DNA from: Thermodesulfobacteriota bacterium
GTDB lineage: Bacteria; Desulfobacterota; Desulfarculia; JACQYL01
Reading direction: 5' to 3'
Assembly (NCBI GenBank): GCA_963675595.2
Contig: CAXXLZ010000002.1
Coordinates: 3,360,001-3,424,000, forward strand
DNA: 64,000 bases
Shown: positions 1-64,000 of the stretch, piece by piece
How positions within the stretch are numbered: position 1 is the first letter of the stretch
Layout of the letters: every line of letters starts with the position of its first letter
Program-made: the position numbers and the translations under genes
Notes under the pieces: generated by a model
What the model was told of the DNA's origin: nothing
The model's database searches: none
The model's input: only the letters and a program-made list of their open reading frames with translations

Positions 1-84
1 GCCCCACCCTTCCGGCGGTCTTCCTGAAGAGGGCCCCGGTGTTGAAGGGCTTTAATCGTCACCTTCGGAAAAGGAGGAAGCGTA

Positions 85-390
85 ATGGAAAATCGAGCGG
101 GCATCATTTTTACGGGTTCCGGTCCAATTCTTATCCTAACCACTTACGACAGCTTCACCGATGCGAAATTCGTAGAGAAACTGCAGCAGAAGGGAATCAA
201 GAAGTTTATCGCTTACGAGGTCCCTGTGGAGCTGTGCAAGAAAAAATACGGCATGCACTACGACGTGATCCTCAAAGATCTGAACCAGACCGACGACCTG
301 CGGGTACTGGATTACGACGGGCACAACGTATTCTATAGCTTCACCTTCGACGAGATGGGCGAGCCGGTACAGTACGAAGGCGCCAAATAA
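85..390 (+). CDS. Small conserved-looking cytosolic hypothetical protein (101 aa)
   Basis: AGGAGG RBS before the ATG, natural protein composition, followed by a hairpin terminator. Confidence 0.8.
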   Translation: MENRAGIIFTGSGPILILTTYDSFTDAKFVEKLQQKGIKKFIAYEVPVELCKKKYGMHYDVILKDLNQTDDLRVLDYDGHNVFYSFTFDEMGEPVQYEGAK

Positions 391-431
391 CGCCGGCGCC
401 CGAGAAATCGGGTGAACGTCTTTTCTCCGGG

Positions 432-468
432 GAAAGGGGCTCCTATGCAGGGAGCCCCTTCCTGCTTA
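432..468 (+). terminator. Putative intrinsic terminator hairpin
   Basis: AAGGGGCTCC...GGAGCCCCTT inverted repeat just after the 85..390 ORF; the U-tract is weak. Confidence 0.5.
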
Positions 469-556
469 ACGGACCACCGGGCATTCGAGGAGGAACGGCA
501 GAGGCGCCGGTCTTCAACCGATCCGTCATACGGGCATTGAAAAGGGGAGATTCCAC

Positions 557-1267
557 TTGGATCCAAAACAGGACAAAGAAACGGCGCGCAAAGGAAAGGA
601 ACTCGCCGCCAAAGCGGCGGCGCAACTCGTTGAGAGCGATCGGGTGGTGGGCTTGGGAACGGGCTCCACGGCCGAGTTTCTCATTCGGGAGCTGGGCAGG
701 CGAGTGCGGGAGGAGGGATTGCGTATCGAAGGTGTTCCCACTTCGTTCGAGGCACTTCGGTTGGCCCGTGAGGTGGGGATTTCCGTTCGTTCGGTGGATG
801 CGGTGGATACGGTGCACATTGCCGTGGACGGAGCCGACCGGGTGGACCCCGGAAAGAACCTGATCAAAGGGGGCGGGGGCTGCCACACCATGGAGAAAAT
901 CGTGGAGGCCTATGCCGAGCGGTTGGTTATCATCGCGGATGCGTCCAAACTGGTGGAGAGTCTCGGGGGCACGTTTCCGGTTCCCATCGAGGTGGTCCCC
1001 GCGGCCTTGCGCGGGGTGATGAGCGCGGTGGAGCGGCTGGGCGGCACTCCGAAACTTCGCATGGCGGAAAAGAAAGTGGGACCCGTGGTCACCGATTTGG
1101 GCAACATGCTCGTGGACGCTTTTTTCGAATCCATACCGGATCCCGGGGAGTTGGAGAAGAAGCTGAACAATCTTGCAGGCGTGGTGGACAATGGGCTGTT
1201 CGTGGGATTGGCCCATGAGGTGATCATCGGTGACGGGGCCACGGGAACCATCCGGCATCTGAAATAG
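557..1267 (+). CDS. rpiA: Ribose-5-phosphate isomerase A
   Basis: GLGTGST, DGAD, IKGGGG..MEK and VVTDLGN motifs; TTG start after GGGGAG. Confidence 0.95.
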   Translation: MDPKQDKETARKGKELAAKAAAQLVESDRVVGLGTGSTAEFLIRELGRRVREEGLRIEGVPTSFEALRLAREVGISVRSVDAVDTVHIAVDGADRVDPGKNLIKGGGGCHTMEKIVEAYAERLVIIADASKLVESLGGTFPVPIEVVPAALRGVMSAVERLGGTPKLRMAEKKVGPVVTDLGNMLVDAFFESIPDPGELEKKLNNLAGVVDNGLFVGLAHEVIIGDGATGTIRHLK

Positions 1268-1409
1268 CGTTGACGGAGTTGTCATACCGGGGGGGCGTAC
1301 GGGAAGAGCGCCGCCGACCGAACCTTCCGACCTCGGCCGCGGCGCATGCCGGGATAATGAATCCGCGAAGGCATGCGTCAGGCAAGCAAATCCGACGATT
1401 CCAGGCGGT

Positions 1410-2369
1410 CTATACAACCGCCTTCCGAGAAACGGAACTCTTCCCGGAAGAAGCTGCACGCAAGGATGGAGAGGCGAAGCCGAAGGGGACTCGGGAGGAA
1501 AGCTCCCGACCCGCCGGATCGGCTTGAAAGAACCGGAGCGGGACCCGTCCCTCGACTACGCCTTTGGAAGACAGCCGGCGGTAAAAGGCCGTCAGGCCTT
1601 CCAGCAAATCGGGCCCAAGATCGAAACGCAACTGGTGGAAGTATTCGATGACGATCTTCCGATCCAGGTTGCTGCGTAACGCGGCTTCACGCGCCGCCGC
1701 ATCCATCGCGAGCCGGGTCAGGCGCTTGGATTCAAGCAAGGCTTTGTGTACCTGATCCACATCCCGAGGCCGGGCTTGCGCAAAGGAACGCCGGACCACC
1801 CATACCGCGAACACGAATCCCAGGCGGGTCCGTTCCCGCCACCATTCGGCCAGGTCCAGCCGATGAGCAAATTCGTCGCTTTCCGCCATGCGCAGCGCCG
1901 TATCCCCGATGATCAAAGCGGCGAGAGGTTTTTCTCGACGGATGCGCTCCCGGGTCACGGCCGTGGGAACGTAGACGGGGGGATGGGATACCGTGTCTCC
2001 TACAAGCAGGCGGAGCAGTTCTCGGGCGGTTTCCGATTCATGGGTCACCCACACCGGGCGACCCGCCAATTCCGACACAGGCACCCGGCTCATGAAAAAA
2101 ACGCTTCCCACCGGTCCGAAGGCGGAGATGGAAAGGTCGGGAAGCAGCAGGTATTCGTGGTGACGGCGGGCATATTCAACGGACGATACCGGACCGATGT
2201 CCAGTTCGCCCTCTCGAATCTTTCGGTTCAGCTCCGCCGGTGCTCCGTACTCCAGATTGAAGGTTCCGACTTGGCCGGTTTCCAAGGCGTAATATACGGG
2301 ATCGGAGTTGATGTACCGAATGCGGCCCACTCGGGGCGGGCGTAATGAAAGAGGGCTGAGCTTTTCCAT
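1410..2369 (-). CDS. mqnA: Chorismate dehydratase (futalosine pathway MqnA)
   Basis: GRIRYINSDP, SSVEYA, GPVGSV, IGDTAL, DLAEWW and FVFAVW motifs; divergent from mqnE/mqnC. Confidence 0.88.
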   Translation of the reverse strand: MEKLSPLSLRPPRVGRIRYINSDPVYYALETGQVGTFNLEYGAPAELNRKIREGELDIGPVSSVEYARRHHEYLLLPDLSISAFGPVGSVFFMSRVPVSELAGRPVWVTHESETARELLRLLVGDTVSHPPVYVPTAVTRERIRREKPLAALIIGDTALRMAESDEFAHRLDLAEWWRERTRLGFVFAVWVVRRSFAQARPRDVDQVHKALLESKRLTRLAMDAAAREAALRSNLDRKIVIEYFHQLRFDLGPDLLEGLTAFYRRLSSKGVVEGRVPLRFFQADPAGRELSSRVPFGFASPSLRAASSGKSSVSRKAVV

Positions 2370-2439
2370 TTATTGACCGTCTGGTCACCGGTAACAGGTT
2401 AAATTTAAAATTGCATTTCGGTGACCACCTGGTCAATAA
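2370..2439. promoter_or_regulatory. Paired palindromic operators (TGACC-N4-GGTCA x2) in a divergent promoter
   Basis: 2370-2390 TTATTGACCgtcTGGTCACCG and 2419-2439 CGGTGACCAcctGGTCAATAA are inverted copies (18/21), each internally palindromic, around an AT-rich core. Confidence 0.65.
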
Positions 2440-2486
2440 TAACTCTGAAAATTCTCCAATGCAAGGGGAAGGCGGAAGGTACTTTC

Positions 2487-3056
2487 GTGGCGGAAGCGAG
2501 TGGAGCAAAGCCGGAAGGCCGTCGAATCGTCCCTTCGAGAATCGCTTTGATCGGTTACCGTTGCACCGGAAAGACTTCGGTGGCCCGATTGCTCGGGGAA
2601 CTCCTGAGCATGCCCTGGATCGATCTGGACCGGGAAATCCAGACCGCATCGGGAGTCACCATTGCTGAGACGGTGGCGCGCGAAGGCTGGCCCGGCTTTC
2701 GGCAAAGAGAATTGCGGGCACTGGAAGCCTGTTCTTCGCGGGAGCGGGTGGTGGCGGCCATGGGCGGGGGTGTGGTGGTGACCCCTCATTGCAGGGAGCT
2801 TCTCAGCAACCGATTTTACACCGTTTGGCTGACCGCTCGGGTGGAAACCATATTCAAACGAATGCGAACCGATCCCGTGACGGGCGAGCAAAGACCCGCC
2901 CTTACCGAACTGGATCCGGAACGGGAGATACGAGCCCTGTTGGACGAGCGCGCTCCCTGGTACCGGGCTTGTGCGCGAATGGTCGTTGCCACGGATGAGA
3001 AAAGCCCCCGGGAGTTGGCGGCCGAGATTCGATCCCGTTTAACCGGAAAAGAGTAA
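2487..3056 (+). CDS. aroK: Shikimate kinase
   Basis: GYRCTGKT P-loop, DLD, GWPGFR..E, GGGVV and RP.L motifs. Start moved to GTG 2487 (GGAAGG upstream); the ORF track starts at 2421. Confidence 0.9.
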   Translation: MAEASGAKPEGRRIVPSRIALIGYRCTGKTSVARLLGELLSMPWIDLDREIQTASGVTIAETVAREGWPGFRQRELRALEACSSRERVVAAMGGGVVVTPHCRELLSNRFYTVWLTARVETIFKRMRTDPVTGEQRPALTELDPEREIRALLDERAPWYRACARMVVATDEKSPRELAAEIRSRLTGKE

Positions 3057-3226
3057 AGCAATTTCGGATTCCCCGTACGGGTAATGGGACGTCGTTTTCG
3101 GGAGAGCGCGGGGGCCTTCCAGGAACAGGAATCTACCGGGGTTTTGACGCCGAAAGGCAGGATGGAGATTTTTCCCCGAAAAATGCTCAAAGGGTCGGAG
3201 CACAAACGCCGGCCCCGGAGTACGCC

Positions 3227-4342
3227 ATGAGATTTCAACCCACGGACCCGCGTCTCATCGAAGTTCAGGAAAAGCTGGAAGCGGGGGAGCGTCTTGACGC
3301 TTCCGACGGCGTCGCTTTGTTCCGCACAAAGGACCTGTTGGGTTTGGGCGTGTCGGCCCACCGGGTCCGGCTTTCCAAGAACGAAAGGCGAGCCTATTTC
3401 ATCTATAATCAGCACCTCAATTACACCAATGTGTGCAAGAATCTGTGCCGCTTCTGCGCTTTCGGCCGCAGGCAGGATGCGGCCGGAGCCTACACCCTGA
3501 GCCTCGACCAGGTGGAAGAGGCTCTCAGGAGCCGCCAAGAAGAACCCATTCGCGAAATCCACATCGTGGGCGGCGTGAACCCGGACATTCCTCCGGAATA
3601 CTATTTCGATCTGGTGAAGAAAGTGAAGGAAGTCCGCCCGGAAGCGACGGTCAAGGCCTATTCCGCCGTGGAGGTGCATCATATCGCCCAAATTTCCGGT
3701 ATGAGTCTTGCGGACACGTTGAAACGCCTCAAAGCGAACGGGTTGGAAATGATGCCCGGTGGGGGCGCCGAAGTGTTCGCCCCCCGCATTCGTCGGGAGC
3801 TGTATCCTTCCAAGATCGGAGCGGAAGACTGGCTGGAGGTCATGCGGCAGGCGCATCTGGCGGGAATCCGAACCAACGCCACCATGCTATACGGCCATAT
3901 CGAAACCGTGGAGGAGCGAGTGGACCACTTGCTGCGGCTCCGGCGACTTCAGGACGAAGTCCCGGGGTTTCTGGCCTTGGTGCCCCTCGCCTTTCATTCG
4001 GCCAACACCGGCTTGGCGCACCTGCCGCCCACCTCGGGTTACGACGATCTGAAAACCGTGGCGGCGAGCCGCCTGCTGCTGGATAATTTCCCGCACATCA
4101 AGGCCTACTGGGTCATGTTGGGCCTCAAGCAGGCCCAGGTGGCCCTCTCCTTCGGCGCGGACGATCTGGACGGCACCATCGTTGAGGAAAGAATCACCCA
4201 TACGGCGGGTGCGGAAAGCCCCAAGGGAGTGAGTCGGTCGCTGTTGCGGGGACTCATCGAGGAAGCCGGATTCGAGCCGGTGGAACGGGACGCTTTCTAT
4301 GAGCCCGTGGAATTAAGGGACGGAGCGCATGCCGTTGGATGA
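3227..4342 (+). CDS. mqnE: Aminodeoxyfutalosine synthase (radical SAM)
   Basis: NYTNVCKNLCRFCAF, MPGGGAEVF, TNATMLYGHIE, PHIKAYW and GADDLDGT motifs. Confidence 0.92.
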   Translation: MRFQPTDPRLIEVQEKLEAGERLDASDGVALFRTKDLLGLGVSAHRVRLSKNERRAYFIYNQHLNYTNVCKNLCRFCAFGRRQDAAGAYTLSLDQVEEALRSRQEEPIREIHIVGGVNPDIPPEYYFDLVKKVKEVRPEATVKAYSAVEVHHIAQISGMSLADTLKRLKANGLEMMPGGGAEVFAPRIRRELYPSKIGAEDWLEVMRQAHLAGIRTNATMLYGHIETVEERVDHLLRLRRLQDEVPGFLALVPLAFHSANTGLAHLPPTSGYDDLKTVAASRLLLDNFPHIKAYWVMLGLKQAQVALSFGADDLDGTIVEERITHTAGAESPKGVSRSLLRGLIEEAGFEPVERDAFYEPVELRDGAHAVG

Positions 4343-5396
4343 GGTGGTCCGGAAGGTGATGACGGGTGGGCGATTGAACCGGGAAGAGGCCGTCCTGTTG
4401 TACCGGGACGCGGAGCTCCTGGAACTGGGTTGCCTCGCCCATGCCCGTCGCCTGGTCCTTCATCCGGAATCCCTGGTGACCTATGTGGTGGACCGCAACA
4501 TCAACTACACCAATGTGTGCACCGCAGGGTGCCGGTTTTGCGCCTTTCACCGCGCGCCCGGATCGTCGGAAGCCTACGTGCTGTCCCACAAGGAATTGGC
4601 CGGCAAGATTCAGGAAACGCTGGACTTGGGGGGCACCCAGATACTGCTCCAGGGGGGGCTGAATCCGGACTTGGGGCTTTCCGACTACCGGGAAATGCTG
4701 CGCTTCATCAAGGAGCGTTTTCCCATTCACGTCCATGGGTTCTCCCCGCCTGAGATCGTGTTTTTGGCGAAAAAGGAAGACTCATCCGTTGAGGAAGTGC
4801 TTCGAGCTTTGATGGAGGCCGGCTTGGGCTCCATCCCCGGAGGCGGCGCGGAAATCCTGGTGGATGAAGTGCGCCGCCGGGTATCGCCGGGAAAATGCTC
4901 GGCGGAGGAGTGGCTCGAGGTCATGGAAACGGCCCACGGCCTGGGCCTCCGGACCACGGCCACCATGATGTTCGGCCATGTGGAAACGCCCGAGCAACGC
5001 ATCGAACATCTTTTCAGGATTCGAGACCTCCAGGACCGGACGGGGGGGTTCACCGCATTCATTCCCTGGACCTTCCAGCCGGCGCACACCAGGATACCGT
5101 TGGCGCCGCTGGGCGGAGTCGCGTATCTTCGGATGCTCGCCTTGAGCCGGATCGCGTTGGACAATGTGTCCAATGTGCAGGCTTCCTGGGTCACGCAAGG
5201 GGCCAAGATCGGTCAGGTGGCGTTGACCTTCGGGGCCAACGACTTGGGCAGCACCATGATCGAGGAAAACGTGGTGGCCGCCGCCGGGGTTTCCTTCCGC
5301 CTTTCGGAAGACGACATGATCCGCATGATCCGGGACGCGGGCTTCATGCCCGCTCGGCGGGACACCTTTTACCGGATCCTGAGCACACCAGTCTGA
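4329..5396 (+). CDS. mqnC: Cyclic dehypoxanthinyl futalosine synthase (radical SAM)
   Basis: VDRNINYTNVC..GCRFCAF, IPGGGAEIL, FTAFIPWTFQP, QASWVTQG and GSTMIEENVV motifs. Confidence 0.93.
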   Translation: MPLDEVVRKVMTGGRLNREEAVLLYRDAELLELGCLAHARRLVLHPESLVTYVVDRNINYTNVCTAGCRFCAFHRAPGSSEAYVLSHKELAGKIQETLDLGGTQILLQGGLNPDLGLSDYREMLRFIKERFPIHVHGFSPPEIVFLAKKEDSSVEEVLRALMEAGLGSIPGGGAEILVDEVRRRVSPGKCSAEEWLEVMETAHGLGLRTTATMMFGHVETPEQRIEHLFRIRDLQDRTGGFTAFIPWTFQPAHTRIPLAPLGGVAYLRMLALSRIALDNVSNVQASWVTQGAKIGQVALTFGANDLGSTMIEENVVAAAGVSFRLSEDDMIRMIRDAGFMPARRDTFYRILSTPV

Positions 5397-5609
5397 AACG
5401 GGGTGCCACGTTACCCCGTCCGCCTTTCGGCTTTCGCACTTCTCCGGACCCCCAACATCCCGAGCCGGCCGTTCTCTTTGGCGATTATGGATCCATGTCG
5501 TTCCGCGAGGTTTATCGGGAGGACTCAAGGTGCTAAAATAATAGAAAAGTAGTTGCTCCCGTACTCGAATCGGACGACCGGATTGCCGGCCGGAGAGGAG
5601 GGTTCCGCC

Positions 5610-7232
5610 ATGAAGAAGTCGTCACTTGAACGGGTTTCTTTGTTCGTCGTCATTGCGGTGGCGCTTTTTTTCGCCTTCCCGGCGCTCGTCCACGCGGCGA
5701 CTCGCGAAAGGGCCATACAGGTGGTGATCAAAGACCGGGAAGGTCGGGACGTGGGGGGATACGGCGACAGCTACGCTCTCCTGGTGGGGATATCGGATTA
5801 CACCGCCGGATGGCCCGATCTGGAAAGTGTTCCCGGCGAAATGGACCGTGTGTCCGCCTTTCTCGAGGAACAAGGTTTCAAGACGGAGAAACTTCGCAAT
5901 CCTACGAGCAGAGAGTTGCGCCGTGGGGTGGACGAGTTCATCAATCGTTATGGATTCGATCCGAACAATCGGCTGCTCCTCTTCTTTTCAGGACACGGGC
6001 ACAGCCGATTGGAGGGAAGGAAGGGGTACATCGTACCCGCGGACGCCCCGGATCCCACGGTGGATGAAATCGGCTTCGTGCAAAAGGCCGTGGAAATGGC
6101 TCAGGTGCTCACTTGGGCCAAACGCATTGAAGCGAGGCACGCCCTTTTTCTGTTCGACAGCTGTTTTTCGGGTACCGTATTTAAGACTCGGGCCATTTCA
6201 GGCAGTCCTCCCCACATTTCAGACCTCACGTCTCACCCGGTGCGCCAGTTCATCACCGCCGGCAGTGCGGGGGAAGCCGTACCGGCGCGGAGCGTTTTCG
6301 TTCCTCTGTTGATTCGGGCCCTATCCGGAGCGGCGGACTATGATCGGGACGGTTACGTCACGGGAACGGAACTCGGAACTTTTCTCCATCACGAGGTGTT
6401 GGCTTACGGCATCGGCCAGACGCCCCAATACGGAAAGATCAGGGACCCGGAACTGGACGAGGGAGATTTTGTCTTCCACATGTCGCGGCTCCCCCAGTCG
6501 GAGGAGCGGGCCACGCTGTCGGTCCTCTCCAACGTTTCGGGCGCGAGGGTCCTGGTGGACGGGATCGAACTCGGCATAACGCCCCTTTCCGAGGCCCCGG
6601 TTCCGTCCGGGCAAAGGCGGGTGTCCGTGGAAAAGAGCGGCTACAAGGTCTACGCTCGCAGCATGACTTTTGAACCCGGTCGTTCCGCTTCTCTGTCCGT
6701 GGACCTGCAACCCGTCCCGCCGCGCACGGCCCGTCTTTATGTGGATACCGAGCCCCGAGGGGCACGGGTCCGGGTCCTCAATGTCAAACCCGCATTTGAG
6801 CAGGGAATGGAGCTGCAACCGGGGTCTTATCATCTCGAAATCTCCTCCGAAGGTTGGGAAACGGAAACCCGATGGGTCAGTCTGGACCCGGGTGAAGACA
6901 AGAATGTGGTGGTTCGTCTGACCGTCATGACTCCAAAGGTGAAGGAGCCCGTCTTCACCGCGGGAAACATCGCCCGGGCCGTGGCAAACAATCGGTGGGA
7001 CTGGACCGTGTTCATCCGCGGTTCCGAAGAGGATTTGGCCCGGGTCCAATGTGTCGAATACACCCTGCATCCCACTTTTCCCGATCCGGTGCGCACCGTG
7101 TGCCGACGGGGAGAGGGGTCTCAAGCGTTCCCTCTTTCCACCAACGGCTGGGGTACCTTTGTCGTGCGTATCCGAGTGCTGCTGAAAGACGGCAAAGACA
7201 TGAAACTCAGCCATCAGCTAAGGTTCCGGTGA
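5610..7232 (+). CDS. Exported caspase-like (C14) peptidase with PEGA domain(s) and a C-terminal prokaryotic YEATS domain
   Basis: Signal peptide; SGHG and DSCFSG catalytic dyad; PEGA (SNVSGARVLVDG..LGITPL); YEATS hallmarks WDWTVFI, VEYTLHPTF, GWGTF. ATG 5610 follows GAGGAGG. Confidence 0.85.
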   Translation: MKKSSLERVSLFVVIAVALFFAFPALVHAATRERAIQVVIKDREGRDVGGYGDSYALLVGISDYTAGWPDLESVPGEMDRVSAFLEEQGFKTEKLRNPTSRELRRGVDEFINRYGFDPNNRLLLFFSGHGHSRLEGRKGYIVPADAPDPTVDEIGFVQKAVEMAQVLTWAKRIEARHALFLFDSCFSGTVFKTRAISGSPPHISDLTSHPVRQFITAGSAGEAVPARSVFVPLLIRALSGAADYDRDGYVTGTELGTFLHHEVLAYGIGQTPQYGKIRDPELDEGDFVFHMSRLPQSEERATLSVLSNVSGARVLVDGIELGITPLSEAPVPSGQRRVSVEKSGYKVYARSMTFEPGRSASLSVDLQPVPPRTARLYVDTEPRGARVRVLNVKPAFEQGMELQPGSYHLEISSEGWETETRWVSLDPGEDKNVVVRLTVMTPKVKEPVFTAGNIARAVANNRWDWTVFIRGSEEDLARVQCVEYTLHPTFPDPVRTVCRRGEGSQAFPLSTNGWGTFVVRIRVLLKDGKDMKLSHQLRFR

Positions 7233-7414
7233 GTTATCTTGTTTCCCTGCGGAGAGCGCTGTCGGCTCGGGAAAATTCGGGCTTGACATGTGAAGGACTA
7301 TTGCTGTAGAGGCGGAACTCTACGGCGACGAAAGAAAGCGGAGGCTCGAAGTTCTCCTGAGGGTGTGGTAGCGGTCCTCGTACGCCGGAGAATCGAAAAC
7401 AAAGAAGAAATCCT

Positions 7415-7473
7415 AAGCCATGAAGGCTTTCCTCTCCTTTGGAGGGGGGCTGTTCATGGCTTTTTTGTTTTTT
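7415..7473 (+). terminator. Intrinsic terminator in the region upstream of the TonB receptor
   Basis: AAGCCATGAA...TTCATGGCTT stem followed by TTTTGTTTTTT. Confidence 0.7.
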
Positions 7474-7979
7474 GTGCCCCTGATCGTGCCGATAGAGCGA
7501 ACAAGCCGAAGAAGGGAGGTGAGATCGGCCGACGGTATTTCCGACGGCGTATGAACATTACGAAGCGTGCACAAGAAAGCCAATGGGGCGAGGAATGCGG
7601 GTAGGAAGGCGGCACACCGCGCCAACGGAGACGGCCGCCTCCCAACGCAGGCGGGGATTGATCCCTGAAGGGATTTCCCTGTCCGTTCCTCTCTTAACAA
7701 GGCCGGACGCACACGTCAACAGAAGCTCCATAGGGTTTCCGGTCTTCCGGCCGAGCCTGTGGGGCCGGTAAGCACAGCGAGTCCGGCGACTTCGACAAGC
7801 CCCCAACCAGTACATTCCGAATCACCAAACCACTAGCCGACTCGGCAAGCGCCGAAGGCCGGGCTCAGCAGGGCGTCCTTTTTCCGGTGACTGCTCCGGG
7901 ACGCCCCTTGCGCTGCGGCGTCGGCGCCGTTGCGGCATGGCGCGCCGCGTGCCCGAGCCCAAGTCATGGAGAAGAAGAG

Positions 7980-10619
7980 ATGAAACTGCTGAAAATCTGC
8001 TGTGTCTGCCTGGTCCTGATTCCATTCGCGGCCATGACCAGCGCTCGAGATGCGGTCTGGACCAGCCCGGACGCGATTTCGACGGATGCGCGGCACACGG
8101 ACTCCCGCAACGCGGGCGACGAGCCGGGGGAATCTCCGGATATCCTCCAACCCAAGTCTGAAGCCGTTCCGGCCGCGCGAGCCAACCTGAAACAAGCCAA
8201 GGCGAAAGGGGCGAAAGAGGCTTCCACCACACAAGAGGAGCCCGCTCGTTCCGGAAACGACGTGGCGAAAAGTTCCGAATCCGGAGCTTCGTCGAAGAAT
8301 TGGGTTTCCACGGCCTGGTGGGCCATGGAAAAGTCCGCTGCAGAACGGGACTCCTTTGTGCTCGCCCAGTCGGAAGGCGACAAAACCTCCACCCGAAAGA
8401 AAGCGGAGCCCGATTCGGGCAAGGTGTACAAGCTCGGTGAAGTGACCGTTACCGGAAAGATTCTGGACGAAACCACGGAAAATGTTCCTGCCGTGGTGGA
8501 ATCTTTGACCGCGGAAGGTATCGAGCGCATCAATGCGATTGATACGGCGGACGTGTTCAAATACATGCCCGGTTCCTATTTACGAAAACTCTATCCCGGC
8601 TCCACGAACCGACCCCTGGTCATTCGGGGCAACAGCTCCTTTCTCACCGCGAGAACGCTGGTCCTGGCGGACGGAGTCCGCATCAGCGACTTCAGAAGTG
8701 CCGGACACAGCAACTCCCCACGGTGGTTCATGGTGGCGCCGCAGGAAATCGAGCGAGTGGATGTAATTTACGGTCCCTATTCCGCGGCCTACAGCGGCAA
8801 CTCCCTTTCGGGAACCGCCCTGATCACCACGCATTTCCCTGAAAAAAGGGAATTCCATGCGGATTCGCAGTACTTCTATCAAAATTACCACGAATACGAA
8901 ACGGATGAAGACATTCACGGCTATACGGCCTACGGCTCCTATGGAGACAAGTTGGGCGATCTCTCCTTGCTGGTTTGGTACGACCGACTCCAGACCGGGG
9001 TTCAGCCCATCAGTTTCACCACGAAATCGGCCGCTTCCGGCGGGGACCCCACGGGGAACCCCGTTTCGGGATGGGTCTCGGACCGGGACCCGGATGGAGA
9101 AAAGAGGTATGTGCTGGGGTCTGTGGGAAAACAGGAACTCATCAACAACACGTTCAAGGTGAAGCTTGCTTATGATCTGACTCGCGATTCCCAGCTTCGG
9201 TTCATCTGGTCTTTCTGGGACAGTGAGCAGGACTATGATTCCCCGGAGACCTATCTGCGGGACGCCGACGGAAATCCCGTTTACTCCGGAAAGGTGGATA
9301 TCGACGGGCGAGGCTACTCTCTAGGTTCATCCACCTTCTATTACCGACTGATAGAAAAACAGGATTTCGTGTATTCCCTCAGCTATTCCCTGGAGCCCGC
9401 GCACGGCCTGAAGGTGTGGGCCACGGGCAGCCTGTACGATGCTTCCAAGGACCTGACCCGGTCCTCCAAAGCGTCGCCTCCGGAGTCGGAAAACGGAGGA
9501 GCCGGACAGACCACGGATACGGACAGCGGCTGGTACACGGGCGACCTCAAGGCCGCCTACGACGTGTCCTTGCTGGGGCTGCACACGGTGAGCGCCGGCT
9601 ATCATTTCGACCGCTATTACACGGACAGCGAAACCTGGAACACCTCAAACTGGAAGAGCGATACACGGACCGATCTGAGCGCGGGGTCCGAGGGGAAAAC
9701 CCAGACGCATGCCCTGTTCATCGAGGACAACTGGGACATCACGGATCAGTGGTCCGTGTACCTGGGCGGCCGATATGAATGGTGGCGGGGCTTCGACGGC
9801 TCGAAATCCACCGACGGCGATTCGGGCCGGGTGAGCGCAGGCCTGGCCGACAAGAGTGAAGACGACTTCTCACCCAAGTTTTCCACCACCTACCGACCAT
9901 CGGAGAATTGGAGGCTGCGTTTCTCCGTGGCTCTGGCCAACCGGTATCCCACCATTGGGGAGCTTTATTACGGGGGTATCAATTCCGCCGGCGTGATCAA
10001 CAACGCCAACCCGGACCTGAAACGGGAGCATTCTTTCTCCAAGGACTTCACCATCACCCGGGCCATCGGGGCCGACGGTGAAGCCCGTCTGACGTTCTTC
10101 CAGGACGACGTGGAAGACGCCATCGCCAGTCAGACCAACTCCTACACCCTGATCAAAAATTACCAGAACGTGGACGAAGTCCGCACACGCGGCATCGAAT
10201 TCGCGTTCAACAAGCGCAGGGTGTTCCTGGATGGCCTAGGGCTCTTCTTCAACGTGGCCTGGAACGAATCGGAAATCCTGAGAAACGACAACGTGCCGGA
10301 GAGCGTGGGAAAGGATTTCCCTAGGGTTCCCAAGTGGCGGGTGAAATGCGTCCTGGACTATGCCCCCACGCAAGACTGGTTCGCCACCGTGGCGTGCCGT
10401 TACGCGAGCAAACCCTATAACACCCTTGAGAACACGGATGAATATGGAGGCTACGGCGGCGTGGACGATTACCTGGTGTTCGATACCAAATTTTCCTATC
10501 GATTCCAGGAAAATCTGAGCGCCCATGTGGGTGTGGACAACATTACGGACGAGAGTTACCACATCTCCCATCCCTATCCTCGAAGGACCTTTTTCGTGGG
10601 GCTGAAATTCGACTTCTAA
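7980..10619 (+). CDS. TonB-dependent outer membrane receptor (probably metal uptake)
   Basis: Signal peptide, TonB box EVTVTG, plug motif IERVDVIYGPYSA.Y, NPDLKRE, C-terminal PRRTFFVGLKFDF. Confidence 0.92.
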   Translation: MKLLKICCVCLVLIPFAAMTSARDAVWTSPDAISTDARHTDSRNAGDEPGESPDILQPKSEAVPAARANLKQAKAKGAKEASTTQEEPARSGNDVAKSSESGASSKNWVSTAWWAMEKSAAERDSFVLAQSEGDKTSTRKKAEPDSGKVYKLGEVTVTGKILDETTENVPAVVESLTAEGIERINAIDTADVFKYMPGSYLRKLYPGSTNRPLVIRGNSSFLTARTLVLADGVRISDFRSAGHSNSPRWFMVAPQEIERVDVIYGPYSAAYSGNSLSGTALITTHFPEKREFHADSQYFYQNYHEYETDEDIHGYTAYGSYGDKLGDLSLLVWYDRLQTGVQPISFTTKSAASGGDPTGNPVSGWVSDRDPDGEKRYVLGSVGKQELINNTFKVKLAYDLTRDSQLRFIWSFWDSEQDYDSPETYLRDADGNPVYSGKVDIDGRGYSLGSSTFYYRLIEKQDFVYSLSYSLEPAHGLKVWATGSLYDASKDLTRSSKASPPESENGGAGQTTDTDSGWYTGDLKAAYDVSLLGLHTVSAGYHFDRYYTDSETWNTSNWKSDTRTDLSAGSEGKTQTHALFIEDNWDITDQWSVYLGGRYEWWRGFDGSKSTDGDSGRVSAGLADKSEDDFSPKFSTTYRPSENWRLRFSVALANRYPTIGELYYGGINSAGVINNANPDLKREHSFSKDFTITRAIGADGEARLTFFQDDVEDAIASQTNSYTLIKNYQNVDEVRTRGIEFAFNKRRVFLDGLGLFFNVAWNESEILRNDNVPESVGKDFPRVPKWRVKCVLDYAPTQDWFATVACRYASKPYNTLENTDEYGGYGGVDDYLVFDTKFSYRFQENLSAHVGVDNITDESYHISHPYPRRTFFVGLKFDF

Positions 10620-10713
10620 CAACAGCGCATCAGGGGAGCCGCGAAGACGTTTCGTCGGCTCTCCCTTGAAAATCGGCCGGTATTTCATGACGGAACAACA
10701 AAACGGAGGAAAC

Positions 10714-11514
10714 ATGAGAACGAGACAGAGAAAGCTGGGACGGTTGTTGTTGGGCATAGTGCTCATTTCCTGTATGGCGGCTACGGCCTTCGCCCACGAC
10801 ATGTGGGTCGAGATGGAGAACTTCCGGCCGGAAAAGGGCTCGCAGGCCAAGCTCGGCTTGGCGTACGGTCATCTTTTCGTTCTGCCGAGCAAGGATTTCA
10901 TCGAGAAGGAGCGGGTTGAACAGGTCTATTTTCTAACCCCTTGTGGTAAGAATAAGATATCCGCCGTCGAAGGGGAAACGTCCTACGCGTCAGAAGCCGC
11001 GTTGCAGGGCAGCGGGACCTACATGGCCGTGGCCGAACAAAAAGGCGGCTTCGCCACCAAGACGGTGGAAGGTTACCAGCGAGGAAAATGCAGGAAAGAC
11101 ATCAAGGACCCGAAAGACATTATTTACTGCAAGTATTCCGAGAAGTTCAGTAAGGCCTTGTTTACCGTGGGCGCCCCCTCCGGCGACGTCTACTCGAAGG
11201 TGCTCGGGTTCGCCATGGAAATCGTTCCGTTGGACGATCCGGCCAAGTTGAAAAAGGGAGACATTCTGAGAGTAAAGGTGCTTTCCAAAGGGAACCCCGT
11301 AAGGGGCTTCGTCTATGGAACTTTTAACGGTTTTTCCGATCAATCCAACACGTTTGCGTACACCACCTACACGGATAAAGAAGGCATCGCCAAGATCAAG
11401 ATCATCGAGGAAGGCCCCTGGCTGCTCGTGGCCAAACAGGAAGTGGCTTACCCCGACGCCACGGAGTGCGACAAAATGTCCACTGCGGCTACGTTGACCT
11501 TTGCCGTGAAGTAA
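10714..11514 (+). CDS. DUF4198-family periplasmic protein (Ni/Co uptake-associated)
   Basis: Signal peptide AFA|HDMW, YGH, EIVPLDDP..L, TDKEGIA and C-terminal ATLTF motifs. Confidence 0.8.
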   Translation: MRTRQRKLGRLLLGIVLISCMAATAFAHDMWVEMENFRPEKGSQAKLGLAYGHLFVLPSKDFIEKERVEQVYFLTPCGKNKISAVEGETSYASEAALQGSGTYMAVAEQKGGFATKTVEGYQRGKCRKDIKDPKDIIYCKYSEKFSKALFTVGAPSGDVYSKVLGFAMEIVPLDDPAKLKKGDILRVKVLSKGNPVRGFVYGTFNGFSDQSNTFAYTTYTDKEGIAKIKIIEEGPWLLVAKQEVAYPDATECDKMSTAATLTFAVK

Positions 11515-11763
11515 TCGCGCTTCTTTGCCGACGGAAAATGAACGAGGGAACTCATAAGGTTCGGCCGTTGGGAAAGGGGAGGACCTGAGTCCGTTCCCGA
11601 TCGAATGTCTCCAATGGTCGGCTTTTCAAGTCAGCGACACCCCACCCCGGGCGGGTTCCCTGTTGAGTCGACCGCCCGGAATTCACCGCGTACCTCCCTC
11701 CAACCTGCATGGGATCGGGACTATGACCCGATTCCATGCAGCCTTTCGTTTCAGGAGTAATGC

Positions 11764-12258
11764 ATGATTCTTTCCAAACCGGAGCCGGCGACACATGTGG
11801 CCGTTTTGCTGTTGATGTTGACTGTTGCGTCGGGAACCGCCTTGGGCCACGGGGTGGAAATCGGAGTGGCTTACGACCCGAGCCGGGTATTCGAAGCGGT
11901 TTATACGGACGGTGAAGTTATGAGTTACGCGGAGGTGAAAATTTTTCCACCCGAAGGCGAAACGCGTCCTTTTCAGATCGGGCGAACGGATCGGAACGGG
12001 AAATTCGCCTTCGTGCCGGATGGGCCTGGGGAGTGGCGGTTCCGGGTGGACGACGGGATGGGCCACGTGGCCGTGTCTTCGGTGAACGTCGCCGAAAAAA
12101 CCGCCGGGGAGGAATCGACTCCGCAGGCCGGAGAAACGATAACTCCCGCGCGTCTGCCCAGGGTCTTGGCGGCTACGGCCGGTTTGGGCTATCTAATGGG
12201 CATCTTTGGCGCCGTTAGCCTGATCCGAGGAGTTTTGCGGTCGCGCAGGACCCGATAA
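11764..12258 (+). CDS. Nickel/cobalt transport accessory protein (NikL/CbiL-like, C-terminal TM)
   Basis: Signal peptide then HGV; Y.DGE.MSYAEV, FQ.GRTDRNG.FAF.PD..GEW and DDGMGH motifs; C-terminal TM helix. Confidence 0.7.
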   Translation: MILSKPEPATHVAVLLLMLTVASGTALGHGVEIGVAYDPSRVFEAVYTDGEVMSYAEVKIFPPEGETRPFQIGRTDRNGKFAFVPDGPGEWRFRVDDGMGHVAVSSVNVAEKTAGEESTPQAGETITPARLPRVLAATAGLGYLMGIFGAVSLIRGVLRSRRTR

Positions 12259-12319
12259 AGCCGTTTTACCCGCCGAACGCTCCTGATCCCATCGGCCCGT
12301 TGAAAAGAACCGATCGGCG

Positions 12320-12416
12320 CAGGCCGCCAAGGAAGCATGAGATGCAAGGCGTGAATCACGAGGATACGAGGCGGCGTACCTGGAGTGCGCCTCAGATCGT
12401 GTTTTTCAGCGGCCTG
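12320..12416 (+). repeat. Small palindromic repeat/MITE-like element, copy 1
   Basis: CAGGCCGC...GCGGCCTG ends; shares GAGATGCAAGGCG, GGCGTACCTG and CAGATC.TGTTTTT with the element at 42011-42136. Confidence 0.6.
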
Positions 12417-12421
12417 CCGGG

Positions 12422-12958
12422 TTACCACCAAAACTCGGGATATCGCCGTGCCCTGGGCACGTTGTTCACCAGAAGGGCCACCGCGAGCATGACCAGCGCT
12501 CCCGTGGCCGCGGGGATCAAAGCATAGAAATAGCCCAGCGCGTGAATCTTCTCGCCGCCGATGACGGCGATGAGGGCGGTGGCGCCTCCCGGCGGGTGGA
12601 GCGTCTTGGTCAGGTGCATAAGCGCGATGGCCGTTGCCACCGCTATCGAGGCGGCGGCCCATGTGTGCGACTGAAGCAGTTGATAGGCGGCCACGCCGAT
12701 GACGGCGGACAAGACATGCCCGCCCAAGAGGTTGCGCGGCTGAGCCAGGGGACTCTTGACGGCTCCGTAAATCAACACCGCCGAGGCGCCGAAGGAACCG
12801 ATGATCATCACCAAGCCGGTTCGGTCCAAGATATGATAGTGTATCGAAGCCACCGCTGAAATCCCCAGGAAAGCGCCCACCCATGACCACAAGACTTCCG
12901 AGATTCGGACGCGGGGAGGACTTTGCGTAGTTCCCCTCATCTTGCTGAAATATTCCAT
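12422..12958 (-). CDS. HPP family membrane protein
   Basis: SFGASAVL, SPLAQPRN and HPPGGA motifs; several TM helices. Confidence 0.92.
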   Translation of the reverse strand: MEYFSKMRGTTQSPPRVRISEVLWSWVGAFLGISAVASIHYHILDRTGLVMIIGSFGASAVLIYGAVKSPLAQPRNLLGGHVLSAVIGVAAYQLLQSHTWAAASIAVATAIALMHLTKTLHPPGGATALIAVIGGEKIHALGYFYALIPAATGALVMLAVALLVNNVPRARRYPEFWW

Positions 12959-12968
12959 TTCTTGCTCC

Positions 12969-13595
12969 CTACAAAGAGATCGCGGTCAAGTCGCCCCGGG
13001 TCAGAATACCGACGAGCAATCCGTGGGATTCAGTCACCGGTACTCGATTGATGCGCCGTTTCGTCAGGAGATCGGCGACCTCGGATAAAGGGGCGTCCTC
13101 GGAAACCGTGTGGGCCGGGGAAGTCATCAGATCGGAAACCTTGCCTCCTCGGATGGGGAGCACTGCGCAGCTCTTGGCCCCAATGCACTCGGCGATGATT
13201 TCCATGAAGCTCCCGCTTCGCCCTTTGCCCATGTGTCTCATGAAGTCCCTCTCAGAAATTACGCCCAGAACTCTTTTTGAGTCATCGAGTACGGGCACGC
13301 CGGAGATGCCGGATCTTCCCATGAGTCGCGCCGCATCCTCCAAGGAGGTATCGGGGCTTACGAAACGAACTTCGCGGGTCATGGCATCTCTCGCTTTGCG
13401 GTCCCCCCAGAGGCGCTTTGCAGCGAGCCTGTAGGCCGATAGATAGACTTCTCGAAGATCGCCCGGCGTGATGTCCAAATAACCCGAGACTTCTTTCATT
13501 GCTTCGAGAATATCTTGATCGGTGAGCTCCGGGGTGGCACACGGCCTCGCATTCATGAGCTTCTTTTCGGGGACGGGCCCGTCGGAATTCCTCAT
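12969..13595 (-). CDS. CBS domain-containing protein
   Basis: CBS pair (ISGVPVLD..GVISERD; INRVPV..GILTRGD) with an N-terminal YLDITPGD segment typical of HPP-linked CBS proteins. Confidence 0.9.
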   Translation of the reverse strand: MRNSDGPVPEKKLMNARPCATPELTDQDILEAMKEVSGYLDITPGDLREVYLSAYRLAAKRLWGDRKARDAMTREVRFVSPDTSLEDAARLMGRSGISGVPVLDDSKRVLGVISERDFMRHMGKGRSGSFMEIIAECIGAKSCAVLPIRGGKVSDLMTSPAHTVSEDAPLSEVADLLTKRRINRVPVTESHGLLVGILTRGDLTAISL

Positions 13596-13650
13596 GCCAA
13601 CTCCTTCCCGTCGTTTGGTTTGCAGACGCTTCCGTCATCCATGGTCTCGG

Positions 13651-13693
13651 ATTATAAACGGGATACAGAGCCGGCCGGTTTGACTTAGGTCAA
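13651..13693 (-). promoter_or_regulatory. CRP/FNR-family box plus -10 element (class II geometry) for the CBS-HPP operon
   Basis: TTGAC-TTAG-GTCAA at 13680-13693; TATAAT on the minus strand at 13656-13651; box centre about -42 from the inferred TSS. Confidence 0.65.
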
Positions 13694-13890
13694 CGCCTCT
13701 CTTTTTTTCAGAGTCTGCAAAAAGAGTGAAAGAGGGAAAACGGAAGGAACTGGACGAAAGACCGTCGGAAAAAAAGATCCATCGTCCGGAGCGGTTCCGG
13801 CTTGGGCCTATAGCTTGCTTGATAAGTGGAAAAGGCGGAGGAGGATTGACAAGAAGAATGCCGGTATGATCACCCCGACCGGAAATATGA

Positions 13891-13937
13891 TTCAAACAAA
13901 AGGACCCGCCGAGGGCTTTGAGGTTCCCGCGGGTCTT
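13891..13937 (-). terminator. Putative terminator downstream of lpxB
   Basis: Minus strand GACCCGC...GCGGGTC followed by CTTTTGTTT. Confidence 0.55.
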
Positions 13938-13992
13938 CCTGATTTGCCGTCAAAAATTAGGCCGTTCAACGTGTCGACCTGAAGTGAAACGA

Positions 13993-15147
13993 TCAGCCTT
14001 GACGCAAATGATCCAGGATGAACGCCGCGGCCCTGTCCAAGGCGCCCGGTTCTCCCAAGCCGGCGGCTACATTGCGAAGGTCTCTCCTCATCTGCATCCG
14101 TCTTTCAGGGTTTTCCAGAATCGAAAGCGCTAATGTGGAGAGTTTGTCCGGACGGGCGGCGTATTGAATGAGTTCCGGCACGATGTGTCTGCCGGCAAGC
14201 AAATTGGGCAACCCCGAAGTGGTGGAATGCATGCGGCCGGTCTGAACCAGGAGATTGACCACACGCCAAGTGACTTGAGAAACGGCGGTGAGGACGATCA
14301 TGGGGATTCCCAGGAGCGTCGCTTCCAGGGTTGCCGTGCCCGAACAGAGAATCGTCAGATCGCTCGCGGCCATGGCCTGCATGCTGTTGGTCGTCAATAT
14401 GGGCGGCGGGTCCAAATCCCGCTCTCCGGCCATCCTCTCGATGGTCGCCTGGAGAAAGCGGTCGCTCACCGGCAACACGAATCGGATCGACGGATTCGCG
14501 GCGACCATGAGCTGAGCGGCATCCAGCAGGACGGGACCCAGGGATCCGACTTCCTGGGTTCGGCTGCCGGGCAGCAATGCAACCACCGTCGCGTCGTCTC
14601 CTATCCCCAATGCTTTCCGGGCATCGCGCCTCCCGGGGTCATCGACCTCTTGTATCATGTCCCGGAGGTAGTGGCCTACGTAGGTGGCTCTGCCCATCGC
14701 CCTATGGTAAACTTGGTGTTCCTCGGGAAAAGAGGTTAGAATCCGGTCGTAGCTTCGGGCGATGGGAACCGCCACGCAACGCCATACCCATACCTGGGGA
14801 GGGAAATAGGAAAAAGTGAGGATTCCTCGCGACTTCAACAAGCGGGCGAGAACGAGATTGAAAAAATCGTGCCCGATGAGCACGACAGCCGAGGGAGTGT
14901 ATTCCCGGACACGGGAAAAGATTGCCTTGAACGCCCTCAACAGACCGGGAATGGTGGCCAGGGGCTCCGTAATGCCGGCGGAACCAAGATGGGCGGTTCC
15001 GTAAAGGATTTCCACGCCCGCGGTTCTCATGTGAAAACCGCCCGTTCCCGAGATGGAAACATCCGGGCACCGGGCATACAGCGCTCGTGCGAGGTGACCC
15101 CCAATGATGTCTCCCGATACTTCCCCTGTACTTATCAGTAGTTCCAT
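13993..15147 (-). CDS. lpxB: Lipid-A-disaccharide synthase (stand-alone LpxB, possibly a paralog)
   Basis: GEVSGD, PPQVWVW, FPEE, VGH, LLPGSR..E, SGTATLE, LPNLLAG and VPELIQ motifs. Probable start ATG 15147 (ORF track 15306). Confidence 0.88.
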   Translation of the reverse strand: MELLISTGEVSGDIIGGHLARALYARCPDVSISGTGGFHMRTAGVEILYGTAHLGSAGITEPLATIPGLLRAFKAIFSRVREYTPSAVVLIGHDFFNLVLARLLKSRGILTFSYFPPQVWVWRCVAVPIARSYDRILTSFPEEHQVYHRAMGRATYVGHYLRDMIQEVDDPGRRDARKALGIGDDATVVALLPGSRTQEVGSLGPVLLDAAQLMVAANPSIRFVLPVSDRFLQATIERMAGERDLDPPPILTTNSMQAMAASDLTILCSGTATLEATLLGIPMIVLTAVSQVTWRVVNLLVQTGRMHSTTSGLPNLLAGRHIVPELIQYAARPDKLSTLALSILENPERRMQMRRDLRNVAAGLGEPGALDRAAAFILDHLRQG

Positions 15148-15361
15148 CCGTCCGTGTTGATCCGATGCAGGGTGGTGGTTGGCGATTGGAGCGATGGAGC
15201 TTCCGAAATCGTTTTGGACGGAATGCCCCGGAAAGCTTTCAAACGGCGCGTACGCTGGAACCCGTGACGCCCTCTCACATGATGTTGCAGCCTCGGACGA
15301 GGCCAAGCGCTCGATAATGTAGGCAAAACGCTACGGCCTGTCAATGATGGAGCCTGTGGAA

Positions 15362-17094
15362 CAGCGATTCTCGGTGTTGAGAATTTGGGTGTGTTTAGGG
15401 AGATTTTCCCTTTGTAGAGATGCGAGGATAGGTGGAATGAGGGTCCGATTTTGCGCATGAGAGGGGAAAAAGCGTGGTGAGGCAGAGGAAAGACCGGAGT
15501 TTTTTGGACCGAAGGCGCACCGGTCCCGTCAAAGTTCGGACCTTTGTTTGTGACCGATGGGTTATAGGAGGCCTTTTCGCCTCAGGGGGGGCGGGCGCTT
15601 TCGGGGTCCAGGACCAAAGCCAACAGGTCTTCCCACGACTCGAATACCAGAATCCGGATCGTGCAACGCAGCTGATTCCAGTACTCGGTTCGAGCACTGA
15701 ATCCCGCCCGGCATTTTTGGTACAAGGGGTCCGTCAACTCGAAAATCTGATGGAAGAAAAAAGCCACCAAGTTCAGAAGGAAAAAGACGTAAGAGAGTTG
15801 ATTCTTGCCGTGACCGAAATTGTGCTCGATATGATACCCTTGGTTCTTCAGTGTATTGAATCCTTCGTTTTCGATTTTCCATCGGGCTCTGCCGATCCTG
15901 ACCAGTTCCGCCACGTTTTCCGCGTCAACCGGCATGTCCGTGACCCAGCTGTTCCGGTAGGTGATCTTTCCTCCATTCTCCAGACGGTAGGCAAAAAAAT
16001 GGAGGTCGGGGGCATCTTCGTTTCCGTTGAGAGGCACGCCATGGACCCATTCGTAGCTATGCACCCGTTTCTTGTCGTCGGTGATCTCCAGGCCCGCGAT
16101 TTCTTGCATCCCCCGGAGTTCTTCGATCCACTCGAAGAGCACTTTGTGGTCCGCGGGTTTGGCGACCAGCACAAAGGACATGCTCGCCCGCTTCAGCTCG
16201 GCGATGAAAGGCTGTTTGGAATACAGTCCGTCACCGCCGATAATGATGTTGAGTTTGGGATGGTCCCGGCGGATGGCTTTCAATATCCGCTTCCCCGCGT
16301 TGATCTCACAATCCTGTTTTTGGACTCCATCCTTGTTCTGGATCGATTCCGGAGCCAAAGGCACGACTTGACGGCGATCCGGGTGGACCAGAGCCGCTTG
16401 CAGGATTTGATGGTGGTAGCGAATCCGTCCTTTGGAGGATTTTTGAACTAGACATCCGGGACAATGGATGGTTTCCGAGGAGAAATATTCCGACCCGTCG
16501 ATCACAATGAGGTATCGGCCATCGAGAACCTGAAACGATTCCAGATGCTTGCCTCGCTGCAAGCGTCGGAAGAAATCGGAGAAGACGGCCTTGATCTCTC
16601 CCGGATCACTCGCGTCGATCACGTCCCGCAGTTGCGTGTCCCCGGGCATCTCCGTCACGGAGAACAAGGTCTTGAGGTTGTCGCGGTGGGTCCGTTCCTT
16701 CAGTCTGCGTTGAAACTGCAGGAGCGAGGGGTCCTGAAAGTACATCATGGCAAAGGCGCTCATCAGACAATCGTGCAAAGAATAAACCGTCCGTCCCCCT
16801 CGCGGGTCCCCGACCTGCTCGAACCGACGGGACAGCGCCTTTCTCAAAGACACGAAGCTGAGGTGCTTCTTCATGTGCACCCTGGTAACCTCTACATATA
16901 GTATTCAATCTAATAAAGGCTACCATATATACACCAAAAGATCTACTTTAATTTCATACCTAATTCCAATAGGTTATGATCCTTCCGAAAGAAGGCTGTA
17001 CTCGAACCGGCATCGCCGCTTTACGAAAAAATATTCTCGAATCAGCCTTATGTCCCTCGGCTTCGCCGACTATCTTTTTCACCGGGAATTGCTG
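15362..17094 (-). mobile_element. Insertion sequence (1733 bp, DDE transposase, ISNCY/IS4-like)
   Basis: Imperfect TIRs CAGCGATTCTCGGTG / CAGCAATTCCCGGTG; 9-bp TSD CCTGTGGAA at 15353-15361 and 17095-17103. Confidence 0.9.
15582..16880 (-). CDS. DDE transposase
   Basis: N-terminal DPR...YSLHD; IDGS, GDGLY and RARWKIENEGFNTLK motifs. Confidence 0.92.
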   Translation of the reverse strand: MHMKKHLSFVSLRKALSRRFEQVGDPRGGRTVYSLHDCLMSAFAMMYFQDPSLLQFQRRLKERTHRDNLKTLFSVTEMPGDTQLRDVIDASDPGEIKAVFSDFFRRLQRGKHLESFQVLDGRYLIVIDGSEYFSSETIHCPGCLVQKSSKGRIRYHHQILQAALVHPDRRQVVPLAPESIQNKDGVQKQDCEINAGKRILKAIRRDHPKLNIIIGGDGLYSKQPFIAELKRASMSFVLVAKPADHKVLFEWIEELRGMQEIAGLEITDDKKRVHSYEWVHGVPLNGNEDAPDLHFFAYRLENGGKITYRNSWVTDMPVDAENVAELVRIGRARWKIENEGFNTLKNQGYHIEHNFGHGKNQLSYVFFLLNLVAFFFHQIFELTDPLYQKCRAGFSARTEYWNQLRCTIRILVFESWEDLLALVLDPESARPP

Positions 17095-17161
17095 CCTGTG
17101 GAAGGGGGATATTCTGAGAGAAGCGTCGTCGTCGAAAGAACACGGTCGCGCGGCAGGGAGC

Positions 17162-18067
17162 GTGTCGCGGATCAAGGCCGTTCACCTGCTTGAGGCTTGT
17201 TTGGTGATTCCTGTTGCCGGCATGGTGTCATGGTGCCCTCCATGGATCATCCGAGCCATGGCGAGGGGGATCGCCATGGTGATCGTTCAGTTTCCTTGGA
17301 GAGCCAAAGATCACGCCTTTCACAACCTGGATCATATATACGGCGGCGAGGCGCCGAATATGAGAGAAAAGAAACGGATCGTCCGGAAATTGGTGGAGAA
17401 CCTGATCGTCCAATTCTTCGAATTCGTAGGGATTCACAAGATAAAGAAAAAGAACGTTTTTCGGCAATTCGAGGTGCGCAATCGGGCGGCTTTGGACCAA
17501 GCCCTCACGGAAGGCAAGGGGGCCCTCGCGGTAACGGCTCACCTCGGAAACTGGGAGGGCGTGGCCCGGGTGGGCAAAGTCCTTGGATACGACGTGGGAG
17601 TGATCATCGGTCGTCAATGGAACCCCATTACGGATCGATGGCTGAGATGGATCCGGGAAAGCAGGGGGCAGGTCGCCTGCTACTACAAAGACACGGACCT
17701 CTTGACGCATGCGATATCCCATCTCAAGCGCAATGGGATTCTGGCCGTCATGGCGGATGAGATGGAATATCGTAAACCCTTTTATACGCCGTTTTTCGGA
17801 TGTGATTTTCCCGCGCCGACGGGTATAGCCTTACTCCATTTGCGTTACGGCGCACCCATTTTGTTCTTTTTTTGCTTCAAGGACGGCAATAAGAAGTACG
17901 GAATCGAAATCGACGGGCCCTATCATTTCGGTGGAAGCGGGCATTATGAGGAAGACCGGAGGGTCGTGATTCGTTTTGTGTATGATCGGCTGGAAAAGGA
18001 GATTAAAAAGCATCCCGATCAATGGTTCAATCTGTTCCGATCTCTCCCGGAAGGTCCTGTAAACTGA
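17162..18067 (+). CDS. LpxL/LpxP-family lipid A acyltransferase, copy 1
   Basis: AHLGNWE, MADE, PFFG and HPDQWF motifs. GTG 17162 follows AGGGAG; the ORF-track start at 16976 lies inside the IS. Confidence 0.85.
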   Translation: MSRIKAVHLLEACLVIPVAGMVSWCPPWIIRAMARGIAMVIVQFPWRAKDHAFHNLDHIYGGEAPNMREKKRIVRKLVENLIVQFFEFVGIHKIKKKNVFRQFEVRNRAALDQALTEGKGALAVTAHLGNWEGVARVGKVLGYDVGVIIGRQWNPITDRWLRWIRESRGQVACYYKDTDLLTHAISHLKRNGILAVMADEMEYRKPFYTPFFGCDFPAPTGIALLHLRYGAPILFFFCFKDGNKKYGIEIDGPYHFGGSGHYEEDRRVVIRFVYDRLEKEIKKHPDQWFNLFRSLPEGPVN

Positions 18068-18071
18068 GGGC

Positions 18072-19835
18072 TCAGACGTGTAAGGGTTTGGAGTCCGAAG
18101 AGGAAAGTGCGCAGTATCTCCGGTAGAGCCCGTCACGCTCAAGTAGTTCCGCATGACGGCCTTGTTCGACAATGCGTCCCTCTTCCAAGACGAGGATCCT
18201 GTCCGCCTCCCTTGTGGTGGACATACGATGCGCAATGATGAAGACGGTTCGGCGTTTCCGAAGGGCCGACAAGGAACGCCGGATGAGCTGGTCCGACTCG
18301 GGGTCCAAGGCGGAAGTGGGTTCGTCCAGAATCAGAATGGGACATTGCGTGAGAAAAGCCCGGGCAAGTGCGATTCTCTGCCGTTGACCGCTGGAGAGCA
18401 GAATGCCGAAGGGACCCACCGAGGAATCGTAGCCTTGCGGCAGCTTACGGGCGAATTCGTCCACGTGGGCCGCACGGGCTGCGGCGAGAACCTCTTCATG
18501 GTCGGCTCCGGGTTTGGAAAAGGCGATATTCTCCGCCAGAGACGCGTCAAACAGCACCGGTTCCTGGGGCACATAGCCTATTTGGCTGCGCAGGCCGGCG
18601 ATCTGGAATTGCGAAATATCCCGGCCGTCCACGAGAATCGATCCGGAATCGGGTTCGAGAAAACGCAGAAGCAAACCCACCAAGGTGGACTTGCCGGCTC
18701 CGCTGGGTCCGACGATGGCCAGTATCTCTCCGGGGGACGCCTCAAAGACTAGATTGGACAGCCGGAACGCGGTACCGTAAGCAAAGTTTACTTGATTGAA
18801 ACGGATGTGGCCCTCCACCGGGGGGAACGGAGGAAGCGAAACGTCGTTCACCGCTTCGGACTGCGTTTCGAGAAGTTCATCAATCCGGTCCATGGCTCCG
18901 TATGCTTTCCCCAAGTATCCGAATGCGCGGGAAATTTCGTCCACGGGGTGAATGATGAGCAGCAGTGCGGCGAAGACCACGCTCAAATTCTCAATGGCCA
19001 GTTTATGGGAGAAGACCATGGCCCCGGACCCAAGGGCGAGAATGCCGATGGATGCGAAAGTCACGCAGGAAACCACCGCGGGATTTAAAGCCCTCCATTT
19101 GTCGCGGCTGTTGAAAGCGTCCACGGTCTGCCGGTTCAGATTCCCGAATCGTTCCTCCACCATTGCCTCGCGCCCGTAGGATTTAATCTCTTTGACGCCT
19201 CGGAGCATTTCTTCAAGAGCGCCGTTCAGCCGGCTCGTTCGGGCCTGGGCCGTCTTGGTTCTTTCACGAATTCGATTTCCCGTGAAATGCAGGACCAGGC
19301 CCATGGGCGACAGGATCAACAACGTCCCCACGGTGAGCAGCCACGAATGCACGAGCATCACCATCATCAGTGCGAAGACCACGAGGAGATTGGGAACCAG
19401 GACCAGCAGTCCGGAATGCAGCCCTTCACAAAGGATATCCGTATCGGAGGAAAGTCGGGTGATCATATCGCCCAACCGATGATGCTGGTAACTCCGATAA
19501 GGAAGGAAGAGACATTTGTTGAAAAGTTCGGACCGGATTTCGCCGCCGGCTTCGTTGCTGAGTTTGAAGGAGGCGTAGTCTCTCTTGAACGTGGTGTACA
19601 GGATCAGGACCAGCAGAACGGCTCCCAGAGCCACATGGTGCGTCAGGCGTTCGGGGTCCGGATTCTCGAGAATGAGTCCGGTCAGAGCTCTTCCCCAGAA
19701 GGGCGCGAGTACAAGGCAGGAGGTGGAAACCGTGGTGAAGAGCAAGAAACGAAGGAGTTCCCATCGCCGACCCCACAGGAGGTTCGCAAGGGTCTTCATA
19801 TGGTGGGGCGTCTGCATGACGGTGTGTTGATCCAT
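18072..19835 (-). CDS. MsbA-like ABC exporter (TMD + NBD)
   Basis: N-terminal TMD; GPSGAGKS, SSGQRQR, LDEPTS and IAHR motifs. Confidence 0.9.
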   Translation of the reverse strand: MDQHTVMQTPHHMKTLANLLWGRRWELLRFLLFTTVSTSCLVLAPFWGRALTGLILENPDPERLTHHVALGAVLLVLILYTTFKRDYASFKLSNEAGGEIRSELFNKCLFLPYRSYQHHRLGDMITRLSSDTDILCEGLHSGLLVLVPNLLVVFALMMVMLVHSWLLTVGTLLILSPMGLVLHFTGNRIRERTKTAQARTSRLNGALEEMLRGVKEIKSYGREAMVEERFGNLNRQTVDAFNSRDKWRALNPAVVSCVTFASIGILALGSGAMVFSHKLAIENLSVVFAALLLIIHPVDEISRAFGYLGKAYGAMDRIDELLETQSEAVNDVSLPPFPPVEGHIRFNQVNFAYGTAFRLSNLVFEASPGEILAIVGPSGAGKSTLVGLLLRFLEPDSGSILVDGRDISQFQIAGLRSQIGYVPQEPVLFDASLAENIAFSKPGADHEEVLAAARAAHVDEFARKLPQGYDSSVGPFGILLSSGQRQRIALARAFLTQCPILILDEPTSALDPESDQLIRRSLSALRKRRTVFIIAHRMSTTREADRILVLEEGRIVEQGRHAELLERDGLYRRYCALSSSDSKPLHV

Positions 19836-19886
19836 AGCGTCGGCTCGTATGACGCTCGGTGAAATTGATGTTTCTATGGGTCGGCC

Positions 19887-21182
19887 TTAAAGGCTTTCAA
19901 GGACCGCGCAGCACGATTGTCCCGCCATGCCGTAGTCGTAGGAAGCCACGGCGAAGCGCTTTCGCGTGCATGGGCGGTGTTCCGCACTGATGTTCATTCG
20001 GGCGAATGCCGGATCCGGACTCCTGAAGTTGAGCGTTCCGGGGATCAGGCCGTTGGATGCCGCCATGATGCCTATAATTACTTCAGACAGATCGCCGGCC
20101 GCCGCCATGTGCCCGAAATGAGGCTTGAGCCCGCACAACGGCACGCTTCTTCCCCCCTTCTCGGAAATTGCCTGCACGGACGCCAGCTCCGATGCATCCC
20201 CGTCTTTTGTTCCATTGCCGTGCAGTACCAAGAATCCCAGATCGTCGAGGGCGGTGCCGGAAAGTTCCAAGGTCTTCGCCAAGGTTTTTTCCAGCACTCG
20301 GGGAGGAGTCGAACCGTCCACTCCATCGACGGGATATTCGAATCCGCCCGTCGTGCCGAGCACACGGGCGAGGGGTTTCGTTCCCCGCTTGAGTGCACGT
20401 TCCGCATTTCCGATGACCAGGGCGGCGCCCCCTTCTCCCGGAATAGTCCCATCCCGTTCGGCGTCGAAAGGGCTGAAGGAATGTATTCCGCGGCGGCATT
20501 GGGAGATCGAGCCGTTTCCGTACATTTCGAAATGACCCACGGGCGCAAGCAGGCTCGCAGCCGCCACAACCAACGCGATATCCACCAGATCGAGCTCAAT
20601 GCTCCTGACGGCGAGTTCCAACGCCTGAAGTCCGAAAGGCGGAACCGCAATGAGACTCGTGTTGGCCCCCTTGCATTCGAAGGCGTGGGACAAGAAACTG
20701 AAGGCGTTGTTCGGCAGGGTGTTCAGCAGTATGAAAGGCCATACGTCATGCAATACGGAGCTGTTGAACGTACGGTAGTCGAAATCCGCGGTGTGCTCCT
20801 TGGTGGCCTTGCGAAGTACCGAACTGTAGGCCCCACCACCCACCTGTGCATTATCACCGCAACTGATGAATAATCCTCTTCTTTCGGGAGGGGTTGCTTG
20901 AAACGCGTCACCCGACCGACGGACCGCCTGGTCTGCGGCCAGGTAGCCGAAAATGGAGGATCGGTTCAGGTATTTGACTTGACGCGCAAGTTGGGGCGGT
21001 ATGGATTTCACCACGTCGGCCATCGGGATTCTGCCGGCGTATTGCAGTTCCGGAGGAGCGTTCTCCATGGGCTGATGGCCAATGCCGGAGTCATGACGCA
21101 GGACTTTCTCCCAGCTTTCCATGAGGTCGGAAGCCGGCGGGGTGATCAGTCCCATTCCGATAACCGCATTGGAGTCGAGCAT
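19887..21182 (-). CDS. Beta-ketoacyl synthase-like protein lacking the catalytic Cys (CLF-like)
   Basis: KS fold (PFDAERDG..PGEGGAA, HGNGT, GHMAAAG, PGTLN); AVPPFGLQA replaces TACASG. Start ATG 21182 abuts the fabZ stop. Confidence 0.8.
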   Translation of the reverse strand: MLDSNAVIGMGLITPPASDLMESWEKVLRHDSGIGHQPMENAPPELQYAGRIPMADVVKSIPPQLARQVKYLNRSSIFGYLAADQAVRRSGDAFQATPPERRGLFISCGDNAQVGGGAYSSVLRKATKEHTADFDYRTFNSSVLHDVWPFILLNTLPNNAFSFLSHAFECKGANTSLIAVPPFGLQALELAVRSIELDLVDIALVVAAASLLAPVGHFEMYGNGSISQCRRGIHSFSPFDAERDGTIPGEGGAALVIGNAERALKRGTKPLARVLGTTGGFEYPVDGVDGSTPPRVLEKTLAKTLELSGTALDDLGFLVLHGNGTKDGDASELASVQAISEKGGRSVPLCGLKPHFGHMAAAGDLSEVIIGIMAASNGLIPGTLNFRSPDPAFARMNISAEHRPCTRKRFAVASYDYGMAGQSCCAVLESL

Positions 21183-21183
21183 C

Positions 21184-21639
21184 TCAGGAAAGACCGGCGA
21201 GGCGGGCGAGAATGTTGTAGGTGCGCCTGCACTCGTCCGGGTCAAAGAGCTGAGCAAGGGAAATCAACCCGCCGCTGAATTCAGCATAGGCATTCTTCTT
21301 ACCATCGATTTTCCCAACGGCGCGGAAAGCCGGTTCTTGCTTCTCGCTCCCCGGGAGTGAGGAAACCTCGATTTCAATCCGATCGCCGGGAAGGGCAACA
21401 TCGTAAAACTTGCACCTGGCGACTCCCGTCAAGACGAACCAGTTCTCGAAATCGGAAGACTTGGCCTCGAACCAGCCGGCGCACTGGACGAAAGCCTCCA
21501 GCACCAAGGAACCGGGAACCACTGGATATCGGGGAAAATGGAACTGGAGGTAATCTTCACTCATGGTGACGTTTTTTGTTCCTTTGATAAGGATTCCCGG
21601 TTGAAAGTCGGTGATGCGGTCCAACAGAAAATATCTCAT
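21184..21639 (-). CDS. FabA/FabZ-like 3-hydroxyacyl-ACP dehydratase
   Basis: FLLDRI, KNVT..E, HFP..PVVPGSLVLE and PGD motifs. Confidence 0.88.
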   Translation of the reverse strand: MRYFLLDRITDFQPGILIKGTKNVTMSEDYLQFHFPRYPVVPGSLVLEAFVQCAGWFEAKSSDFENWFVLTGVARCKFYDVALPGDRIEIEVSSLPGSEKQEPAFRAVGKIDGKKNAYAEFSGGLISLAQLFDPDECRRTYNILARLAGLS

Positions 21640-21664
21640 AAATGCAATTCCTGTCCGAGCGGGG

Positions 21665-22441
21665 TCACAGGCTCAAACCGCCATCTATGGCGATGGCCTG
21701 CCCGGTGATATAGTCGGCGAAGTCGGAAGCCAGGAACAGCACGAGAGGAGCCACGTCGGCGGGCATTCCCAATCGACCCGCGGGTATTCTGGACAGTATC
21801 TCGGATTCCGCCGATCCGAGTATCCTACGGGTCATATCCGAACGGACGAACCCCGGCAGCACCGCGTTGACCTGGATATTCTTTCCGGCAAGCTCCGAAG
21901 CGCAGGCGATGGTAAAGGAAATCAAGCCGCCTTTGGATGAGGCGTAAGCGCAGTTTCCGCGAGTTCCTCGGATTGCCGCAACGGAAGAGATGTTGATGAT
22001 CTTTCCATAATGACGAACCACCATAAGCTCGGTCGCATGCCGGGAACAGAGGAAAGCTCCTCGAAGATTCACGTCGTGTACTTCATCCCAATCCTTGGTC
22101 TTCGTGGTCATCAGAAGTCGATCCCTGGTGATGCCGGCATTGTTCACGAGGATGTCGAGTTTTCCATATCGGGCACGAATAAGCTCGAACAGAGATGCCA
22201 CCTTTTCCGGATCGCCCACATCGGCTTGAAGCGTTTCCGCTGCGAAGCCTTCACGCAGAAGTGACTGTTTCAACTCTTCCGCCGCTTCCGAAGACCTTCC
22301 GTAATTGATCAGGGTCACGGCACCGGCGTGAGACAGGGCAACCGATATCTGTCCGCCGATTCCTCTGGAACCACCTGTAATAAGCGCTATTTTGCCCGAT
22401 AGATCTATTTTCACAATACGTCCGCTCTCGTCTCGCCGCAC
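21665..22441 (-). CDS. fabG: 3-oxoacyl-ACP reductase (FabG-like)
   Basis: GGSRGIG, NNAGITRD, YASSK, PGFV and YITGQ motifs; start may be GTG 22414. Confidence 0.85.
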   Translation of the reverse strand: MRRDESGRIVKIDLSGKIALITGGSRGIGGQISVALSHAGAVTLINYGRSSEAAEELKQSLLREGFAAETLQADVGDPEKVASLFELIRARYGKLDILVNNAGITRDRLLMTTKTKDWDEVHDVNLRGAFLCSRHATELMVVRHYGKIINISSVAAIRGTRGNCAYASSKGGLISFTIACASELAGKNIQVNAVLPGFVRSDMTRRILGSAESEILSRIPAGRLGMPADVAPLVLFLASDFADYITGQAIAIDGGLSL

Positions 22442-22487
22442 GCGGGCATGTCCAAAGTCGTGAGTTCAAAGGCTCCGAAATAGGCGT

Positions 22488-22889
22488 TCATGGTAGGGTC
22501 GATTCCGAATACGGGAGATGGTTGTAAATGATGCGCTCAATCCCGGCGGTGCGTTCTCCCTCCACGAAAAGCACCGCCTTGCCCAATGTGTCCCGCTTGC
22601 AGGAGGAGATGATCTCCGCATGAATCCGGGCTTGGAAACCGTTTCGGAGCAGAGGGGATAGGGTCACGTTTTCTATGAGGCAGGGAACGGGCAGCCATTC
22701 ATAATCCGACGAATAACAGATGAGCCAGCCGAGGGCCTGGATCATGGTTTCCACCAGCACGGTTGGGGGAACTACGGGCGAGGGCAGGAAAGCGGTGATA
22801 CCGACCCCCATGGAGGAGGTGAAATACTTTTCACATTCGATGAATTCGCCTTTTTCCAGTCGGAGAATTCTGTCGTAACAGGAAAGCAT
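22488..22889 (-). CDS. Second hotdog-fold FabZ-like protein lacking the catalytic His
   Basis: YDRI and PVVP..VLVE.M.Q..GW parallel the neighbouring FabZ; located inside the FAS operon. Confidence 0.7.
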   Translation of the reverse strand: MLSCYDRILRLEKGEFIECEKYFTSSMGVGITAFLPSPVVPPTVLVETMIQALGWLICYSSDYEWLPVPCLIENVTLSPLLRNGFQARIHAEIISSCKRDTLGKAVLFVEGERTAGIERIIYNHLPYSESTLP

Positions 22890-22995
22890 CGCAGTTGGTC
22901 ATGTGCCGGAGGATTGGTGAGTACCGATCATGGGCCGATTCGCGTTCTTCCCAGAAGGGTGTGGTTCCCTCAAGCCCTCGTAAAGCCTACAGGTT

Positions 22996-24258
22996 TCAGT
23001 CGTTGCCGGTGCCCAAACACAAGCACGCGTTCTGGCCGCCGAATCCAAAGGAGTTGGATAGGGCCACTCGGTGCTTCCTTTTAATACGGCGTTCCGGAAC
23101 ATACCATAAATCGCACTTGGGATCAGGAAATTCGTAATTGATGGTGGGCAGGATGGTGTCTCGCTCCATGCCCATCAGAGTCAGTATGCATTCGATGACG
23201 CCGGCGGCGCCCAAAGCGTGCCCCAGCATGGACTTGTTGGAGCTTATCGGTAGGGCGGCCGCTCGGGGGCCGAAAAGCTCTTTGACGGCCTGTGTTTCCG
23301 CAACATCGTTCTTGATGGTGGCGGTGCCGTGCGCATTGATATATTCCACGTCGCTGGGGCGAAGTCCGGCGTCTGCGAGGGCCAGCTTCATGACCTGAAC
23401 GGCTCCTTCCGACCTGGGATGGATGTCCGTGATGCGGAAGGCGTCCGCGGTGGAACCGTATCCCAGAATTTCGCCTAAAATGGGAACTCCACGCGTGCGC
23501 GCATGATCCAGGTCTTCGAGAACCACCACTGCGGCCCCTTCGGACAGGACGAAACCGTTCCGCTTTCGGTCGAAAGGTCTCGACGCTTGCCCGGGTGACG
23601 CGTAGCTTTCGGAGAGCGTTCTGAGAAGCAGAAAACCCGTGAAATTGAAAGGATCGACCGGAGCGTCTCCTCCTCCGGCGAGCATCACATCCGCCGCACC
23701 GCATTGGATCAGGTGATAGGCTTCTCCGACGGCTTGAGCGCCGGCGGCGCAAGCGGAACCGATACAGAAGTTCGGCCCTTTGCATTGAAATCGTTGCGCG
23801 ATCAAAGAGGCGGCTACGTCGGGTCTCCTGGTTGTGAAATCCTGAAATGGATACCCGCCGTCCTTTTCGAGGCGAACCAGATCCCAATGCCCCGAAGTAT
23901 CACGGAAGCGATGCAGATAGGCAATTTCGGCAAGGGACGTCATTTCTCCGTGGCTTGCCAAACAAACACCGATCCTCTCCCTGGTCTCGATTTGGAGCAA
24001 TTGCGCCTGATTTGCGGCCTCATCGACCGCCGTGTTGAGAAGTCCGGCAATGCGGGAAAAGATATCGATTCTGAAAGGAGGCAGTCCTTCGGGGCGTAGT
24101 ATCCAATCATCGAGAACCTCTCCCGCTATGGTACAGGGAAGACCTTGCGTGTCGAAAGAGCGAATATGGTCGATTCCCGACGAGCTCGCCGAGCATTTGG
24201 CGAAGGTTTCCTCGGCGTTTCTTCCCAGGCAGGTGAGCATTCCATAGCCGGTAACCAC
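22996..24258 (-). CDS. fabF: Beta-ketoacyl-ACP synthase II (FabF-like)
   Basis: SACAAG, INAHGT, GHALGAAG and SNSFGFGG motifs (complete Cys-His-His triad). The frame extends upstream as KRRVVVTG, so the true start may be non-canonical near 24280. Confidence 0.9.
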   Translation of the reverse strand: MVTGYGMLTCLGRNAEETFAKCSASSSGIDHIRSFDTQGLPCTIAGEVLDDWILRPEGLPPFRIDIFSRIAGLLNTAVDEAANQAQLLQIETRERIGVCLASHGEMTSLAEIAYLHRFRDTSGHWDLVRLEKDGGYPFQDFTTRRPDVAASLIAQRFQCKGPNFCIGSACAAGAQAVGEAYHLIQCGAADVMLAGGGDAPVDPFNFTGFLLLRTLSESYASPGQASRPFDRKRNGFVLSEGAAVVVLEDLDHARTRGVPILGEILGYGSTADAFRITDIHPRSEGAVQVMKLALADAGLRPSDVEYINAHGTATIKNDVAETQAVKELFGPRAAALPISSNKSMLGHALGAAGVIECILTLMGMERDTILPTINYEFPDPKCDLWYVPERRIKRKHRVALSNSFGFGGQNACLCLGTGND

Positions 24259-24278
24259 GACTCTTCGTTTGGAGGCGA

Positions 24279-24836
24279 TCAGGATATCCCTTTCTGTTGA
24301 TGTTCCAGAAGCCAGGTCTGGACGAGGTCATCTTCGCTTCGGAAGATGGGGGGCTCATTGCAGGAACCGCAAACGATGCGGGTTCCATCCTGCAATATCC
24401 AGGAATCGCGGGCGCAGTGGACGCATCTGTCCGGTAAGGTATCCAGAAGCCAAAGGACCCGGTCGACAATGGAGTCCACCGTGATCAGCGCAAGAAGGTC
24501 TTCCATGCGCATTCCCGGGCGAAGTGCGTCGACGTCGGGGAATCTCAGCTTTAACAAGGACAGGGCGGCCGGAGTGAGTCCGCCGTCTTCGTCCAAAGCG
24601 AACCCTTCCCCGAAAATCTCCTCCATGTGGTCCAGGGCGGAGTAACGGGCCATTCTCAATCCGAAGGCCTGTTCCACATGGTAGCTGATATCCAGGAAAT
24701 CGAGGGATTCGGCGTCCAGCTCCGTGGTCAGAACGGTTTCGGGTCGTATCAGGTCTTTTTCCACGGTCAAAGCATGAGCAATGGCATCGGACACGACCCG
24801 GAAAACCTGTTCTCTTTCGATCAGCGTCTGCGGCAT
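24279..24836 (-). CDS. Atypical acyl carrier protein with internal insertion and C-terminal CxxC-x14-CxxC domain
   Basis: LDAESLDFLDI Ppant motif and ITVDSIV helix IV; CVHC...CGSC; ATG 24836 follows GGGAG. Confidence 0.85.
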   Translation of the reverse strand: MPQTLIEREQVFRVVSDAIAHALTVEKDLIRPETVLTTELDAESLDFLDISYHVEQAFGLRMARYSALDHMEEIFGEGFALDEDGGLTPAALSLLKLRFPDVDALRPGMRMEDLLALITVDSIVDRVLWLLDTLPDRCVHCARDSWILQDGTRIVCGSCNEPPIFRSEDDLVQTWLLEHQQKGIS

Positions 24837-25172
24837 GAATTCTCCCGGAAGAAGATGGAACAGGATCAAGAAGCGGATCGAAAGGGGGGAAGCCGGTCCG
24901 CCGCCTGTGTTTCGAAGGAAGATGCGCCGACACCGCCTTGTGCATACAAATCAACGTGGGCGCTTCGTTCGAGCTCCAGTCCTTACTTCCCGTTTTCGCC
25001 ATTGGTTTCCGACCATGAACCTGCGGGCAAGGTCGAGAACGTCGGCAATACGTTTACTCAAAATGAGTTTGTGTGGAGTGTCTATTCCATGCATGCCGTG
25101 TGGACGGCGGGGTACGGCGGATCCGGCCGCAGCCCCAGCGACGGTCCGTTGAGGCAGACTCGTTACTACGGG

Positions 25173-25946
25173 TTAGGCCAACGGCCTGTACAGGGTATTC
25201 CCGAGCCCCCGATCGGCCACGATGGTCTGGCCGCTGATTCCACGGCTCGTATGATCACACAAAAAGGCCACCACGTCGGCGAGTTCCTCTGGATCCATAA
25301 AGAGTTCTTCGGGTATTCGAGTCATGTCCTTCAAGTAATATCGCAGCACGCGCAGAGAATCCGTTCTCACAAGACCGCCGCAAACCGCATTGACGGATAT
25401 GTTCCTATGCCTTAAGCTCTCCGCGCAGTCTCTGACAACCGCTTCCATGGCCGCTTTCATACTCCCCAACGGATATTGCGGGTTGTAGAAGCGACTCCCC
25501 AGGCTTGAAATGAAAACGATCTTACCTTGAGTCCGTTCAAGCAGGGGAACGCCCAGTTGTATGCAGAAGATGTTTCCCAGGAAGTTGGTATCGACCAGTT
25601 GCCTCAGGTCTCGCTCGAAAAGCTTCTCGATGGGTTTGAAAGGGGCTCTCGCCGCGTTGAGGATCAGGAAGTCCAACCGTCCGAATTCGGTTTCGGCCGC
25701 CTCCATCATCAGCCGAACCGATGCCTTGGACGAAATGTCCGCTTGAACCAGAATCGCGCGTCCCCCCAGCCCGTGAACGTAAGAGACGAGTTCCTCGGCC
25801 TGGACAAGGGACGAGCCCGCCGCCTTCCTGGAGGTGACCACCAAGTCGGCTCCCAAGGAGGCGAGCTTGGCGGCGACGGCGCGGCCGATGCCTCGGGAGC
25901 TTCCGGTGACCAGAGCGACTTTGCCTTTAAAACAGAGGCGATTCAT
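25173..25946 (-). CDS. SDR oxidoreductase, FabL-like enoyl-ACP reductase
   Basis: GSSRGIG, NAA, ISSLGS, Y-x5-K (YPLGSMKAA) and GQTIVADRG motifs; first gene of the FAS block. Confidence 0.75.
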   Translation of the reverse strand: MNRLCFKGKVALVTGSSRGIGRAVAAKLASLGADLVVTSRKAAGSSLVQAEELVSYVHGLGGRAILVQADISSKASVRLMMEAAETEFGRLDFLILNAARAPFKPIEKLFERDLRQLVDTNFLGNIFCIQLGVPLLERTQGKIVFISSLGSRFYNPQYPLGSMKAAMEAVVRDCAESLRHRNISVNAVCGGLVRTDSLRVLRYYLKDMTRIPEELFMDPEELADVVAFLCDHTSRGISGQTIVADRGLGNTLYRPLA

Positions 25947-26065
25947 GCGGCCGATCTTGGAGATTCGAAAAGAAAACAGGCATATCCGGTTCCAGGACTC
26001 GAACAGAAGGAATAATCCTAACACAATTTTTCAATGCAGTTGACCCTTTTTTGAGGCGGTTAAGC

Positions 26066-27022
26066 GTGCGCGGAAAACTTCTGAGTTTCAGGACCATTGC
26101 CTACCTGTTCGAAGCGGCGGGAGCCGTGGCGGCGGGCACCCTGATATCCTTGCTGCCGAGGCGATTCCGGCGGATATTTTCAATTGTTGCCGGTACCGTC
26201 GGCTTCCATCTGGATCGACGGGACAGGAAATGGGCTTACCGGAATCTCGATATCATTTACGCGGACAATCCCCTGGACAAGAAGGAAAAAGACCGAATCG
26301 TCAAAGAACTTTTTATCAACATAGCGACGGGAGCGTTCGACTTTTCAAAACTGAATGAAGTGACCCCCAATAATTTCGATCAATTTTTTTATTATGGGAA
26401 TTTTCAAGTGATAGGGCAGGCCTTGTCTCAAGGCAAGGGAGCCATCGCGGTGAGCGCCCATTTCGGCAATTGGGAGTACTATGGAAGCATCGCCGCCAAG
26501 TACATGAACAACATCACCGCCGTGATACAACGGCAATTCAATCCGTTCACGGATTCTTATCTCACATGGATTCGTGAGAAGAGGGGCAACATCAGGTGCC
26601 TGTATCAGGATCGACCCTCGATGTACCAGGAAATAGGCAGAGAATTACGAGAAAACAGAATTCTTGTTTTCCTCGCAGATCAAAGACAATATCGTAAGCC
26701 GATTTTGGTACCGTTTTTCGGCAGACCGGCGGAGACTTCGGACGGAGTCGCCATACTACATCTTTGGTACGGCGCTCCCATTGTCTTGGCGTTTTCCGAG
26801 ATTCAACCGGACGGCAAACAAATCCTGAGGTTGGATGGTCCCTATAATTTCAAGCCCGGCGGAAGCCCACAAGAGGATTGTCAAGAAATCATGAGCTTCA
26901 TTCATGGGAAATTCGAGAAAGTGATCTCGCGGCATCCGGAGCAATGGTTTTCCTTGTTGACTCCGAGATGGGAGCTGAGCCAAGAAACCCTCAGAAGTCA
27001 CCCCTCATTGGGAGACGATTGA
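26066..27022 (+). CDS. LpxL/LpxP-family lipid A acyltransferase, copy 2
   Basis: AHFGNWE, LADQ, VPFFG and HPEQWF motifs; paralog of 17162..18067. Confidence 0.85.
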   Translation: MRGKLLSFRTIAYLFEAAGAVAAGTLISLLPRRFRRIFSIVAGTVGFHLDRRDRKWAYRNLDIIYADNPLDKKEKDRIVKELFINIATGAFDFSKLNEVTPNNFDQFFYYGNFQVIGQALSQGKGAIAVSAHFGNWEYYGSIAAKYMNNITAVIQRQFNPFTDSYLTWIREKRGNIRCLYQDRPSMYQEIGRELRENRILVFLADQRQYRKPILVPFFGRPAETSDGVAILHLWYGAPIVLAFSEIQPDGKQILRLDGPYNFKPGGSPQEDCQEIMSFIHGKFEKVISRHPEQWFSLLTPRWELSQETLRSHPSLGDD

Positions 27023-27106
27023 AAGGCGTTGGGAGTTGCTTACTGATCATCCCTCGCCAACCCCCCAGTGGCTTCCGGTGCGAAAATGGGTAATGTCCCC
27101 ATTTAG

Positions 27107-27135
27107 TTGACACGTCAAAGCGTCTTGATTATAAT
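27107..27135 (+). promoter_or_regulatory. Perfect sigma70 consensus promoter overlapping the IS1 left TIR
   Basis: TTGACA-17 bp-TATAAT. Confidence 0.85.
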
Positions 27136-27172
27136 TGCCCCGGAGTGACTTCATGTTTCAAGGGGGCAATCG

Positions 27173-27658
27173 GTGACCGAACTTGAGAGATGCTTCTGTC
27201 CGAACGAAAAGTGCAAGAATTACGGGTTGAGTAATCAAGGCAACATCGCGGTTCGCGGCAAGTACGGCAAGGACAAAAGTCGCGATCTCCTTTACTGTCG
27301 CACCTGCGGGAAGCGTTTCGCCGCCACTCAATCCAGCGCCCTGTTTGGCCTGCATCTGCCGGCGGAAACGATTCGAGAGATCATCCATCATGCAGCCGAG
27401 GGCGTAGGAGTCCGGGCCACGGCGCGTCTGCTGGCATTGGACAAGGATACGGTAAATCGGGTGATCCTGCGTGCCGGCGAGCATTGCGCGTCCGTGCTAT
27501 CCAGTCTGTTGACCTCGCTGGAGCTGACGGAGGCACAACTGGATGAGCTGTGGACCTTTGTAAAAAAAAGGAACATTCTGGCGCCGCCCAAGACCTCGAG
27601 GAGCGATACGGGCGGACATGGATCTGGACGGCCATCGATGTCCCCACACGATTGCTGA
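27173..27658 (+). CDS. IS1 InsA-like ORF (Zn finger + HTH)
   Basis: CPNEKC...CRTC and the HTH GVGVRATARLL; LDELW lies before the slippery site. Confidence 0.85.
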   Translation: MTELERCFCPNEKCKNYGLSNQGNIAVRGKYGKDKSRDLLYCRTCGKRFAATQSSALFGLHLPAETIREIIHHAAEGVGVRATARLLALDKDTVNRVILRAGEHCASVLSSLLTSLELTEAQLDELWTFVKKRNILAPPKTSRSDTGGHGSGRPSMSPHDC

Positions 27659-28269
27659 TCACGTTCTGGATTGGCGGACGAGAATTGGACGACGCCCGAA
27701 GAATGCTTCAGGATTTGACCGCTCGCTGCCGGAGTAAGCCATTGTTCGTATCGGACGAGCTGCCTCATTATGTCACGATGTTGGCGGAGTTCTTCCACAA
27801 GCAGGTCCCAGTGATGCCGACGGGGAAACCGGGCCGGCCCAGGAACCCCGAACGAGTGGTCGATGCTGATTTGGATTACGCCACAGTGCACAAAACCCGC
27901 GAGGGCGGCAGGGTGGTTAAGGTGGAGCGCCGAGTGGTTTTCGGCAGTGAGCAGAGCGTACACGAGCGGTTGGAGGGTTCGCCCAGCCACACAATCAATA
28001 CCGCCTTTGTCGAGCGCTCCAATCTGCACTGGCGTCTGTGGGATGCTCATTTGGTTCGCAAATCCCTTACATTCGCACGCTCGTGGCGCTGGCTTCGGGC
28101 CAAGTTCGCCATCTGTGTGGCCTGTTATAATTTTGTTCGACCCCATGGAACGCTCAGCCGTAGGGCAAACCGGACATTTCAGCCCAAGACCCCAGCGATG
28201 GCCGCGAACGTGACCGACCATCCCTGGTCGTTCTTAGAATTGTTGGCGTATCCGGTATCATGTCAATAA
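27550..28269 (+). CDS. IS1 InsB-like DDE domain, expressed by -1 frameshift
   Basis: -1 frame relative to InsA; A8G run at 27562-27570; WIWTAID, SDEL and NTAFVERSN motifs. Confidence 0.85.
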   Translation: MDLCKKKEHSGAAQDLEERYGRTWIWTAIDVPTRLLITFWIGGRELDDARRMLQDLTARCRSKPLFVSDELPHYVTMLAEFFHKQVPVMPTGKPGRPRNPERVVDADLDYATVHKTREGGRVVKVERRVVFGSEQSVHERLEGSPSHTINTAFVERSNLHWRLWDAHLVRKSLTFARSWRWLRAKFAICVACYNFVRPHGTLSRRANRTFQPKTPAMAANVTDHPWSFLELLAYPVSCQ

Positions 28270-28305
28270 TATGGGGACAGTACCCGAAAATGGAGGTTTG
28301 AGCAT

Positions 28306-28545
28306 ATGAGCAGAATTCGGTCCGCCATATTCGACTTCGTCAAGCTGTGGGTGGTCCTGTTCATGACCTTCCTGATCGTCAGAACGATCGCAACCCTCTA
28401 CATCTACGGACGAATCGATTTGCGACAGGTCTCCCTGCTGGAATTGCTCTTCGTCCCCTTGGGGCAGGTTGTCGCCCTATGGGTTATCGTACGGAAAAAA
28501 CCGTCGGCGTCTGCGGAATCGAGCCCTGAAGAGCATACCCGTTAA
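28306..28545 (+). CDS. Small membrane protein (2 TM)
   Basis: GGAGG RBS and two hydrophobic helices. Confidence 0.7.
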   Translation: MSRIRSAIFDFVKLWVVLFMTFLIVRTIATLYIYGRIDLRQVSLLELLFVPLGQVVALWVIVRKKPSASAESSPEEHTR

Positions 28546-28567
28546 ACGGGAGTGCCATGCATGGATA

Positions 28568-28604
28568 GACAAAACGAAAGGCGGAATGCTGAGCATTCCG
28601 CCTT
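28568..28604 (-). terminator. Terminator hairpin between convergent genes
   Basis: AAGGCGGAATGC...GCATTCCGCCTT stem; T-rich tail on the minus strand. Confidence 0.7.
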
Positions 28605-28672
28605 CCCTGTTTGCAGGAATCAGCGCAATACGGCTTTGTGAAACGATTTGCGCCGTTGTTCAAGCAGGCCGG

Positions 28673-29611
28673 TCAGTTCTTATGGAGCCCCCGACCCATT
28701 CCGGTCTTTCGGGCAATCCAGGTGCCGGCCAGCAGGATCACCAGAAGGAACGAGATCGTTCCCCAGGGGGTCAGAGACGAGACGCTGGTCGGGGTCGTGT
28801 CCGCGTCCCCGCCGCCGCTTCCCCAGGTACCCCCGGAGCACTGCTCGATCATTTGAGTCCCGCCGCACGTGACGTCGATGCAGTTGTTGTCCCCTATCGG
28901 TACGAAGACGTCAAAAGGCCCTTGTCGCGTAAACCCCCCCGAGTACATCCACACCTTAACCATGCCGGGTATGATCCAATAGTTTTTCCCGCCGGATTGA
29001 TGCAGTTCGAGGGGGTGGTCCACCACCACATTGGGGCAGTCCGCGCCCGTTTGGATGTTCACGGTACCCTCCACCCGATCCGGCGTGCCGTCGTTGTCGG
29101 TGTCCAGCAGGTCCACCGTGGTGAATGCGGGGTTCTGGGCGCAGGGGCTCTCTTCTTGGTATAAGTATTCAAAGCTGATCATGCTGTAGTTGTCGGCGCC
29201 GTCCTGTTTGGTTCCGGTGATCTTGAGCATGTAGTCCGGGTGGTACTCATTCATGCTGTGCCAGCCTCCCGTATGGGAGTGTATCTCTTGGATGGAAGCG
29301 GAATTGCCGTTTTCGGAGTACTCAAACAGGAGGCCCTCCAAATAGGTCGGTTGCTCGGCGGGATCCGGCCACACTCCTCCGTGGGCGGTCACGATTCCGA
29401 CATTGGCCGCCTTGTCCACCTGAAGCGTCCAGTACGCGTCTCCCGCATCGGGCTGGTGGTTGTTGTTGGTGTCGATGTAAACACGATCGACGCCTGAGAC
29501 CTCACAGTCCTCCAGTGCGGCTGAAGCACCGGAAGCGATGCAGAGAAATAGTACCGATAGGGTGATCAGCGCCCCCAACCATGGTTTCCGAAACTGAACG
29601 ACGCCTCGCAT
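28673..29611 (-). CDS. Secreted protein with IPTL-CTERM-like sorting signal
   Basis: Signal peptide, DxNxN/DxDxDG loops, C-terminal VSSLTPWG-TM-RK. ATG 29611 follows GGAGG. Confidence 0.75.
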   Translation of the reverse strand: MRGVVQFRKPWLGALITLSVLFLCIASGASAALEDCEVSGVDRVYIDTNNNHQPDAGDAYWTLQVDKAANVGIVTAHGGVWPDPAEQPTYLEGLLFEYSENGNSASIQEIHSHTGGWHSMNEYHPDYMLKITGTKQDGADNYSMISFEYLYQEESPCAQNPAFTTVDLLDTDNDGTPDRVEGTVNIQTGADCPNVVVDHPLELHQSGGKNYWIIPGMVKVWMYSGGFTRQGPFDVFVPIGDNNCIDVTCGGTQMIEQCSGGTWGSGGGDADTTPTSVSSLTPWGTISFLLVILLAGTWIARKTGMGRGLHKN

Positions 29612-29979
29612 GGTGCCTCCCTCCTCTTGGCAACACTGATAAAGGGGCTCCTCATCCGCCGCATGGATTGGAAGTGGGTCTCGCGGCATGGAATAAGGAC
29701 GATGATAATTCTTCGGAACGACCGCCCCTGCCGAGGGTGCTTCGAATACAATACCAAAGGGTTGATCATAGAGGAACAATAGCCGTCTATTTAGCATTTT
29801 CCAGGAAGTAAGGCCACCAAAAAACGGATCAATTAACGAGAATCTTTCTCATGGAAATATGATTACGGAATTATGTCCAAACGGACTGTAACCTCCCTCC
29901 GATTTGTCGGGAACTTCCGTTAAGTCATTACTCATTCATAGGACCGGCTGTTGACGAAAGTGCAACTGTTATTACGCTA

Positions 29980-31227
29980 TCATCGTGGGGCTACAGGGCC
30001 TTTCGAGGGAGAGGCGGAATCCGGTACCGCAATGGTCTTCAGTATCTCTTCGGCTATGGCGCGGCTCGCTCCGGGTGGGCCCATGCATTGCGGTCCGGCC
30101 GGGGACATGCGATTTCGCAATAAGGGGTTTTCCAAGAGCCGTATGACGGACGAAGCGGCCGATTCAGGATCGTAGGAGCAAGTGATCAGCCCCTTTCGGC
30201 AAGCCTGGGCCTCCCGGTCGAGATAATTGCGCGTTTTCGCGTCCCGAGGAGGCGTCACGACCACGGGCAGACCCAGTCCCATAGCCTGCTGATTCGCGGT
30301 TCCGGCCATGCCCACGGCCAGGATGGAGGAACGAAGCACGTCCGCAAAATGCCCTTTCACAAAGCGTACGGAGCCTCCGCAGGCATGCCGCAGGGAAAGC
30401 ACCAAACCGTTTTCGCGTGATAACGAAGGACTTTCATCCACGGAATACTCGTTCGCCAACGGGCCGGTCATGAGTTGCCTCCGGATTTTGAGCACATTCA
30501 ATCCGTCGTGGGCGGCGAAAAGAAACTCCGGCGGCGGTTTCATCCCGCCACGCGCGTACACTCGAGATACGATGTCCAGCAGAACCAGAGCATTATCTTC
30601 CGCATCCTCCCGGCTTCCGGCAAGCAGGGCCGCGACAGGGGATTCGGGGGAAGTTCCAAAACGCTCGCCCGTTCCTTCCAGACCGTCCATCATGGGATTC
30701 CCGACGTATTTGTTCACGACCCCGGTCCGAGTGAGCTCCTCCGATGTTTCGGCGTCGCGGGGAAAGGTCATCGCGCAATATTGGGCAAGAAGCCGCTTTT
30801 CAAGGAAGTTGTAGCGATACGCGGGCATGAATCGGGATGATTTCGCGCACCCTACGAACAAGAACGGAGTCCCTGTGAGCAATGCGGTAAGAATGACCAC
30901 GATGTCGCCCACGGCGATCACGAGATCAAAGCATCCTCGAAAGTTCAGAGCGGAACGAATCTGGCGAAGGACCACGAGCAGGGCGCCGTGCTCAATGTCC
31001 TTCAAAACGGACCTTACGCCCTGAATGCCCGCGAGGCCTTCGCTGGGCAGGAGATTCTTCGCTCCGACAATGGACACTCCGGTCTTCGTATAACTCCGAC
31101 CTTCGCCCACCATGGGCCAGGCGGAGACTTCCGTTCCGGAAGGCGCGGATTTCAACAGCTCACGGATCAGGTTCCGGGTGATCCGATCTTCGCCGTGTCC
31201 GTTACTGATGAAAAGAATGCGGGTCAT
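29980..31227 (-). CDS. Lipid-A-disaccharide synthase-related GT-B protein
   Basis: SNGHGED, PMVGEG, LPSEG, VGD, AKS, PRD, GNPMMD, LLAGSR and MAGTA motifs, typical of the LpxB-related family common in cyanobacteria. Confidence 0.82.
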   Translation of the reverse strand: MTRILFISNGHGEDRITRNLIRELLKSAPSGTEVSAWPMVGEGRSYTKTGVSIVGAKNLLPSEGLAGIQGVRSVLKDIEHGALLVVLRQIRSALNFRGCFDLVIAVGDIVVILTALLTGTPFLFVGCAKSSRFMPAYRYNFLEKRLLAQYCAMTFPRDAETSEELTRTGVVNKYVGNPMMDGLEGTGERFGTSPESPVAALLAGSREDAEDNALVLLDIVSRVYARGGMKPPPEFLFAAHDGLNVLKIRRQLMTGPLANEYSVDESPSLSRENGLVLSLRHACGGSVRFVKGHFADVLRSSILAVGMAGTANQQAMGLGLPVVVTPPRDAKTRNYLDREAQACRKGLITCSYDPESAASSVIRLLENPLLRNRMSPAGPQCMGPPGASRAIAEEILKTIAVPDSASPSKGPVAPR

Positions 31228-31680
31228 GGCGGACTGCGGTTCCTGGATGATTTCGGATATGGGAGGACGTGGGGCGGTTCCAGGTCGAAAGCCGACCGAA
31301 GACCAAATTCATCTGTTCGGCTCCAACTAAGGGCAAGGCGAACGCAATATCAAGAAAAAAGAGCGACCGGAGCGTCGTCGGCGCTCATGTCCGATAAATC
31401 TTCACGTCTCCTTTCTTGCTTCCGGGCCGCGAACCTTTGTTCAAATCCTCGGGTCGTCTTTTTTTCATTCCATCACGTGACCTTCCTCCGACACACCGGT
31501 ATACCCCTGCAAACAATCCAACGGAAACTCCGACGAGGGGACTCTTTGCGGCGGGAGAGGCCTTAAAGGCCTGCAGAACGGGATCCCGCGTTACGGACGA
31601 TACGCACGGGATTGGTTTTGAACGAAAGCGGTCTCGTGCTTGTTGAAACTCACCGGCATCAAATAACAAGGAGGATGATT

Positions 31681-32019
31681 ATGAAATCGGCGACGTTGAA
31701 AAAGATGATTCGTGTGGGCGCTATCGGAGTCTTCGCTCTGACTCTCGCCTCGGGTCCGGCTTTTGCCGGGGGCATGAATCGAGAAACCACGCGGACGGGT
31801 CCGGGAGGTCATTCCGCGACCACCAGCCATTCCCAGAGCTGGGGCGTCCAGAACGGTCAAATGCAGCGGACTTCCGAACACACCGGTCCCGGCGGACAAT
31901 CCGTGTCCTCGACCAAAACCGTGACTCCCACGGAAAGCGGGATGCAGAGAAGCCGGACCATGACGGGCCCCGGCGGTTACTCCTCCAGCAAGACCACCAC
32001 GGTGAATCGAAGCCAATAA
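31681..32019 (+). CDS. Small secreted Ser/Thr/Gly-rich protein with three TGPGG repeats
   Basis: AAGGAGG RBS, signal peptide ending AFA, downstream terminator. Confidence 0.82.
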   Translation: MKSATLKKMIRVGAIGVFALTLASGPAFAGGMNRETTRTGPGGHSATTSHSQSWGVQNGQMQRTSEHTGPGGQSVSSTKTVTPTESGMQRSRTMTGPGGYSSSKTTTVNRSQ

Positions 32020-32042
32020 GCGACCCTTCCCCAAATGAAGAA

Positions 32043-32081
32043 GGGCGGGATTTCGGTCGAATCCCGCCCCTCGCTTTTCTT
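32043..32081 (+). terminator. Terminator hairpin
   Basis: GGGCGGGATT...AATCCCGCCC followed by a T-rich tail. Confidence 0.65.
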
Positions 32082-32158
32082 GATGTCCACAGGAAGAAAC
32101 CGCATTCGAACCATCGTGAGGTCGGTCTTGTTGTGGCCATGGGGATTCGTTCGTTGTT

Positions 32159-33463
32159 CTAATCCGACAACGCGGACTTGGTTTCCGCTAGAAGGCGCAC
32201 CATCTCCTCCTTGACGTAAGCGATTCGTTCGGCATCCATGTGAAGCATAATGGCGGAAACACTCAAAGCCGGGTCGTCTTCCGAAGGTTGCTCCGAGTCG
32301 ACGCGAAGTTGCTTTGCAATCAGATTGGCCAGATGAACCACGATGAGTTCCTTGGAAGGGCTTTCCGCGTCTTCAATGCTGTCGTGATGTCGGGCGGCAA
32401 GGAGAAATTCCTCATTGAACTGCCATTGCTTGAGCACGGCCTCGCCAAAGGGTTCGTGAAACGCCTCCAAGGTGTCCAACACATCGGTTCGATTCACCTC
32501 GAATCCGAGTTCTCCGCGGGCCTCCAACTCGCTGATGACCTGGATCAGGACCATCTTGCCCACATCATGCAACAATCCAAGAGTGAAGGGGTCGCTTGTG
32601 AGCGTCAGCCGGCAGGTCTTGGCCATGATTTCAGCGGCATACGCACAAGCGAGGGAATGCTCCCACAGTTCCTCCATCAACGGTTGATAGGCTTTGCCGG
32701 TAGTGGCGAAGACCGCACGATTGCACAACACGTTGACGTACTTTCGCGTCTGATCCAGGCCGAGACGTTCAAGAGCGTCCCGTAGGTTCTTGTTCTCCCG
32801 AACACCGCGGTAAAAGGGGGAATTGGACACACTGATCAGATGGAACGAGATTCCCATGTCCTCTTTAAGCAGTTCAGCGACTTCCCTGAGATCGGCGCCC
32901 TCGGCAACCATTTGAGAGAACTTGCGATAAATCCCCGATGGGGAAGGCAAACTGATTTCCCCGTCTTTGAAGCGGCGCATCACTTCTTTTCCGATGGCCA
33001 GCTTGCCCGCTTTGGCGGGTCCCGGGGCATGGGCGGGCTCGGAGTCCGAAGCGGGAGCTTCGTCACACGGCGGGGCCAACTTGAGTCGCTTGAGTCGTTC
33101 CCGTATTCGAACCGGATCGAAAGGTTTGACGATATAATCGTCGCATCCGGCCTGCACGCAGGTAATCAGGCAATCACGGTCCGACTGTCCGGTGACCATG
33201 ATGATCTTTGCGCCGGCCATTCCGACCCGCTTGATGGGTTCTTCGAGGTTCCGAATCTCGAAAAGCACTTCCGTGCCGTCCATGTCCGGCATACCCACGT
33301 CCAAGGTAATCAGATCAAAGGGAGTTCCCGCCTCGATAGCCTGCCGCACCTCGGCAACGGCCTCCAGGCCGCTTTCCACGGAACGGCATTCACCCAGCGG
33401 TTCCAGAATGGCCGTGAGTTTCATCCGGCTTACTCGCTCATCGTCCACAATCAGTATTCTCAC
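32159..33463 (-). CDS. Response regulator with HDOD domain
   Basis: REC (IVDD, LDVGMP, KPF) plus HDOD (SNSPFY, LWEHS, GLLHDVGK). Confidence 0.9.
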   Translation of the reverse strand: MRILIVDDERVSRMKLTAILEPLGECRSVESGLEAVAEVRQAIEAGTPFDLITLDVGMPDMDGTEVLFEIRNLEEPIKRVGMAGAKIIMVTGQSDRDCLITCVQAGCDDYIVKPFDPVRIRERLKRLKLAPPCDEAPASDSEPAHAPGPAKAGKLAIGKEVMRRFKDGEISLPSPSGIYRKFSQMVAEGADLREVAELLKEDMGISFHLISVSNSPFYRGVRENKNLRDALERLGLDQTRKYVNVLCNRAVFATTGKAYQPLMEELWEHSLACAYAAEIMAKTCRLTLTSDPFTLGLLHDVGKMVLIQVISELEARGELGFEVNRTDVLDTLEAFHEPFGEAVLKQWQFNEEFLLAARHHDSIEDAESPSKELIVVHLANLIAKQLRVDSEQPSEDDPALSVSAIMLHMDAERIAYVKEEMVRLLAETKSALSD

Positions 33464-36400
33464 TGCAGACCTCGACTACTTTCAGCGTCATGCAAAACCG
33501 GCCCGGAAGCTCCGTCGCCTGAAGAAATGAATCGTCTCAGTTGTTCAAAGGCCTCAACCAAATCATCCAGAAACCGATGGAGGTTTTCGCACTCGCCCTC
33601 TTTCGCCTTCAACTCCAGTGAGTGCGCGGCTTCGGCGAGCCTGCCGGCGGTCAGGTTCGCAGCTCCTCCTTTGATGGAATGAGCTTCCTTTGCCACAACG
33701 GCCGAGTTTCCCAGGTCCAAGGCCTCGCGCATTCGGTTGATCTGATTTTTCACATCCTGCATGAATTCTTTGATCACTTCCAACAACAAATCTTCCTTTC
33801 CCATGAATTCCTCACAGGCCCGCTTCCAATCGAGAGGCGGTTCCTCATCGGCGGGATCTCTTTTTGATGGCGACACGACGAATTCATCCACCTGTTGGGA
33901 CCGAGGTTCTTCTTCCGCCACGAGGGACGGGACTTCGATCCGGAAAGGACTCCCCGAGGTGGAAGTCCACTTGTCTACCATTTCAAGCAACTCCGTCCTG
34001 CGAATGGGTTTGGTGATGTAATCGTCCATTCCCGCTCGCAGGCATTTTTCTCGGTAGCCTTTGAACGCATGGGCGGTCATGGCCACGATGGGCGTGCGTT
34101 TTTGGGGTGCATTTCTAGAAAGTGCAGGGCCGCCTTGTTCTTCGTTTTCGATGCCTCGAATCAAAGCAACGGCTTCATATCCGTCCATGACCGGCATTTG
34201 GATGTCCATCAACACGAGGTCGAAACGATGTTCCCGAAACGCGTCCACGGCCCGACGTCCGTTTTCGACCAAATCCACTCGGTAACCCACGCTCGCAAGA
34301 TGTTCCCGGACGATTGTCTGATTAGTCGGATAGTCTTCCACCACAAGGACTCTGATTTGCGAACGATCCACTTCGGACTCGGGGTGGGTTGGGGCTTCCG
34401 GAAGGGCATCCGGGCTCGTGCATTCCGGCGCCATGCCCAGCACTTCGCAAAGGGCCCTATATAACTGATCTCTGCGTACCGGTTTGGTGAGCGTTGCGTT
34501 GATCAGTTCTTGTCGGTTTTCGAGACCGTGATCCGGATACCCCACGTGGGTCAACGCGATCATGGGAACGTTTTTGAGTTCCGGTCGAGATTTAAGCTCC
34601 ATGGGGAGGTCGCGCCCGCTCCGCAGGCAGGTGGCCAGGTCCGCCAGAATCGCGGAGACCCCTCCGTCGGAGTCGACTTGATTCCTGAGTGCGTCGTCGG
34701 CTCCGGCGGCCTCCATAGGTTCACATTCCCAGGAGCGAAGGGTTTCCGCAAGGACCCCGCGGCAAGAAGAATTGTCGTCCAACACCAGAATCTTCAAGCC
34801 CTTGAACTCACGGCAGGGTTTCAGCAAGACCTCGGGGGCCTTTTCTTGTCGAGGGAGGCGCAGATTGAACCAAAAAGTGCTGCCTTCCCCGGGCCGGCTC
34901 TCCGCGCCGATTTTTCCGCCCATCAGTTCCACGAGCTTTTTCGAAATCGTGGTTCCGAGGCCGGTCCCTCCATAATGCCTCGTGGTGGAACCATCGGCTT
35001 GAGTGAAAGCGTCGAAAATAGTCGCCAGCTTCTCTTTCGCAATCCCGATACCGGTGTCTTTGACTTTGAACACCAGGTCCGCTTGATTGGATCGCCGGGA
35101 GAATACGCGGACTTCAAGGAGTACCTCTCCTTGATGCGTAAACTTGATCGCGTTTCCCAGAAGGTTGGTGAGAACCTGGCGGAGACGGTTCGGATCGCCG
35201 ATGAGGGGGAGGGAAAGCTGGGAGGGGGGAGACAAAATCAGCTCCAAGCCTTTCTTGTTCGCCTCAGGGGTCATGCTCTCCGCGATACTCTCAACGAGAG
35301 GAATCAGGTCGAAAGGAATCGCTTCAATCTCCAATTTCCTCGCTTCGATTTTGGAGAAATCCAGGATTCCGTTGACCAGATGCATCAAGGCTTCCGCTTC
35401 CGAGTTGATGGTCGAGAAGATTCTTCCCTGTCTGGAGCTCAGTTCCTCCTGCATGGCCAGCTCCGTCATGCCGATCACCGCGTTGAGAGGGGTACGGATT
35501 TCGTGGCTCATCCTGGCCAGGAATTCGGTTTTTGCTTCACTAGCCGCTTCGGCCGCCGCCCTCCTCCGCTCCATTTCCTGGACTTGTTTGCGTTGGGTGA
35601 CGTCTCGAGCGATGCCGCGGAACCCCACGGGTCGGTTGGAAAAACTTCGGATCAGGGACAGGGAAGTCTCCACCTGACGAACCTCACCGCTCTTGGTCAT
35701 CAGACTCCAGTCCACGGCCTCGGACGGACGACCGGTTTCGTAAACCTCGTTGAAAGCCCGGTTGGCCTCCAGGGCGGTATCATCGCCCATGATTCGCCGA
35801 TAATGCATTCCGCCCAGTTCGTCCTCGGAGTATCCTAGAAGAGAGCGGAACCCCTTATTGAAAAAGGTAAAAGTTCCTCCGGTGTCGACTTCGAAATAGC
35901 CCTCCTGGATGCTGTCCAAAATGGTGCGATACCGCTCTTCGCTGGCTTCCAACGACAAACGGGCATGCCTGAAGTCCGTGATGTTCATCAGCGAAGCCCT
36001 GGCGCCGACGATTTCGCCTTGAGAAATCATGGGGCGGGTCTGGGAGAAGCAATAGATCTCGTGCCCGTCCTTGGTGGAAAACCGATATTCTCCTCCCATG
36101 GTCGGGGTACCGTTCTTGATCACGGTTTGGAATACTTCCATGATCTTCGGCAGGTCCGCGGGAACCACGACATCCGTGATATGCAGTCCGTTCTTGAGGT
36201 CCTCGGGCGTGTATCCGAAGGTTCGGAAACCGGCTTGGTTGGAGTAGGTCAAATTGCCTTGCAGATCGATTTCCACAATGATGGTCGGCAGGAGATCGGC
36301 CATTTCCTTGAAGCGGTTTTCGCTTTCCCTCAGCAGATTTTCCGCTTCTTTCCGCTCGGTGATTTCATTCATGAAGGTGAGCGTGGCCGGTTGATTTTCC

Positions 36401-37686
36401 CAGGTGATGACGGTTGAAGAGATTTCGACCCAAATGACCTTACCGGCCTGATTGATGATTCTGAAAGAAAATACATTGTGCGCCTCTCCATCTCGGGAGC
36501 GATCATGCCGATGAGCGATGATCTCACGGTCTTCCGGGTGCACCCAATCCATGAAACCGGTCTTGGCCAAGGGACCCAGATTATTCACGTCCCATCCCAC
36601 CAGTTCGGCCGCCTTTCGATTGGCGAAGCGGAACAGACCGTTCTGGATTACCAGAATCCCTTCGGTGGCGTTGTCGAAAATGATTTGGTACTTGGCCCGG
36701 CTTGCCTGCAATTCATTCTCCGCCCTTTTTCGTTCCGTGACGTCCACACCGGCGGCCCAGGTCTGCAGGCCGGGTATGGGCACCACTTCACCAAGTCGGG
36801 TCCAAGCAACGGTCCTTTTTTCACCTCGTTTGGATCGGCACGGCGATTCCCCGTCGGTAATTTCGCCAACGTCCATCAACGATGCGCACCGGTGGGGAAG
36901 ATCGGCTTCGCCCGGGTGGAGCATCTCTTCCGCCGTGTAGCCGGTCGCTCGTTCGCAGGCCTTGTTCCAGAGCACCAACCTGCCTTCCGGGTCCTGTCCG
37001 ACGATGAGAATGGGCAGGTTATCCACGATGAGTCGAAAACGATTCTCAGTCCGGCGGAGGTTTCGCGCGATCTCCTGTTCCTTGCTCAAAGCTCTTTCCA
37101 GGCCGCGCAGCATGAGCGCGATGGTTACCGTGACCAAAGCGTTGATGACCGTGAAGTTGGCCGTCATCACCAGCCATTTTTCCACGGGGTTCTCCACGAG
37201 GCGCGACCAATCCGGGTGGAAGCGGGCGATGAACCATCCCACCGCCAGCAACGATAGGAAATTCAAGAGGAGAGACCGCAGGCCGGCGCGAAGTCCCATG
37301 AGCAGGCCGGCCATGACCGAGGCGCCGAACAACCAGATGTACCCCGCGCCCTGGTGGCCCAGCAGGAGCAGCAGCCCGATTCCCAGACAGTAGAAAATGG
37401 AGCAGGTGACCCAGGCTCTCACGGTGAGGGGCATTCGCCGCCCGAAAAGAATCGTCAAGGCCCCACCATACACGGCGAAATCCAGAAAAAGGATGTCCCA
37501 GCGCCTTTCCATGACGCTCAAAACGGCCGACGGGATGAGGGCGAACAAACCCACCACCGTGGCGGTGAAAACGATGACGAAGAGAATCCGCTCTCTCCAG
37601 AAAGTGAGCAGGTCGGCCTCCCATACATGCTCGGGAAGGAAACGCCTTTCCAGGGCGGCCCACCAGCGGTTGTCGTCGGCAAACAT
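33460..37686 (-). CDS. Membrane-bound hybrid sensor histidine kinase (about 4 PAS, HisKA, HATPase, 2 REC, Hpt)
   Basis: MSHEIRTPLN, NAIKF, DTGIG, GGTGLG, MDIQMP and AHSIKG motifs; overlaps the RR start by 4 nt. Start uncertain (ORF track 37845). Confidence 0.92.
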   Translation of the reverse strand: MFADDNRWWAALERRFLPEHVWEADLLTFWRERILFVIVFTATVVGLFALIPSAVLSVMERRWDILFLDFAVYGGALTILFGRRMPLTVRAWVTCSIFYCLGIGLLLLLGHQGAGYIWLFGASVMAGLLMGLRAGLRSLLLNFLSLLAVGWFIARFHPDWSRLVENPVEKWLVMTANFTVINALVTVTIALMLRGLERALSKEQEIARNLRRTENRFRLIVDNLPILIVGQDPEGRLVLWNKACERATGYTAEEMLHPGEADLPHRCASLMDVGEITDGESPCRSKRGEKRTVAWTRLGEVVPIPGLQTWAAGVDVTERKRAENELQASRAKYQIIFDNATEGILVIQNGLFRFANRKAAELVGWDVNNLGPLAKTGFMDWVHPEDREIIAHRHDRSRDGEAHNVFSFRIINQAGKVIWVEISSTVITWENQPATLTFMNEITERKEAENLLRESENRFKEMADLLPTIIVEIDLQGNLTYSNQAGFRTFGYTPEDLKNGLHITDVVVPADLPKIMEVFQTVIKNGTPTMGGEYRFSTKDGHEIYCFSQTRPMISQGEIVGARASLMNITDFRHARLSLEASEERYRTILDSIQEGYFEVDTGGTFTFFNKGFRSLLGYSEDELGGMHYRRIMGDDTALEANRAFNEVYETGRPSEAVDWSLMTKSGEVRQVETSLSLIRSFSNRPVGFRGIARDVTQRKQVQEMERRRAAAEAASEAKTEFLARMSHEIRTPLNAVIGMTELAMQEELSSRQGRIFSTINSEAEALMHLVNGILDFSKIEARKLEIEAIPFDLIPLVESIAESMTPEANKKGLELILSPPSQLSLPLIGDPNRLRQVLTNLLGNAIKFTHQGEVLLEVRVFSRRSNQADLVFKVKDTGIGIAKEKLATIFDAFTQADGSTTRHYGGTGLGTTISKKLVELMGGKIGAESRPGEGSTFWFNLRLPRQEKAPEVLLKPCREFKGLKILVLDDNSSCRGVLAETLRSWECEPMEAAGADDALRNQVDSDGGVSAILADLATCLRSGRDLPMELKSRPELKNVPMIALTHVGYPDHGLENRQELINATLTKPVRRDQLYRALCEVLGMAPECTSPDALPEAPTHPESEVDRSQIRVLVVEDYPTNQTIVREHLASVGYRVDLVENGRRAVDAFREHRFDLVLMDIQMPVMDGYEAVALIRGIENEEQGGPALSRNAPQKRTPIVAMTAHAFKGYREKCLRAGMDDYITKPIRRTELLEMVDKWTSTSGSPFRIEVPSLVAEEEPRSQQVDEFVVSPSKRDPADEEPPLDWKRACEEFMGKEDLLLEVIKEFMQDVKNQINRMREALDLGNSAVVAKEAHSIKGGAANLTAGRLAEAAHSLELKAKEGECENLHRFLDDLVEAFEQLRRFISSGDGASGPVLHDAESSRGLQ

Positions 37687-38703
37687 GGATATTCCCGGTG
37701 AATCCCCGAAACTTGTTCGCCCGTCGGCGATCCGGGGTCTAAGGGTATGGATGGATACTTCCCGCTCCCCGAGTTGGGACGATCTGGGGCATCGCCGGTG
37801 GATCGACCGCCGGCACGGTCGGGAAACTAGAAAGCGTCCCGGCATCGCCCCGACAGACTACGGAAATCTTCTTGGGAATGGCGGGAAGTCTTGAAAAACA
37901 ATCGGCGCTTCAAGATAGGAAAAATTGTATTACGGGATAGGAAATCTACAGCGCAAGATCGTATCTTTTCTTTGTTTACAAGATCCATTTCGGATAAACA
38001 AGAAAATTGCTTGAGGCGATGGAAGGAGCGTGAGGGAGGGCGCGGCGGGGAGATTGCCCACTTCAGTGGAATACAAGCCGGATGGAACTGCGAGAGCACC
38101 TTTGTTCAGACAGCGTGGGATAAAGCTTCCATGTCCGTCGCAAATCGACGGCAAAGGACCTATAGACATCAATGCGAGTACACCAATGGAAGCTGCCGAA
38201 AAATCACTCTGGTCGGCAGGTACAGATTCTGCTTGGATCTCATACCGGAATGATCGTACAAGGAAATCGTGAAATTCGTTATTGAACATCATGGAATGAT
38301 GAATTGCGGCGAATCACCAGCCATTGTAGAATAAGATCACGCAATAGGCTTGGAAATCTCTCTGTGCAAGCGCCGATGCGGCCTCCAAGAAAGAGGCGGG
38401 CGGCGCGGGGCCACGTTCGGATGTGTCGACTAAGTCGATCATTTGGATGAGTGCCGGAACCTCCGGTTCGCGGTTAGGAGTCGTCCCGAGTCGGTCTAAG
38501 CAAATCCGCACAGCATGGGCCGTGCAGTTGTTGCGAAGCAGAAGTGAAACGAGAACAAAGATACTCTCCGATTTTGCAGGGCTGAGCAGGATGGTACGGA
38601 CAGCGACGTGGCTATCGCCAGGCGATAGAAGTTATTACAAACTTCCTCAACAGCTGGTATATAGATATAGGTAGTAGGTTCTTTATAAATAGCGTGGTGT
38701 GAC

Positions 38704-40215
38704 ATGGAGCATACGGTAGCGGATATCCTTGAGGAAGATGGACCGATGCTGTCTTCTGATGTGATTCAGAAGCTCGTCGAATCGGGGCTGTCAAGCGATG
38801 CCGCGAGGCAACGGGTGGTTCGATCCAAGCCCGAAGTGCTTCGCCTGGAGAGCCTTGATTTTGCCAATCGTTCAAAATATCTTTTTCTGTCGCGCCATCG
38901 TGGCGAGCCCATCTACTGGGAAACACTGGTCAAAGCAATTGAAGAAACCCCACTATATTCTTGTTCGTTTAATGCCCTTAAGGCAAGGGGTGGCACGATT
39001 CCAAAATGGCTCTTTGAGGTTATTAGTGGTAGCCCTAGTCGTCCCTTGAAAGGTCATAAGCTGAGCCAGAGCGTTCTGAAGCTGCTTCTTCAAGCTGGCG
39101 TAATGATCGAGTATCTCGATCCCGCAATCGAGGAAGCAATCTCACTTAGTAAAGATGTTCAGTTCACCCACGTCAGCCCGGCTGAAATCAGAGCCGATCT
39201 GCTAGCTGAATCAGTCCTCATCCACGGAGTCAAAGAGTGGATTAGGAAAGTTGGAATTGTGAGTTACGAAAAAGTGGATATTCGAGATGCTCATGATCGG
39301 CCCAATTTCGGCCAATTTTCATGGGATATAGTCGCACCCTGCTACGTGTATCCTTTCCAGACCAAGAAACCCGGTGAGTCTGAGGCTAGACCTGGATTCT
39401 TCGTTTGTGACGTCATCTTACAGAAGCAATTAACTCGCTCAGCTATCGAATTCTTTGCAAAGAAATGTGCAGTACTTCGTGCAACAAGTTACACCGTGCC
39501 ATTTATGTCAATGCTCCTGGCCGAAGGGTACAATAAAGAGGCGCTTCAACATGGAAAGAGCAAAGGTATAGTCATTACAACACCTAGGAACCTGCTTGGT
39601 AATGATGTAGCAGATGCTCTTGCTTCACTAATTAATATTCTAACCAGGCATGCAAATAATTCATCTTCTGATTCGATTTATGAGCTATTTTCCAAGCTTA
39701 GTAAGATAGAGGGAGCGGCAAGGAATCTTATAGGGCCATTTTTTGAATTAATAGTAGCGAGAATCATTTCGGTTGAGCATGGTGGCAACACTATAATTGG
39801 AAAGAGAGTAGTTGATCCTGCTAATGGTAAGCTTGTTGATATAGATGTATTGTCGGAATCAAAGGGAAGGGAAGTTAGAGCATATGAGTGCAAAGCGAAG
39901 GAACCTGGTGGTAATGTGTCTATTTGTGAGGTAAGTGATTGGCTTAATAGACAGGTTCCAAGAATTGTATCCTGGATAAACAGTGAAAAAAGATTTTCTG
40001 GTTATGAAAAGTATTTTGAATTATGGACAAGTGGCACATTTAGTTATGATGCTATTGAGTTATTGAGGGAAACAAGGAATAACACAAAAAGATATAATAT
40101 AGATTGGAAAAGTGGAATTGACGTATTGGAATATGCTGATAGGCAACATGAAAGCAGGTTATCGGACGTGTTAAAGGAGCAGTTCATTAAGCATCCGTTG
40201 GTGCCAAAACACTAA
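38704..40215 (+). CDS. Low-GC hypothetical protein with C-terminal PD-(D/E)XK nuclease-like domain
   Basis: FFELIVA...DIDV...YECK motif; HTH-like N-terminus (GLSSDAARQRVVR); clearly AT-richer than its flanks. Confidence 0.75.
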   Translation: MEHTVADILEEDGPMLSSDVIQKLVESGLSSDAARQRVVRSKPEVLRLESLDFANRSKYLFLSRHRGEPIYWETLVKAIEETPLYSCSFNALKARGGTIPKWLFEVISGSPSRPLKGHKLSQSVLKLLLQAGVMIEYLDPAIEEAISLSKDVQFTHVSPAEIRADLLAESVLIHGVKEWIRKVGIVSYEKVDIRDAHDRPNFGQFSWDIVAPCYVYPFQTKKPGESEARPGFFVCDVILQKQLTRSAIEFFAKKCAVLRATSYTVPFMSMLLAEGYNKEALQHGKSKGIVITTPRNLLGNDVADALASLINILTRHANNSSSDSIYELFSKLSKIEGAARNLIGPFFELIVARIISVEHGGNTIIGKRVVDPANGKLVDIDVLSESKGREVRAYECKAKEPGGNVSICEVSDWLNRQVPRIVSWINSEKRFSGYEKYFELWTSGTFSYDAIELLRETRNNTKRYNIDWKSGIDVLEYADRQHESRLSDVLKEQFIKHPLVPKH

Positions 40216-40350
40216 TAATCCTTGTGGTAAAACTATTGATGGTATTGGGATGCGAAGCGAATGCTTAAAGCCATAGAGACAGGGCCGCATCAGAACCGCA
40301 TCTTTCGCTATATTTCTATGCGCCTCCCGCAGGCCGGCGCCCGCCCAACC

Positions 40351-40400
40351 GTTTTGAAAAGGGGTGCGGGGAAAAACTTTTTCAACAGTTTTTCCCCGCA
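40351..40400 (+). repeat. REP-like palindrome
   Basis: Perfect 14-bp stem TGCGGGGAAAAACT / AGTTTTTCCCCGCA between convergent genes. Confidence 0.6.
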
Positions 40401-40417
40401 AATCATTTCCCCGTCTT

Positions 40418-41824
40418 CTATTTCTTCACTAATTCATCGTACAGATGCCGCTGGTCCACGATGCGGCGGGCTTTGAACTGGGTGCGTTCCAGGGTTCCGG
40501 GTTCGGTGAGTTGTACCGAGGCGCGAACGCCCAGGACTTTCTTGAGTTCCGTTTCCAGGGCGTCCTTGTAGGGTGCTTGGGAAGCCGCATCCAGGTCTTT
40601 TCGCGTTTCCACCTGCACGATGAGTTCGTCCATGGTTTTTTCGCGGGTGATGATGATGCGGAATTCTTCTCCACTGTCCGGGTGAGCTCGAATGATGTCT
40701 TCGATGGCGTTGGGGTACACGTTTTCACCGCGGATGGTGAACATGTCGTCTGCGCGTCCGTAGATGCCCTTGGGCAGGCGGGGAAGGGTGCGTCCGCAGG
40801 GGCAGGGCTCGTCGGTCCAGGTGGTGATGTCCCCCGCCCAGAAGCGGATCATGGGTTGAGAAGTGCGCTCCAGGTGCGTGTATACCGTGACGCCCTCGCC
40901 GCCGTAGGGCAAGCGCCGTTTGGTTTCACGGTCCACCACTTCCGTGTACACGATGTCCTGGTGCAGATGCATGCCCCGACGCTCGACGCATTCGCAATTG
41001 GTCATCCAGGGGGTCATCTCGGCGGTGGAGCCCGTATCGATGCACATGGCCCCATAGGCGTCCTCGATGAGTTTCTTGGTGGACGGAATACCGGCTCCGG
41101 GCTCTCCGGAAAAGAACAGCACGCGGAAGTTGAAGTCCTTGGCCGGGTCCACGCCCATGTTCCGGGCGACTTCGGCGATATACAGGGCATAAGACGGCGT
41201 GCCGTAAAAGGCCGTGGGGCGCATTTGCTGAATCCATTCAATGCCCCGTTCCGTCATGCCGGGTACGCCCGCGCCGAAGGGAAAGGCCGTGGCTCCCACC
41301 CGCTCGGTGCCCAAAAGCGCGCCCCAACTGCCCCAGTACAGGCTGAAAAAGGAGCCGATGAACACCATGTCGTCGGGACGCAGACCGAAGCTCCAGCAGC
41401 CGCGAGCCTGGGCCCAGGCCACCCGCTCGAGATCGTCGCGGCTGATGCCGAAAGCCGTGGGGCGGCCCGTGGTTCCGGACGTGCCGTGCACTCGAGCGGC
41501 TTCATTGGGCTTTTTGCATGCATAAGAGCCGAAAGGAGGATGCTCGATCTGATCCGCGCGGATTTCATCCTTGGTCACGAAAGGCACCTGTTCGAAATCC
41601 GCCAAAGAGCGGATGTCTTCCGGACGGACACCCGCCGCGTCCCATTTCTTCCGATAGAACGGCGACTGAGCGTAGGCGTAGGCCATCTGAGCCCGTATCT
41701 TGGGCAGAATCAAGGTCTGTTCCCGCTCTTCGGGGTCCATGGTTTCCGCTCGCCGATCCCAGTACGGATCATCCACGGCGGGCAAATAGTTGCGGTCATA
41801 TTGCGTAGGCCATGAAACGGACAT
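40418..41824 (-). CDS. Phenylacetate-CoA ligase family protein (PaaK-like)
   Basis: GTSGTTGRP, GTPSY, SGEP, GD and GRADDM..IRGENVYP motifs. ATG 41824 follows AGGAG. Confidence 0.88.
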   Translation of the reverse strand: MSVSWPTQYDRNYLPAVDDPYWDRRAETMDPEEREQTLILPKIRAQMAYAYAQSPFYRKKWDAAGVRPEDIRSLADFEQVPFVTKDEIRADQIEHPPFGSYACKKPNEAARVHGTSGTTGRPTAFGISRDDLERVAWAQARGCWSFGLRPDDMVFIGSFFSLYWGSWGALLGTERVGATAFPFGAGVPGMTERGIEWIQQMRPTAFYGTPSYALYIAEVARNMGVDPAKDFNFRVLFFSGEPGAGIPSTKKLIEDAYGAMCIDTGSTAEMTPWMTNCECVERRGMHLHQDIVYTEVVDRETKRRLPYGGEGVTVYTHLERTSQPMIRFWAGDITTWTDEPCPCGRTLPRLPKGIYGRADDMFTIRGENVYPNAIEDIIRAHPDSGEEFRIIITREKTMDELIVQVETRKDLDAASQAPYKDALETELKKVLGVRASVQLTEPGTLERTQFKARRIVDQRHLYDELVKK

Positions 41825-42010
41825 GCTGCACTCCTGATATTGCAAAAAATGTGTGTTGTTCAACTTGGGAAACCCTTTTGGAAAAGGAATCCCCAAACCT
41901 ACCTAAAACTTCTATGAATGAGTCACCGGCCTCCGGCCGACGACCTGAGGGGTATTGCGGGATTTACTGGAAAGTATTCCGTGACGTCCTCTTTTCCAAG
42001 TCCAAGATCT

Positions 42011-42136
42011 TCAGGAAGGTGAAAAACGATGAGATGCAAGGCGCGCGAATCCCGAGAAGTGAGGCGTACCTGCAGTACGCCGCAGTGACGAGGGATGCGG
42101 CGCAACGCAGCAGATCATGTTTTTTCACCTTCCTGA
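42011..42136 (+). repeat. Small palindromic repeat/MITE-like element, copy 2
   Basis: Perfect 16-bp terminal IR TCAGGAAGGTGAAAAA; internal hairpin GGCGTAC-CTGCA-GTACGCC. Confidence 0.7.
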
Positions 42137-43387
42137 GACGATGGTGAAGCCTTCGTCCGCCTTGGTGATCTTCTCCGCTCGGTCCTCCCCGACCAGAAAG
42201 GTGTTTTCAAAGGCGATCACCGCGTCGTCCAGCACCATCTTCAATTCGAGGGCCGCGGTCATGCCGGCCTTCAGCTCCGTTTTGACTCCCGCGGCCAGAA
42301 AGGGCGGTTCGTTGGATTCCAGGCCCACGCCGTGCCCCACGTATTTGAGTTTGCGGTCCCGGGGACCCAGGAGGTAATTCCCATACCCTCCCTTTTCCGC
42401 TTCTTCCAGGGCCAGGAAGTAGATTTCCTCACAGGGCGCGCCGGCCCGCATACGGGAGGCCAGGGTTTCCTCGATCTGCCGGAGCCATTCGTGGGCGCGG
42501 AGGTATCGGGATTCCGGCTCTCCAATGGAAAACATGCGCGACTCGTCCGCCTGATAGCCTTTGCTGTTGGTACTGAAGTCGATCATAATCGGCTCGCCGA
42601 CTCCGATGGGCTTCATGCTCGAGTCGGCCGGCCAGGCCGGGCTCAGGCCCAACCCGGAAGTGACGTTGTCGTGATGGCCCTGCATGGTGCCGTTGATTCC
42701 GCTGATCACCTGCCAGGTGAATTCGACGTTCATGCCTTTGGCCCGAGTGAAAACCTGGCTCCCGGAGGCCAAAGCGGTTGCGGTCACGTGCCCCATGACC
42801 CGGGTTTCCGTAACGCCCGGGCGGAGAACTTCGGGTATGCCTGCGAATACTTGAACGCCCATGTCCGCCGCTTCCCGCATGGCCTGGAGTTCCCATTCCG
42901 ACTTGACCACGCGCAGGTCCCGAAGGATGGGCGTTAAGTCCGCCGCCTTGTTCAATTTCCACTGCGACATGAGGAAAAGGTAGGTGGAGGCGGGCAGTGC
43001 GTCCATCTCCAGTCCGATGCCGTCGGAAATGGAATGACCTTCGGAACGGACGAGGTCGGGCAACTCTTTCAAAGAACGGATAGGTCGCACGTTGGACAGG
43101 GGAGACTCGAAACGGGCGCGACCCAGGTCCTGCTTGACCCAAAGGACGGGCTCCCCGTCTTGAGGCACGAACAGAAAACCGGTCTGCATGGTGCCGGTGA
43201 GGTAGCAAAGTCCCAGATTATGCATGACGAGGGCGGACGGTATCCCGGCGGCCTTTAGCCCTTCCTTGAAGGAATTCAGCCTGCTGCGGATTTCTTCCTC
43301 GGGGGTGAGGGTCTCGATGTAGAACGCGGGCGGATCAAAAGGAAAACTCCGGGGGAAATCGGCTGAGTTGGAAGGGCGGGCCGGCAT
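42125..43387 (-). CDS. Xaa-Pro peptidase (M24) family protein
   Basis: Creatinase-like N-domain, KSEWE, and metal ligands in IDF...YQADESR, GHGVG, ALE, FEN. Confidence 0.88.
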   Translation of the reverse strand: MPARPSNSADFPRSFPFDPPAFYIETLTPEEEIRSRLNSFKEGLKAAGIPSALVMHNLGLCYLTGTMQTGFLFVPQDGEPVLWVKQDLGRARFESPLSNVRPIRSLKELPDLVRSEGHSISDGIGLEMDALPASTYLFLMSQWKLNKAADLTPILRDLRVVKSEWELQAMREAADMGVQVFAGIPEVLRPGVTETRVMGHVTATALASGSQVFTRAKGMNVEFTWQVISGINGTMQGHHDNVTSGLGLSPAWPADSSMKPIGVGEPIMIDFSTNSKGYQADESRMFSIGEPESRYLRAHEWLRQIEETLASRMRAGAPCEEIYFLALEEAEKGGYGNYLLGPRDRKLKYVGHGVGLESNEPPFLAAGVKTELKAGMTAALELKMVLDDAVIAFENTFLVGEDRAEKITKADEGFTIVSGR

Positions 43388-43467
43388 GGTGTCTCCTTAT
43401 CTTTTCGAGGGGCGTATGGGGAGCTGCGGAATACGGGTCGTGGAAGCTTCGCGCCCCGCCGCCATGG

Positions 43468-43947
43468 TCAAAGCCTCCCTTCGCCCGTCCGGTTGCGAAA
43501 TTCCTCCACCTGGTCCGGTTTCACATAAAAACTGTAGAAGTCGGAATCGCACATGAGAGGGTCCGAGAGGGTCGGAAGAAGCAGAAATCGGGTTTCGAAG
43601 ACTTTCCTGGGAATGACGGGGCCGTCGAGTTTGCGCAACCGCCGGAACTGGGTGTAGGTCAGGTCGTACACGTTGCGGTCGTCGTACAACACCACGTGCA
43701 CCTGTTCGCCGTCAGGCCCGTATTCCACGGGCGTGACTCCGGTGCGGCGGACACGGTGTCCCAATTCCCGCAGAACTCCCTGGAGCACGGCCGACGAGCC
43801 GGCGCAGGTCCAGGGCAGGAAATCGTCCGGCAATACCACGCGATGATAAACCGCCAGGGCGATTCGGGCGCGTTCCTCGTAAACGGAGTCGGGGTACGGG
43901 TCCTTGGCGGCTGTAAAGGGCGTTCTTTGGGCGGTGCGTGGTTTCAT
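43468..43947 (-). CDS. Hypothetical protein, possible transglutaminase/papain-like Cys-His-Asp fold
   Basis: TCAGSS..L...L...G, VHVVL and YDLTYTQF pattern. Confidence 0.6.
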   Translation of the reverse strand: MKPRTAQRTPFTAAKDPYPDSVYEERARIALAVYHRVVLPDDFLPWTCAGSSAVLQGVLRELGHRVRRTGVTPVEYGPDGEQVHVVLYDDRNVYDLTYTQFRRLRKLDGPVIPRKVFETRFLLLPTLSDPLMCDSDFYSFYVKPDQVEEFRNRTGEGRL

Positions 43948-44236
43948 GCGTGAGACACCCTGCGATTTCCGGGGGACCTCCGAGTCGTGGATATACTTTC
44001 ACGAAAGGCGGCGTATCCCCAATTCAAGTTTCCGCATTATACCGAAAATGGAGAAGGAGACAAGATTCGAAGACATTGGCCCTCGAGCCGTCTCAGCGGG
44101 CGCGTCGGGAGCGAATCGGCCCTTGACGGGAGCGGAGCCTCCGGGTAGGTGAAACCTTTTTCTTGACAAAGGACCCTCCCGTGAATTGAATGGAGGTTCA
44201 CTCATTTTTCCGTCCTCTTTCTCGACGAGGAGTCTC

Positions 44237-45613
44237 ATGGATCGGATATTCTACCCCAAGAGCATTGTGGTTGTCGGCGTCTCCGAATCCCCGAAGAATT
44301 TGGGTCGAAATATCGTGGAGAATCTTCTGCGGTTCGGTTTTCAAGGGGAACTGAACCTGGTGGGTAAAGATGGAAGCGAACTTCACGGCAAACCCATTTA
44401 CCGAAGCATCGACGACGTGCCCGGAGTGCCCGATTTGGCGGTTCTCCTCATCCCTGCGAAAGCCATCTTGAGCTGTCTGGAGGATTGTGGAAGGAAGGGC
44501 ATCCAGAGGGCGGTGGTTGAATCCGGAGGCTTCAGCGAGTATTCGGACGACGCGGAGAATTTGGAACGAGACATCCGACAAGTCGCCGCCAAGTACGGAC
44601 TGCGGTTCGTGGGTCCCAATTGCATCAGCGTCATGAATCTGGACAACGGGTTGGTGCTGCCTTTCGTACTTATGGAACCTGAAATCACCCGAAAGGGAGG
44701 GGTATCGCTCATTTCCCAGAGCGGCGGCGTCTTGGTGAACTCCGTAAACCTTTTTTCCTGCGAAAATCTGGGGTTCAGCAAATTCGTGAGTATCGGAAAC
44801 AAGCTCAACCTGGACGAGAATGATTTTTTAGAGTACCTGGATGGGGACGAAAACACCCGGATCATCGGCATGTACCTGGAAAGCATTTCCAACGGAAGAC
44901 GTTTGGTCTCCTTGGCGCAAAAGATTCGGAAGCCCGTTGTCGTTCTCAAGTCCAACCGGTTTCCGGCAAGCAACGAGGTCGCCAAGTTCCATACGGCCGC
45001 ACTGGCTCAGGACGACCGCGTCTGTAATGCGGCGTTCAAGCAGGCGGGCATTCATCGGGTCGACACTCTCGCCGATATGATCACGTATACCAAGGTCTTT
45101 CGCATGCCGTTGCCTCAAGGGCCGAATCTTGGAGTCATCGGCCGTTCCGGAGGACAGAACGTGATCTCGGCGGACGCGGTGACTTCCCGGGGATTTCAAA
45201 TGCTCCCCTTTTCCGACGCCACGTTGGAATCGGCGCGCAAACGGTCTCGGGCCGGCGTGATCCGCATGACGAACCCTTTGGATTTGGGCGACATCTTCGA
45301 CCTGGACTTTTATGTGGACGTGCTGGAGTCCGTGCTCAGAGATTCTCGGATGCACGGGGTGTTGCTGCAACACGGGTACGGAGGTCCCGAGGAACGGGAA
45401 ACCACCTACAAAATGATCGAGTCCGTCAAAGAATTGTCTTTTCGTTACCAAAAGCCCGTGATTCTTACCATTATTACGAGCCGTGAAGACTGGTTCGAAC
45501 TGAGAAACGCTTCGGATTTTCCCGTATTTCCCGAGGCGGGCCCCGCACTGGAAGCTCTCGCCGCCGCTCTTCGACACTACCGACGGATCGAGGGTATGGC
45601 GCGCGACAACTGA
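44237..45613 (+). CDS. ADP-forming acyl-CoA synthetase, alpha (CoA-binding) subunit
   Basis: PKSIVVVGVS, SGGFSE, GPNC, SQSG, FHTAALA (phospho-His) and NPLDL motifs. Confidence 0.88.
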   Translation: MDRIFYPKSIVVVGVSESPKNLGRNIVENLLRFGFQGELNLVGKDGSELHGKPIYRSIDDVPGVPDLAVLLIPAKAILSCLEDCGRKGIQRAVVESGGFSEYSDDAENLERDIRQVAAKYGLRFVGPNCISVMNLDNGLVLPFVLMEPEITRKGGVSLISQSGGVLVNSVNLFSCENLGFSKFVSIGNKLNLDENDFLEYLDGDENTRIIGMYLESISNGRRLVSLAQKIRKPVVVLKSNRFPASNEVAKFHTAALAQDDRVCNAAFKQAGIHRVDTLADMITYTKVFRMPLPQGPNLGVIGRSGGQNVISADAVTSRGFQMLPFSDATLESARKRSRAGVIRMTNPLDLGDIFDLDFYVDVLESVLRDSRMHGVLLQHGYGGPEERETTYKMIESVKELSFRYQKPVILTIITSREDWFELRNASDFPVFPEAGPALEALAAALRHYRRIEGMARDN

Positions 45614-45691
45614 AAAAACACCCGGATACGCAGAACCAATTCCGCTTCACGGGCCGAGGAACGGCCCGGAGCACAGAGGAGCCCATGAAAC

Positions 45692-46375
45692 ATGAGTAAG
45701 GCAAAGGACATTATCGAGTTCGCGTTGAAAGAGGGAAGAAAGGTGCTTTCCGAGTGGGAAGCCAAACAGGTGCTCGCCGACTACGGAATTCCGGTAACGC
45801 GTGAGTTTCTGGTGAAAGACGAGAAGGAACTTTCAAGCGCCGCGGAAGGAATCGGCTATCCTCTGGTGCTCAAAGGATGTTCTCCCGAAGTGGCCCACAA
45901 GACGGAACAGCAATTGGTTTGGGTGGACGTGCGCAACGAGGGCGAGGCGGTAGACGCCTTTCAAAACATTATGAATAAGATGAATGGAACCGCTTCCGGA
46001 GTGTTGGTACAGGAACTGATCAAAGGGCGCAGGGAATTGGTGGCCGGCTTAACTCGCGACGCTCAATTCGGTCCTTGCGTCATGTTCGGTTTGGGCGGCA
46101 TTTTCACCGAAATCTTGGATGACGTGTCTTTTCGCCTCGCTCCTTTGAATCAGGGAGACGCGCTTGAGATGATGCGGGAAATTCGAGGCCGGAAAATTCT
46201 GGATTCCGTCCGAGGGATGGAAGCGGCGGACCGGGAAGCCCTGGCGCAACTCCTGATCAACTTGGGAAGGATTGGCTTGGAGGAGCCGAGCGTCAATGAG
46301 ATCGATATCAATCCCCTCATCCTGTCCGGTGCGAAGCCGGTGGCTGTGGACGCGTTGATTTCTCTGGCGGACTGA
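45692..46375 (+). CDS. ADP-forming acyl-CoA synthetase, beta (ATP-grasp) subunit
   Basis: LSEWEAK, GYPLVLK, HKTE, FGLGGIFTE and EIDINPL motifs. Confidence 0.9.
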   Translation: MSKAKDIIEFALKEGRKVLSEWEAKQVLADYGIPVTREFLVKDEKELSSAAEGIGYPLVLKGCSPEVAHKTEQQLVWVDVRNEGEAVDAFQNIMNKMNGTASGVLVQELIKGRRELVAGLTRDAQFGPCVMFGLGGIFTEILDDVSFRLAPLNQGDALEMMREIRGRKILDSVRGMEAADREALAQLLINLGRIGLEEPSVNEIDINPLILSGAKPVAVDALISLAD

Positions 46376-46888
46376 AGACCTGTTTTTTCGACATTCGGGT
46401 GATCCACGGCGGCGGGCCACCCGAAACCTTTTTCCGGCCCTGTGACCGGGTGGCGAGCCCATCCGCCGGGCCGGGCCGTTCGTTTGTTACCCTCCACAGA
46501 CCGTGTTGTCCCGGCATGTTTTTTCTCTTAGGTCGCACCGTAGCCCGTGGCGACCGGCCTTTTCCAAAGGGCCGGTGCACCCGCCGTTTCAAAGGATCAC
46601 CGATCCGTTCGCCACAATCGGGCGCTTGCAATTACGGTTGAATTCGGATTTAAGTCGGATGACGGAAGGGGAGGATTTCTCGACGACCTCGGTGATTCCC
46701 CTTTCGGACTCGGCAATTCAGTGAAAGAGACCGGTTGCCGAGGTCCGGCAACGATGGAGACCGTGTTTGGCGTGCGAATCCCGGGAGTGGGCCGTACGCG
46801 GACCGGGTCATGACAACGGGAGGGGAAACGCAATCCGTCTCCGGGGGACGGGTCGCTTCTCTGCCTGACTGATGGAGGCGCCGGCGAA

Positions 46889-48109
46889 ATGAGAGCGGAC
46901 TATCTCTACATCATCATGATGGGCTTGCCCGCCCGAGGCAAATCCACCCTTTCGGGCAAGCTCAAGGAGTGCCTGCGTCGGGACGGCATTCGTGCAAGCA
47001 TTTTCAACAACGGGGAACTTCGTCGCAAGCTGTCCAAGGAAAATACGAGTTATCCGGAATTTTTCGATCCTAAGAACACCGTAGGTGCGGCGTTGAGGGA
47101 ACGTTACTCCCTCATTAATCTGAACCACGCCAAAGCGTTTATCGAACGAAACCGGGGACGGCGCTGCACGGCCATTATCGACGCCGCCAATGTCAGCACG
47201 GCGAGAAGAAAAACCCTGTTGGCGGAACTTCCCGAGGATCGGGTTCTGTTCATTGAATGCATCAACAACGACCAGGACATCCTGGAAGCCAACATCCAGC
47301 ACAAGGTGGGCAATCCCGAATTCGCCAACCTGAGCACGGAGGAGGCGGTCGAGAGCTTTAAGAAGAGAATCGCATATTATGCGGGGATTTATGCTCCTCT
47401 GAAAGAGGAAAGAAATTTCGTCAAAGTGAACACGTTCCACTACCGTTTGCTTGAAGAAAATCTCACGGACACGTTGCCGTTTTTCGATCGAATCAGGGAT
47501 TTTCTCGTGACCCCGTTTATCCGGAATCTATATCTCATTCGTCATGGGGAGACTTACTACAATCTCGAAGACCGTATCGGCGGAGACTCCGAGCTCACAC
47601 CGGCGGGAAGGAATCAGGCGGAACTGCTGGCGGCCCATTTTTCACGCAAGCGGATTCCGTTGATTTTCACTTCCTCCCTGATTCGAACGCTCCAGACGGC
47701 GCTGCCCATCCAAAAAATGCAGAAAGACTGCAAGATCATTGAACTGCTCGAGTTCAACGAGATCGACAGCGGCGTTTGTGAATCCATGACTTATGCCGAG
47801 ATCCGAAAGCGTATGCCGGATGTTCATCGGGCAAGGAAAAGGGATAAGTATCATTATGTGTATCCCAACGGGGAGGGATACGTCACCATGGAGGCGCGGA
47901 TCAAGAGGGGCATCAAAAAAGTGCTCTATCTGAGCCGTCATTCCGAAGATATTATGATCGTGGGACACCGCGCGGTAAACCGAATGATCCTTTCGCATTT
48001 CGTATTTAAGCGACATGAGGATGTGCCTTATATTTACGTGCCGCAGGATAAGTATTATCATATTGTGATTAACCAGAATAAGAAGCTGTTCCAATTAAGG
48101 AAATACTGA
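46889..48109 (+). CDS. Bifunctional 6-phosphofructo-2-kinase/fructose-2,6-bisphosphatase-like protein
   Basis: GLPARGKS, FNNGELRR, FFDP.N, IDAAN...RR kinase domain; RHGE..YN...RIGGD, NEIDSG.CE, YP.GE histidine phosphatase domain. Confidence 0.88.
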   Translation: MRADYLYIIMMGLPARGKSTLSGKLKECLRRDGIRASIFNNGELRRKLSKENTSYPEFFDPKNTVGAALRERYSLINLNHAKAFIERNRGRRCTAIIDAANVSTARRKTLLAELPEDRVLFIECINNDQDILEANIQHKVGNPEFANLSTEEAVESFKKRIAYYAGIYAPLKEERNFVKVNTFHYRLLEENLTDTLPFFDRIRDFLVTPFIRNLYLIRHGETYYNLEDRIGGDSELTPAGRNQAELLAAHFSRKRIPLIFTSSLIRTLQTALPIQKMQKDCKIIELLEFNEIDSGVCESMTYAEIRKRMPDVHRARKRDKYHYVYPNGEGYVTMEARIKRGIKKVLYLSRHSEDIMIVGHRAVNRMILSHFVFKRHEDVPYIYVPQDKYYHIVINQNKKLFQLRKY

Positions 48110-48168
48110 AACCGCTTCGGAAGGCGAAACCGAAGCCGCAAAATGTACGGAAGGGTGAGGCCGACGAC

Positions 48169-48672
48169 ATGGCGACGCAAGCGAGCCGGTATGTGCCCGA
48201 GGATGGAGCCCCTTTGATCATCCGGAAAGCGAAGGTTTCGGATACGAAGGCGATCCACAAACTGCTGGCGGGATTTGCCGGAGAGGGATTGCTTCTTCCC
48301 CGATCTCTGAGTGAACTGTATGATCACGTTCGGGATTTTTTCGTAATCACTTCCGAGGAAGACGACAGGGTGGTGGGGGCGAGTTCAACGCACATCGTTT
48401 GGGAAGACCTTGCCGAAATTCGTTCCCTCGCGGTAGAGAAAGCGCACCACGGGAAAGGGATCGGGGCCCGGCTGGTGGAAGCATGTCTTTCCGACGCCGT
48501 GACCATGGGCATCTATAAAGTCTTCACTTTGACATATGTGCCGGATTTTTTTAGGCATTTCGGATTCGAAGAAGTGGACAAAGCGGTTCTGCCGCATAAG
48601 GTTTGGTCGGATTGCATCAAGTGTGCGAAATTCCCCGAATGCGACGAAATCGCAATGCTGCTGACCCTGTAG
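48169..48672 (+). CDS. argA: Short-form N-acetylglutamate synthase (GNAT)
   Basis: LLPRS...LY, LAEIRSLAV, VFTLTY, LPHKVWSDCIKC.KFPECDE motifs. Confidence 0.82.
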   Translation: MATQASRYVPEDGAPLIIRKAKVSDTKAIHKLLAGFAGEGLLLPRSLSELYDHVRDFFVITSEEDDRVVGASSTHIVWEDLAEIRSLAVEKAHHGKGIGARLVEACLSDAVTMGIYKVFTLTYVPDFFRHFGFEEVDKAVLPHKVWSDCIKCAKFPECDEIAMLLTL

Positions 48673-48801
48673 CGGCGTTGCCGGCCGACTTCTTCAGGAT
48701 TTGTTCGCCTTGACCCATGGTGGTTCCTTTCCAGGATCGGGAATTCTCATTCCGGGACGGCCGGCGCATATCACTTCAGTTCAACGGAGACCAATGAACT
48801 C

Positions 48802-51321
48802 ATGCTGAAATTGATCACCAAGATCGTGGGCAGCAAGAACGAACGCGATCTGAAGAGAATGGCCCCGGTGGTGGACGAAGTCAACCTGCTGGAACCCGTG
48901 ATGAGGGCCAAGAGCGACGTCGAGTTACGTGGTGTGACTGCGGAGTTGAAGCACCGGATTCAGGAAGGGGCCTCAACGGATGAGCTTCTGCCTCAGGCAT
49001 TTGCCGCCGTTCGAGAGGCCGCTGTTCGAACCCTCGGGCAGCGGCCCTTTGATGTGCAGATACTCGGTGGGATGGTGCTTCACCAGGGCAAGATCGCGGA
49101 AATGAAGACCGGGGAGGGAAAAACCCTGGCCGCCACCTTGCCCGTGTACCTGAATGCACTGACGGGAAAAGGCGTCCATGTGGTCACGGTCAACGATTAT
49201 TTGGCCAAGCGCGACTCGACCTGGATGGGCACGATCTATCGTTTCTTGGGGCTGTCCGTGGGGGTTATCGTTCATGGGATGAACGACGAAGAACGAAAGG
49301 CGGCTTACGGCGCGGACATCACCTACGGCACGAACAACGAATTCGGATTCGATTATCTTCGAGATAATATGAAATACCGGCTGGACGATCTCGTTCAACG
49401 CGAATACCACTTCGCCATTGTGGACGAGGTGGACAGCATCCTGATCGATGAAGCTCGGACGCCTTTGATCATTTCGGGTCCGTCGGACGAATCCACGGAA
49501 CTCTACTACAGACTGAACCGGGTCATACCGAGGTTGCATCAGGATACCGACTATACTTCCGAAGAGAAATCACGGACGGTATCTTTTACTGAAGACGGTG
49601 TGGCGCATCTCGAAAACATTCTCAAAATCGATAACCTTTACGATCCCAAATACATCGAGATTCTTCACCACCTGACCCAGGCGTTGAAGGCCCATGTGAT
49701 GTTCAAGAAAGACGTGGATTATATCGTCAAGAACGGTGAAGTCGTCATCGTAGATGAGTTTACGGGCCGTCTCATGCCTGGAAGACGATACAGCGAAGGT
49801 CTGCATCAGGCCCTTGAAGCCAAGGAAGGGGTCAAAATCGAGCGGGAGAACCAGACCTTGGCCTCCATCACGTTTCAGAACTACTTTCGCATGTATGAGA
49901 AGCTGGCGGGCATGACCGGAACCGCGGAAACCGAAGCGGAGGAGTTCAAAAAGATTTATGATCTCGACGTCATCGTTGTTCCGACCAATAAGGAAATGAT
50001 TCGCATCGACCATCCCGATGTGATTTATCGGTCCGAACAGGAGAAGTACGACGCCGTGGTGGAGGAAATCGAGGAGCTTCACGAAGAACAGAGGCCGGTG
50101 CTTGTGGGAACCATTTCCATCGAGAAGTCGGAAAGGGTGAGCAACCTGCTCAAGAAGAGAGGCATCCGGCACTCGGTGCTGAACGCCAAACAGCATGAAA
50201 AGGAAGCGGAAATCGTGTCCATGGCCGGGCAGCCCGGTGCGGTGACCATTTCCACCAATATGGCCGGGCGCGGTACGGACATCGTCCTTGGGTCCGGTGT
50301 GGCCGAGAAAGGGGGGCTGCACATTCTCGGGACGGAACGGCACGAAAGCCGCCGCATCGACAATCAGCTCCGCGGGCGCGCCGGCAGGCAGGGAGACAAT
50401 GGCTCGTCCCGTTTCTTCCTCTCCCTCGAAGACGACTTGATGCGGATTTTTGGTTCGGACCGGATTTCCGGAATCATGGACCGTCTTGGAATGGACGGGG
50501 AGCCCATCGAGCACGGACTCGTCAGCAGGGGCATCGAGGGTGCTCAGAAGCGGGTGGAAGCTCACAACTTCGACATCCGCAAACATCTCCTCGAGTACGA
50601 CGACGTGATGAACAAGCAGCGAGAAGTCGTCTACGCCCAACGGAAGCAGGTTCTTGAAGGAAACCTCCGGGATGATGTTCTGGGAATGATCGCGGAACAA
50701 GCCACGGCTTTGGTGTCGCAATTTACCTTGGAGGATGCCGGCTATCAGGACTGGGAGGTCGATAAACTCTCGGAGGCGCTGTACAATCACTTCGGCATTC
50801 GGTTTCGATGGAACGAAGAATACCTGGACGGGCTTTCCCGGTCGGGGCTTACCGAAGACGTGGTGAAAAACCTCCAGGATGCCTATGAACGCAAGGAGGC
50901 GGAGATCGGGGCCGAGGACATGCGCTACCTCGAATCCATGATCATGCTTTCGACCCTGGACGGCCTGTGGAAAGACCACCTATTGGCCATGGACCACCTC
51001 AAGGAAGGCATCGGTCTCCGAGGCTACGCTCAGCAGGACCCCCTTCGTGTGTATCAAAAGGAGGGGTATGAGATGTTTTTCAACCTTCTGGAGCGCATCA
51101 AAGAAGGCACGGTCAGACATCTCTTCCACGTGCGGGTGGAACGAAGCACCGCCGACTCTCCCCCCGCCGAAATGTATCAGCCCAAAGAGCAGGAGATGGT
51201 GCTGAGTCACAGCGGAGGAGGTGATGCCGCTCCTGTGGAGAGAAAATCGGAAAAAGTCGGCCGGAATGCCCCATGTCCCTGCGGAAGCGGGAAGAAATAT
51301 AAAAAATGTTGCGGGAGATAG
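48802..51321 (+). CDS. secA: Preprotein translocase ATPase SecA
   Basis: [31 protein letters not shown] and SEC-C motifs. Confidence 0.98.
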
Positions 51322-51325
51322 CCTA

Positions 51326-52507
51326 ATGAACGTGAAAGGGTTCAGATTCGCCGCGATTCCGAGCCGGCAGAAAAAGTGGGACCGGGATGACCTTGCGCTG
51401 ATATTCTCGGAAAGAGAGGCCGTGGTGGCCGGTCTGTTCACCAAGAACCGGTTCAAAGCCGCGCCTGTCGAGCTTTCCGAAGAGCGCGTGAAAACGGGAA
51501 AGGCCCGGGCCGTGCTGGTGAACGCCGGAGTGGCCAATGCCTGCACGGGTCCGGAAGGATTGGAGGACGCTCGAAAGGCCACGGAGGCGGCGGCTTCCGC
51601 CCTCGGAATCCCGGCCGACGAGGTGCTCACGGCCTCGACGGGGGTCATTGGGGCTCGGCTCAACATGGACGGCCTGCTGGGGGCGCTTCCCCAACTGGTG
51701 AGCAGTCTCGATCCCGGGAGCTTTTCCAAGGTGGCACGCGCCATTATGACCACGGACACGGTGTCCAAATCATCCCACGCGAAAGGCGAAATTCAGGGGA
51801 TTCCGTACTCCATCGCGGGTGTTGCCAAGGGGGCCGGCATGATCCGTCCCGATATGGCGACCATGCTTTGTTTCGTGCTTACGGACTTGAATCTTTCTCG
51901 GGGTCTTCTGGAAAAGATCGCCAAGCCGGCGGCTGATCGTTCTTTTCATAGAATCAACGTGGATGGGGACACCTCCACCAACGATACCGTGTTGTTTCTA
52001 GCCAATGGAGCCGGCGGCGGCCCTTTGCTGCAAGAGGATTCAGACTGCGTGGACGAAGTGGCGGAGGCGTTTACCGGCGTTTGCCTGGATCTGGCTAAAC
52101 AGATCGTTATGGACGCTGAAGGGGCCACGAAATTCATTGATATTCGCATCCTTGGGGCGGCCGACGAATCGGATGCCGCCCGGGCGGCTCACCTGATCTC
52201 CGAGTCCAAACTGGTGAAGACGGCCTTTTTTGGCGAGGATGCCAACTGGGGAAGGATTCTCGCGGCCTTGGGGCGTTCCGGAGCCTCCTTTTCTCCGGAA
52301 CGGGTCGATCTTTATTTCGGGGAGACCTGCCTGGTGAAGAACGGCCGGTACATGGGTAAAGAAGCCGAAGCCCAGGCGTCCGAGGCGCTGAAGCATCGGA
52401 ATATCGTCGTCAAATTGGACTTGAAACAAGGCTCCGCAGAGTACAATGTGTACACTTCGGATCTGTCTTTGGACTACGTCAAGATCAACGCCGATTATCG
52501 AAGCTGA
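51326..52507 (+). CDS. argJ: Bifunctional ornithine acetyltransferase/NAGS
   Basis: ANACTG, STGVIG, MTTDT, KGAGMI.PDMATML, DGDTSTND and INADYRS motifs. Confidence 0.95.
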   Translation: MNVKGFRFAAIPSRQKKWDRDDLALIFSEREAVVAGLFTKNRFKAAPVELSEERVKTGKARAVLVNAGVANACTGPEGLEDARKATEAAASALGIPADEVLTASTGVIGARLNMDGLLGALPQLVSSLDPGSFSKVARAIMTTDTVSKSSHAKGEIQGIPYSIAGVAKGAGMIRPDMATMLCFVLTDLNLSRGLLEKIAKPAADRSFHRINVDGDTSTNDTVLFLANGAGGGPLLQEDSDCVDEVAEAFTGVCLDLAKQIVMDAEGATKFIDIRILGAADESDAARAAHLISESKLVKTAFFGEDANWGRILAALGRSGASFSPERVDLYFGETCLVKNGRYMGKEAEAQASEALKHRNIVVKLDLKQGSAEYNVYTSDLSLDYVKINADYRS

Positions 52508-52590
52508 GTCTCCGGAAAAGTTCCCTCGGGTCCTGACCGTAACGGGGGAGCGGGGAGGAAGGCTGCTCAAAGGTCTAACGGGATCGGATC

Positions 52591-53316
52591 ATGCGCCTGG
52601 TCAAGAGTATGCTCATTGTGATTCTTGCAATTCCCTTCACGGCGTTGCTGATCGCCGACATCCTGGCCGTTTGCAGCGTCGGCCCCAACGAAATGTTCGG
52701 CTACCGAGTGGGTCGGCTATGGGCTCGTGGAATTCTATTTCTGTGCGGGTTGAAGGTTCGTCTTTCCGGAGAGGAACTCCTCCGCCGCGATAAAACCTAT
52801 GTCTTCGTGGCCAACCATTCGAGTATGTTGGACATCGTCATTCTTTTCGGGTACCTGCCGGTGCCTTTCCGATGGCTGGCCAAGCGGGAGCTTTTCAATA
52901 TCCCTTGGTTCGGCGCGGGCCTGAAAAACATCGGCACGATTCCGGTGGAACGGAAAGATCCCCGGGTGGCGGCGAAGAGTCTCAGGAGCGCCGCAAGGCG
53001 GATTCGGGAGGGAGTGTCCGTGGTGATTTTCCCCGAGGGTACCCGAAGCCGTTCGGGGCTGGTTCAGGATTTCAAACCCGGGGCCTTTCATTTGGCCGTC
53101 CAGTCCGGTCAACCGGTGGTTCCCCTGGCCGTGGTGGGTGCACACAAAGCCCTTCCGGCCGGGTCTCTCGAGGTGCGGAAGTCGGACATACGTCTGATCA
53201 TCACTCCGCCCATTCCAACCTCGGGCACCCACCGAAACAAGAGCGTCCTCGCCCGTGAGGCCCATCAACGGATTGAGGCTCTTCAGGAAACCCATGAGTT
53301 CGGGAAGCGCACCTGA
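52591..53316 (+). CDS. plsC: 1-acyl-sn-glycerol-3-phosphate acyltransferase
   Basis: NHSSMLD and FPEGTRS motifs. Confidence 0.88.
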   Translation: MRLVKSMLIVILAIPFTALLIADILAVCSVGPNEMFGYRVGRLWARGILFLCGLKVRLSGEELLRRDKTYVFVANHSSMLDIVILFGYLPVPFRWLAKRELFNIPWFGAGLKNIGTIPVERKDPRVAAKSLRSAARRIREGVSVVIFPEGTRSRSGLVQDFKPGAFHLAVQSGQPVVPLAVVGAHKALPAGSLEVRKSDIRLIITPPIPTSGTHRNKSVLAREAHQRIEALQETHEFGKRT

Positions 53317-54970
53317 GACCACGATAAGCATCATCCCTCTGGGGGGGCTCGGCGAAATCGGTCTCAACATGATGGTCATCGAAACGGAAACGGCCTCCTT
53401 GATCGTGGACGCGGGCCTCATGTTTCCCGAAGACCACATGCTGGGGGTGGATACCGTCATCCCGGACATGTCCTATCTGGAAAAACGCAGGGATCAACTC
53501 CTGGGTGTCGTCATCACTCACGGACACGAGGACCACATCGGCGCGTTGCCGTATTTGCTCAGGAGCTTTCGGCTGCCCGTGTACGCAACCCGGTTCTCGC
53601 TCGAGCTCATTCGGGAAAAGCTTAGAGAACACAAGGACTTGACGGGTATCGACTTTCGTCTGATGGAACCTGGAGCGATCTTCACCTTGGGGCCTTTTGA
53701 AATCGATCCCATCCCCGTGCCCCATTCCATCCCCGACGGCATGGGTTTGGCCATTCAAACCCCTGTGGGGAGGGTCGTGCACTCCGGGGATTTCAAGATG
53801 GACGAATACGACGCGTTGGGGATTGAATCCGACTGGGACCGATTCGCCGATTACGGGGATCGGGGAGTGTTGGTGTTGCTTTCCGATTCCACCAACGTAG
53901 AACGGCGTGGCCACACGGTTTCCGAGGGAAAAGTGACGGACACGTTCCGAGAAATTTTTTCTCGATGCCCCGGAAGGATCATCTTGGCCGTGTTCGCCTC
54001 CAACCTGATCCGTATCAGGCAGGCCGTCGAGCTGTCGTTGAGCATGGGGCGCAAGGTGGCATTCGCGGGTAAGAGCATGCTTTCCAATGTGGCCATCGCC
54101 AAGGATTTGGGATACCTGGAAATTCCCTCCGATATGGAGATTTCCTGCTCGGACGCCTCCCGGGTTCAGGACAAGGAGGTCACGCTGATCACCACGGGGA
54201 GCCAGGGTGAGCCCATGTCCGCTCTTTCCCTGATGGCATTGAAGAAACATCGACGGCTTTCGATTCGGCCCACGGACACCGTGATTCTCTCTTCGCGCTT
54301 CATTCCGGGACACGAAAAAGCCATCACGGAGATCATCAACCTGATTTACCGACAGGGCGCCGAGGTCATCTATGAGGACGTATCCGAAATTCACGCTTCG
54401 GGCCACGCCTATCGAGACGAGCAGCGAGACCTGATCCGCATGACCCGCCCTCAATACTTCGTGCCCATCCACGGCGAATACCGGCACTTGGTGAAGCACG
54501 CGCGGTTGGCCCGGGAGTGCGGACTTCCGGAGCCGAATGTAATCCTTGCGGAAAACGGGGACCGGATCCGGTTCGACGGAGTGAGAGGCTTTATCTCCGA
54601 GCCCGTTGATACGGGAAGGGTCTTTGTGGACGGCAAGGGGGTCGGAGACGTGGGTCATCCGGTTTTGAGGGATCGCAGGCACTTATCCACGGAAGGCATG
54701 GTCATGGTGGTCGCCGCGGTGGACCAGAAGACCGGCGGCCTGCTGTCCGACCCGGAGGTGGCCACCCGAGGGCTCATACTCGAGGAACACGAAGAAGACT
54801 TCCTGGAAAACGCGCGACGCATTGTCAGGGAAGTGGTCGAGGAATATCAACGGAATCACGTGGTGGACTGGACGGAGTTCAAGCAGGATGTGTCACGCGG
54901 CATCCGGAGGTATGCCAACCGGATGCTCGATCGCAGGCCCTTGGTGCTGTGCGCGGTAACGGTCATGTGA
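53294..54970 (+). CDS. rnj: Ribonuclease J
   Basis: LGGLGEIG.NM, THGHEDHIG, HSIPD, GSQGEP, HASGH and PIHGEYRH motifs. Confidence 0.95.
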   Translation: MSSGSAPETTISIIPLGGLGEIGLNMMVIETETASLIVDAGLMFPEDHMLGVDTVIPDMSYLEKRRDQLLGVVITHGHEDHIGALPYLLRSFRLPVYATRFSLELIREKLREHKDLTGIDFRLMEPGAIFTLGPFEIDPIPVPHSIPDGMGLAIQTPVGRVVHSGDFKMDEYDALGIESDWDRFADYGDRGVLVLLSDSTNVERRGHTVSEGKVTDTFREIFSRCPGRIILAVFASNLIRIRQAVELSLSMGRKVAFAGKSMLSNVAIAKDLGYLEIPSDMEISCSDASRVQDKEVTLITTGSQGEPMSALSLMALKKHRRLSIRPTDTVILSSRFIPGHEKAITEIINLIYRQGAEVIYEDVSEIHASGHAYRDEQRDLIRMTRPQYFVPIHGEYRHLVKHARLARECGLPEPNVILAENGDRIRFDGVRGFISEPVDTGRVFVDGKGVGDVGHPVLRDRRHLSTEGMVMVVAAVDQKTGGLLSDPEVATRGLILEEHEEDFLENARRIVREVVEEYQRNHVVDWTEFKQDVSRGIRRYANRMLDRRPLVLCAVTVM

Positions 54971-55011
54971 TCCCTCGGGACGACCGCATGACCGAGCGAT
55001 AGGAAACACCC

Positions 55012-57171
55012 ATGACGGAACAGGCAAATACCAGAAACCTTCGGAAGGAGATACTGGGACTCCTGTTTCTTGCCGTGGCCATATTCGCGGCGCTGAGTCT
55101 GGTTTCTTTCTCCCCCGACGACCCCTCTTTCAATAACCCGGATCCTTTTGGCAATACGCGGAATCTTCTCGGCAGCGCGGGCAGCCATCTGGCGGGCTTT
55201 CTATTTTCCTTGATCGGTTTGTCGGCCTTCTGGGTGCCGGTGTTCCTCATCGTGGTTTCCCTACGATCCTTTGCAGGCCTATCCCTGCCTTCGAGCACGA
55301 GTTGTCTGGGCATGTTGTTGCTCGCCTTGACTTGTTCCGGGCTCCTGGCCATGGGACCCAAGGAGATGGGATTCGCCGGAGTTTCTTTCCCCACAGGCAG
55401 TATCGTGGGAACGGTGCTGAGCCGCGGCATGGCTTCCCAACTCGGGGAAGTGGGAACCTATCTGGTTCTCATCACCCTTGCCTTGGTGGGGGTGCTCTTG
55501 AGCACCCGGATTTCTCTGGTGGACCTTTCGGTCCGATTTCTGGCCTTCCTGTCTTGGATGCGAAATCTGATCACGACTTTTGCCGTCAAACATCGGGAAC
55601 GAGTCAAGAAAAAGAAGCAGCTGAAGGAACAGGCGGAGCAGCTTCCCAAGCGGAAACCCCGGGTTCGGGAAGTGGAACCGGAGCCTGTGGTTCAGGAAGA
55701 AGAGGCCGCACCCAAACAGAAAGCGTTCGATTTTATGGCCAAAGCGGGCTCGGCGCGTATTCCCTCCATCGACCTACTCGAAGACCCGCCGACCAGGGAA
55801 ACGCGAGTGCATCGCGAGAGCCTGGAAATGAACTCAAAGATACTCGAAAAGAAGCTGCTCGACTTCGGAGTGCAGGGGCACGTGTCCGAGGTGGTTCCGG
55901 GTCCGGTGATCACGATGTATGAATTCGAACCCGCCCCCGGTGTCAAGATCAGCAAGGTTTCCGGCTTGTCCAACGATCTGGCCATGGCGTTGAGAGCGTC
56001 GTCCATACGTATCGTCGCACCCATTCCGGGCAAGGCGGCCATCGGCATTGAGATTCCCAATACCAAGAGAGAAATGGTCTGTCTCAAAGAAATCCTCAAA
56101 TCCGAAGCCTTTGCCGACGCGTCGGCCAAAGGGCTGTCCATCGCACTGGGCAAGGACATTGTGGGATTTTCCATGGTGGCGGATCTGACCCGGATGCCGC
56201 ACCTTCTTATTGCGGGGGCCACGGGCACGGGAAAAAGCGTTTTTCTGAACGCCACCATTCTCTCCCTGCTTTATCAGTATCCGCCGGACAGGCTTCGTTT
56301 TCTCATGGTGGACCCCAAGCGCATCGAGCTGTCGGCGTACAAAGATATTCCCCATTTGCTCCATCCCGTGGTCACGGATGCCAAGAAAGCCACGTTGGCC
56401 CTTAAATGGGCGGTCCGGGAAATGGAGCGACGGTACCGGTTGCTTTCCGAATTGAACACTCGCAACCTCGAAGGCTACAACAGGAAGCTGGCCAAAGAAG
56501 GCCCGCCCAAGGAAACCGAGGAAGAACACGCTCCGTTGCCTTTCGCCGTCATTGTGATCGACGAGCTTGCGGATCTCATGATGGTGGCCTCGAAAGATGT
56601 TGAAGAGTCCATCACAAGGCTGGCTCAGATGGCCCGTGCCGCCGGTATTCACTTGATTTTGGCCACTCAGCGGCCTTCCGTGGACGTACTGACGGGCGTC
56701 ATCAAAGCCAATTTTCCCGCGCGCATCTCGTTTCAAGTATCCTCCCGTACCGACTCGAGAACCATTCTCGACGCCAACGGGGCGGAAGACCTTCTGGGCG
56801 CCGGAGACCTGCTTTACATGGCCCCGGGTTCCTCGAAGCTCCAAAGGGTTCACGGAGCCTACGTTTCCGAGGCCGAAGTGGGGCGAGTGACCGATTTTCT
56901 CAGGGGCCTGTCGGAACCGGAATACGTGGCCGATATTCAGCAGGTCACGGAAGGCTCGGACGAGGAGGAGAGTGAGGAAGCGGAAGACGACCGGTATGAG
57001 GATGCGATCCGCATCGTGTTGGAGACGCGTCAGGCGTCCATTTCCATGTTGCAGCGCAGATTGCGGGTGGGGTACAATCGAGCGGCGCGCATGATCGAAT
57101 TAATGGAGAAACAGGGTATTGTGGGGCCGTCGGACGGGGTCAAACCTAGACAGGTCATCGGCATGCCTTGA
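55012..57171 (+). CDS. ftsK: DNA translocase FtsK
   Basis: N-terminal TMs; GATGTGKS, IDELADLM, ATQRPS and the gamma domain (GYNRAAR). Confidence 0.96.
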   Translation: MTEQANTRNLRKEILGLLFLAVAIFAALSLVSFSPDDPSFNNPDPFGNTRNLLGSAGSHLAGFLFSLIGLSAFWVPVFLIVVSLRSFAGLSLPSSTSCLGMLLLALTCSGLLAMGPKEMGFAGVSFPTGSIVGTVLSRGMASQLGEVGTYLVLITLALVGVLLSTRISLVDLSVRFLAFLSWMRNLITTFAVKHRERVKKKKQLKEQAEQLPKRKPRVREVEPEPVVQEEEAAPKQKAFDFMAKAGSARIPSIDLLEDPPTRETRVHRESLEMNSKILEKKLLDFGVQGHVSEVVPGPVITMYEFEPAPGVKISKVSGLSNDLAMALRASSIRIVAPIPGKAAIGIEIPNTKREMVCLKEILKSEAFADASAKGLSIALGKDIVGFSMVADLTRMPHLLIAGATGTGKSVFLNATILSLLYQYPPDRLRFLMVDPKRIELSAYKDIPHLLHPVVTDAKKATLALKWAVREMERRYRLLSELNTRNLEGYNRKLAKEGPPKETEEEHAPLPFAVIVIDELADLMMVASKDVEESITRLAQMARAAGIHLILATQRPSVDVLTGVIKANFPARISFQVSSRTDSRTILDANGAEDLLGAGDLLYMAPGSSKLQRVHGAYVSEAEVGRVTDFLRGLSEPEYVADIQQVTEGSDEEESEEAEDDRYEDAIRIVLETRQASISMLQRRLRVGYNRAARMIELMEKQGIVGPSDGVKPRQVIGMP

Positions 57172-57362
57172 TAGTGCGGGCGCATCCGTCATTTTCGGCG
57201 TCGGTTTCATGCCTGCCGGGTTGTGGACGGGGCGGGCGTTCCCTGAATAGCGGATGTAGGACACCCCGGGAGCAGGCCGTACACATGAGGCACCGCGGAT
57301 TGTATTTTCGGTGGGCTCATTGCGGGTTAAACTTTTTTGCGCAATCTCGGTTCGGATAGGTC

Positions 57363-58037
57363 ATGAATGCCAGAACTGCCGTGATATTGTGGATATGTGC
57401 CTTTGTTTTGTTCCCCACCATGGCTCCGGCTCAGGAGTCCATGGATTCGGCACTGCTTGATCGACTGAACAAACACTACGGGTCCATCGACACGTTTGTC
57501 GCGGACTACGTCCAGGAGTCGAAAACGCAGGCCTTGGGCGGACCGCAACCCATTACCATGAAGGAAATCAACCGCGGCGTGATCTATTTCAGGAAGCCGG
57601 GACTTTTTCTTGTAGATCAGAAAGAACCTCGTTCGGAAACGGTCATTGCCAACGCGGAATACACTTGGTGGGTAATTCCGGAAGAAAACAAAGTTTATCG
57701 ATACCCGCCCCAATCGAGATCCGGTGTAATCAAGGCGTTGTCGGGGCTGCTGTCGGGCAGGGAAAAGCTGGAGGACTTCTTTCGTCTGTCTTTGGTGGAA
57801 ACCGACGATTCCGAACTGGTAATCGGCATGTCGCCGCTTGAGCCCGCCGAAGATTTCCAGCGTCTTGACGCGACACTGGACAAGCGGAGTCTGAAACTGC
57901 TGGCCATGCGGGTCATCTATCCCTTGGGGCAGGAAGTTCTTTTCGAGTTCAATTCGGTTCAGGAAGACACGGCTCTACCGAAGGATTTCTTCGAATATTC
58001 CCCCCCCGCCGACGCACGGGTCATCATCAACGAATAA
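57363..58037 (+). CDS. lolA: Outer membrane lipoprotein carrier LolA
   Basis: Signal peptide, FRKPG, C-terminal F.Y.PP; follows ftsK. Confidence 0.8.
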   Translation: MNARTAVILWICAFVLFPTMAPAQESMDSALLDRLNKHYGSIDTFVADYVQESKTQALGGPQPITMKEINRGVIYFRKPGLFLVDQKEPRSETVIANAEYTWWVIPEENKVYRYPPQSRSGVIKALSGLLSGREKLEDFFRLSLVETDDSELVIGMSPLEPAEDFQRLDATLDKRSLKLLAMRVIYPLGQEVLFEFNSVQEDTALPKDFFEYSPPADARVIINE

Positions 58038-58092
58038 CCTGTTCCGACCCGTTGTCCGGCTCGCCCGGTCAGATCGGTCTACTCTCCTTAAT

Positions 58093-59502
58093 ATGAATGC
58101 GTTCGCGCTTCAGGTGGATTTGTTTTGCCGGAGGTGGAAGCTCCTAACGCCCGGCAACCACGTGGTGGCGGCTTTTTCCGGCGGCCCCGATTCCACTGCG
58201 TTGCTGCATGCACTGCTGGAATTGAGCGGACCGTGGAACCTCATGGTGACGGTGGCTCATTTCAATCATGGACTCCGGAATGAAGCGGATGCGGAGGCGT
58301 CCTCCATCGGAGAATACGTACGCGGATTGGGCTTGGACTTTGTTACGGCCAAAGGAGATACGGCCGCCGCGAGCCGAAAAGGGAAATGTTCCATCCAGGA
58401 GGCGGCCAGGGAACTGAGGTATGACTTTCTTGGGTCCGTGTGTCGGCGTTTGGGCGCGCAGCGGGTCGCCGTGGGGCATACGCGGGACGACCAGGTTGAA
58501 GAAATCTTGTTGCGACTTTGTCGGGGGACCGGTCCCGATGGACTGTCGGGCATGCCCGTAATGCGTGCCCCCTTCATTCGCCCCCTGCTCGGGTCGTCCA
58601 GGCCACAGATTTTCGAGTACCTGAATACCGAGGGGGTTCCGTTCATCGAAGACCCTTCCAATCGGAATCCGCGTTTTCTCAGAAACCGGATTCGTTGGGA
58701 GTTGCTTCCGGTCCTGGAAGCGCTTTCTCCCGGGATTCGGGACCATTTGACGAGAGTCGCCGAACTGTCTCGAAAAGACTCGGAATATCTGGAAGATCAA
58801 GTCGGACGGGAATGGAGAAAAATACTCCTGTGTACCGCAGAGGGTTTGATCGTACTGGACCGGGAATCTTTCGTGCGTTCGCCTTCGTCGTTGGCGAGTC
58901 GGACCGTGCGTAAGGCTTTCGGAGAACTCACGGGTGAAGTGCGCGGTCTGGAATCGACGCATGTGGAATCGTTGATCGGGTTGGCCGAGTCGCCAACGGC
59001 CAACGCTCATTTGGACTTTCCGAAGGGCGTTTTCGTCGAGGTCTCCTATGATTCCATAACACTCGGCACGGAGAAACCGTTTTCCAGTCCCTTTCAAACT
59101 GTGATAAAAGAATATGGACGGCATTTCGTCCCGGAAATCCAATCCGATCTCGTGGTGGAAGACCACGCCCTCTCTTTGGCCGAGGCGGAATTCCCAACGT
59201 CGACGGTGAGTGCCGAGGCGTTGAGGTTCCCCCTGGTCCTTCGGTCGTTTCGTCCGGGTGACCGCCTGAAACCGCCGGGCATGACGGGGACCAAAAAGGT
59301 GAAAAACCTTTTTATGGACCGGAAGATTCCTCGTTGGCTGCGGCCGGCGATTCCCTTGGTGACTTGTGGGGATCGCATCGTGTGTATTCCGGGAATCGCC
59401 GTGGACCGAGATTTCGCACGGCCCGGCGAGGAAGCGCCCGGCGTTCGGTTCAGCCTGAGCGGCCGGCTGTCTCAATTCTTCAAATGTGCAAAAGTGTATT
59501 GA
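58093..59502 (+). CDS. tilS: tRNA(Ile)-lysidine synthetase
   Basis: SGGPDS, HFNHGLR, ARELRY, EDPSN and RNRIR motifs; precedes ftsH. Confidence 0.95.
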   Translation: MNAFALQVDLFCRRWKLLTPGNHVVAAFSGGPDSTALLHALLELSGPWNLMVTVAHFNHGLRNEADAEASSIGEYVRGLGLDFVTAKGDTAAASRKGKCSIQEAARELRYDFLGSVCRRLGAQRVAVGHTRDDQVEEILLRLCRGTGPDGLSGMPVMRAPFIRPLLGSSRPQIFEYLNTEGVPFIEDPSNRNPRFLRNRIRWELLPVLEALSPGIRDHLTRVAELSRKDSEYLEDQVGREWRKILLCTAEGLIVLDRESFVRSPSSLASRTVRKAFGELTGEVRGLESTHVESLIGLAESPTANAHLDFPKGVFVEVSYDSITLGTEKPFSSPFQTVIKEYGRHFVPEIQSDLVVEDHALSLAEAEFPTSTVSAEALRFPLVLRSFRPGDRLKPPGMTGTKKVKNLFMDRKIPRWLRPAIPLVTCGDRIVCIPGIAVDRDFARPGEEAPGVRFSLSGRLSQFFKCAKVY

Positions 59503-59569
59503 TACCCTTCCATTCGGTACTCTAATATAAAAAATGTCCTTTACTGAAATTGAATCCTGGAGGTTCCAT

Positions 59570-61456
59570 TTGAATCCGTTTTTCAAGAATCTTGCCTTGT
59601 GGTTGGTCATCAGTCTGTTGATGATCTTCCTTTTCAACGTGCTGAACCGACCTCATGAAAGCAAGGAACAGATCAGCTACAGTCAATTCCTGGCCGCCAT
59701 CGACAAAGGCATGGTGGCCTCCGCCACGATCCAAGGGGAGACTCTTTACGGCAATTACGTGGACGGCAGAGGATACAAAACCTATGTACCCAACGATCCC
59801 GATTTGATTCGTACGCTCCGTGACAGCGGGATCAAAATCGAAGCCAAGCCTGCGGATGATTCTCCTTGGTATATGACCATATTGATCTCTTGGTTTCCCA
59901 TGATCCTGCTCATTGCCGTGTGGATATTCTTCATGCGTCAGATGCAGGCCGGCGGCGGAAAGGCCATGGCCTTCGGCAAGAGCAGGGCCAAGCTGCTGTC
60001 GGAAGACAGCAGGAAGGTCACCTTTGACGACGTGGCCGGTGTGGAGGAGGCCAAGGAAGAATTGTCCGAGATTGTGGAATTTCTGAAAGACCCGAAGAAA
60101 TTCACCCGGCTGGGCGGACGAATTCCCAAGGGCGTACTCCTCGTGGGCTCTCCCGGAACCGGAAAAACGTTGATGGCCAGGGCCATCGCGGGGGAGGCCG
60201 GTGTGCCTTTTTTCAGCATCAGCGGCTCCGAATTCGTCGAAATGTTCGTCGGCGTGGGCGCTTCCAGGGTCCGCGACCTGTTTGTCCAGGGCAAGAAACA
60301 GGCACCCTGCATTATTTTTATCGATGAAATCGATGCCGTGGGTCGGCATCGTGGTGCGGGTTTGGGAGGAGGACACGACGAACGAGAGCAGACTTTGAAC
60401 CAACTGCTGGTGGAAATGGACGGTTTCGAGTCCAACGAAGGGGTGATTCTTATCTCCGCCACGAACCGGCCCGACGTGTTGGACCCCGCTCTGCTGCGTC
60501 CCGGTAGATTCGATCGGCAGGTGGTGGTGCCCGTGCCCGACATCCGTGGAAGGGAACTCATTCTCAAAGTGCACACCCGAAAGACTCCCACGGAAGACAA
60601 TGTGGACATGAGCGTCATCGCCCGAGGAACTCCCGGTTTTTCAGGGGCCGATCTCGAGAACCTGGTGAACGAGGCCGCGCTGATCGCCGCCAGGCAGAAC
60701 AAGGACCGGGTGGGCATGCACGAGTTCGAAGCGGCTAAAGACAAAGTCATGATGGGCGCCGAGCGACGCAGCATGATCATCAGCGACGAAGAAAGGCGGA
60801 TCACCGCGATTCACGAGGCGGGACATACGCTGGTGGCGAAAATGATTCCCGGGACCGATCCCCTACACAAAGTCACCATCATTCCACGGGGTCGAGCCCT
60901 GGGATTGACTCAACAGCTTCCGGTGGACGAACGTCATACGTTGCCCAAGGACCATCTGATTTCCATGATTTGCGTACTCATGGGCGGGCGCGCGGCCGAG
61001 GAATTGCTCGCTGAGAGGGTTACCACCGGTGCGGGCAACGACATCGAGCGAGCCACGGACCTCGCCCATCGCATGGTTTGCGATTGGGGAATGAGTGAGA
61101 AGATGGGACCCCTGACCTTCGGTAAGAAGGAAGAACAGATATTCCTCGGCCGGGAAATCGCTCAGCATAGGGATTACAGCGAACACACGGCTCAGATGAT
61201 CGACGATGAGATCAAGGAAATCGTGGAGGGCTGTTATTCCAATTCGAAGCGGATTCTCGCGGATCATATGGAGATTCTCAAAGACCTGAGCGATACGCTG
61301 CTTGAGCGGGAAACCCTGACGGGAGAGGAAGTGGATTTGCTCGTTAAGGGCGAAGAACTTCCGCCCCGGGTCGTGCCGTCCAAACCCATGGGGTATCCAC
61401 CCAAACCGGAAACCCCACCGGCCGATTCCACTCCACCGGAAACTCAAGAGTCTTGA
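59570..61456 (+). CDS. ftsH: ATP-dependent zinc metalloprotease FtsH
   Basis: [21 protein letters not shown] and HEAGH motifs; TTG start after GGAGG. Confidence 0.97.
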
Positions 61457-62295
61457 GTCTGAAGAGAGTGGGCATGGACCTTCATTTGAACGGCAAACCC
61501 CTGATCATGGGTATCCTCAACATTACGCCGGACTCGTTCTCCGATGGAGGACATTTCCTTTCTTCGGAGTCCGCCCTGGAACAGGCTCGGCGCATGGTTT
61601 CGGAGGGGGCCGATATTCTCGATATCGGAGGAGAGTCCACGCGGCCCTTTTCGGAGCCCGTGTCGCTGGAAGAGGAGATGGAGCGGATCTTACCGGTGAT
61701 CCGGGTCCTGGCCGGAGAAATCAGCGTACCGATTTCCGTGGATACCTATAAGAGCGAGATCGCCCGTGCCGCGTTGGACGCCGGGGCCTCCATCGTGAAC
61801 GATATCAGCGCCTTGAGTTTCGACCCGAACATGGGTCGTTTGGCGGCGGAACGAGACGTGCCCGTCATTCTCATGCATATGAAAGGTCGTCCCAAAGATA
61901 TGCAGGTCGATCCGCATTACGACGACGTGATTGCCGAGATCAAGGATTTCTTCCGGGAGCGAATGAGTTTCGCGGAACAGCAGGGAGTGAAGAGAGAACG
62001 CATCATCCTGGATCCGGGCATCGGCTTCGGGAAAACGGTGAACCACAACCTGGAAATCATCAGGAGACTGGGTGAGTTTCTCTCCCTGGGTCGCCCCATT
62101 TTGGTCGGCTCATCAAGGAAGGCCTTCATAGGAAAAATACTGGGCAAGGAGCCTTTGGAACGGGAGGTCGGAACCAACGCAACCGTGGCCCTCTCCGTGT
62201 ATAACGGTGCTCGAATCGTTCGTGTTCACGACGTGGCGTCGGCCAAGGAGACCGCCCTGGTGGCCGGGGCCGTCAGGGCCGGGTTTGATGGATGA
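61453..62295 (+). CDS. folP: Dihydropteroate synthase
   Basis: [29 protein letters not shown] and RVHDV motifs. Confidence 0.96.
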
Positions 62296-63095
62296 TGGAT
62301 GAGCTGATCAACGTCCTTCGTTGGCAAGATATTGTCGATATTCTGGCGGTTGCTTATCTTATCTACCGGGTTCTGCTTTTCATCAGAAAGACCAGGGCCC
62401 TCCAGATGCTTATCGGTCTCTGCCTTTTGGTAGGCGCCTTTTTCCTTTCCGAGCAGCTTCAGTTCTTCACCCTTCGTTGGATTCTCAACAATTTCCTGAG
62501 TTCCATCATCCTTGTGGTCTTTATCCTGTTTCAGTCTGAATTCAGGAGAGGACTGACCCAGGTGGGCAAGGGGACCTTTTTCTGGGACGTGCAGGAACAG
62601 CTTCAAATGGTGGAAGAAACCAGCAAAGCGGCGCTTCACATGGCGAGCAGGCGTATCGGCGGGCTTATTGTGATCGAGCGCTCCACGGGTCTCAAGGAGT
62701 ATGCGGATACCGGGGTCCCTCTGGACTCGGTTGTGAATCGGGACCTGCTCGTGGCGATCTTCAATCCGGAGTCCAAACTGCACGATGGTGCGGTCATTAT
62801 ACAAAGAGGCCGGATCAGCGCGGCCGGATGTTTTCTCCCGTTGACCACGGCGCCCAATGTGAGCAGGTACTATGGTTCGCGGCACCGGGCCGCCATGGGT
62901 GTTACGGAGGAAACGGACGCCGTGGTGGTACTGATTTCCGAAGAAGAGGGACAAGTTTCCTTGGTGGTGGACGGCAAGGTCAGCCCCAGAATGGATCGCG
63001 CCGTGCTCCAGGGAAGTCTGAGAGACCTTCTCACGGGTCACGACAGGAAACGAAGGAAATCGCAGACAAAGGAGTCCGGTCGCACCACGGGTTAA
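62292..63095 (+). CDS. cdaA: Diadenylate cyclase CdaA/DacA
   Basis: Three TMs; LHDGA, GSRHRAA and SEE motifs. Confidence 0.93.
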   Translation: MMDELINVLRWQDIVDILAVAYLIYRVLLFIRKTRALQMLIGLCLLVGAFFLSEQLQFFTLRWILNNFLSSIILVVFILFQSEFRRGLTQVGKGTFFWDVQEQLQMVEETSKAALHMASRRIGGLIVIERSTGLKEYADTGVPLDSVVNRDLLVAIFNPESKLHDGAVIIQRGRISAAGCFLPLTTAPNVSRYYGSRHRAAMGVTEETDAVVVLISEEEGQVSLVVDGKVSPRMDRAVLQGSLRDLLTGHDRKRRKSQTKESGRTTG

Positions 63096-63104
63096 ACGGC
63101 GAAG

Positions 63105-64000
63105 ATGAAATTGGCTTGGAGAAAATTCCTGGGTGGGCATCTGCTGCTCAAAGCGGTGTCCCTGGTGCTGGCCGTGGCCCTCTGGCTTTTCGTGGTCGGA
63201 GAAGAGCGGGCCGAAGTGGGACTTTCCATCCCGCTGGAGCTGATCAACCTACCCTCCCATCTGGTGATCACCAGTGATGTGCCCAGAGACATCAGCGTCC
63301 GCGTCAATGGTCCTAGACGATTGCTGAGGTCTTTGCAGGCCGAAGGGATGCACCATACCATTGATTTGAGCGGAGTCCGGGCCGACACGGTATACTTCGA
63401 AATCTCTCCTGAATCCCTCCTGCTTCCTCATGGGGTCCACGTGGTGAGTATCAGCCCTGAGACGCTGAGCCTGACTCTCGACAAGATCGTGGAGAAAGAC
63501 CTTCAGGTGTTCCCCACATTGGCGGGAAAGCCGGCCGAAGGCTATGCCGTGACGTCGGTGAGCTTCGTTCCCGAGGCGGTAAGCGTTCGGGGGCCCGAGG
63601 AGGTTCTGAGTTCCATACATGCGGTCTGGACCAAACCCATCAATGTGGATATGAAGAAGGAGACGTTCCAGGTTGAAGCGGTTATGGACATCAAGAATCC
63701 TCAGCTTTCCGTAGCGGCCAAGAAACCCGTAATGGCCGAAATCAAGCTCGAAGAAAAGCCCATCACGAGGAATTTCCAGGATTTCCCCCTTGAAGCCCTC
63801 AATGCTCCACAGCAATTTCTGCTCAAGCCTGATCGCGTGGACATATCGGTTTCCGCCACGGTATCCGTCCTGCAGCCCGAATCCGCCGAGGGGAACCTTG
63901 TGGCCGTGGTGGATCTTGAGGGCCTCGAGCCGGGACGGCACCTCAAACAGGTGTCGGTCCGGGTGCCCCCGGGAGCGATCCTTGTGGACGTTTTCCCCTC
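63105..64000 (+). CDS. cdaR: CdaR/YbbR-like protein (partial, runs off the window end)
   Basis: Own translation MKLAWRKFLGGHLLLKAVSLVLAVALWLFV...ISVRVNGP, with a second VRGP repeat; follows cdaA; absent from the ORF track because no stop lies in the window. Confidence 0.85.
   Translation, partial: MKLAWRKFLGGHLLLKAVSLVLAVALWLFVVGEERAEVGLSIPLELINLPSHLVITSDVPRDISVRVNGPRRLLRSLQAEGMHHTIDLSGVRADTVYFEISPESLLLPHGVHVVSISPETLSLTLDKIVEKDLQVFPTLAGKPAEGYAVTSVSFVPEAVSVRGPEEVLSSIHAVWTKPINVDMKKETFQVEAVMDIKNPQLSVAAKKPVMAEIKLEEKPITRNFQDFPLEALNAPQQFLLKPDRVDISVSATVSVLQPESAEGNLVAVVDLEGLEPGRHLKQVSVRVPPGAILVDVFP

Follow-up and report, generated by a model that had tools for sequence, protein, structure and literature searches.

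Does the region at positions 13993-31227 make and transfer its own acyl chains for an outer-membrane glycolipid, or do its genes serve some other lipid? Lipid A acyl chains are thought to be drawn from the general fatty-acid pool on AcpP. The AcpXL system of the rhizobial type is, to our knowledge, the one established exception, and we know of no accessory lipid A/fatty-acid system of this kind that has been studied in sulfate-reducing bacteria. In this study, we analyzed the region within a window of 64,000 nucleotides (the whole stretch of DNA under analysis) from a Thermodesulfobacteriota bacterium. Our analyses suggested that the locus may be an accessory outer-membrane glycolipid module with a type II fatty-acid synthase line of its own at its centre, a reading to which we give a probability of roughly 0.55. 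In the best reading it would produce an acyl chain reserved for a lipid A-type glycolipid, and we infer, as an earlier sequence-only reading of this DNA did, that an alternative lipid A or a new glycolipid might result.

Organization and accessory status of the locus

The locus comprises lpxB2, two paralogous LpxL-family genes, an MsbA-like exporter, an eight-gene co-oriented block and a TIGR03492 LpxB-related gene, and every gene claimed by the sequence-only reading was found in its place between 13993 and 31227 (Table 1). The block runs in the order fabL-like enoyl reductase, acp2, fabF2, hotdog, fabG2, fabZ2, KSb and msbA2; it is bracketed by lpxL_a and lpxL_b, with lpxB2 outside lpxL_a and the TIGR03492 gene outside lpxL_b. 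The earlier observation that lpxB2 has no lpxA or lpxD neighbours was confirmed. Genes for AcpS, FabD and FabH were absent from the locus, and Pfam and NCBIfam profiles detected no zinc-dependent dehydrogenase in 13993-31227.

Table 1. Features of the locus in window positions, with strand and main basis of assignment
Feature	Position	Strand	Basis and remarks
lpxB2, second lipid-A-disaccharide synthase	13993-15306	-	PF02684 232.7 bits; TIGR00215 241.8 bits, cut-off 190.25
IS4-like element	15362-17095	-	transposase ORF 15582-16880; between divergent lpxB2 and lpxL_a
lpxL_a, LpxL-family acyltransferase	17162-18067	+	PF03279 E 1.4e-32, 113.6 bits; HLGNWE motif
msbA2, MsbA-like ABC exporter, fused permease and ATPase	18072-19835	-	PF00664 and PF00005; last gene of block
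KSb, Cys-less ketosynthase partner	19887-21182	-	PF00109 and PF02801; 431 aa from Met26 of ORF 19887-21257
fabZ2, 3-hydroxyacyl-ACP dehydratase	21184-21639	-	PF07977; NF000582 E 1e-23, below cut-off
fabG2, 3-oxoacyl-ACP reductase	21665-22441	-	NF009466 239.3 bits, above cut-off 222
FabZ-like hotdog without catalytic His	22488-22889	-	weak FabZ matches, E 3e-4
fabF2, active-type ketosynthase, KS1 clade	22996-24258	-	TIGR03150 389 bits, below cut-off
acp2, acyl carrier protein, 185 aa	24279-24836	-	NCBIfam ACP models, E 1.2e-10
FabL-like SDR, first gene of block	25173-26024	-	best NCBIfam NF005975 (FabL); likely start Met about 25946
lpxL_b, LpxL-family acyltransferase, divergent from synthase block	26051-27022	+	PF03279 E 3.3e-35, 122.2 bits; HFGNWE motif
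Second insertion sequence	27087-28284	+	ORFs 27173-27658, 27550-28269; weak IS1/IS6 matches; intergenic
orf374	28673-29797	-	hydrophobic N-terminal stretch; C-terminal hydrophobic anchor
TIGR03492 lipid-A-disaccharide synthase-related GT-B gene	29980-31227	-	TIGR03492 237 bits, cut-off 219.2

Elsewhere in the genome we identified a complete canonical lipid A locus (bamA-lpxD-fabZ-lpxA-lpxI-lpxB-msbA-waaA-lpxK-lpxL, C2:4030001-4050000) and a housekeeping plsX...fabG-fabF region at about C2:3590963-3593291, in which acpP itself carries no annotation. The locus is therefore accessory, and the earlier proposal to look for further lpx and fab copies led to sets separate from it.

Proteins of the synthase block

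In the ketosynthase alignment, the Cys-His-His triad of FabF2 was intact, and the corresponding positions of KSb read Pro-His-His, with both His kept and Pro at the Cys position. This Pro is found in the source and in a 71% relative (P0002), and Ser occupies the column in the other 16 aligned family members. The KS tree placed FabF2 as sister to KS1 of locus L013, and KSb, on a long branch, in a clade of its own with SH-aLRT support of 100. A comparable picture was obtained for the dehydratases: FabZ2 presented both catalytic residues, His and Glu, and the hotdog protein showed Ala at the FabZ His position with Glu retained, the only Ala in that column of the dehydratase alignment, where all 66 other ORFs have His and Glu. 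Protein P0214, 73% identical to the locus hotdog, is likewise His-less, and the 71-73% relatives of KSb and of the hotdog share one ENA contig. Orthologues of the locus hotdog match PF07977.

FabG2 scored 266 bits against TIGR01830 (cut-off 297.75). Judged from its sequence matches, the FabL-like SDR is probably the enoyl-ACP reductase of the block: it scored 178.5 bits (E 1.4e-52) against NF005975, below the cut-off of 328, and its best PDB match was B. subtilis FabL 3OIC (E 9e-35); its Tyr-Lys spacing departs from the classical YxxxK. ACP2 is built from an ACP bundle, extra helices and a C-terminal CxxC...CxxC ribbon (a 4-Cys zinc ribbon), with Ser44 and the four Cys invariant across 28 sequences and 572 representative relatives found. 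Its AlphaFold2 model reached a mean pLDDT of 95.9 and a pTM of 0.90, and the match of the predicted structure to PDB folds was limited to the ACP part.

Acyltransferases, disaccharide synthases and exporter

LpxL_a and LpxL_b, 36% identical to each other, both carry an HxxxxE motif; the catalytic motif of LpxL/LpxM/LpxP acyltransferases is HX4D/E. The listed ORF of lpxL_a (16976-18067) begins inside the insertion sequence, and its first 40 codons are common to other copies of that element; the likely true start is GTG 17162, which aligns with the lpxL_b N-terminus. In the LpxL tree, the two proteins and the LpxL of L013 formed a separate trio with support of 100, lpxL_a having a long branch. 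Identities to LpxXL, canonical LpxL and the block-linked LpxL family were 21-29%. Both proteins fell under every NCBIfam equivalog cut-off (best 100 bits vs 248), and their TIGR02207 scores of 49.5 and 56.4 bits lie far under the cut-off of 297.8, so that neither is placed in this subfamily.

PF03279 also includes PIM acyltransferases, lysophospholipid acyltransferases and ApeD, and because of this breadth the acceptor of LpxL_a and LpxL_b could be other than lipid A. An explanation built on this point, which we regard as unlikely, is that the synthase block serves another envelope lipid, anchored on a lysophospholipid, an aminolipid or another glycolipid, the case of ApeD in aryl-polyene clusters being comparable; the nearby lpx genes would then be explained by a general clustering of envelope-lipid genes, and LpxB2 and the TIGR03492 protein would have different substrates. 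The missed equivalog cut-offs are consistent with this explanation as well.

LpxB2 is 30% identical to canonical LpxB (C2:4040660-4041958), which outscores it on PF02684 (302.5 vs 233 bits), and 47-49% identical to the LpxB2 proteins of L090, L091 and L097. Its ORF opens with TTG 15306, but translation likely begins from the Met at about 15147 (MELLISTGEVSGD). MsbA2, 34% identical to the canonical MsbA of the same genome, scored 416.3 bits against TIGR02204 (MsbA-related) and 404.9 bits against TIGR02203 (MsbA), below the respective cut-offs of 780.4 and 602. In L094, L095 and L098, relatives of the TIGR03492 gene (26-30%) are located no more than 3.5 kb from lpxL_b-type genes, with an O-antigen ligase and a PMT_2 glycosyltransferase among the neighbours in L094. 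For orf374, no Pfam or NCBIfam family was matched, and L092 has a weak relative of it (23% over 183 aa) next to an lpxL_b-type gene. In none of the 80 KSb loci described below was the synthase block accompanied by orf374 or the TIGR03492 gene, and the membership of orf374 in the system is uncertain.

Conservation of the block and its neighbours

The species genomes searched contained 263 KSb relatives, mostly in Nitrospirota and Desulfobacterota and mostly in uncultured anaerobes, and we examined 80 KSb-family loci, chiefly from MAGs of these two groups. The synthase block proved to be tied to lpx genes in other genomes, as the sequence-only reading would predict: an LpxL-family gene follows it in 69 of the 80 loci by tblastn and in 67 by clustering. 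Next downstream come lpxB (17 loci), waaA (16) and lpxK (13), and lpxB-waaA-lpxK often stands directly after the block and LpxL in Nitrospirota.

The order of KSb, KS1, FabZ, FabG, hotdog, FabL-like reductase and zinc-ribbon ACP in the source matches L013, L011 and others. Desulfobacteraceae MAGs have msbA2, lpxL_b, waaA, lpxB2 and lpxA/lpxD paralogues at the locus, and the architectures nearest to the source are those of L013, L097, L090 and L091. In L013, the block is followed by an msbA2 orthologue (49%) at the equivalent position, then by lpxL_b (47%) and waaA. In L097, lpxL_b, a GT gene, lpxB2, an lpxA paralogue and the synthase block all lie on the same strand, and L090 and L091 combine lpxL_b with lpxB2 and with lpxD and lpxA paralogues. 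In these three Desulfobacteraceae MAGs, lpxL_b orthologues of 47-49% identity adjoin LpxB2, and all three genomes hold two LpxB genes (canonical and LpxB2), as the source genome does. The source genome yielded no lpxA or lpxD paralogue that is a clear orthologue of those in L090 and L097.

These neighbourhoods bear on the idea of another envelope lipid in both directions. The presence of lpxB-waaA-lpxK genes directly downstream in 13-17 loci argues against it, as does the finding that the block-linked LpxL is the sole strong PF03279 gene in four of five genomes checked, genomes that must still acylate their lipid A; the LpxL_b subfamily, moreover, is linked with LpxB2, LpxA/LpxD paralogues, WaaA and GT9. 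In its favour, Syntrophobacterales-type loci carry MlaC, an MMPL transporter and an OEP protein beside the block (9-10 loci each), recalling the aryl-polyene MMPL/LolA export pair, and the condensation-domain, PEMT/ICMT-like methyltransferase and GNAT genes downstream of the block in loci of the L006 and L011 type are hints of other products.

Comparison with known systems

The locus was compared with the S. meliloti XL cluster (L088) as the rhizobial set and the E. coli CFT073 cluster (L089) as the aryl-polyene set. First, the rhizobial AcpXL/LpxXL product is a very long chain of C26-C30 on lipid A. The rhizobial cluster, given as acpXL-fabZXL-fabF2XL-fabF1XL-adhA2XL-lpxXL in PMC11901934, resembles the locus in its dedicated ACP, its own FabZ, its active and Cys-less KS and its adjacent LpxL-family acyltransferase, and in the logic of a chain made on a private carrier and passed to lipid A. 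The S. meliloti pair read Cys-His-His (FabF1XL) and Glu-Ser-His (FabF2XL) in the KS alignment. However, LpxL_a and LpxL_b are only 21-22% identical to LpxXL, ACP2 is twice as long as AcpXL and 35% identical to it over 52 aa, the XL KS proteins belong to none of the four KS clades of the KSb-block family, and the KSb search gave no FabF2XL match at E 1e-3. The locus additionally has its own KR, an enoyl reductase, a second hotdog protein, an MsbA-like exporter, two acyltransferases, LpxB2 and the zinc ribbon on its ACP, and it lacks the adhA2XL dehydrogenase. The earlier comparison with acpXL-lpxXL thus held for the shared logic and failed for orthology, as judged from the KS tree, the LpxL tree and the identities; neither the XL nor the aryl-polyene set contains orthologues of the locus proteins.

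Second, the anammox "ladderane" FAS (amxACP, amxFabZ, amxFabF2, amxFabFmut) also has an active and a dead FabF and a private ACP preferred by its own FabZ. FabF2/FabFmut is described as a KS/CLF-like heterodimer that decarboxylates malonyl-ACP (preprint 10.64898/2026.05.19.726425), and amxFabZ as accepting only its own ACP (PMC10139942). The two differ in that the window has neither radical SAM nor phytoene-desaturase-like genes and that the anammox cluster, as those papers describe it, contains no lpx genes. Third, the CFT073 aryl-polyene cluster is like the locus in pairing a KS with a chain-length-factor partner and in having two hotdog dehydratases, a KR of the FabG type, ACPs and export genes of its own and a transferase of the LpxL family (LPLAT); unlike the locus, it has no enoyl reductase and contains an acyl-CoA synthetase, a thioesterase, a methyltransferase, GT2, MMPL and LolA.

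The cores shared with these two clusters would also suit a polyketide-type pigment or specialised lipid cluster, aryl-polyene- or ladderane-like and unrelated to lipid A, a reading to which we attach very little credence. The locus contains an enoyl reductase, and Pfam and NCBIfam profiles found no aryl-starter ligase or acyl-CoA synthetase, thioesterase, methyltransferase, radical SAM, phytoene-desaturase-like gene, MMPL or LolA in the window. The aryl-polyene KS is 26-32% identical to the locus KS and lies outside the four clades of the family, beside other paralogues of the source genome. In the only direct anammox sequence comparison, PDB chains 9s5h_B and 9s5h_C, which we take to be the anammox FabF pair, scored below ordinary FabF with the KSb profile.

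Finally, the locus resembles the late steps of the Raetz pathway in that LpxB2 passes TIGR00215, both LpxL proteins have HxxxxE and MsbA2 has the MsbA-type architecture. It differs in that each of these genes is a second copy, with 23-34% identity to its canonical counterpart in the same genome, and in that they form subfamilies of their own that are conserved in a few Desulfobacteraceae MAGs.

Proposed function

For the favoured accessory glycolipid module, the following route may be proposed. Malonyl units would be loaded onto the zinc-ribbon ACP2 by housekeeping FabD and AcpS. FabF2 and the Cys-less KSb are predicted to act as a KS/chain-length-factor-like pair that sets chain length and either provides the primer by decarboxylation or lengthens a housekeeping acyl chain, and each cycle would be completed by FabG2, FabZ2 and the FabL-like reductase. 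FabZ2 probably partners the His-less, Glu-bearing hotdog in a predicted heterodimer with one intact active site. The chain, saturated or 3-hydroxy, would stay on ACP2 throughout and, by analogy with AcpXL/LpxXL, is probably longer than, or otherwise unlike, the bulk fatty acids. LpxL_a and LpxL_b could then use it for the secondary acylation of a lipid A-type disaccharide that LpxB2 would form from products of the canonical LpxA/C/D/I enzymes, and MsbA2 would flip the finished product.

We further suggest, tentatively and at odds clearly below even, a second parallel lipid A-type line consisting of LpxB2, the two acyltransferases and MsbA2, together with the LpxA, LpxD, WaaA and heptosyltransferase paralogues of relatives, in which all chains would come from the private KS/chain-length-factor-type synthase on the zinc-ribbon ACP; the block would then be the normal source of secondary chains in many Nitrospirota and Syntrophobacterales. 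Through such a line, the outer membrane could receive a second lipid A or glycolipid species of different chemistry. The locus points to a private synthase unrelated to AcpXL, more complete and physically tied to LpxL-family genes. With second LpxB, MsbA, LpxA and LpxD copies in a few Desulfobacteraceae, outer-membrane lipid diversity would, if the proposal is true, exceed what is assumed, and a new ACP architecture and further KS/dead-KS and dehydratase/dead-dehydratase pairings would become testable.

Integrity of the locus and insertion sequences

A different explanation, which we consider improbable, is that the locus is a decaying, horizontally acquired remnant of a larger two-pair cluster and no longer makes a product. 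The source copy is reduced, being without the KS2, first Cys-less partner and PPTase that most loci carry, and the family is rare among relatives, with one weak match in 40 of them; when 400 genomes of the phylum were sampled, 2 gave matches above 600 bits. The His to Ala change in the hotdog, the Ser to Pro change in KSb, the long branches of KSb and lpxL_a and the two insertion sequences would also fit decay. However, all ORFs are intact with gene spacing of the coupled type, both insertion sequences are intergenic and each is missing from the contig of another run, and catalytic residues are kept in FabF2, FabZ2, FabG2 and both LpxL proteins. In addition, a second organism conserves these Pro and Ala variants at 71-73% protein identity, and L035 and L045, both Desulfarculales MAGs, also have one-pair architectures.

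The locus is also covered, at about 94-99% identity, by contigs from two other organisms, and each of these lacks one of the insertion sequences: in the run X8 contig, 15351 is directly followed by 17094 and the IS4-like element is missing, and in that of run X3, 27066 is joined to 28286 and the second element is missing. The IS4-like element, whose transposase gave weak NCBIfam IS4/IS701 matches only, is present in five genomic copies of at least 99% identity over about 1734 bp, and an 8-bp direct repeat, CTGTGGAA, was found at the copy in the locus. The second element has an identical 1198-bp copy at C2:1001819-1003016 and an 82% copy on C3. Both intergenic elements, like orf374, are additions to the gene list of the sequence-only reading.

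Gene Content and Catalytic Residues

The interpretation first drawn from the sequence, an accessory lipid A-type locus with a synthase of its own, was supported by comparative genomics. Every gene named in the sequence-only reading was present in the ORF listing and the Pfam and NCBIfam scans. Specifically, the eight block genes, all on one strand with short gaps or coupled, are bracketed by lpxL_a and lpxL_b, two LpxL-family genes of 36% mutual identity that both carry HxxxxE. The second lpxB (lpxB2) stands alone as proposed, with no adjoining lpxA or lpxD.

Features of the locus and its surroundings in the window
Feature	Position	Strand	Remark
TonB-dependent receptor	7887-10619		upstream of locus
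DUF4198 protein	10666-11514		upstream of locus
DUF4198 protein	11764-12258		upstream of locus
CBS-domain protein	12969-13595		upstream of locus
lpxB2, second lpxB	13993-15306		above TIGR00215 equivalog cut-off
IS4-like element	15362-17095		between divergent lpxB2 and lpxL_a
lpxL_a, LpxL-family	ends 18067	+	
msbA2, MsbA-like ABC exporter	18072-19835	-	
KSb, Cys-less KS	19887-21182	-	
fabZ2, FabZ	21184-21639	-	
fabG2, FabG	21665-22441	-	
FabZ-like hotdog protein	22488-22889	-	133 aa
fabF2, active FabF-type KS	22996-24258	-	
acp2, ACP	24279-24836	-	185 aa
FabL-like SDR	25173-26024	-	NCBIfam best match FabL, under cut-off; PDB best match B. subtilis FabL 3OIC
lpxL_b, LpxL-family	26051-27022	+	
Second, different IS	27087-28284		downstream of lpxL_b
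orf374	28673-29797		
"LpxB-related" gene	29980-31227		TIGR03492
HDOD response regulator	32159-33463		downstream of locus

In the alignment FabF2 showed Cys-His-His, and KSb retained both His with Pro at the Cys position, where other family members have Ser. FabZ2 possesses both His and Glu; in the hotdog protein His is replaced by Ala and Glu is retained. All 66 other dehydratase ORFs of related loci in the same alignment carried His and Glu, and therefore the His-less state is special to the sub-lineage of the window protein. This state is common to a hotdog relative (P0214, 73% identical) and the Pro to a KSb relative (P0002, 71% identical), both listed on one 22,448-bp ENA contig.

The ACP2 family included 572 representative relatives (E ≤ 1e-3), and the phosphopantetheine Ser and four Cys (CxxC...CxxC) were invariant across 28 aligned members. 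AlphaFold2 modeled ACP2 as a single compact fold (mean pLDDT 95.9), with a predicted ACP bundle, extra helices, a ribbon hairpin and a terminal helix. Foldseek comparison of the model with the PDB returned ACPs only, matched over residues 1 to 50-60 with a best E of 1.8e-3.

Accessory Status in the Genome

The genome (6.79 Mb, 3 contigs) contains dsrA above its cut-off, in keeping with sulfate or sulfite reduction. A canonical locus on contig C2 (C2:4030001-4050000) comprises bamA-lpxD-fabZ-lpxA-lpxI-lpxB-msbA-waaA-lpxK with an LpxL homologue and heptosyltransferases, and a housekeeping region, plsX...fabG-fabF, maps near C2:3590963-3593291, with acpP itself lacking annotation there. Since these sets sit elsewhere, the window copies, with identities of only 23-41% to their counterparts, are not the sole ones in the genome, and the accessory status proposed earlier is borne out.

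Two LpxA-like genes additional to canonical lpxA (C2:2518380-2519177 and C1:365758-366579), which encode hexapeptide repeats and an Acetyltransf_11 domain, and an LpxD-like gene (C2:1805657-1806640) were rejected as partners of the locus; they were no closer to the paralogues in Desulfobacteraceae MAGs than the canonical genes were, and they stand alone or in a sugar-modification context. The genome also has another pair of KS and Cys-less KS (C2:2503914-2506338, locus L170), aligned as Cys-His-His and Glu-Ser-Glu, whose active member groups together with the E. coli aryl-polyene KS of the ApeO type. With radical SAM genes nearby and an RND pump within 10 kb, L170 may represent a specialised lipid or pigment cluster in its own right.

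Distribution of the Synthase Block and Its Linkage to Lipid A Genes

The block family is widespread and uncharacterised; no description of it was found in the literature searched on lipid A acylation and dedicated ACP systems, with subscription journals outside the coverage. In the protein collection, 62 proteins were related to KSb at E ≤ 1e-20. A single-sequence search of genome contigs gave one weak Clostridia match only, and an alignment-based profile search revealed 263 relatives across species genomes. From these the best 80 loci, many ending at contig edges, formed the comparative set and were labelled mostly as Nitrospirota/Thermodesulfovibrionia, Syntrophobacterales, Desulfarculales and Desulfobacteraceae MAGs. 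Their usual order is FabL-like ER, zinc-ribbon ACP, KS1, a first Cys-less partner, hotdog DH, KS2, FabG, PPTase, FabZ, KSb and an LpxL-family gene. Counts among the 80 loci by tblastn and by clustering at ≥45% identity, respectively, were 77 and 73 for FabZ, 69 and 67 for the LpxL-family gene after KSb, 59 and 56 for FabG, 47 and 46 for the hotdog gene, 34 and 27 for FabL, and 33 and 22 for ACP; PPTase, for which tblastn had no query, was clustered in 50.

In the KS tree, KS1, the first partner, KS2 and KSb each formed a clade with 100 SH-aLRT. Window FabF2 fell within the KS1 clade and window KSb was basal in its own; the window therefore holds a one-pair version, also found in two Desulfarculales loci (L035 and L045). 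The family is scarce near this genome, with 1 weak match (30% identity) among 40 relatives and scores >600 bits in 2 of 400 genomes sampled evenly across the phylum, a scan in which 1e-60 also admitted ordinary FabF (~205-274 bits) and only >600 bits counted as membership. Two metagenome scans gave no close relatives of the window KSb variant.

Beyond the LpxL gene, Nitrospirota-type loci continue with lpxB in 17, waaA in 16 and lpxK in 13, and Syntrophobacterales-type loci with MlaC, an MMPL transporter and an OEP protein (9-10 loci each). The block is thus linked to lpx genes in other genomes, as the earlier interpretation entailed. Furthermore, the block-linked LpxL was the sole strong PF03279 gene in four of five genomes searched whole, and lpxL_a, lpxL_b and the LpxL of L013, one of the related loci, formed a separate subfamily with full support in the LpxL tree. 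L013 itself carries the block, MsbA2 (49%), then lpxL_b (47%) and WaaA. Among the Desulfobacteraceae MAGs, L090 combines lpxL_b, LpxB2 (47%), LpxD and LpxA paralogues and a GT9; L091 has the same set plus an additional LpxB-like GT, and L097 has lpxL_b, a GT, LpxB2 (48%), an LpxA paralogue and then the synthase block on one strand. These three MAG genomes each encode a canonical LpxB (313-335 bits) and an LpxB2-type copy (238-242 bits), a pattern matched here (302.5 and 233 bits).

In three loci from Brevinematales and Spirochaetota, L094, L095 and L098, lpxL_b-type genes adjoin TIGR03492 relatives, and L094 additionally contains an O-antigen ligase and a PMT_2 transferase. The TIGR03492 gene and orf374 would be assigned to the system only through their linkage to the LpxL_b subfamily, seen at three loci and at one locus, respectively.

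In a complete Nitrospiraceae MAG chromosome (G041, locus L054), a truncated LpxB-like ORF (C1:594806-595120) of 181 aa matching profile positions 1-107 lies directly 3' of the block-linked LpxL, with the full-length lpxB elsewhere. In some Nitrospirota and Thermodesulfovibrionales loci (L006 and L011), the LpxL gene is followed 3' by two unassigned 356-aa proteins and a condensation-domain protein, and the same stretch (e.g., L011:12255-16873) also encodes a PEMT/ICMT-like methyltransferase and a GNAT, which suggests extra tailoring of the block product.

Comparison With Known Systems and Proposed Mechanism

The comparison drew on the acpXL-lpxXL cluster of S. meliloti and on the aryl-polyene cluster of E. 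coli CFT073. In one alignment with the window KSs, FabF1XL showed Cys-His-His and FabF2XL Glu-Ser-His, so the rhizobial very-long-chain system also couples an active with a Cys-less KS, and this part of the likeness stood. The likeness did not extend to the proteins themselves: the window proteins were only distant relatives of both sets, whose KSs fell outside all four KS clades. Two studies report that anammox FabF2/FabFmut is a KS/CLF-like heterodimer decarboxylating malonyl-ACP (2026 preprint, 10.64898/2026.05.19.726425) and that amxFabZ works solely on its own ACP (PMC10139942, 2023), so the proposed mechanism has a precedent from experiment.

With the gene content observed directly, we infer a private elongation line on ACP2, in which FabF2 would condense and KSb, as its non-condensing partner, would set chain length or prime via decarboxylation. 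Each cycle would be finished by FabG2, FabZ2 and the FabL-like reductase, the dead hotdog protein probably being a partner of FabZ2. LpxL_a and LpxL_b would then move the chain onto a lipid A-type disaccharide from LpxB2, and MsbA2 would export the product, with FabD, AcpS, LpxA/C/D/I, LpxK and WaaA borrowed from the canonical sets. Synthases that work on their own ACP and supply lipid A acylation are known in kind, and sequence comparisons support the locus as a putative further example, from an uncharacterised family. The window copy is reduced and IS-bearing, and its activity, the nature of the chain and the acceptor are the main points of caution.

Insertion Sequences and Variant Copies

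Two intergenic insertion sequences had been missed in the sequence-only reading. The IS4-like element, which falls in the promoter region of lpxB2, has 5 genome copies, with an 8-bp target duplication (CTGTGGAA) at the window copy; the second has 2 copies plus a diverged one on contig C3. Codons 1-40 of the listed lpxL_a ORF are IS sequence, and the GTG at 17162 aligns with the N-terminus of lpxL_b. Contigs from other public runs lack the insertions, one joining 15351 to 17094 (~99.6% identity) and one joining 27066 to 28286, so both insertions are recent. One of the two empty-site runs spans the entire locus at ~94-97% identity, and the matching contigs indicate that at least two other organisms retain the locus. 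In addition, a contig of run X8, from another organism and covering window 17655-22940, was ~99% identical over lpxL_a-msbA2 and only ~80-85% identical over KSb-fabZ2-fabG2-hotdog, a mosaic suggesting recombination inside the locus.

Follow-up and report, generated by a model that had tools for sequence, protein, structure and literature searches.

Acyl carrier proteins (ACPs), among the most thoroughly studied of small proteins, are regarded almost without exception as metal-free four-helix proteins of about 80 aa. What, then, is the function of a free-standing carrier that exceeds this size more than twofold, in which a conserved insert is combined with a conserved site of four cysteines (Cys4)? 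Such a protein, named ACP-Zn here, is encoded in the window, by which we mean the whole 64,000-nucleotide stretch of DNA that was analyzed. Judged from its sequence, it would be a specialized, enlarged acyl carrier protein, a divergent member of the PF00550 superfamily, and a carrier function for the enlarged protein is very likely. The best reading of the locus as a whole, namely a specialized enlarged carrier serving a private FAS-like line, holding a structural metal and feeding a lipid A route, is put forward with more reserve, as probable.

The gene (24279..24836 on the minus strand, stop codon included) was identified as an open reading frame with a translation of 185 aa. Its ATG (24834-24836) has the Shine-Dalgarno sequence GGGAG 5 nt to its 5' side (24842..24846, minus strand, by sequence reading), and homologs begin at the same Met in alignment; the 185-aa frame with an ACP front half that had been described in the initial annotation was thereby borne out. 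Three segments can be distinguished, all encoded on the minus strand. Residues 1-63 (24648..24836), assigned through NCBIfam and PDB ACP matches, comprise ACP helix I, a loop, and helix II, with Ser44, the putative phosphopantetheine-attachment residue, lying in the motif ESLDFLD (codon 24705-24707). Residues 64-127 (24456..24647) hold a family-specific insert, extra helices, and the start of the last core helix, and contain the strongly conserved stretch MARH..LEH.EE.FGEG..D..G.LT. Residues 128-185 (24282..24455) consist of an LDTLP linker, a Cys4 knuckle pair, a β-hairpin, and a C-terminal helix, the cysteines forming CVHC (C138, C141)-x14-CGSC (C156, C159) with codons within 24360-24425. 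The protein is strongly acidic (pI 4.44, charge -18), as is each of its three segments, the tail having a charge of -4.

The kinship with ACPs is most evident in the front half. NCBIfam ACP models cover residues 7-63 at E 1e-10, with all scores below the family cut-offs, and the window protein reaches 15.1 bits (E 0.028) with the Pfam PP-binding model PF00550, failing its gathering cut-off of 20.8; PF00550 is matched by 32 of 34 wider relatives at E<=0.01. A family profile found 119 carrier sequences in the PDB at E<=1, of which 2kw2, entitled 'Specialized acyl carrier protein', was the top match (6.6e-12), and PDB ACPs align to residues 6-62 in this search. In an AF2 model of the full-length protein (pLDDT 80.8, pTM 0.76; weakest at helix II, where residues 45-62 fall below pLDDT 50), residues 4-136 align to solved ACPs and PCPs over 64-91 residues (VIA-align) with Z from 7.9 to 5.2, values that are common among helical folds and so back the sequence match without being standalone proof of an ACP fold. 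Helices are predicted at 52-75, 89-98, 111-115, and 120-131, followed by a β-hairpin between the Cys pairs (146-149/153-156) and a terminal helix (168-181). Since the ACP models end at residue 63 and the last ACP helix lies at about 120-132 by the AF2 model and VIA-align, roughly 56 residues (64-119) appear to be inserted after helix II. Structure prediction, which had been proposed as a check on the initial annotation, has thus returned an ACP-like bundle with extra helices, including the large insert claimed to precede the last ACP helix, and the claimed CVHC-x14-CGSC unit with its terminal helix is present in both translation and model. Neither the insert nor the tail is covered by any Pfam or NCBIfam model.

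That the long form might be an artifact of annotation or read-through, or else a decayed ACP that no longer carries a chain, is brought to mind by the window protein's place below the Pfam cut-off and by short relatives ending after the last core helix, which make up 47 of the best 150 representatives. The pattern of conservation leaves this explanation a negligible chance. The short forms stand apart as a more remote group found in other clusters, and the Cys4 motif lies within a single ORF, tail included, at all 80 genomic loci; the orthologs do not stop after helix IV, so the tail is not a product of read-through. The homolog search suggested at the outset yielded 40 full-length homologs of 176-202 aa, and S44, C138, C141, C156, and C159 are invariant in 41/41 close sequences, with S44 invariant also in all 34 wider relatives aligned. 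Within the insert region, R64, E72, G76, E77, D82, L87, T88, R98, and T119 do not vary among the 41 sequences. The exact spacing CxxC-x14-CxxC is kept in 78 of 81 sequences, both knuckles being of the CxxCG type, and an alignment of the tail across these 81 has eight invariant columns (C, C, W, C, C, D, W, L), which besides the cysteines represent W146, D169, W175, and L176. All four cysteines are found again in relatives with as little as about 21-25% identity, including those of Pseudomonas.

A relative belonging to the close family was found in at least 158 species-level genomes, with Nitrospirota, Syntrophobacteraceae, Desulfarculales, and Terriglobia among the hosts. At E<=1e-20 the carrier is missing from 40/40 related genomes (two of the same family, two of the same order, and 36 of the same class). 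The GC content of the carrier cluster (0.53-0.58) is no different from that of the remaining window, and composition accordingly shows no sign of recent transfer. Transposase genes flank the cluster. The genome from which the window derives has one copy of the carrier and 11 PF00550 matches elsewhere, and five other genomes each encode exactly one enlarged carrier together with a short, ordinary ACP. Three open frames of 371-523 aa were considered as carrier fusions and rejected, because their extra length comes from GC-rich sequence without stop codons that precedes the true start; a search for longer forms at E<=0.001 found no carrier fused to any partner, which is weak evidence.

Not recorded in the initial annotation is a group of shorter sister proteins, about 130 aa long, that possess the insert but are tail-less. 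These unnamed proteins (about 126-138 aa) have the ACP front half of the enlarged carrier and its insert up to the last core helix, including a nearly invariant G-x-L-T (T88), but stop after that helix and lack the Cys4 tail. No family model of their own was found in Pfam or NCBIfam, and one paralog is encoded in the genome of the window itself (G000:C1:462002-462391). Their genes adjoin ketosynthase (KS) genes, as does that of the enlarged carrier, indicating that a carrier can do its basic work without the Cys4 tail; the clusters concerned, however, are radical-SAM-rich or PKS clusters and not neighbors of lipid A genes.

The gene for the carrier is embedded in an operon on the minus strand. 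Directly 5' of it is a FabL-like SDR, a putative enoyl reductase (25173..26024; Pfam adh_short_C2), which probably starts at an internal Met near 25946 and has FabL as its best NCBIfam match (178 bits, cut-off 328). KSa, a FabF-like ketosynthase with a Cys-His-His triad (22996..24258; Pfam and NCBIfam), begins 20 nt after the carrier gene and contains the motifs GSACAAG, HGTAT, and GHALGAAG. Next come a hotdog-fold protein (22488..22889), weakly FabZ-like (NCBIfam fabZ E 3e-4) and lacking the FabZ catalytic His motif (AFLPSP where FabZ has HFPRYP), a FabG-like ketoreductase (21665..22441; Pfam), and a FabZ-like dehydratase with the catalytic His motif (21184..21639; Pfam FabA and NCBIfam fabZ E 1e-23). 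KSb (19887..21257), a ketosynthase paralog recognized by alignment with KSa, resembles a chain-length factor: its nucleophilic Cys is replaced by Pro in the window, and of 40 orthologs, 39 have Ser and one has Thr at this position, and none has Cys. The operon ends with an MsbA-like ABC exporter (18072..19835; Pfam ABC_membrane and ABC_tran), which matches NCBIfam MsbA_rel at E 1e-124 and MsbA_lipidA at E 1e-121, both under the cut-offs. On the plus strand are two LpxL-family (PF03279) acyltransferase genes, one convergent with the operon (16976..18067; Pfam Lip_A_acyltrans E 1e-32, with NCBIfam lauroyl acyltransferase models below cut-off) and one divergent from the SDR gene (26051..27022; Lip_A_acyltrans E 3e-35, with NCBIfam matches). 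Further out, both on the minus strand, are LpxB, the lipid-A-disaccharide synthase (13993..15306; Pfam LpxB; TIGR00215 241.8, cut-off 190.25), and a lipid-A-disaccharide-synthase-related protein (29980..31227; TIGR03492 237, cut-off 219.2). Rfam yielded nothing at gathering score over 16000-32000, and a promoter and terminator scan of 24000-26300 gave counts no higher than the shuffled expectation.

Much of this arrangement recurs elsewhere. Across 80 loci, the SDR adjoins the carrier in 79 and KSa in 78, and FabZ was counted in 47, the hotdog protein in 43, KSb in 42, and FabG in 33. In half of the loci (40/80) the operon includes a gene for an AcpS-type PPTase, which is indirect evidence for phosphopantetheine on the Ser; the window operon has none, and PF01648 is matched only once in its genome, by an Sfp-type gene that belongs to a different cluster. 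An LpxL-type gene closes the operon in 33/80 loci. Directly upstream, GnnA/GnnB occur in 13-14 and LpxD, LpxA, and LpxI in 5-7 of the 80, and in Nitrospirota loci the lpxD-lpxA-lpxI-gnnA-gnnB genes abut the SDR-carrier-KSa triad. Any Lpx/Gnn-type gene is present in 47 loci, and the 33 without one in reach include many that end at a contig edge. A KS gene also lies 3' of the carrier in three distant clades (L121, L122, and L126), and across clades the gene 5' of the Cys4 carrier encodes an SDR, a KR, or a DUF1684 protein; the distant Cys4 locus of L121 has a type III PKS, an ICMT-type methyltransferase, and a FAD enzyme.

These associations are consistent with the following scheme. Ser44 would be phosphopantetheinylated, enabling the carrier to hold the chain while it is extended by a private FAS-like module of type II, comprising the active KSa paired with the Cys-less KSb, the FabG-like KR, the FabZ-like dehydratase with its His-less hotdog partner, and the FabL-like enoyl reductase. 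The finished chain would most likely be handed to the LpxL-family acyltransferases for attachment to lipid A or a glycolipid resembling it; export of this product may fall to the MsbA-like transporter. The extra mass of the carrier could provide a larger chain-shielding cavity, a private recognition surface that sets it apart from housekeeping AcpP, or both. The gene neighborhood gives a slight preference to lipid A, or something like it, as the acceptor of the chain. The pairing of KSa with KSb is inferred, and has parallels in the anammox amxFabF pair and the KS-CLF of type II PKS, each combining an active KS with a Cys-less paralog; for a ladderane producer, a functional KS heterodimer with such a paralog is reported in a 2026 bioRxiv preprint (10.64898/2026.05.19.726425). 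With 89 residues (PDB 7auf), the anammox carrier amxACP has the usual ACP size.

The logic of the proposed route is that of the rhizobial system built around AcpXL, a dedicated second ACP for the (omega-1)-hydroxy very-long-chain fatty acid of lipid A. The operon that begins with its gene has the published order acpXL-fabZXL-fabF2XL-fabF1XL-adhA2XL-lpxXL (PMC11901934). That operon provides a dehydratase, two KS paralogs, and an LpxL-type acyltransferase, and the window has the FabZ-like protein, KSa, KSb, and two PF03279 genes nearby. Together with the dedicated ACP and the (D/E)SLDFLDI motif common to both carriers, these shared parts suggest that the carrier system works like that of AcpXL. 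The initial annotation had likened the serine motif to that of AcpXL; this likeness stands insofar as 2kw2, which with 3lmo represents the AcpXL type in the PDB (RPA2022) and is the top PDB sequence match of the family, reads DSLDFLDI, but with scores of 48.4 bits for AcpXL and 45.0 for ordinary ACPs it comes close to a tie. Membership of the AcpXL family was rejected: the carrier scores 34.9 bits with NF005079, against a cut-off of 83 and 292 for a true AcpXL-type sequence (P0089). The resemblance is limited to carrier residues 11-62, AcpXL (101-residue PDB chains) having neither the 56-aa insert nor the Cys4 tail, and the carrier operon differs from that of AcpXL in its own KR, ER and, often, PPTase. 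No AdhA2XL-type alcohol dehydrogenase was seen in it. The mycobacterial meromycolate-extension carrier AcpM is likewise free-standing, longer than the four-helix core, and devoted to very long chains, and its PDB chains (99-115 residues) match the family profile. Its extension, however, is a C-terminal tail without Cys, and there is no internal insert; the AcpM tail is flexible.

In the proposed structure, the insert region (64-127) would add helices to the four-helix bundle, and the four cysteines would bind one structural metal ion, most likely Zn, that staples the β-hairpin and C-terminal helix onto the enlarged bundle, making the 185 aa one compact, acidic domain. The hairpin and the terminal helix appear in models of both the full-length protein and the isolated tail, and the tail is predicted with pLDDT 85-93 in its full-length context as opposed to 67.7 when folded alone, a sign that it packs against the bundle of the carrier itself; modeling leans towards an integral part of one compact fold and away from a free module. 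No significant match of the tail-alone model to solved structures was returned by Foldseek or VIA, the nearest look-alikes being weak (eL43 and TFIIB at Foldseek E 0.4-1.2; best VIA Z 2.6). The C4 zinc ribbons of eL43 and the TFIIB N-terminus share with the tail two CxxC knuckles around a β-hairpin, followed by a helix, but the carrier tail is acidic, unlike zinc ribbons that bind nucleic acid. We know of no carrier protein that includes a zinc ribbon, and the literature searches yielded no example. Binding of nucleic acid or membrane by the tail was judged unlikely, all three segments of the carrier being acidic.

A structural role for the metal site, as distinct from a redox role, is likely, and two other functions for the tail must be weighed against it. 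The Cys4 hairpin and terminal helix might be a docking module for one partner, such as the KSa:KSb pair, an LpxL-type acyltransferase, or the in-operon PPTase, instead of stabilizing or enlarging the carrier. Zinc ribbons frequently act in protein-protein contacts, the invariant W146, D169, W175, and L176 could mark an interface, and the constancy of a KS gene 3' of the carrier, in 78/80 loci and three distant clades, would fit such a function; yet tail-less relatives adjoin KS genes as well, no partner across clades is specific to Cys4 forms, no fusion was found, and the module is modeled with less confidence alone than in context, so that docking as the main purpose of the tail seems improbable. 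Still less credit can be given to a Cys4 site that binds iron in the manner of the short rubredoxin-like domain of rubrerythrin or serves as a zinc-thiolate redox switch, through which the carrier would supply a tailoring enzyme with electrons or be shut off by oxidants. CxxC-x14-CxxC with CxxCG knuckles suits short rubredoxin-like domains as well as zinc ribbons, one of the 34 relatives weakly matches PF21349 RUBY_RBDX (E 0.0011), and the hosts, judged from record titles, are mostly anaerobes. The window protein itself, however, matches no Pfam rubredoxin family at E<=10, and the Cys4 form occurs also in aerobic Pseudomonas. Moreover, the only reductases in Cys4-form clusters are NAD(P)H-type SDRs, no enzyme there needs an external electron donor, and radical-SAM-rich clusters use relatives without the tail, all of which makes an electron-carrier role less favored. 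A functional metal-thiolate center that senses redox state or passes electrons is accordingly quite unlikely; if present, it would be the first built-in redox or metal cofactor of a carrier protein, and the redox or metal status of the cell would control whether a special acyl chain reaches the outer membrane.

The destination of the chain admits a more serious alternative than does the role of the metal, although one that remains unlikely: a type II PKS-like line might make a product other than a lipid A chain, for instance an aryl-polyene-like compound or a phenolic lipid, anchored by the PF03279 acyltransferase. PF03279 also takes in acyltransferases that are not lipid A enzymes, all LpxL-type and MsbA-type matches lie below the NCBIfam cut-offs, and the occurrence of a distant Cys4 carrier beside a type III PKS set (L121) shows that this architecture does not depend on a lipid A setting. 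In aryl polyene clusters, a KS and its Cys-less partner are accompanied by a dehydratase pair, a KR, a thioesterase, MMPL/LolA-type export, and an enzyme that adenylates the starter; an enoyl reductase is not known to belong to them. The KS pair, the dehydratase with its His-less hotdog partner, and the KR of the carrier operon recall this set, but no gene for starter adenylation, a thioesterase, or MMPL/LolA-type export was seen there, and the FabL-like reductase that adjoins the carrier in 79/80 loci points to saturated chains. The lpxD-lpxA-lpxI-gnnA-gnnB genes next to the triad in Nitrospirota, and the LpxB, LpxB-related protein, and MsbA-like exporter flanking the window operon, also speak for a lipid A connection.

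The enlarged carrier of this putative private, FAS-like line has no known equivalent. The initial annotation knew of no characterized ACP with this architecture, and no description of a carrier of this design was found in Pfam, NCBIfam, or the literature. Should its additional parts prove to be a chamber or a surface that marks its identity, the protein would show how a private fatty-acid line is insulated from housekeeping FAS and how very long or unusual chains are shielded. Distant forms of the carrier, among them a 189-aa relative (WP_063343447.1), occur in Pseudomonas, which is genetically tractable. If the product is a lipid A chain, the operon would predict an undescribed outer-membrane modification in widespread anaerobes, and the carrier would represent a second, independent solution to the task performed by AcpXL in rhizobia.

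The 185-residue enlarged acyl carrier protein (ACP) considered here, hereafter the carrier, is encoded on the minus strand of the window by an ORF at 24279-24836 (stop included). Its ATG start codon (24834-24836, minus strand) specifies the same Met with which its homologues begin and, as read from the sequence, is preceded by GGGAG at 24842-24846 on the same strand. The product is acidic (pI 4.44), carries Ser44 within ESLDFLD, and continues into CVHC (C138, C141), 14 further residues, CGSC (C156, C159), and a final 26 residues. The Pfam PP-binding model gives a weak match confined to residues 15-63 (E 0.028, with 15.1 bits where 20.8 are required). Over residues 7-63, the NCBIfam ACP models reach a best E of 1.2e-10, every score falling below cut-off; neither Pfam nor NCBIfam has a model covering the insert or the composite architecture. 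The architecture described in the initial annotation proved correct: the ACP front half is followed by about 56 inserted residues, the last core helix, a four-cysteine (Cys4) unit, and a terminal helix.

A word-indexed search recovered 40 homologues of 176-202 aa (42-76% identity), and the four Cys (C138, C141, C156, and C159), whose conservation had been proposed as a check on the tail, are invariant together with Ser44 in 41 of 41 aligned sequences. Scanning one genome per species yielded 172 pattern matches, 158 of which encode a relative; the best 80 of these 158 were taken as loci, and in all 80 the Cys4 motif lies inside a single ORF. Eight columns are invariant in an 81-sequence alignment of the tail (the four Cys, W146, D169, W175, and L176), with CxxC-x14-CxxC spacing in 78 of the 81 and a first spacer of one residue in 3 of the 81. 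The suggestion that the tail might be a read-through artefact is refuted by its conservation across homologues and loci.

A profile search over 1.84 billion representatives gave 4629 matches at E<=1e-3, including 482 with E<=1e-10; the weaker ones, to judge from the pattern of the genome searches, are mostly ordinary ACPs matched in their front half only. When the best 150 representatives were sorted, 59 were full length with Cys4 at the same place (the long form), 47 were short (115-165 aa) and lacked it, and 44 were fragments or variants, the variants including a few whose Cys pairs are further apart, two long proteins without Cys4, several frameshifted or chimeric ORFs, and two AcpXL-type sequences. 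Among named members, the long form is represented by WP_063343447.1, a 189-aa 'acyl carrier protein' of Pseudomonas fluorescens, and the short form by a Pirellulales protein. In a mixed alignment, all 19 long forms keep the four Cys even where identity to the window's protein falls to 21-25%, and the 15 short forms have the insert, in which T88 is nearly invariant, and end after the last core helix. The insert is thus older and more widespread than the tail, being present in this sister group of about 130 aa.

The AlphaFold2 model of the carrier, built from an alignment of 41 sequences (pLDDT 80.8, pTM 0.76), places helices at residues 8-23, 36-39, 52-75, 89-98, 111-115, and 120-131, followed by a hairpin (146-149/153-156) and the last helix (168-181); residues 45-62 are the sole poorly predicted stretch. 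Confidence is highest in the tail (pLDDT 85-93), compared with 67.7 when the tail is folded alone with a deeper alignment, and on this basis the tail seems to belong to a single compact fold. VIA-align searches with the model returned almost only carrier proteins, with 64-91 residues aligned within model residues 4-136 (Z 7.9 to 5.2); Foldseek returned the same families at E>=0.09. An ESM Atlas look-up placed 29 of 30 feature matches in PP-binding clusters, the top three being of about 200-216 aa and mostly without names.

In the window, an active ketosynthase with a Cys-His-His triad (KSa) lies on the minus strand 20 nt past the carrier stop. Also downstream on that strand are a hotdog protein that lacks the His motif of FabZ, a FabG-like ketoreductase, a FabZ-like dehydratase, a ketosynthase paralogue in which Pro replaces the nucleophilic Cys (KSb), and an MsbA-like ABC exporter. 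Upstream is a FabL-like SDR, separated from the carrier start by a 336-nt spacer (24837-25172; 94 nt in the one other locus compared, L014) in which no Rfam family and no promoter or terminator above chance was detected. Two LpxL-family (PF03279) acyltransferase genes face the operon ends, an LpxB-related protein (TIGR03492 above cut-off) is encoded 5 kb off, and LpxB (TIGR00215 above cut-off) 9 kb off. The lipid cluster is flanked on one side by a DDE_Tnp_1 transposase gene at 15582-16880 (minus) and on the other, at 27173-28269 (plus), by what resembles an IS transposase read in two frames, with overlapping ORFs at 27173-27658 and 27550-28269.

A 374-aa protein with no Pfam or NCBIfam match is encoded between that IS element and the gene of the LpxB-related protein (28673-29797, minus); its C terminus, a hydrophobic segment and then basic residues, resembles a sorting or anchor signal. 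Elsewhere in the window, an unusual mix of caspase-like Peptidase_C14, PEGA, and prokaryotic YEATS domains occurs in a 559-aa protein (5553-7232, plus), and a low-GC patch at 38001-40000 (0.47 vs about 0.56) contains an ORF of 503 aa (38704-40215, plus) with no Pfam match.

The operon recurs in other genomes. In tblastn searches of the 80 loci with the window's proteins, for which counts are lower bounds since many loci end at contig edges, the SDR was found in at least 79, KSa in at least 78, the FabZ-like dehydratase in at least 47, the hotdog protein in at least 43, KSb in at least 42, and the FabG-like ketoreductase in at least 33. In its most frequent complete form, the operon reads SDR, carrier, KSa, (weak KS, hotdog, KS), FabG, AcpS, FabZ, KSb, and LpxL-type. 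With Pfam-assigned genes of loci L014 and L020 as queries, an AcpS-type phosphopantetheinyl transferase (PPTase) was found within the operon in 40 of the 80 loci and an LpxL-type gene at its end in 33; directly upstream were GnnB (14), GnnA (13), LpxI (7), LpxA (7), and LpxD (5), and 47 loci have some Lpx/Gnn-type gene. The nucleophile site of KSb is Ser in 39 and Thr in 1 of 40 orthologues, and Cys in none. Five other genomes each have exactly one long carrier together with short ordinary ACPs.

The spread of the long form is patchy. Searches at E<=1e-20 detected it in none of 40 genomes related to that of the window, and GC content gave no sign of recent transfer of the carrier cluster. In the phylum that includes the Terriglobia locus, 11 of 301 sampled genomes have a long-form match (one stop-interrupted, one distant) and 9 an insert-only match; at E<=1e-12, 289 give a match of some kind, most of those listed being confined to the ACP front half. 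A further 35 loci with the carrier come from Pseudomonas-like metagenome sequences; in the one annotated of these (L126), a ketosynthase begins 12 nt past the carrier and a second lies nearby. Another locus, L122, has the order ketoreductase, carrier, dehydratase, KS, KS. A ketosynthase is the sole neighbour common to all long-form clades. At locus L121 (genome G287, 8715-13727), a distant Cys4 carrier comes first in a gene set that continues with a KS, an unknown protein, a type III PKS, an ICMT-type methyltransferase, and an FAD enzyme. This set resembles phenolic-lipid (alkylresorcinol-type) clusters and suggests that a carrier of the Cys4 type can supply a type III PKS.

Tail-less relatives adjoin KS genes too, there alongside radical SAM enzymes. 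The window's own genome (G000) encodes one long form and one 135-aa insert-only paralogue (L089:9990-10394), the latter in a PKS-type cluster (G000:C1:452001-480000; L089, L090) with five B12-binding radical SAM genes, two HGD-D (2-hydroxyacyl-CoA dehydratase-like) genes, an Sfp-type PPTase, an O-methyltransferase, and multi-KS proteins. The Sfp-type gene (C1:467078-467329) is the only PF01648 match in this genome at E<=0.001, and no AcpS-type gene was detected in the whole of it; thus, a single broad PPTase may serve all carriers of the organism.

A carrier role for the 185-aa protein is very likely in view of its ACP front half, invariant Ser, and acidity, of the PPTase encoded within the operon, and of the surrounding enzymes. 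All the activities that elongation requires would come from the operon: an active KS and its Cys-less partner, a ketoreductase, dehydratases, and an enoyl reductase. In many genomes, the operon ends in an LpxL-family acyltransferase gene beside lipid A genes, which follows the logic of the rhizobial acpXL-lpxXL cluster (layout from PMC11901934). KS/CLF-like heterodimers in FAS-like lipid clusters have a recent precedent, reported for anammox bacteria (bioRxiv 10.64898/2026.05.19.726425). The product may also be something other than a lipid A chain, though with lower probability: PF03279 is broader than lipid A, the LpxL-type and MsbA-type matches all score below NCBIfam cut-offs, and the design of a KS with a dead KS plus a dehydratase pair is also used in aryl polyene lines.

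The place of the tail in one compact predicted fold suggests that Cys4 is a structural metal staple, probably of zinc, that would fix the hairpin and helix onto the enlarged bundle. The gain may be a larger cavity that shields the chain, a private surface for recognition, or the two together; in AcpXL and AcpM, longer carriers accompany longer cargo. That the tail is purely a docking module is unlikely, and a redox or iron role is less probable still, since it is the tail-less form that occurs in the radical SAM clusters, and the reductases of tail-bearing operons are all of the NAD(P)H type.

Of the named families, AcpXL is the closest, and by analogy the carrier system would work like the AcpXL system. 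Its lead over ordinary ACPs in sequence match is small (48.4 vs 45.0 bits), and membership was rejected, NF005079 scoring 34.9 bits against a cut-off of 83 and 292 for a true AcpXL-type sequence. Full-text searches, reaching few subscription journals, turned up no publication that describes a zinc ribbon or Cys4 tail in a carrier protein. The carrier is a real, conserved, uncharacterised variant of the acyl carrier protein; what is new are its extra 100 residues, and it is worth bench work.
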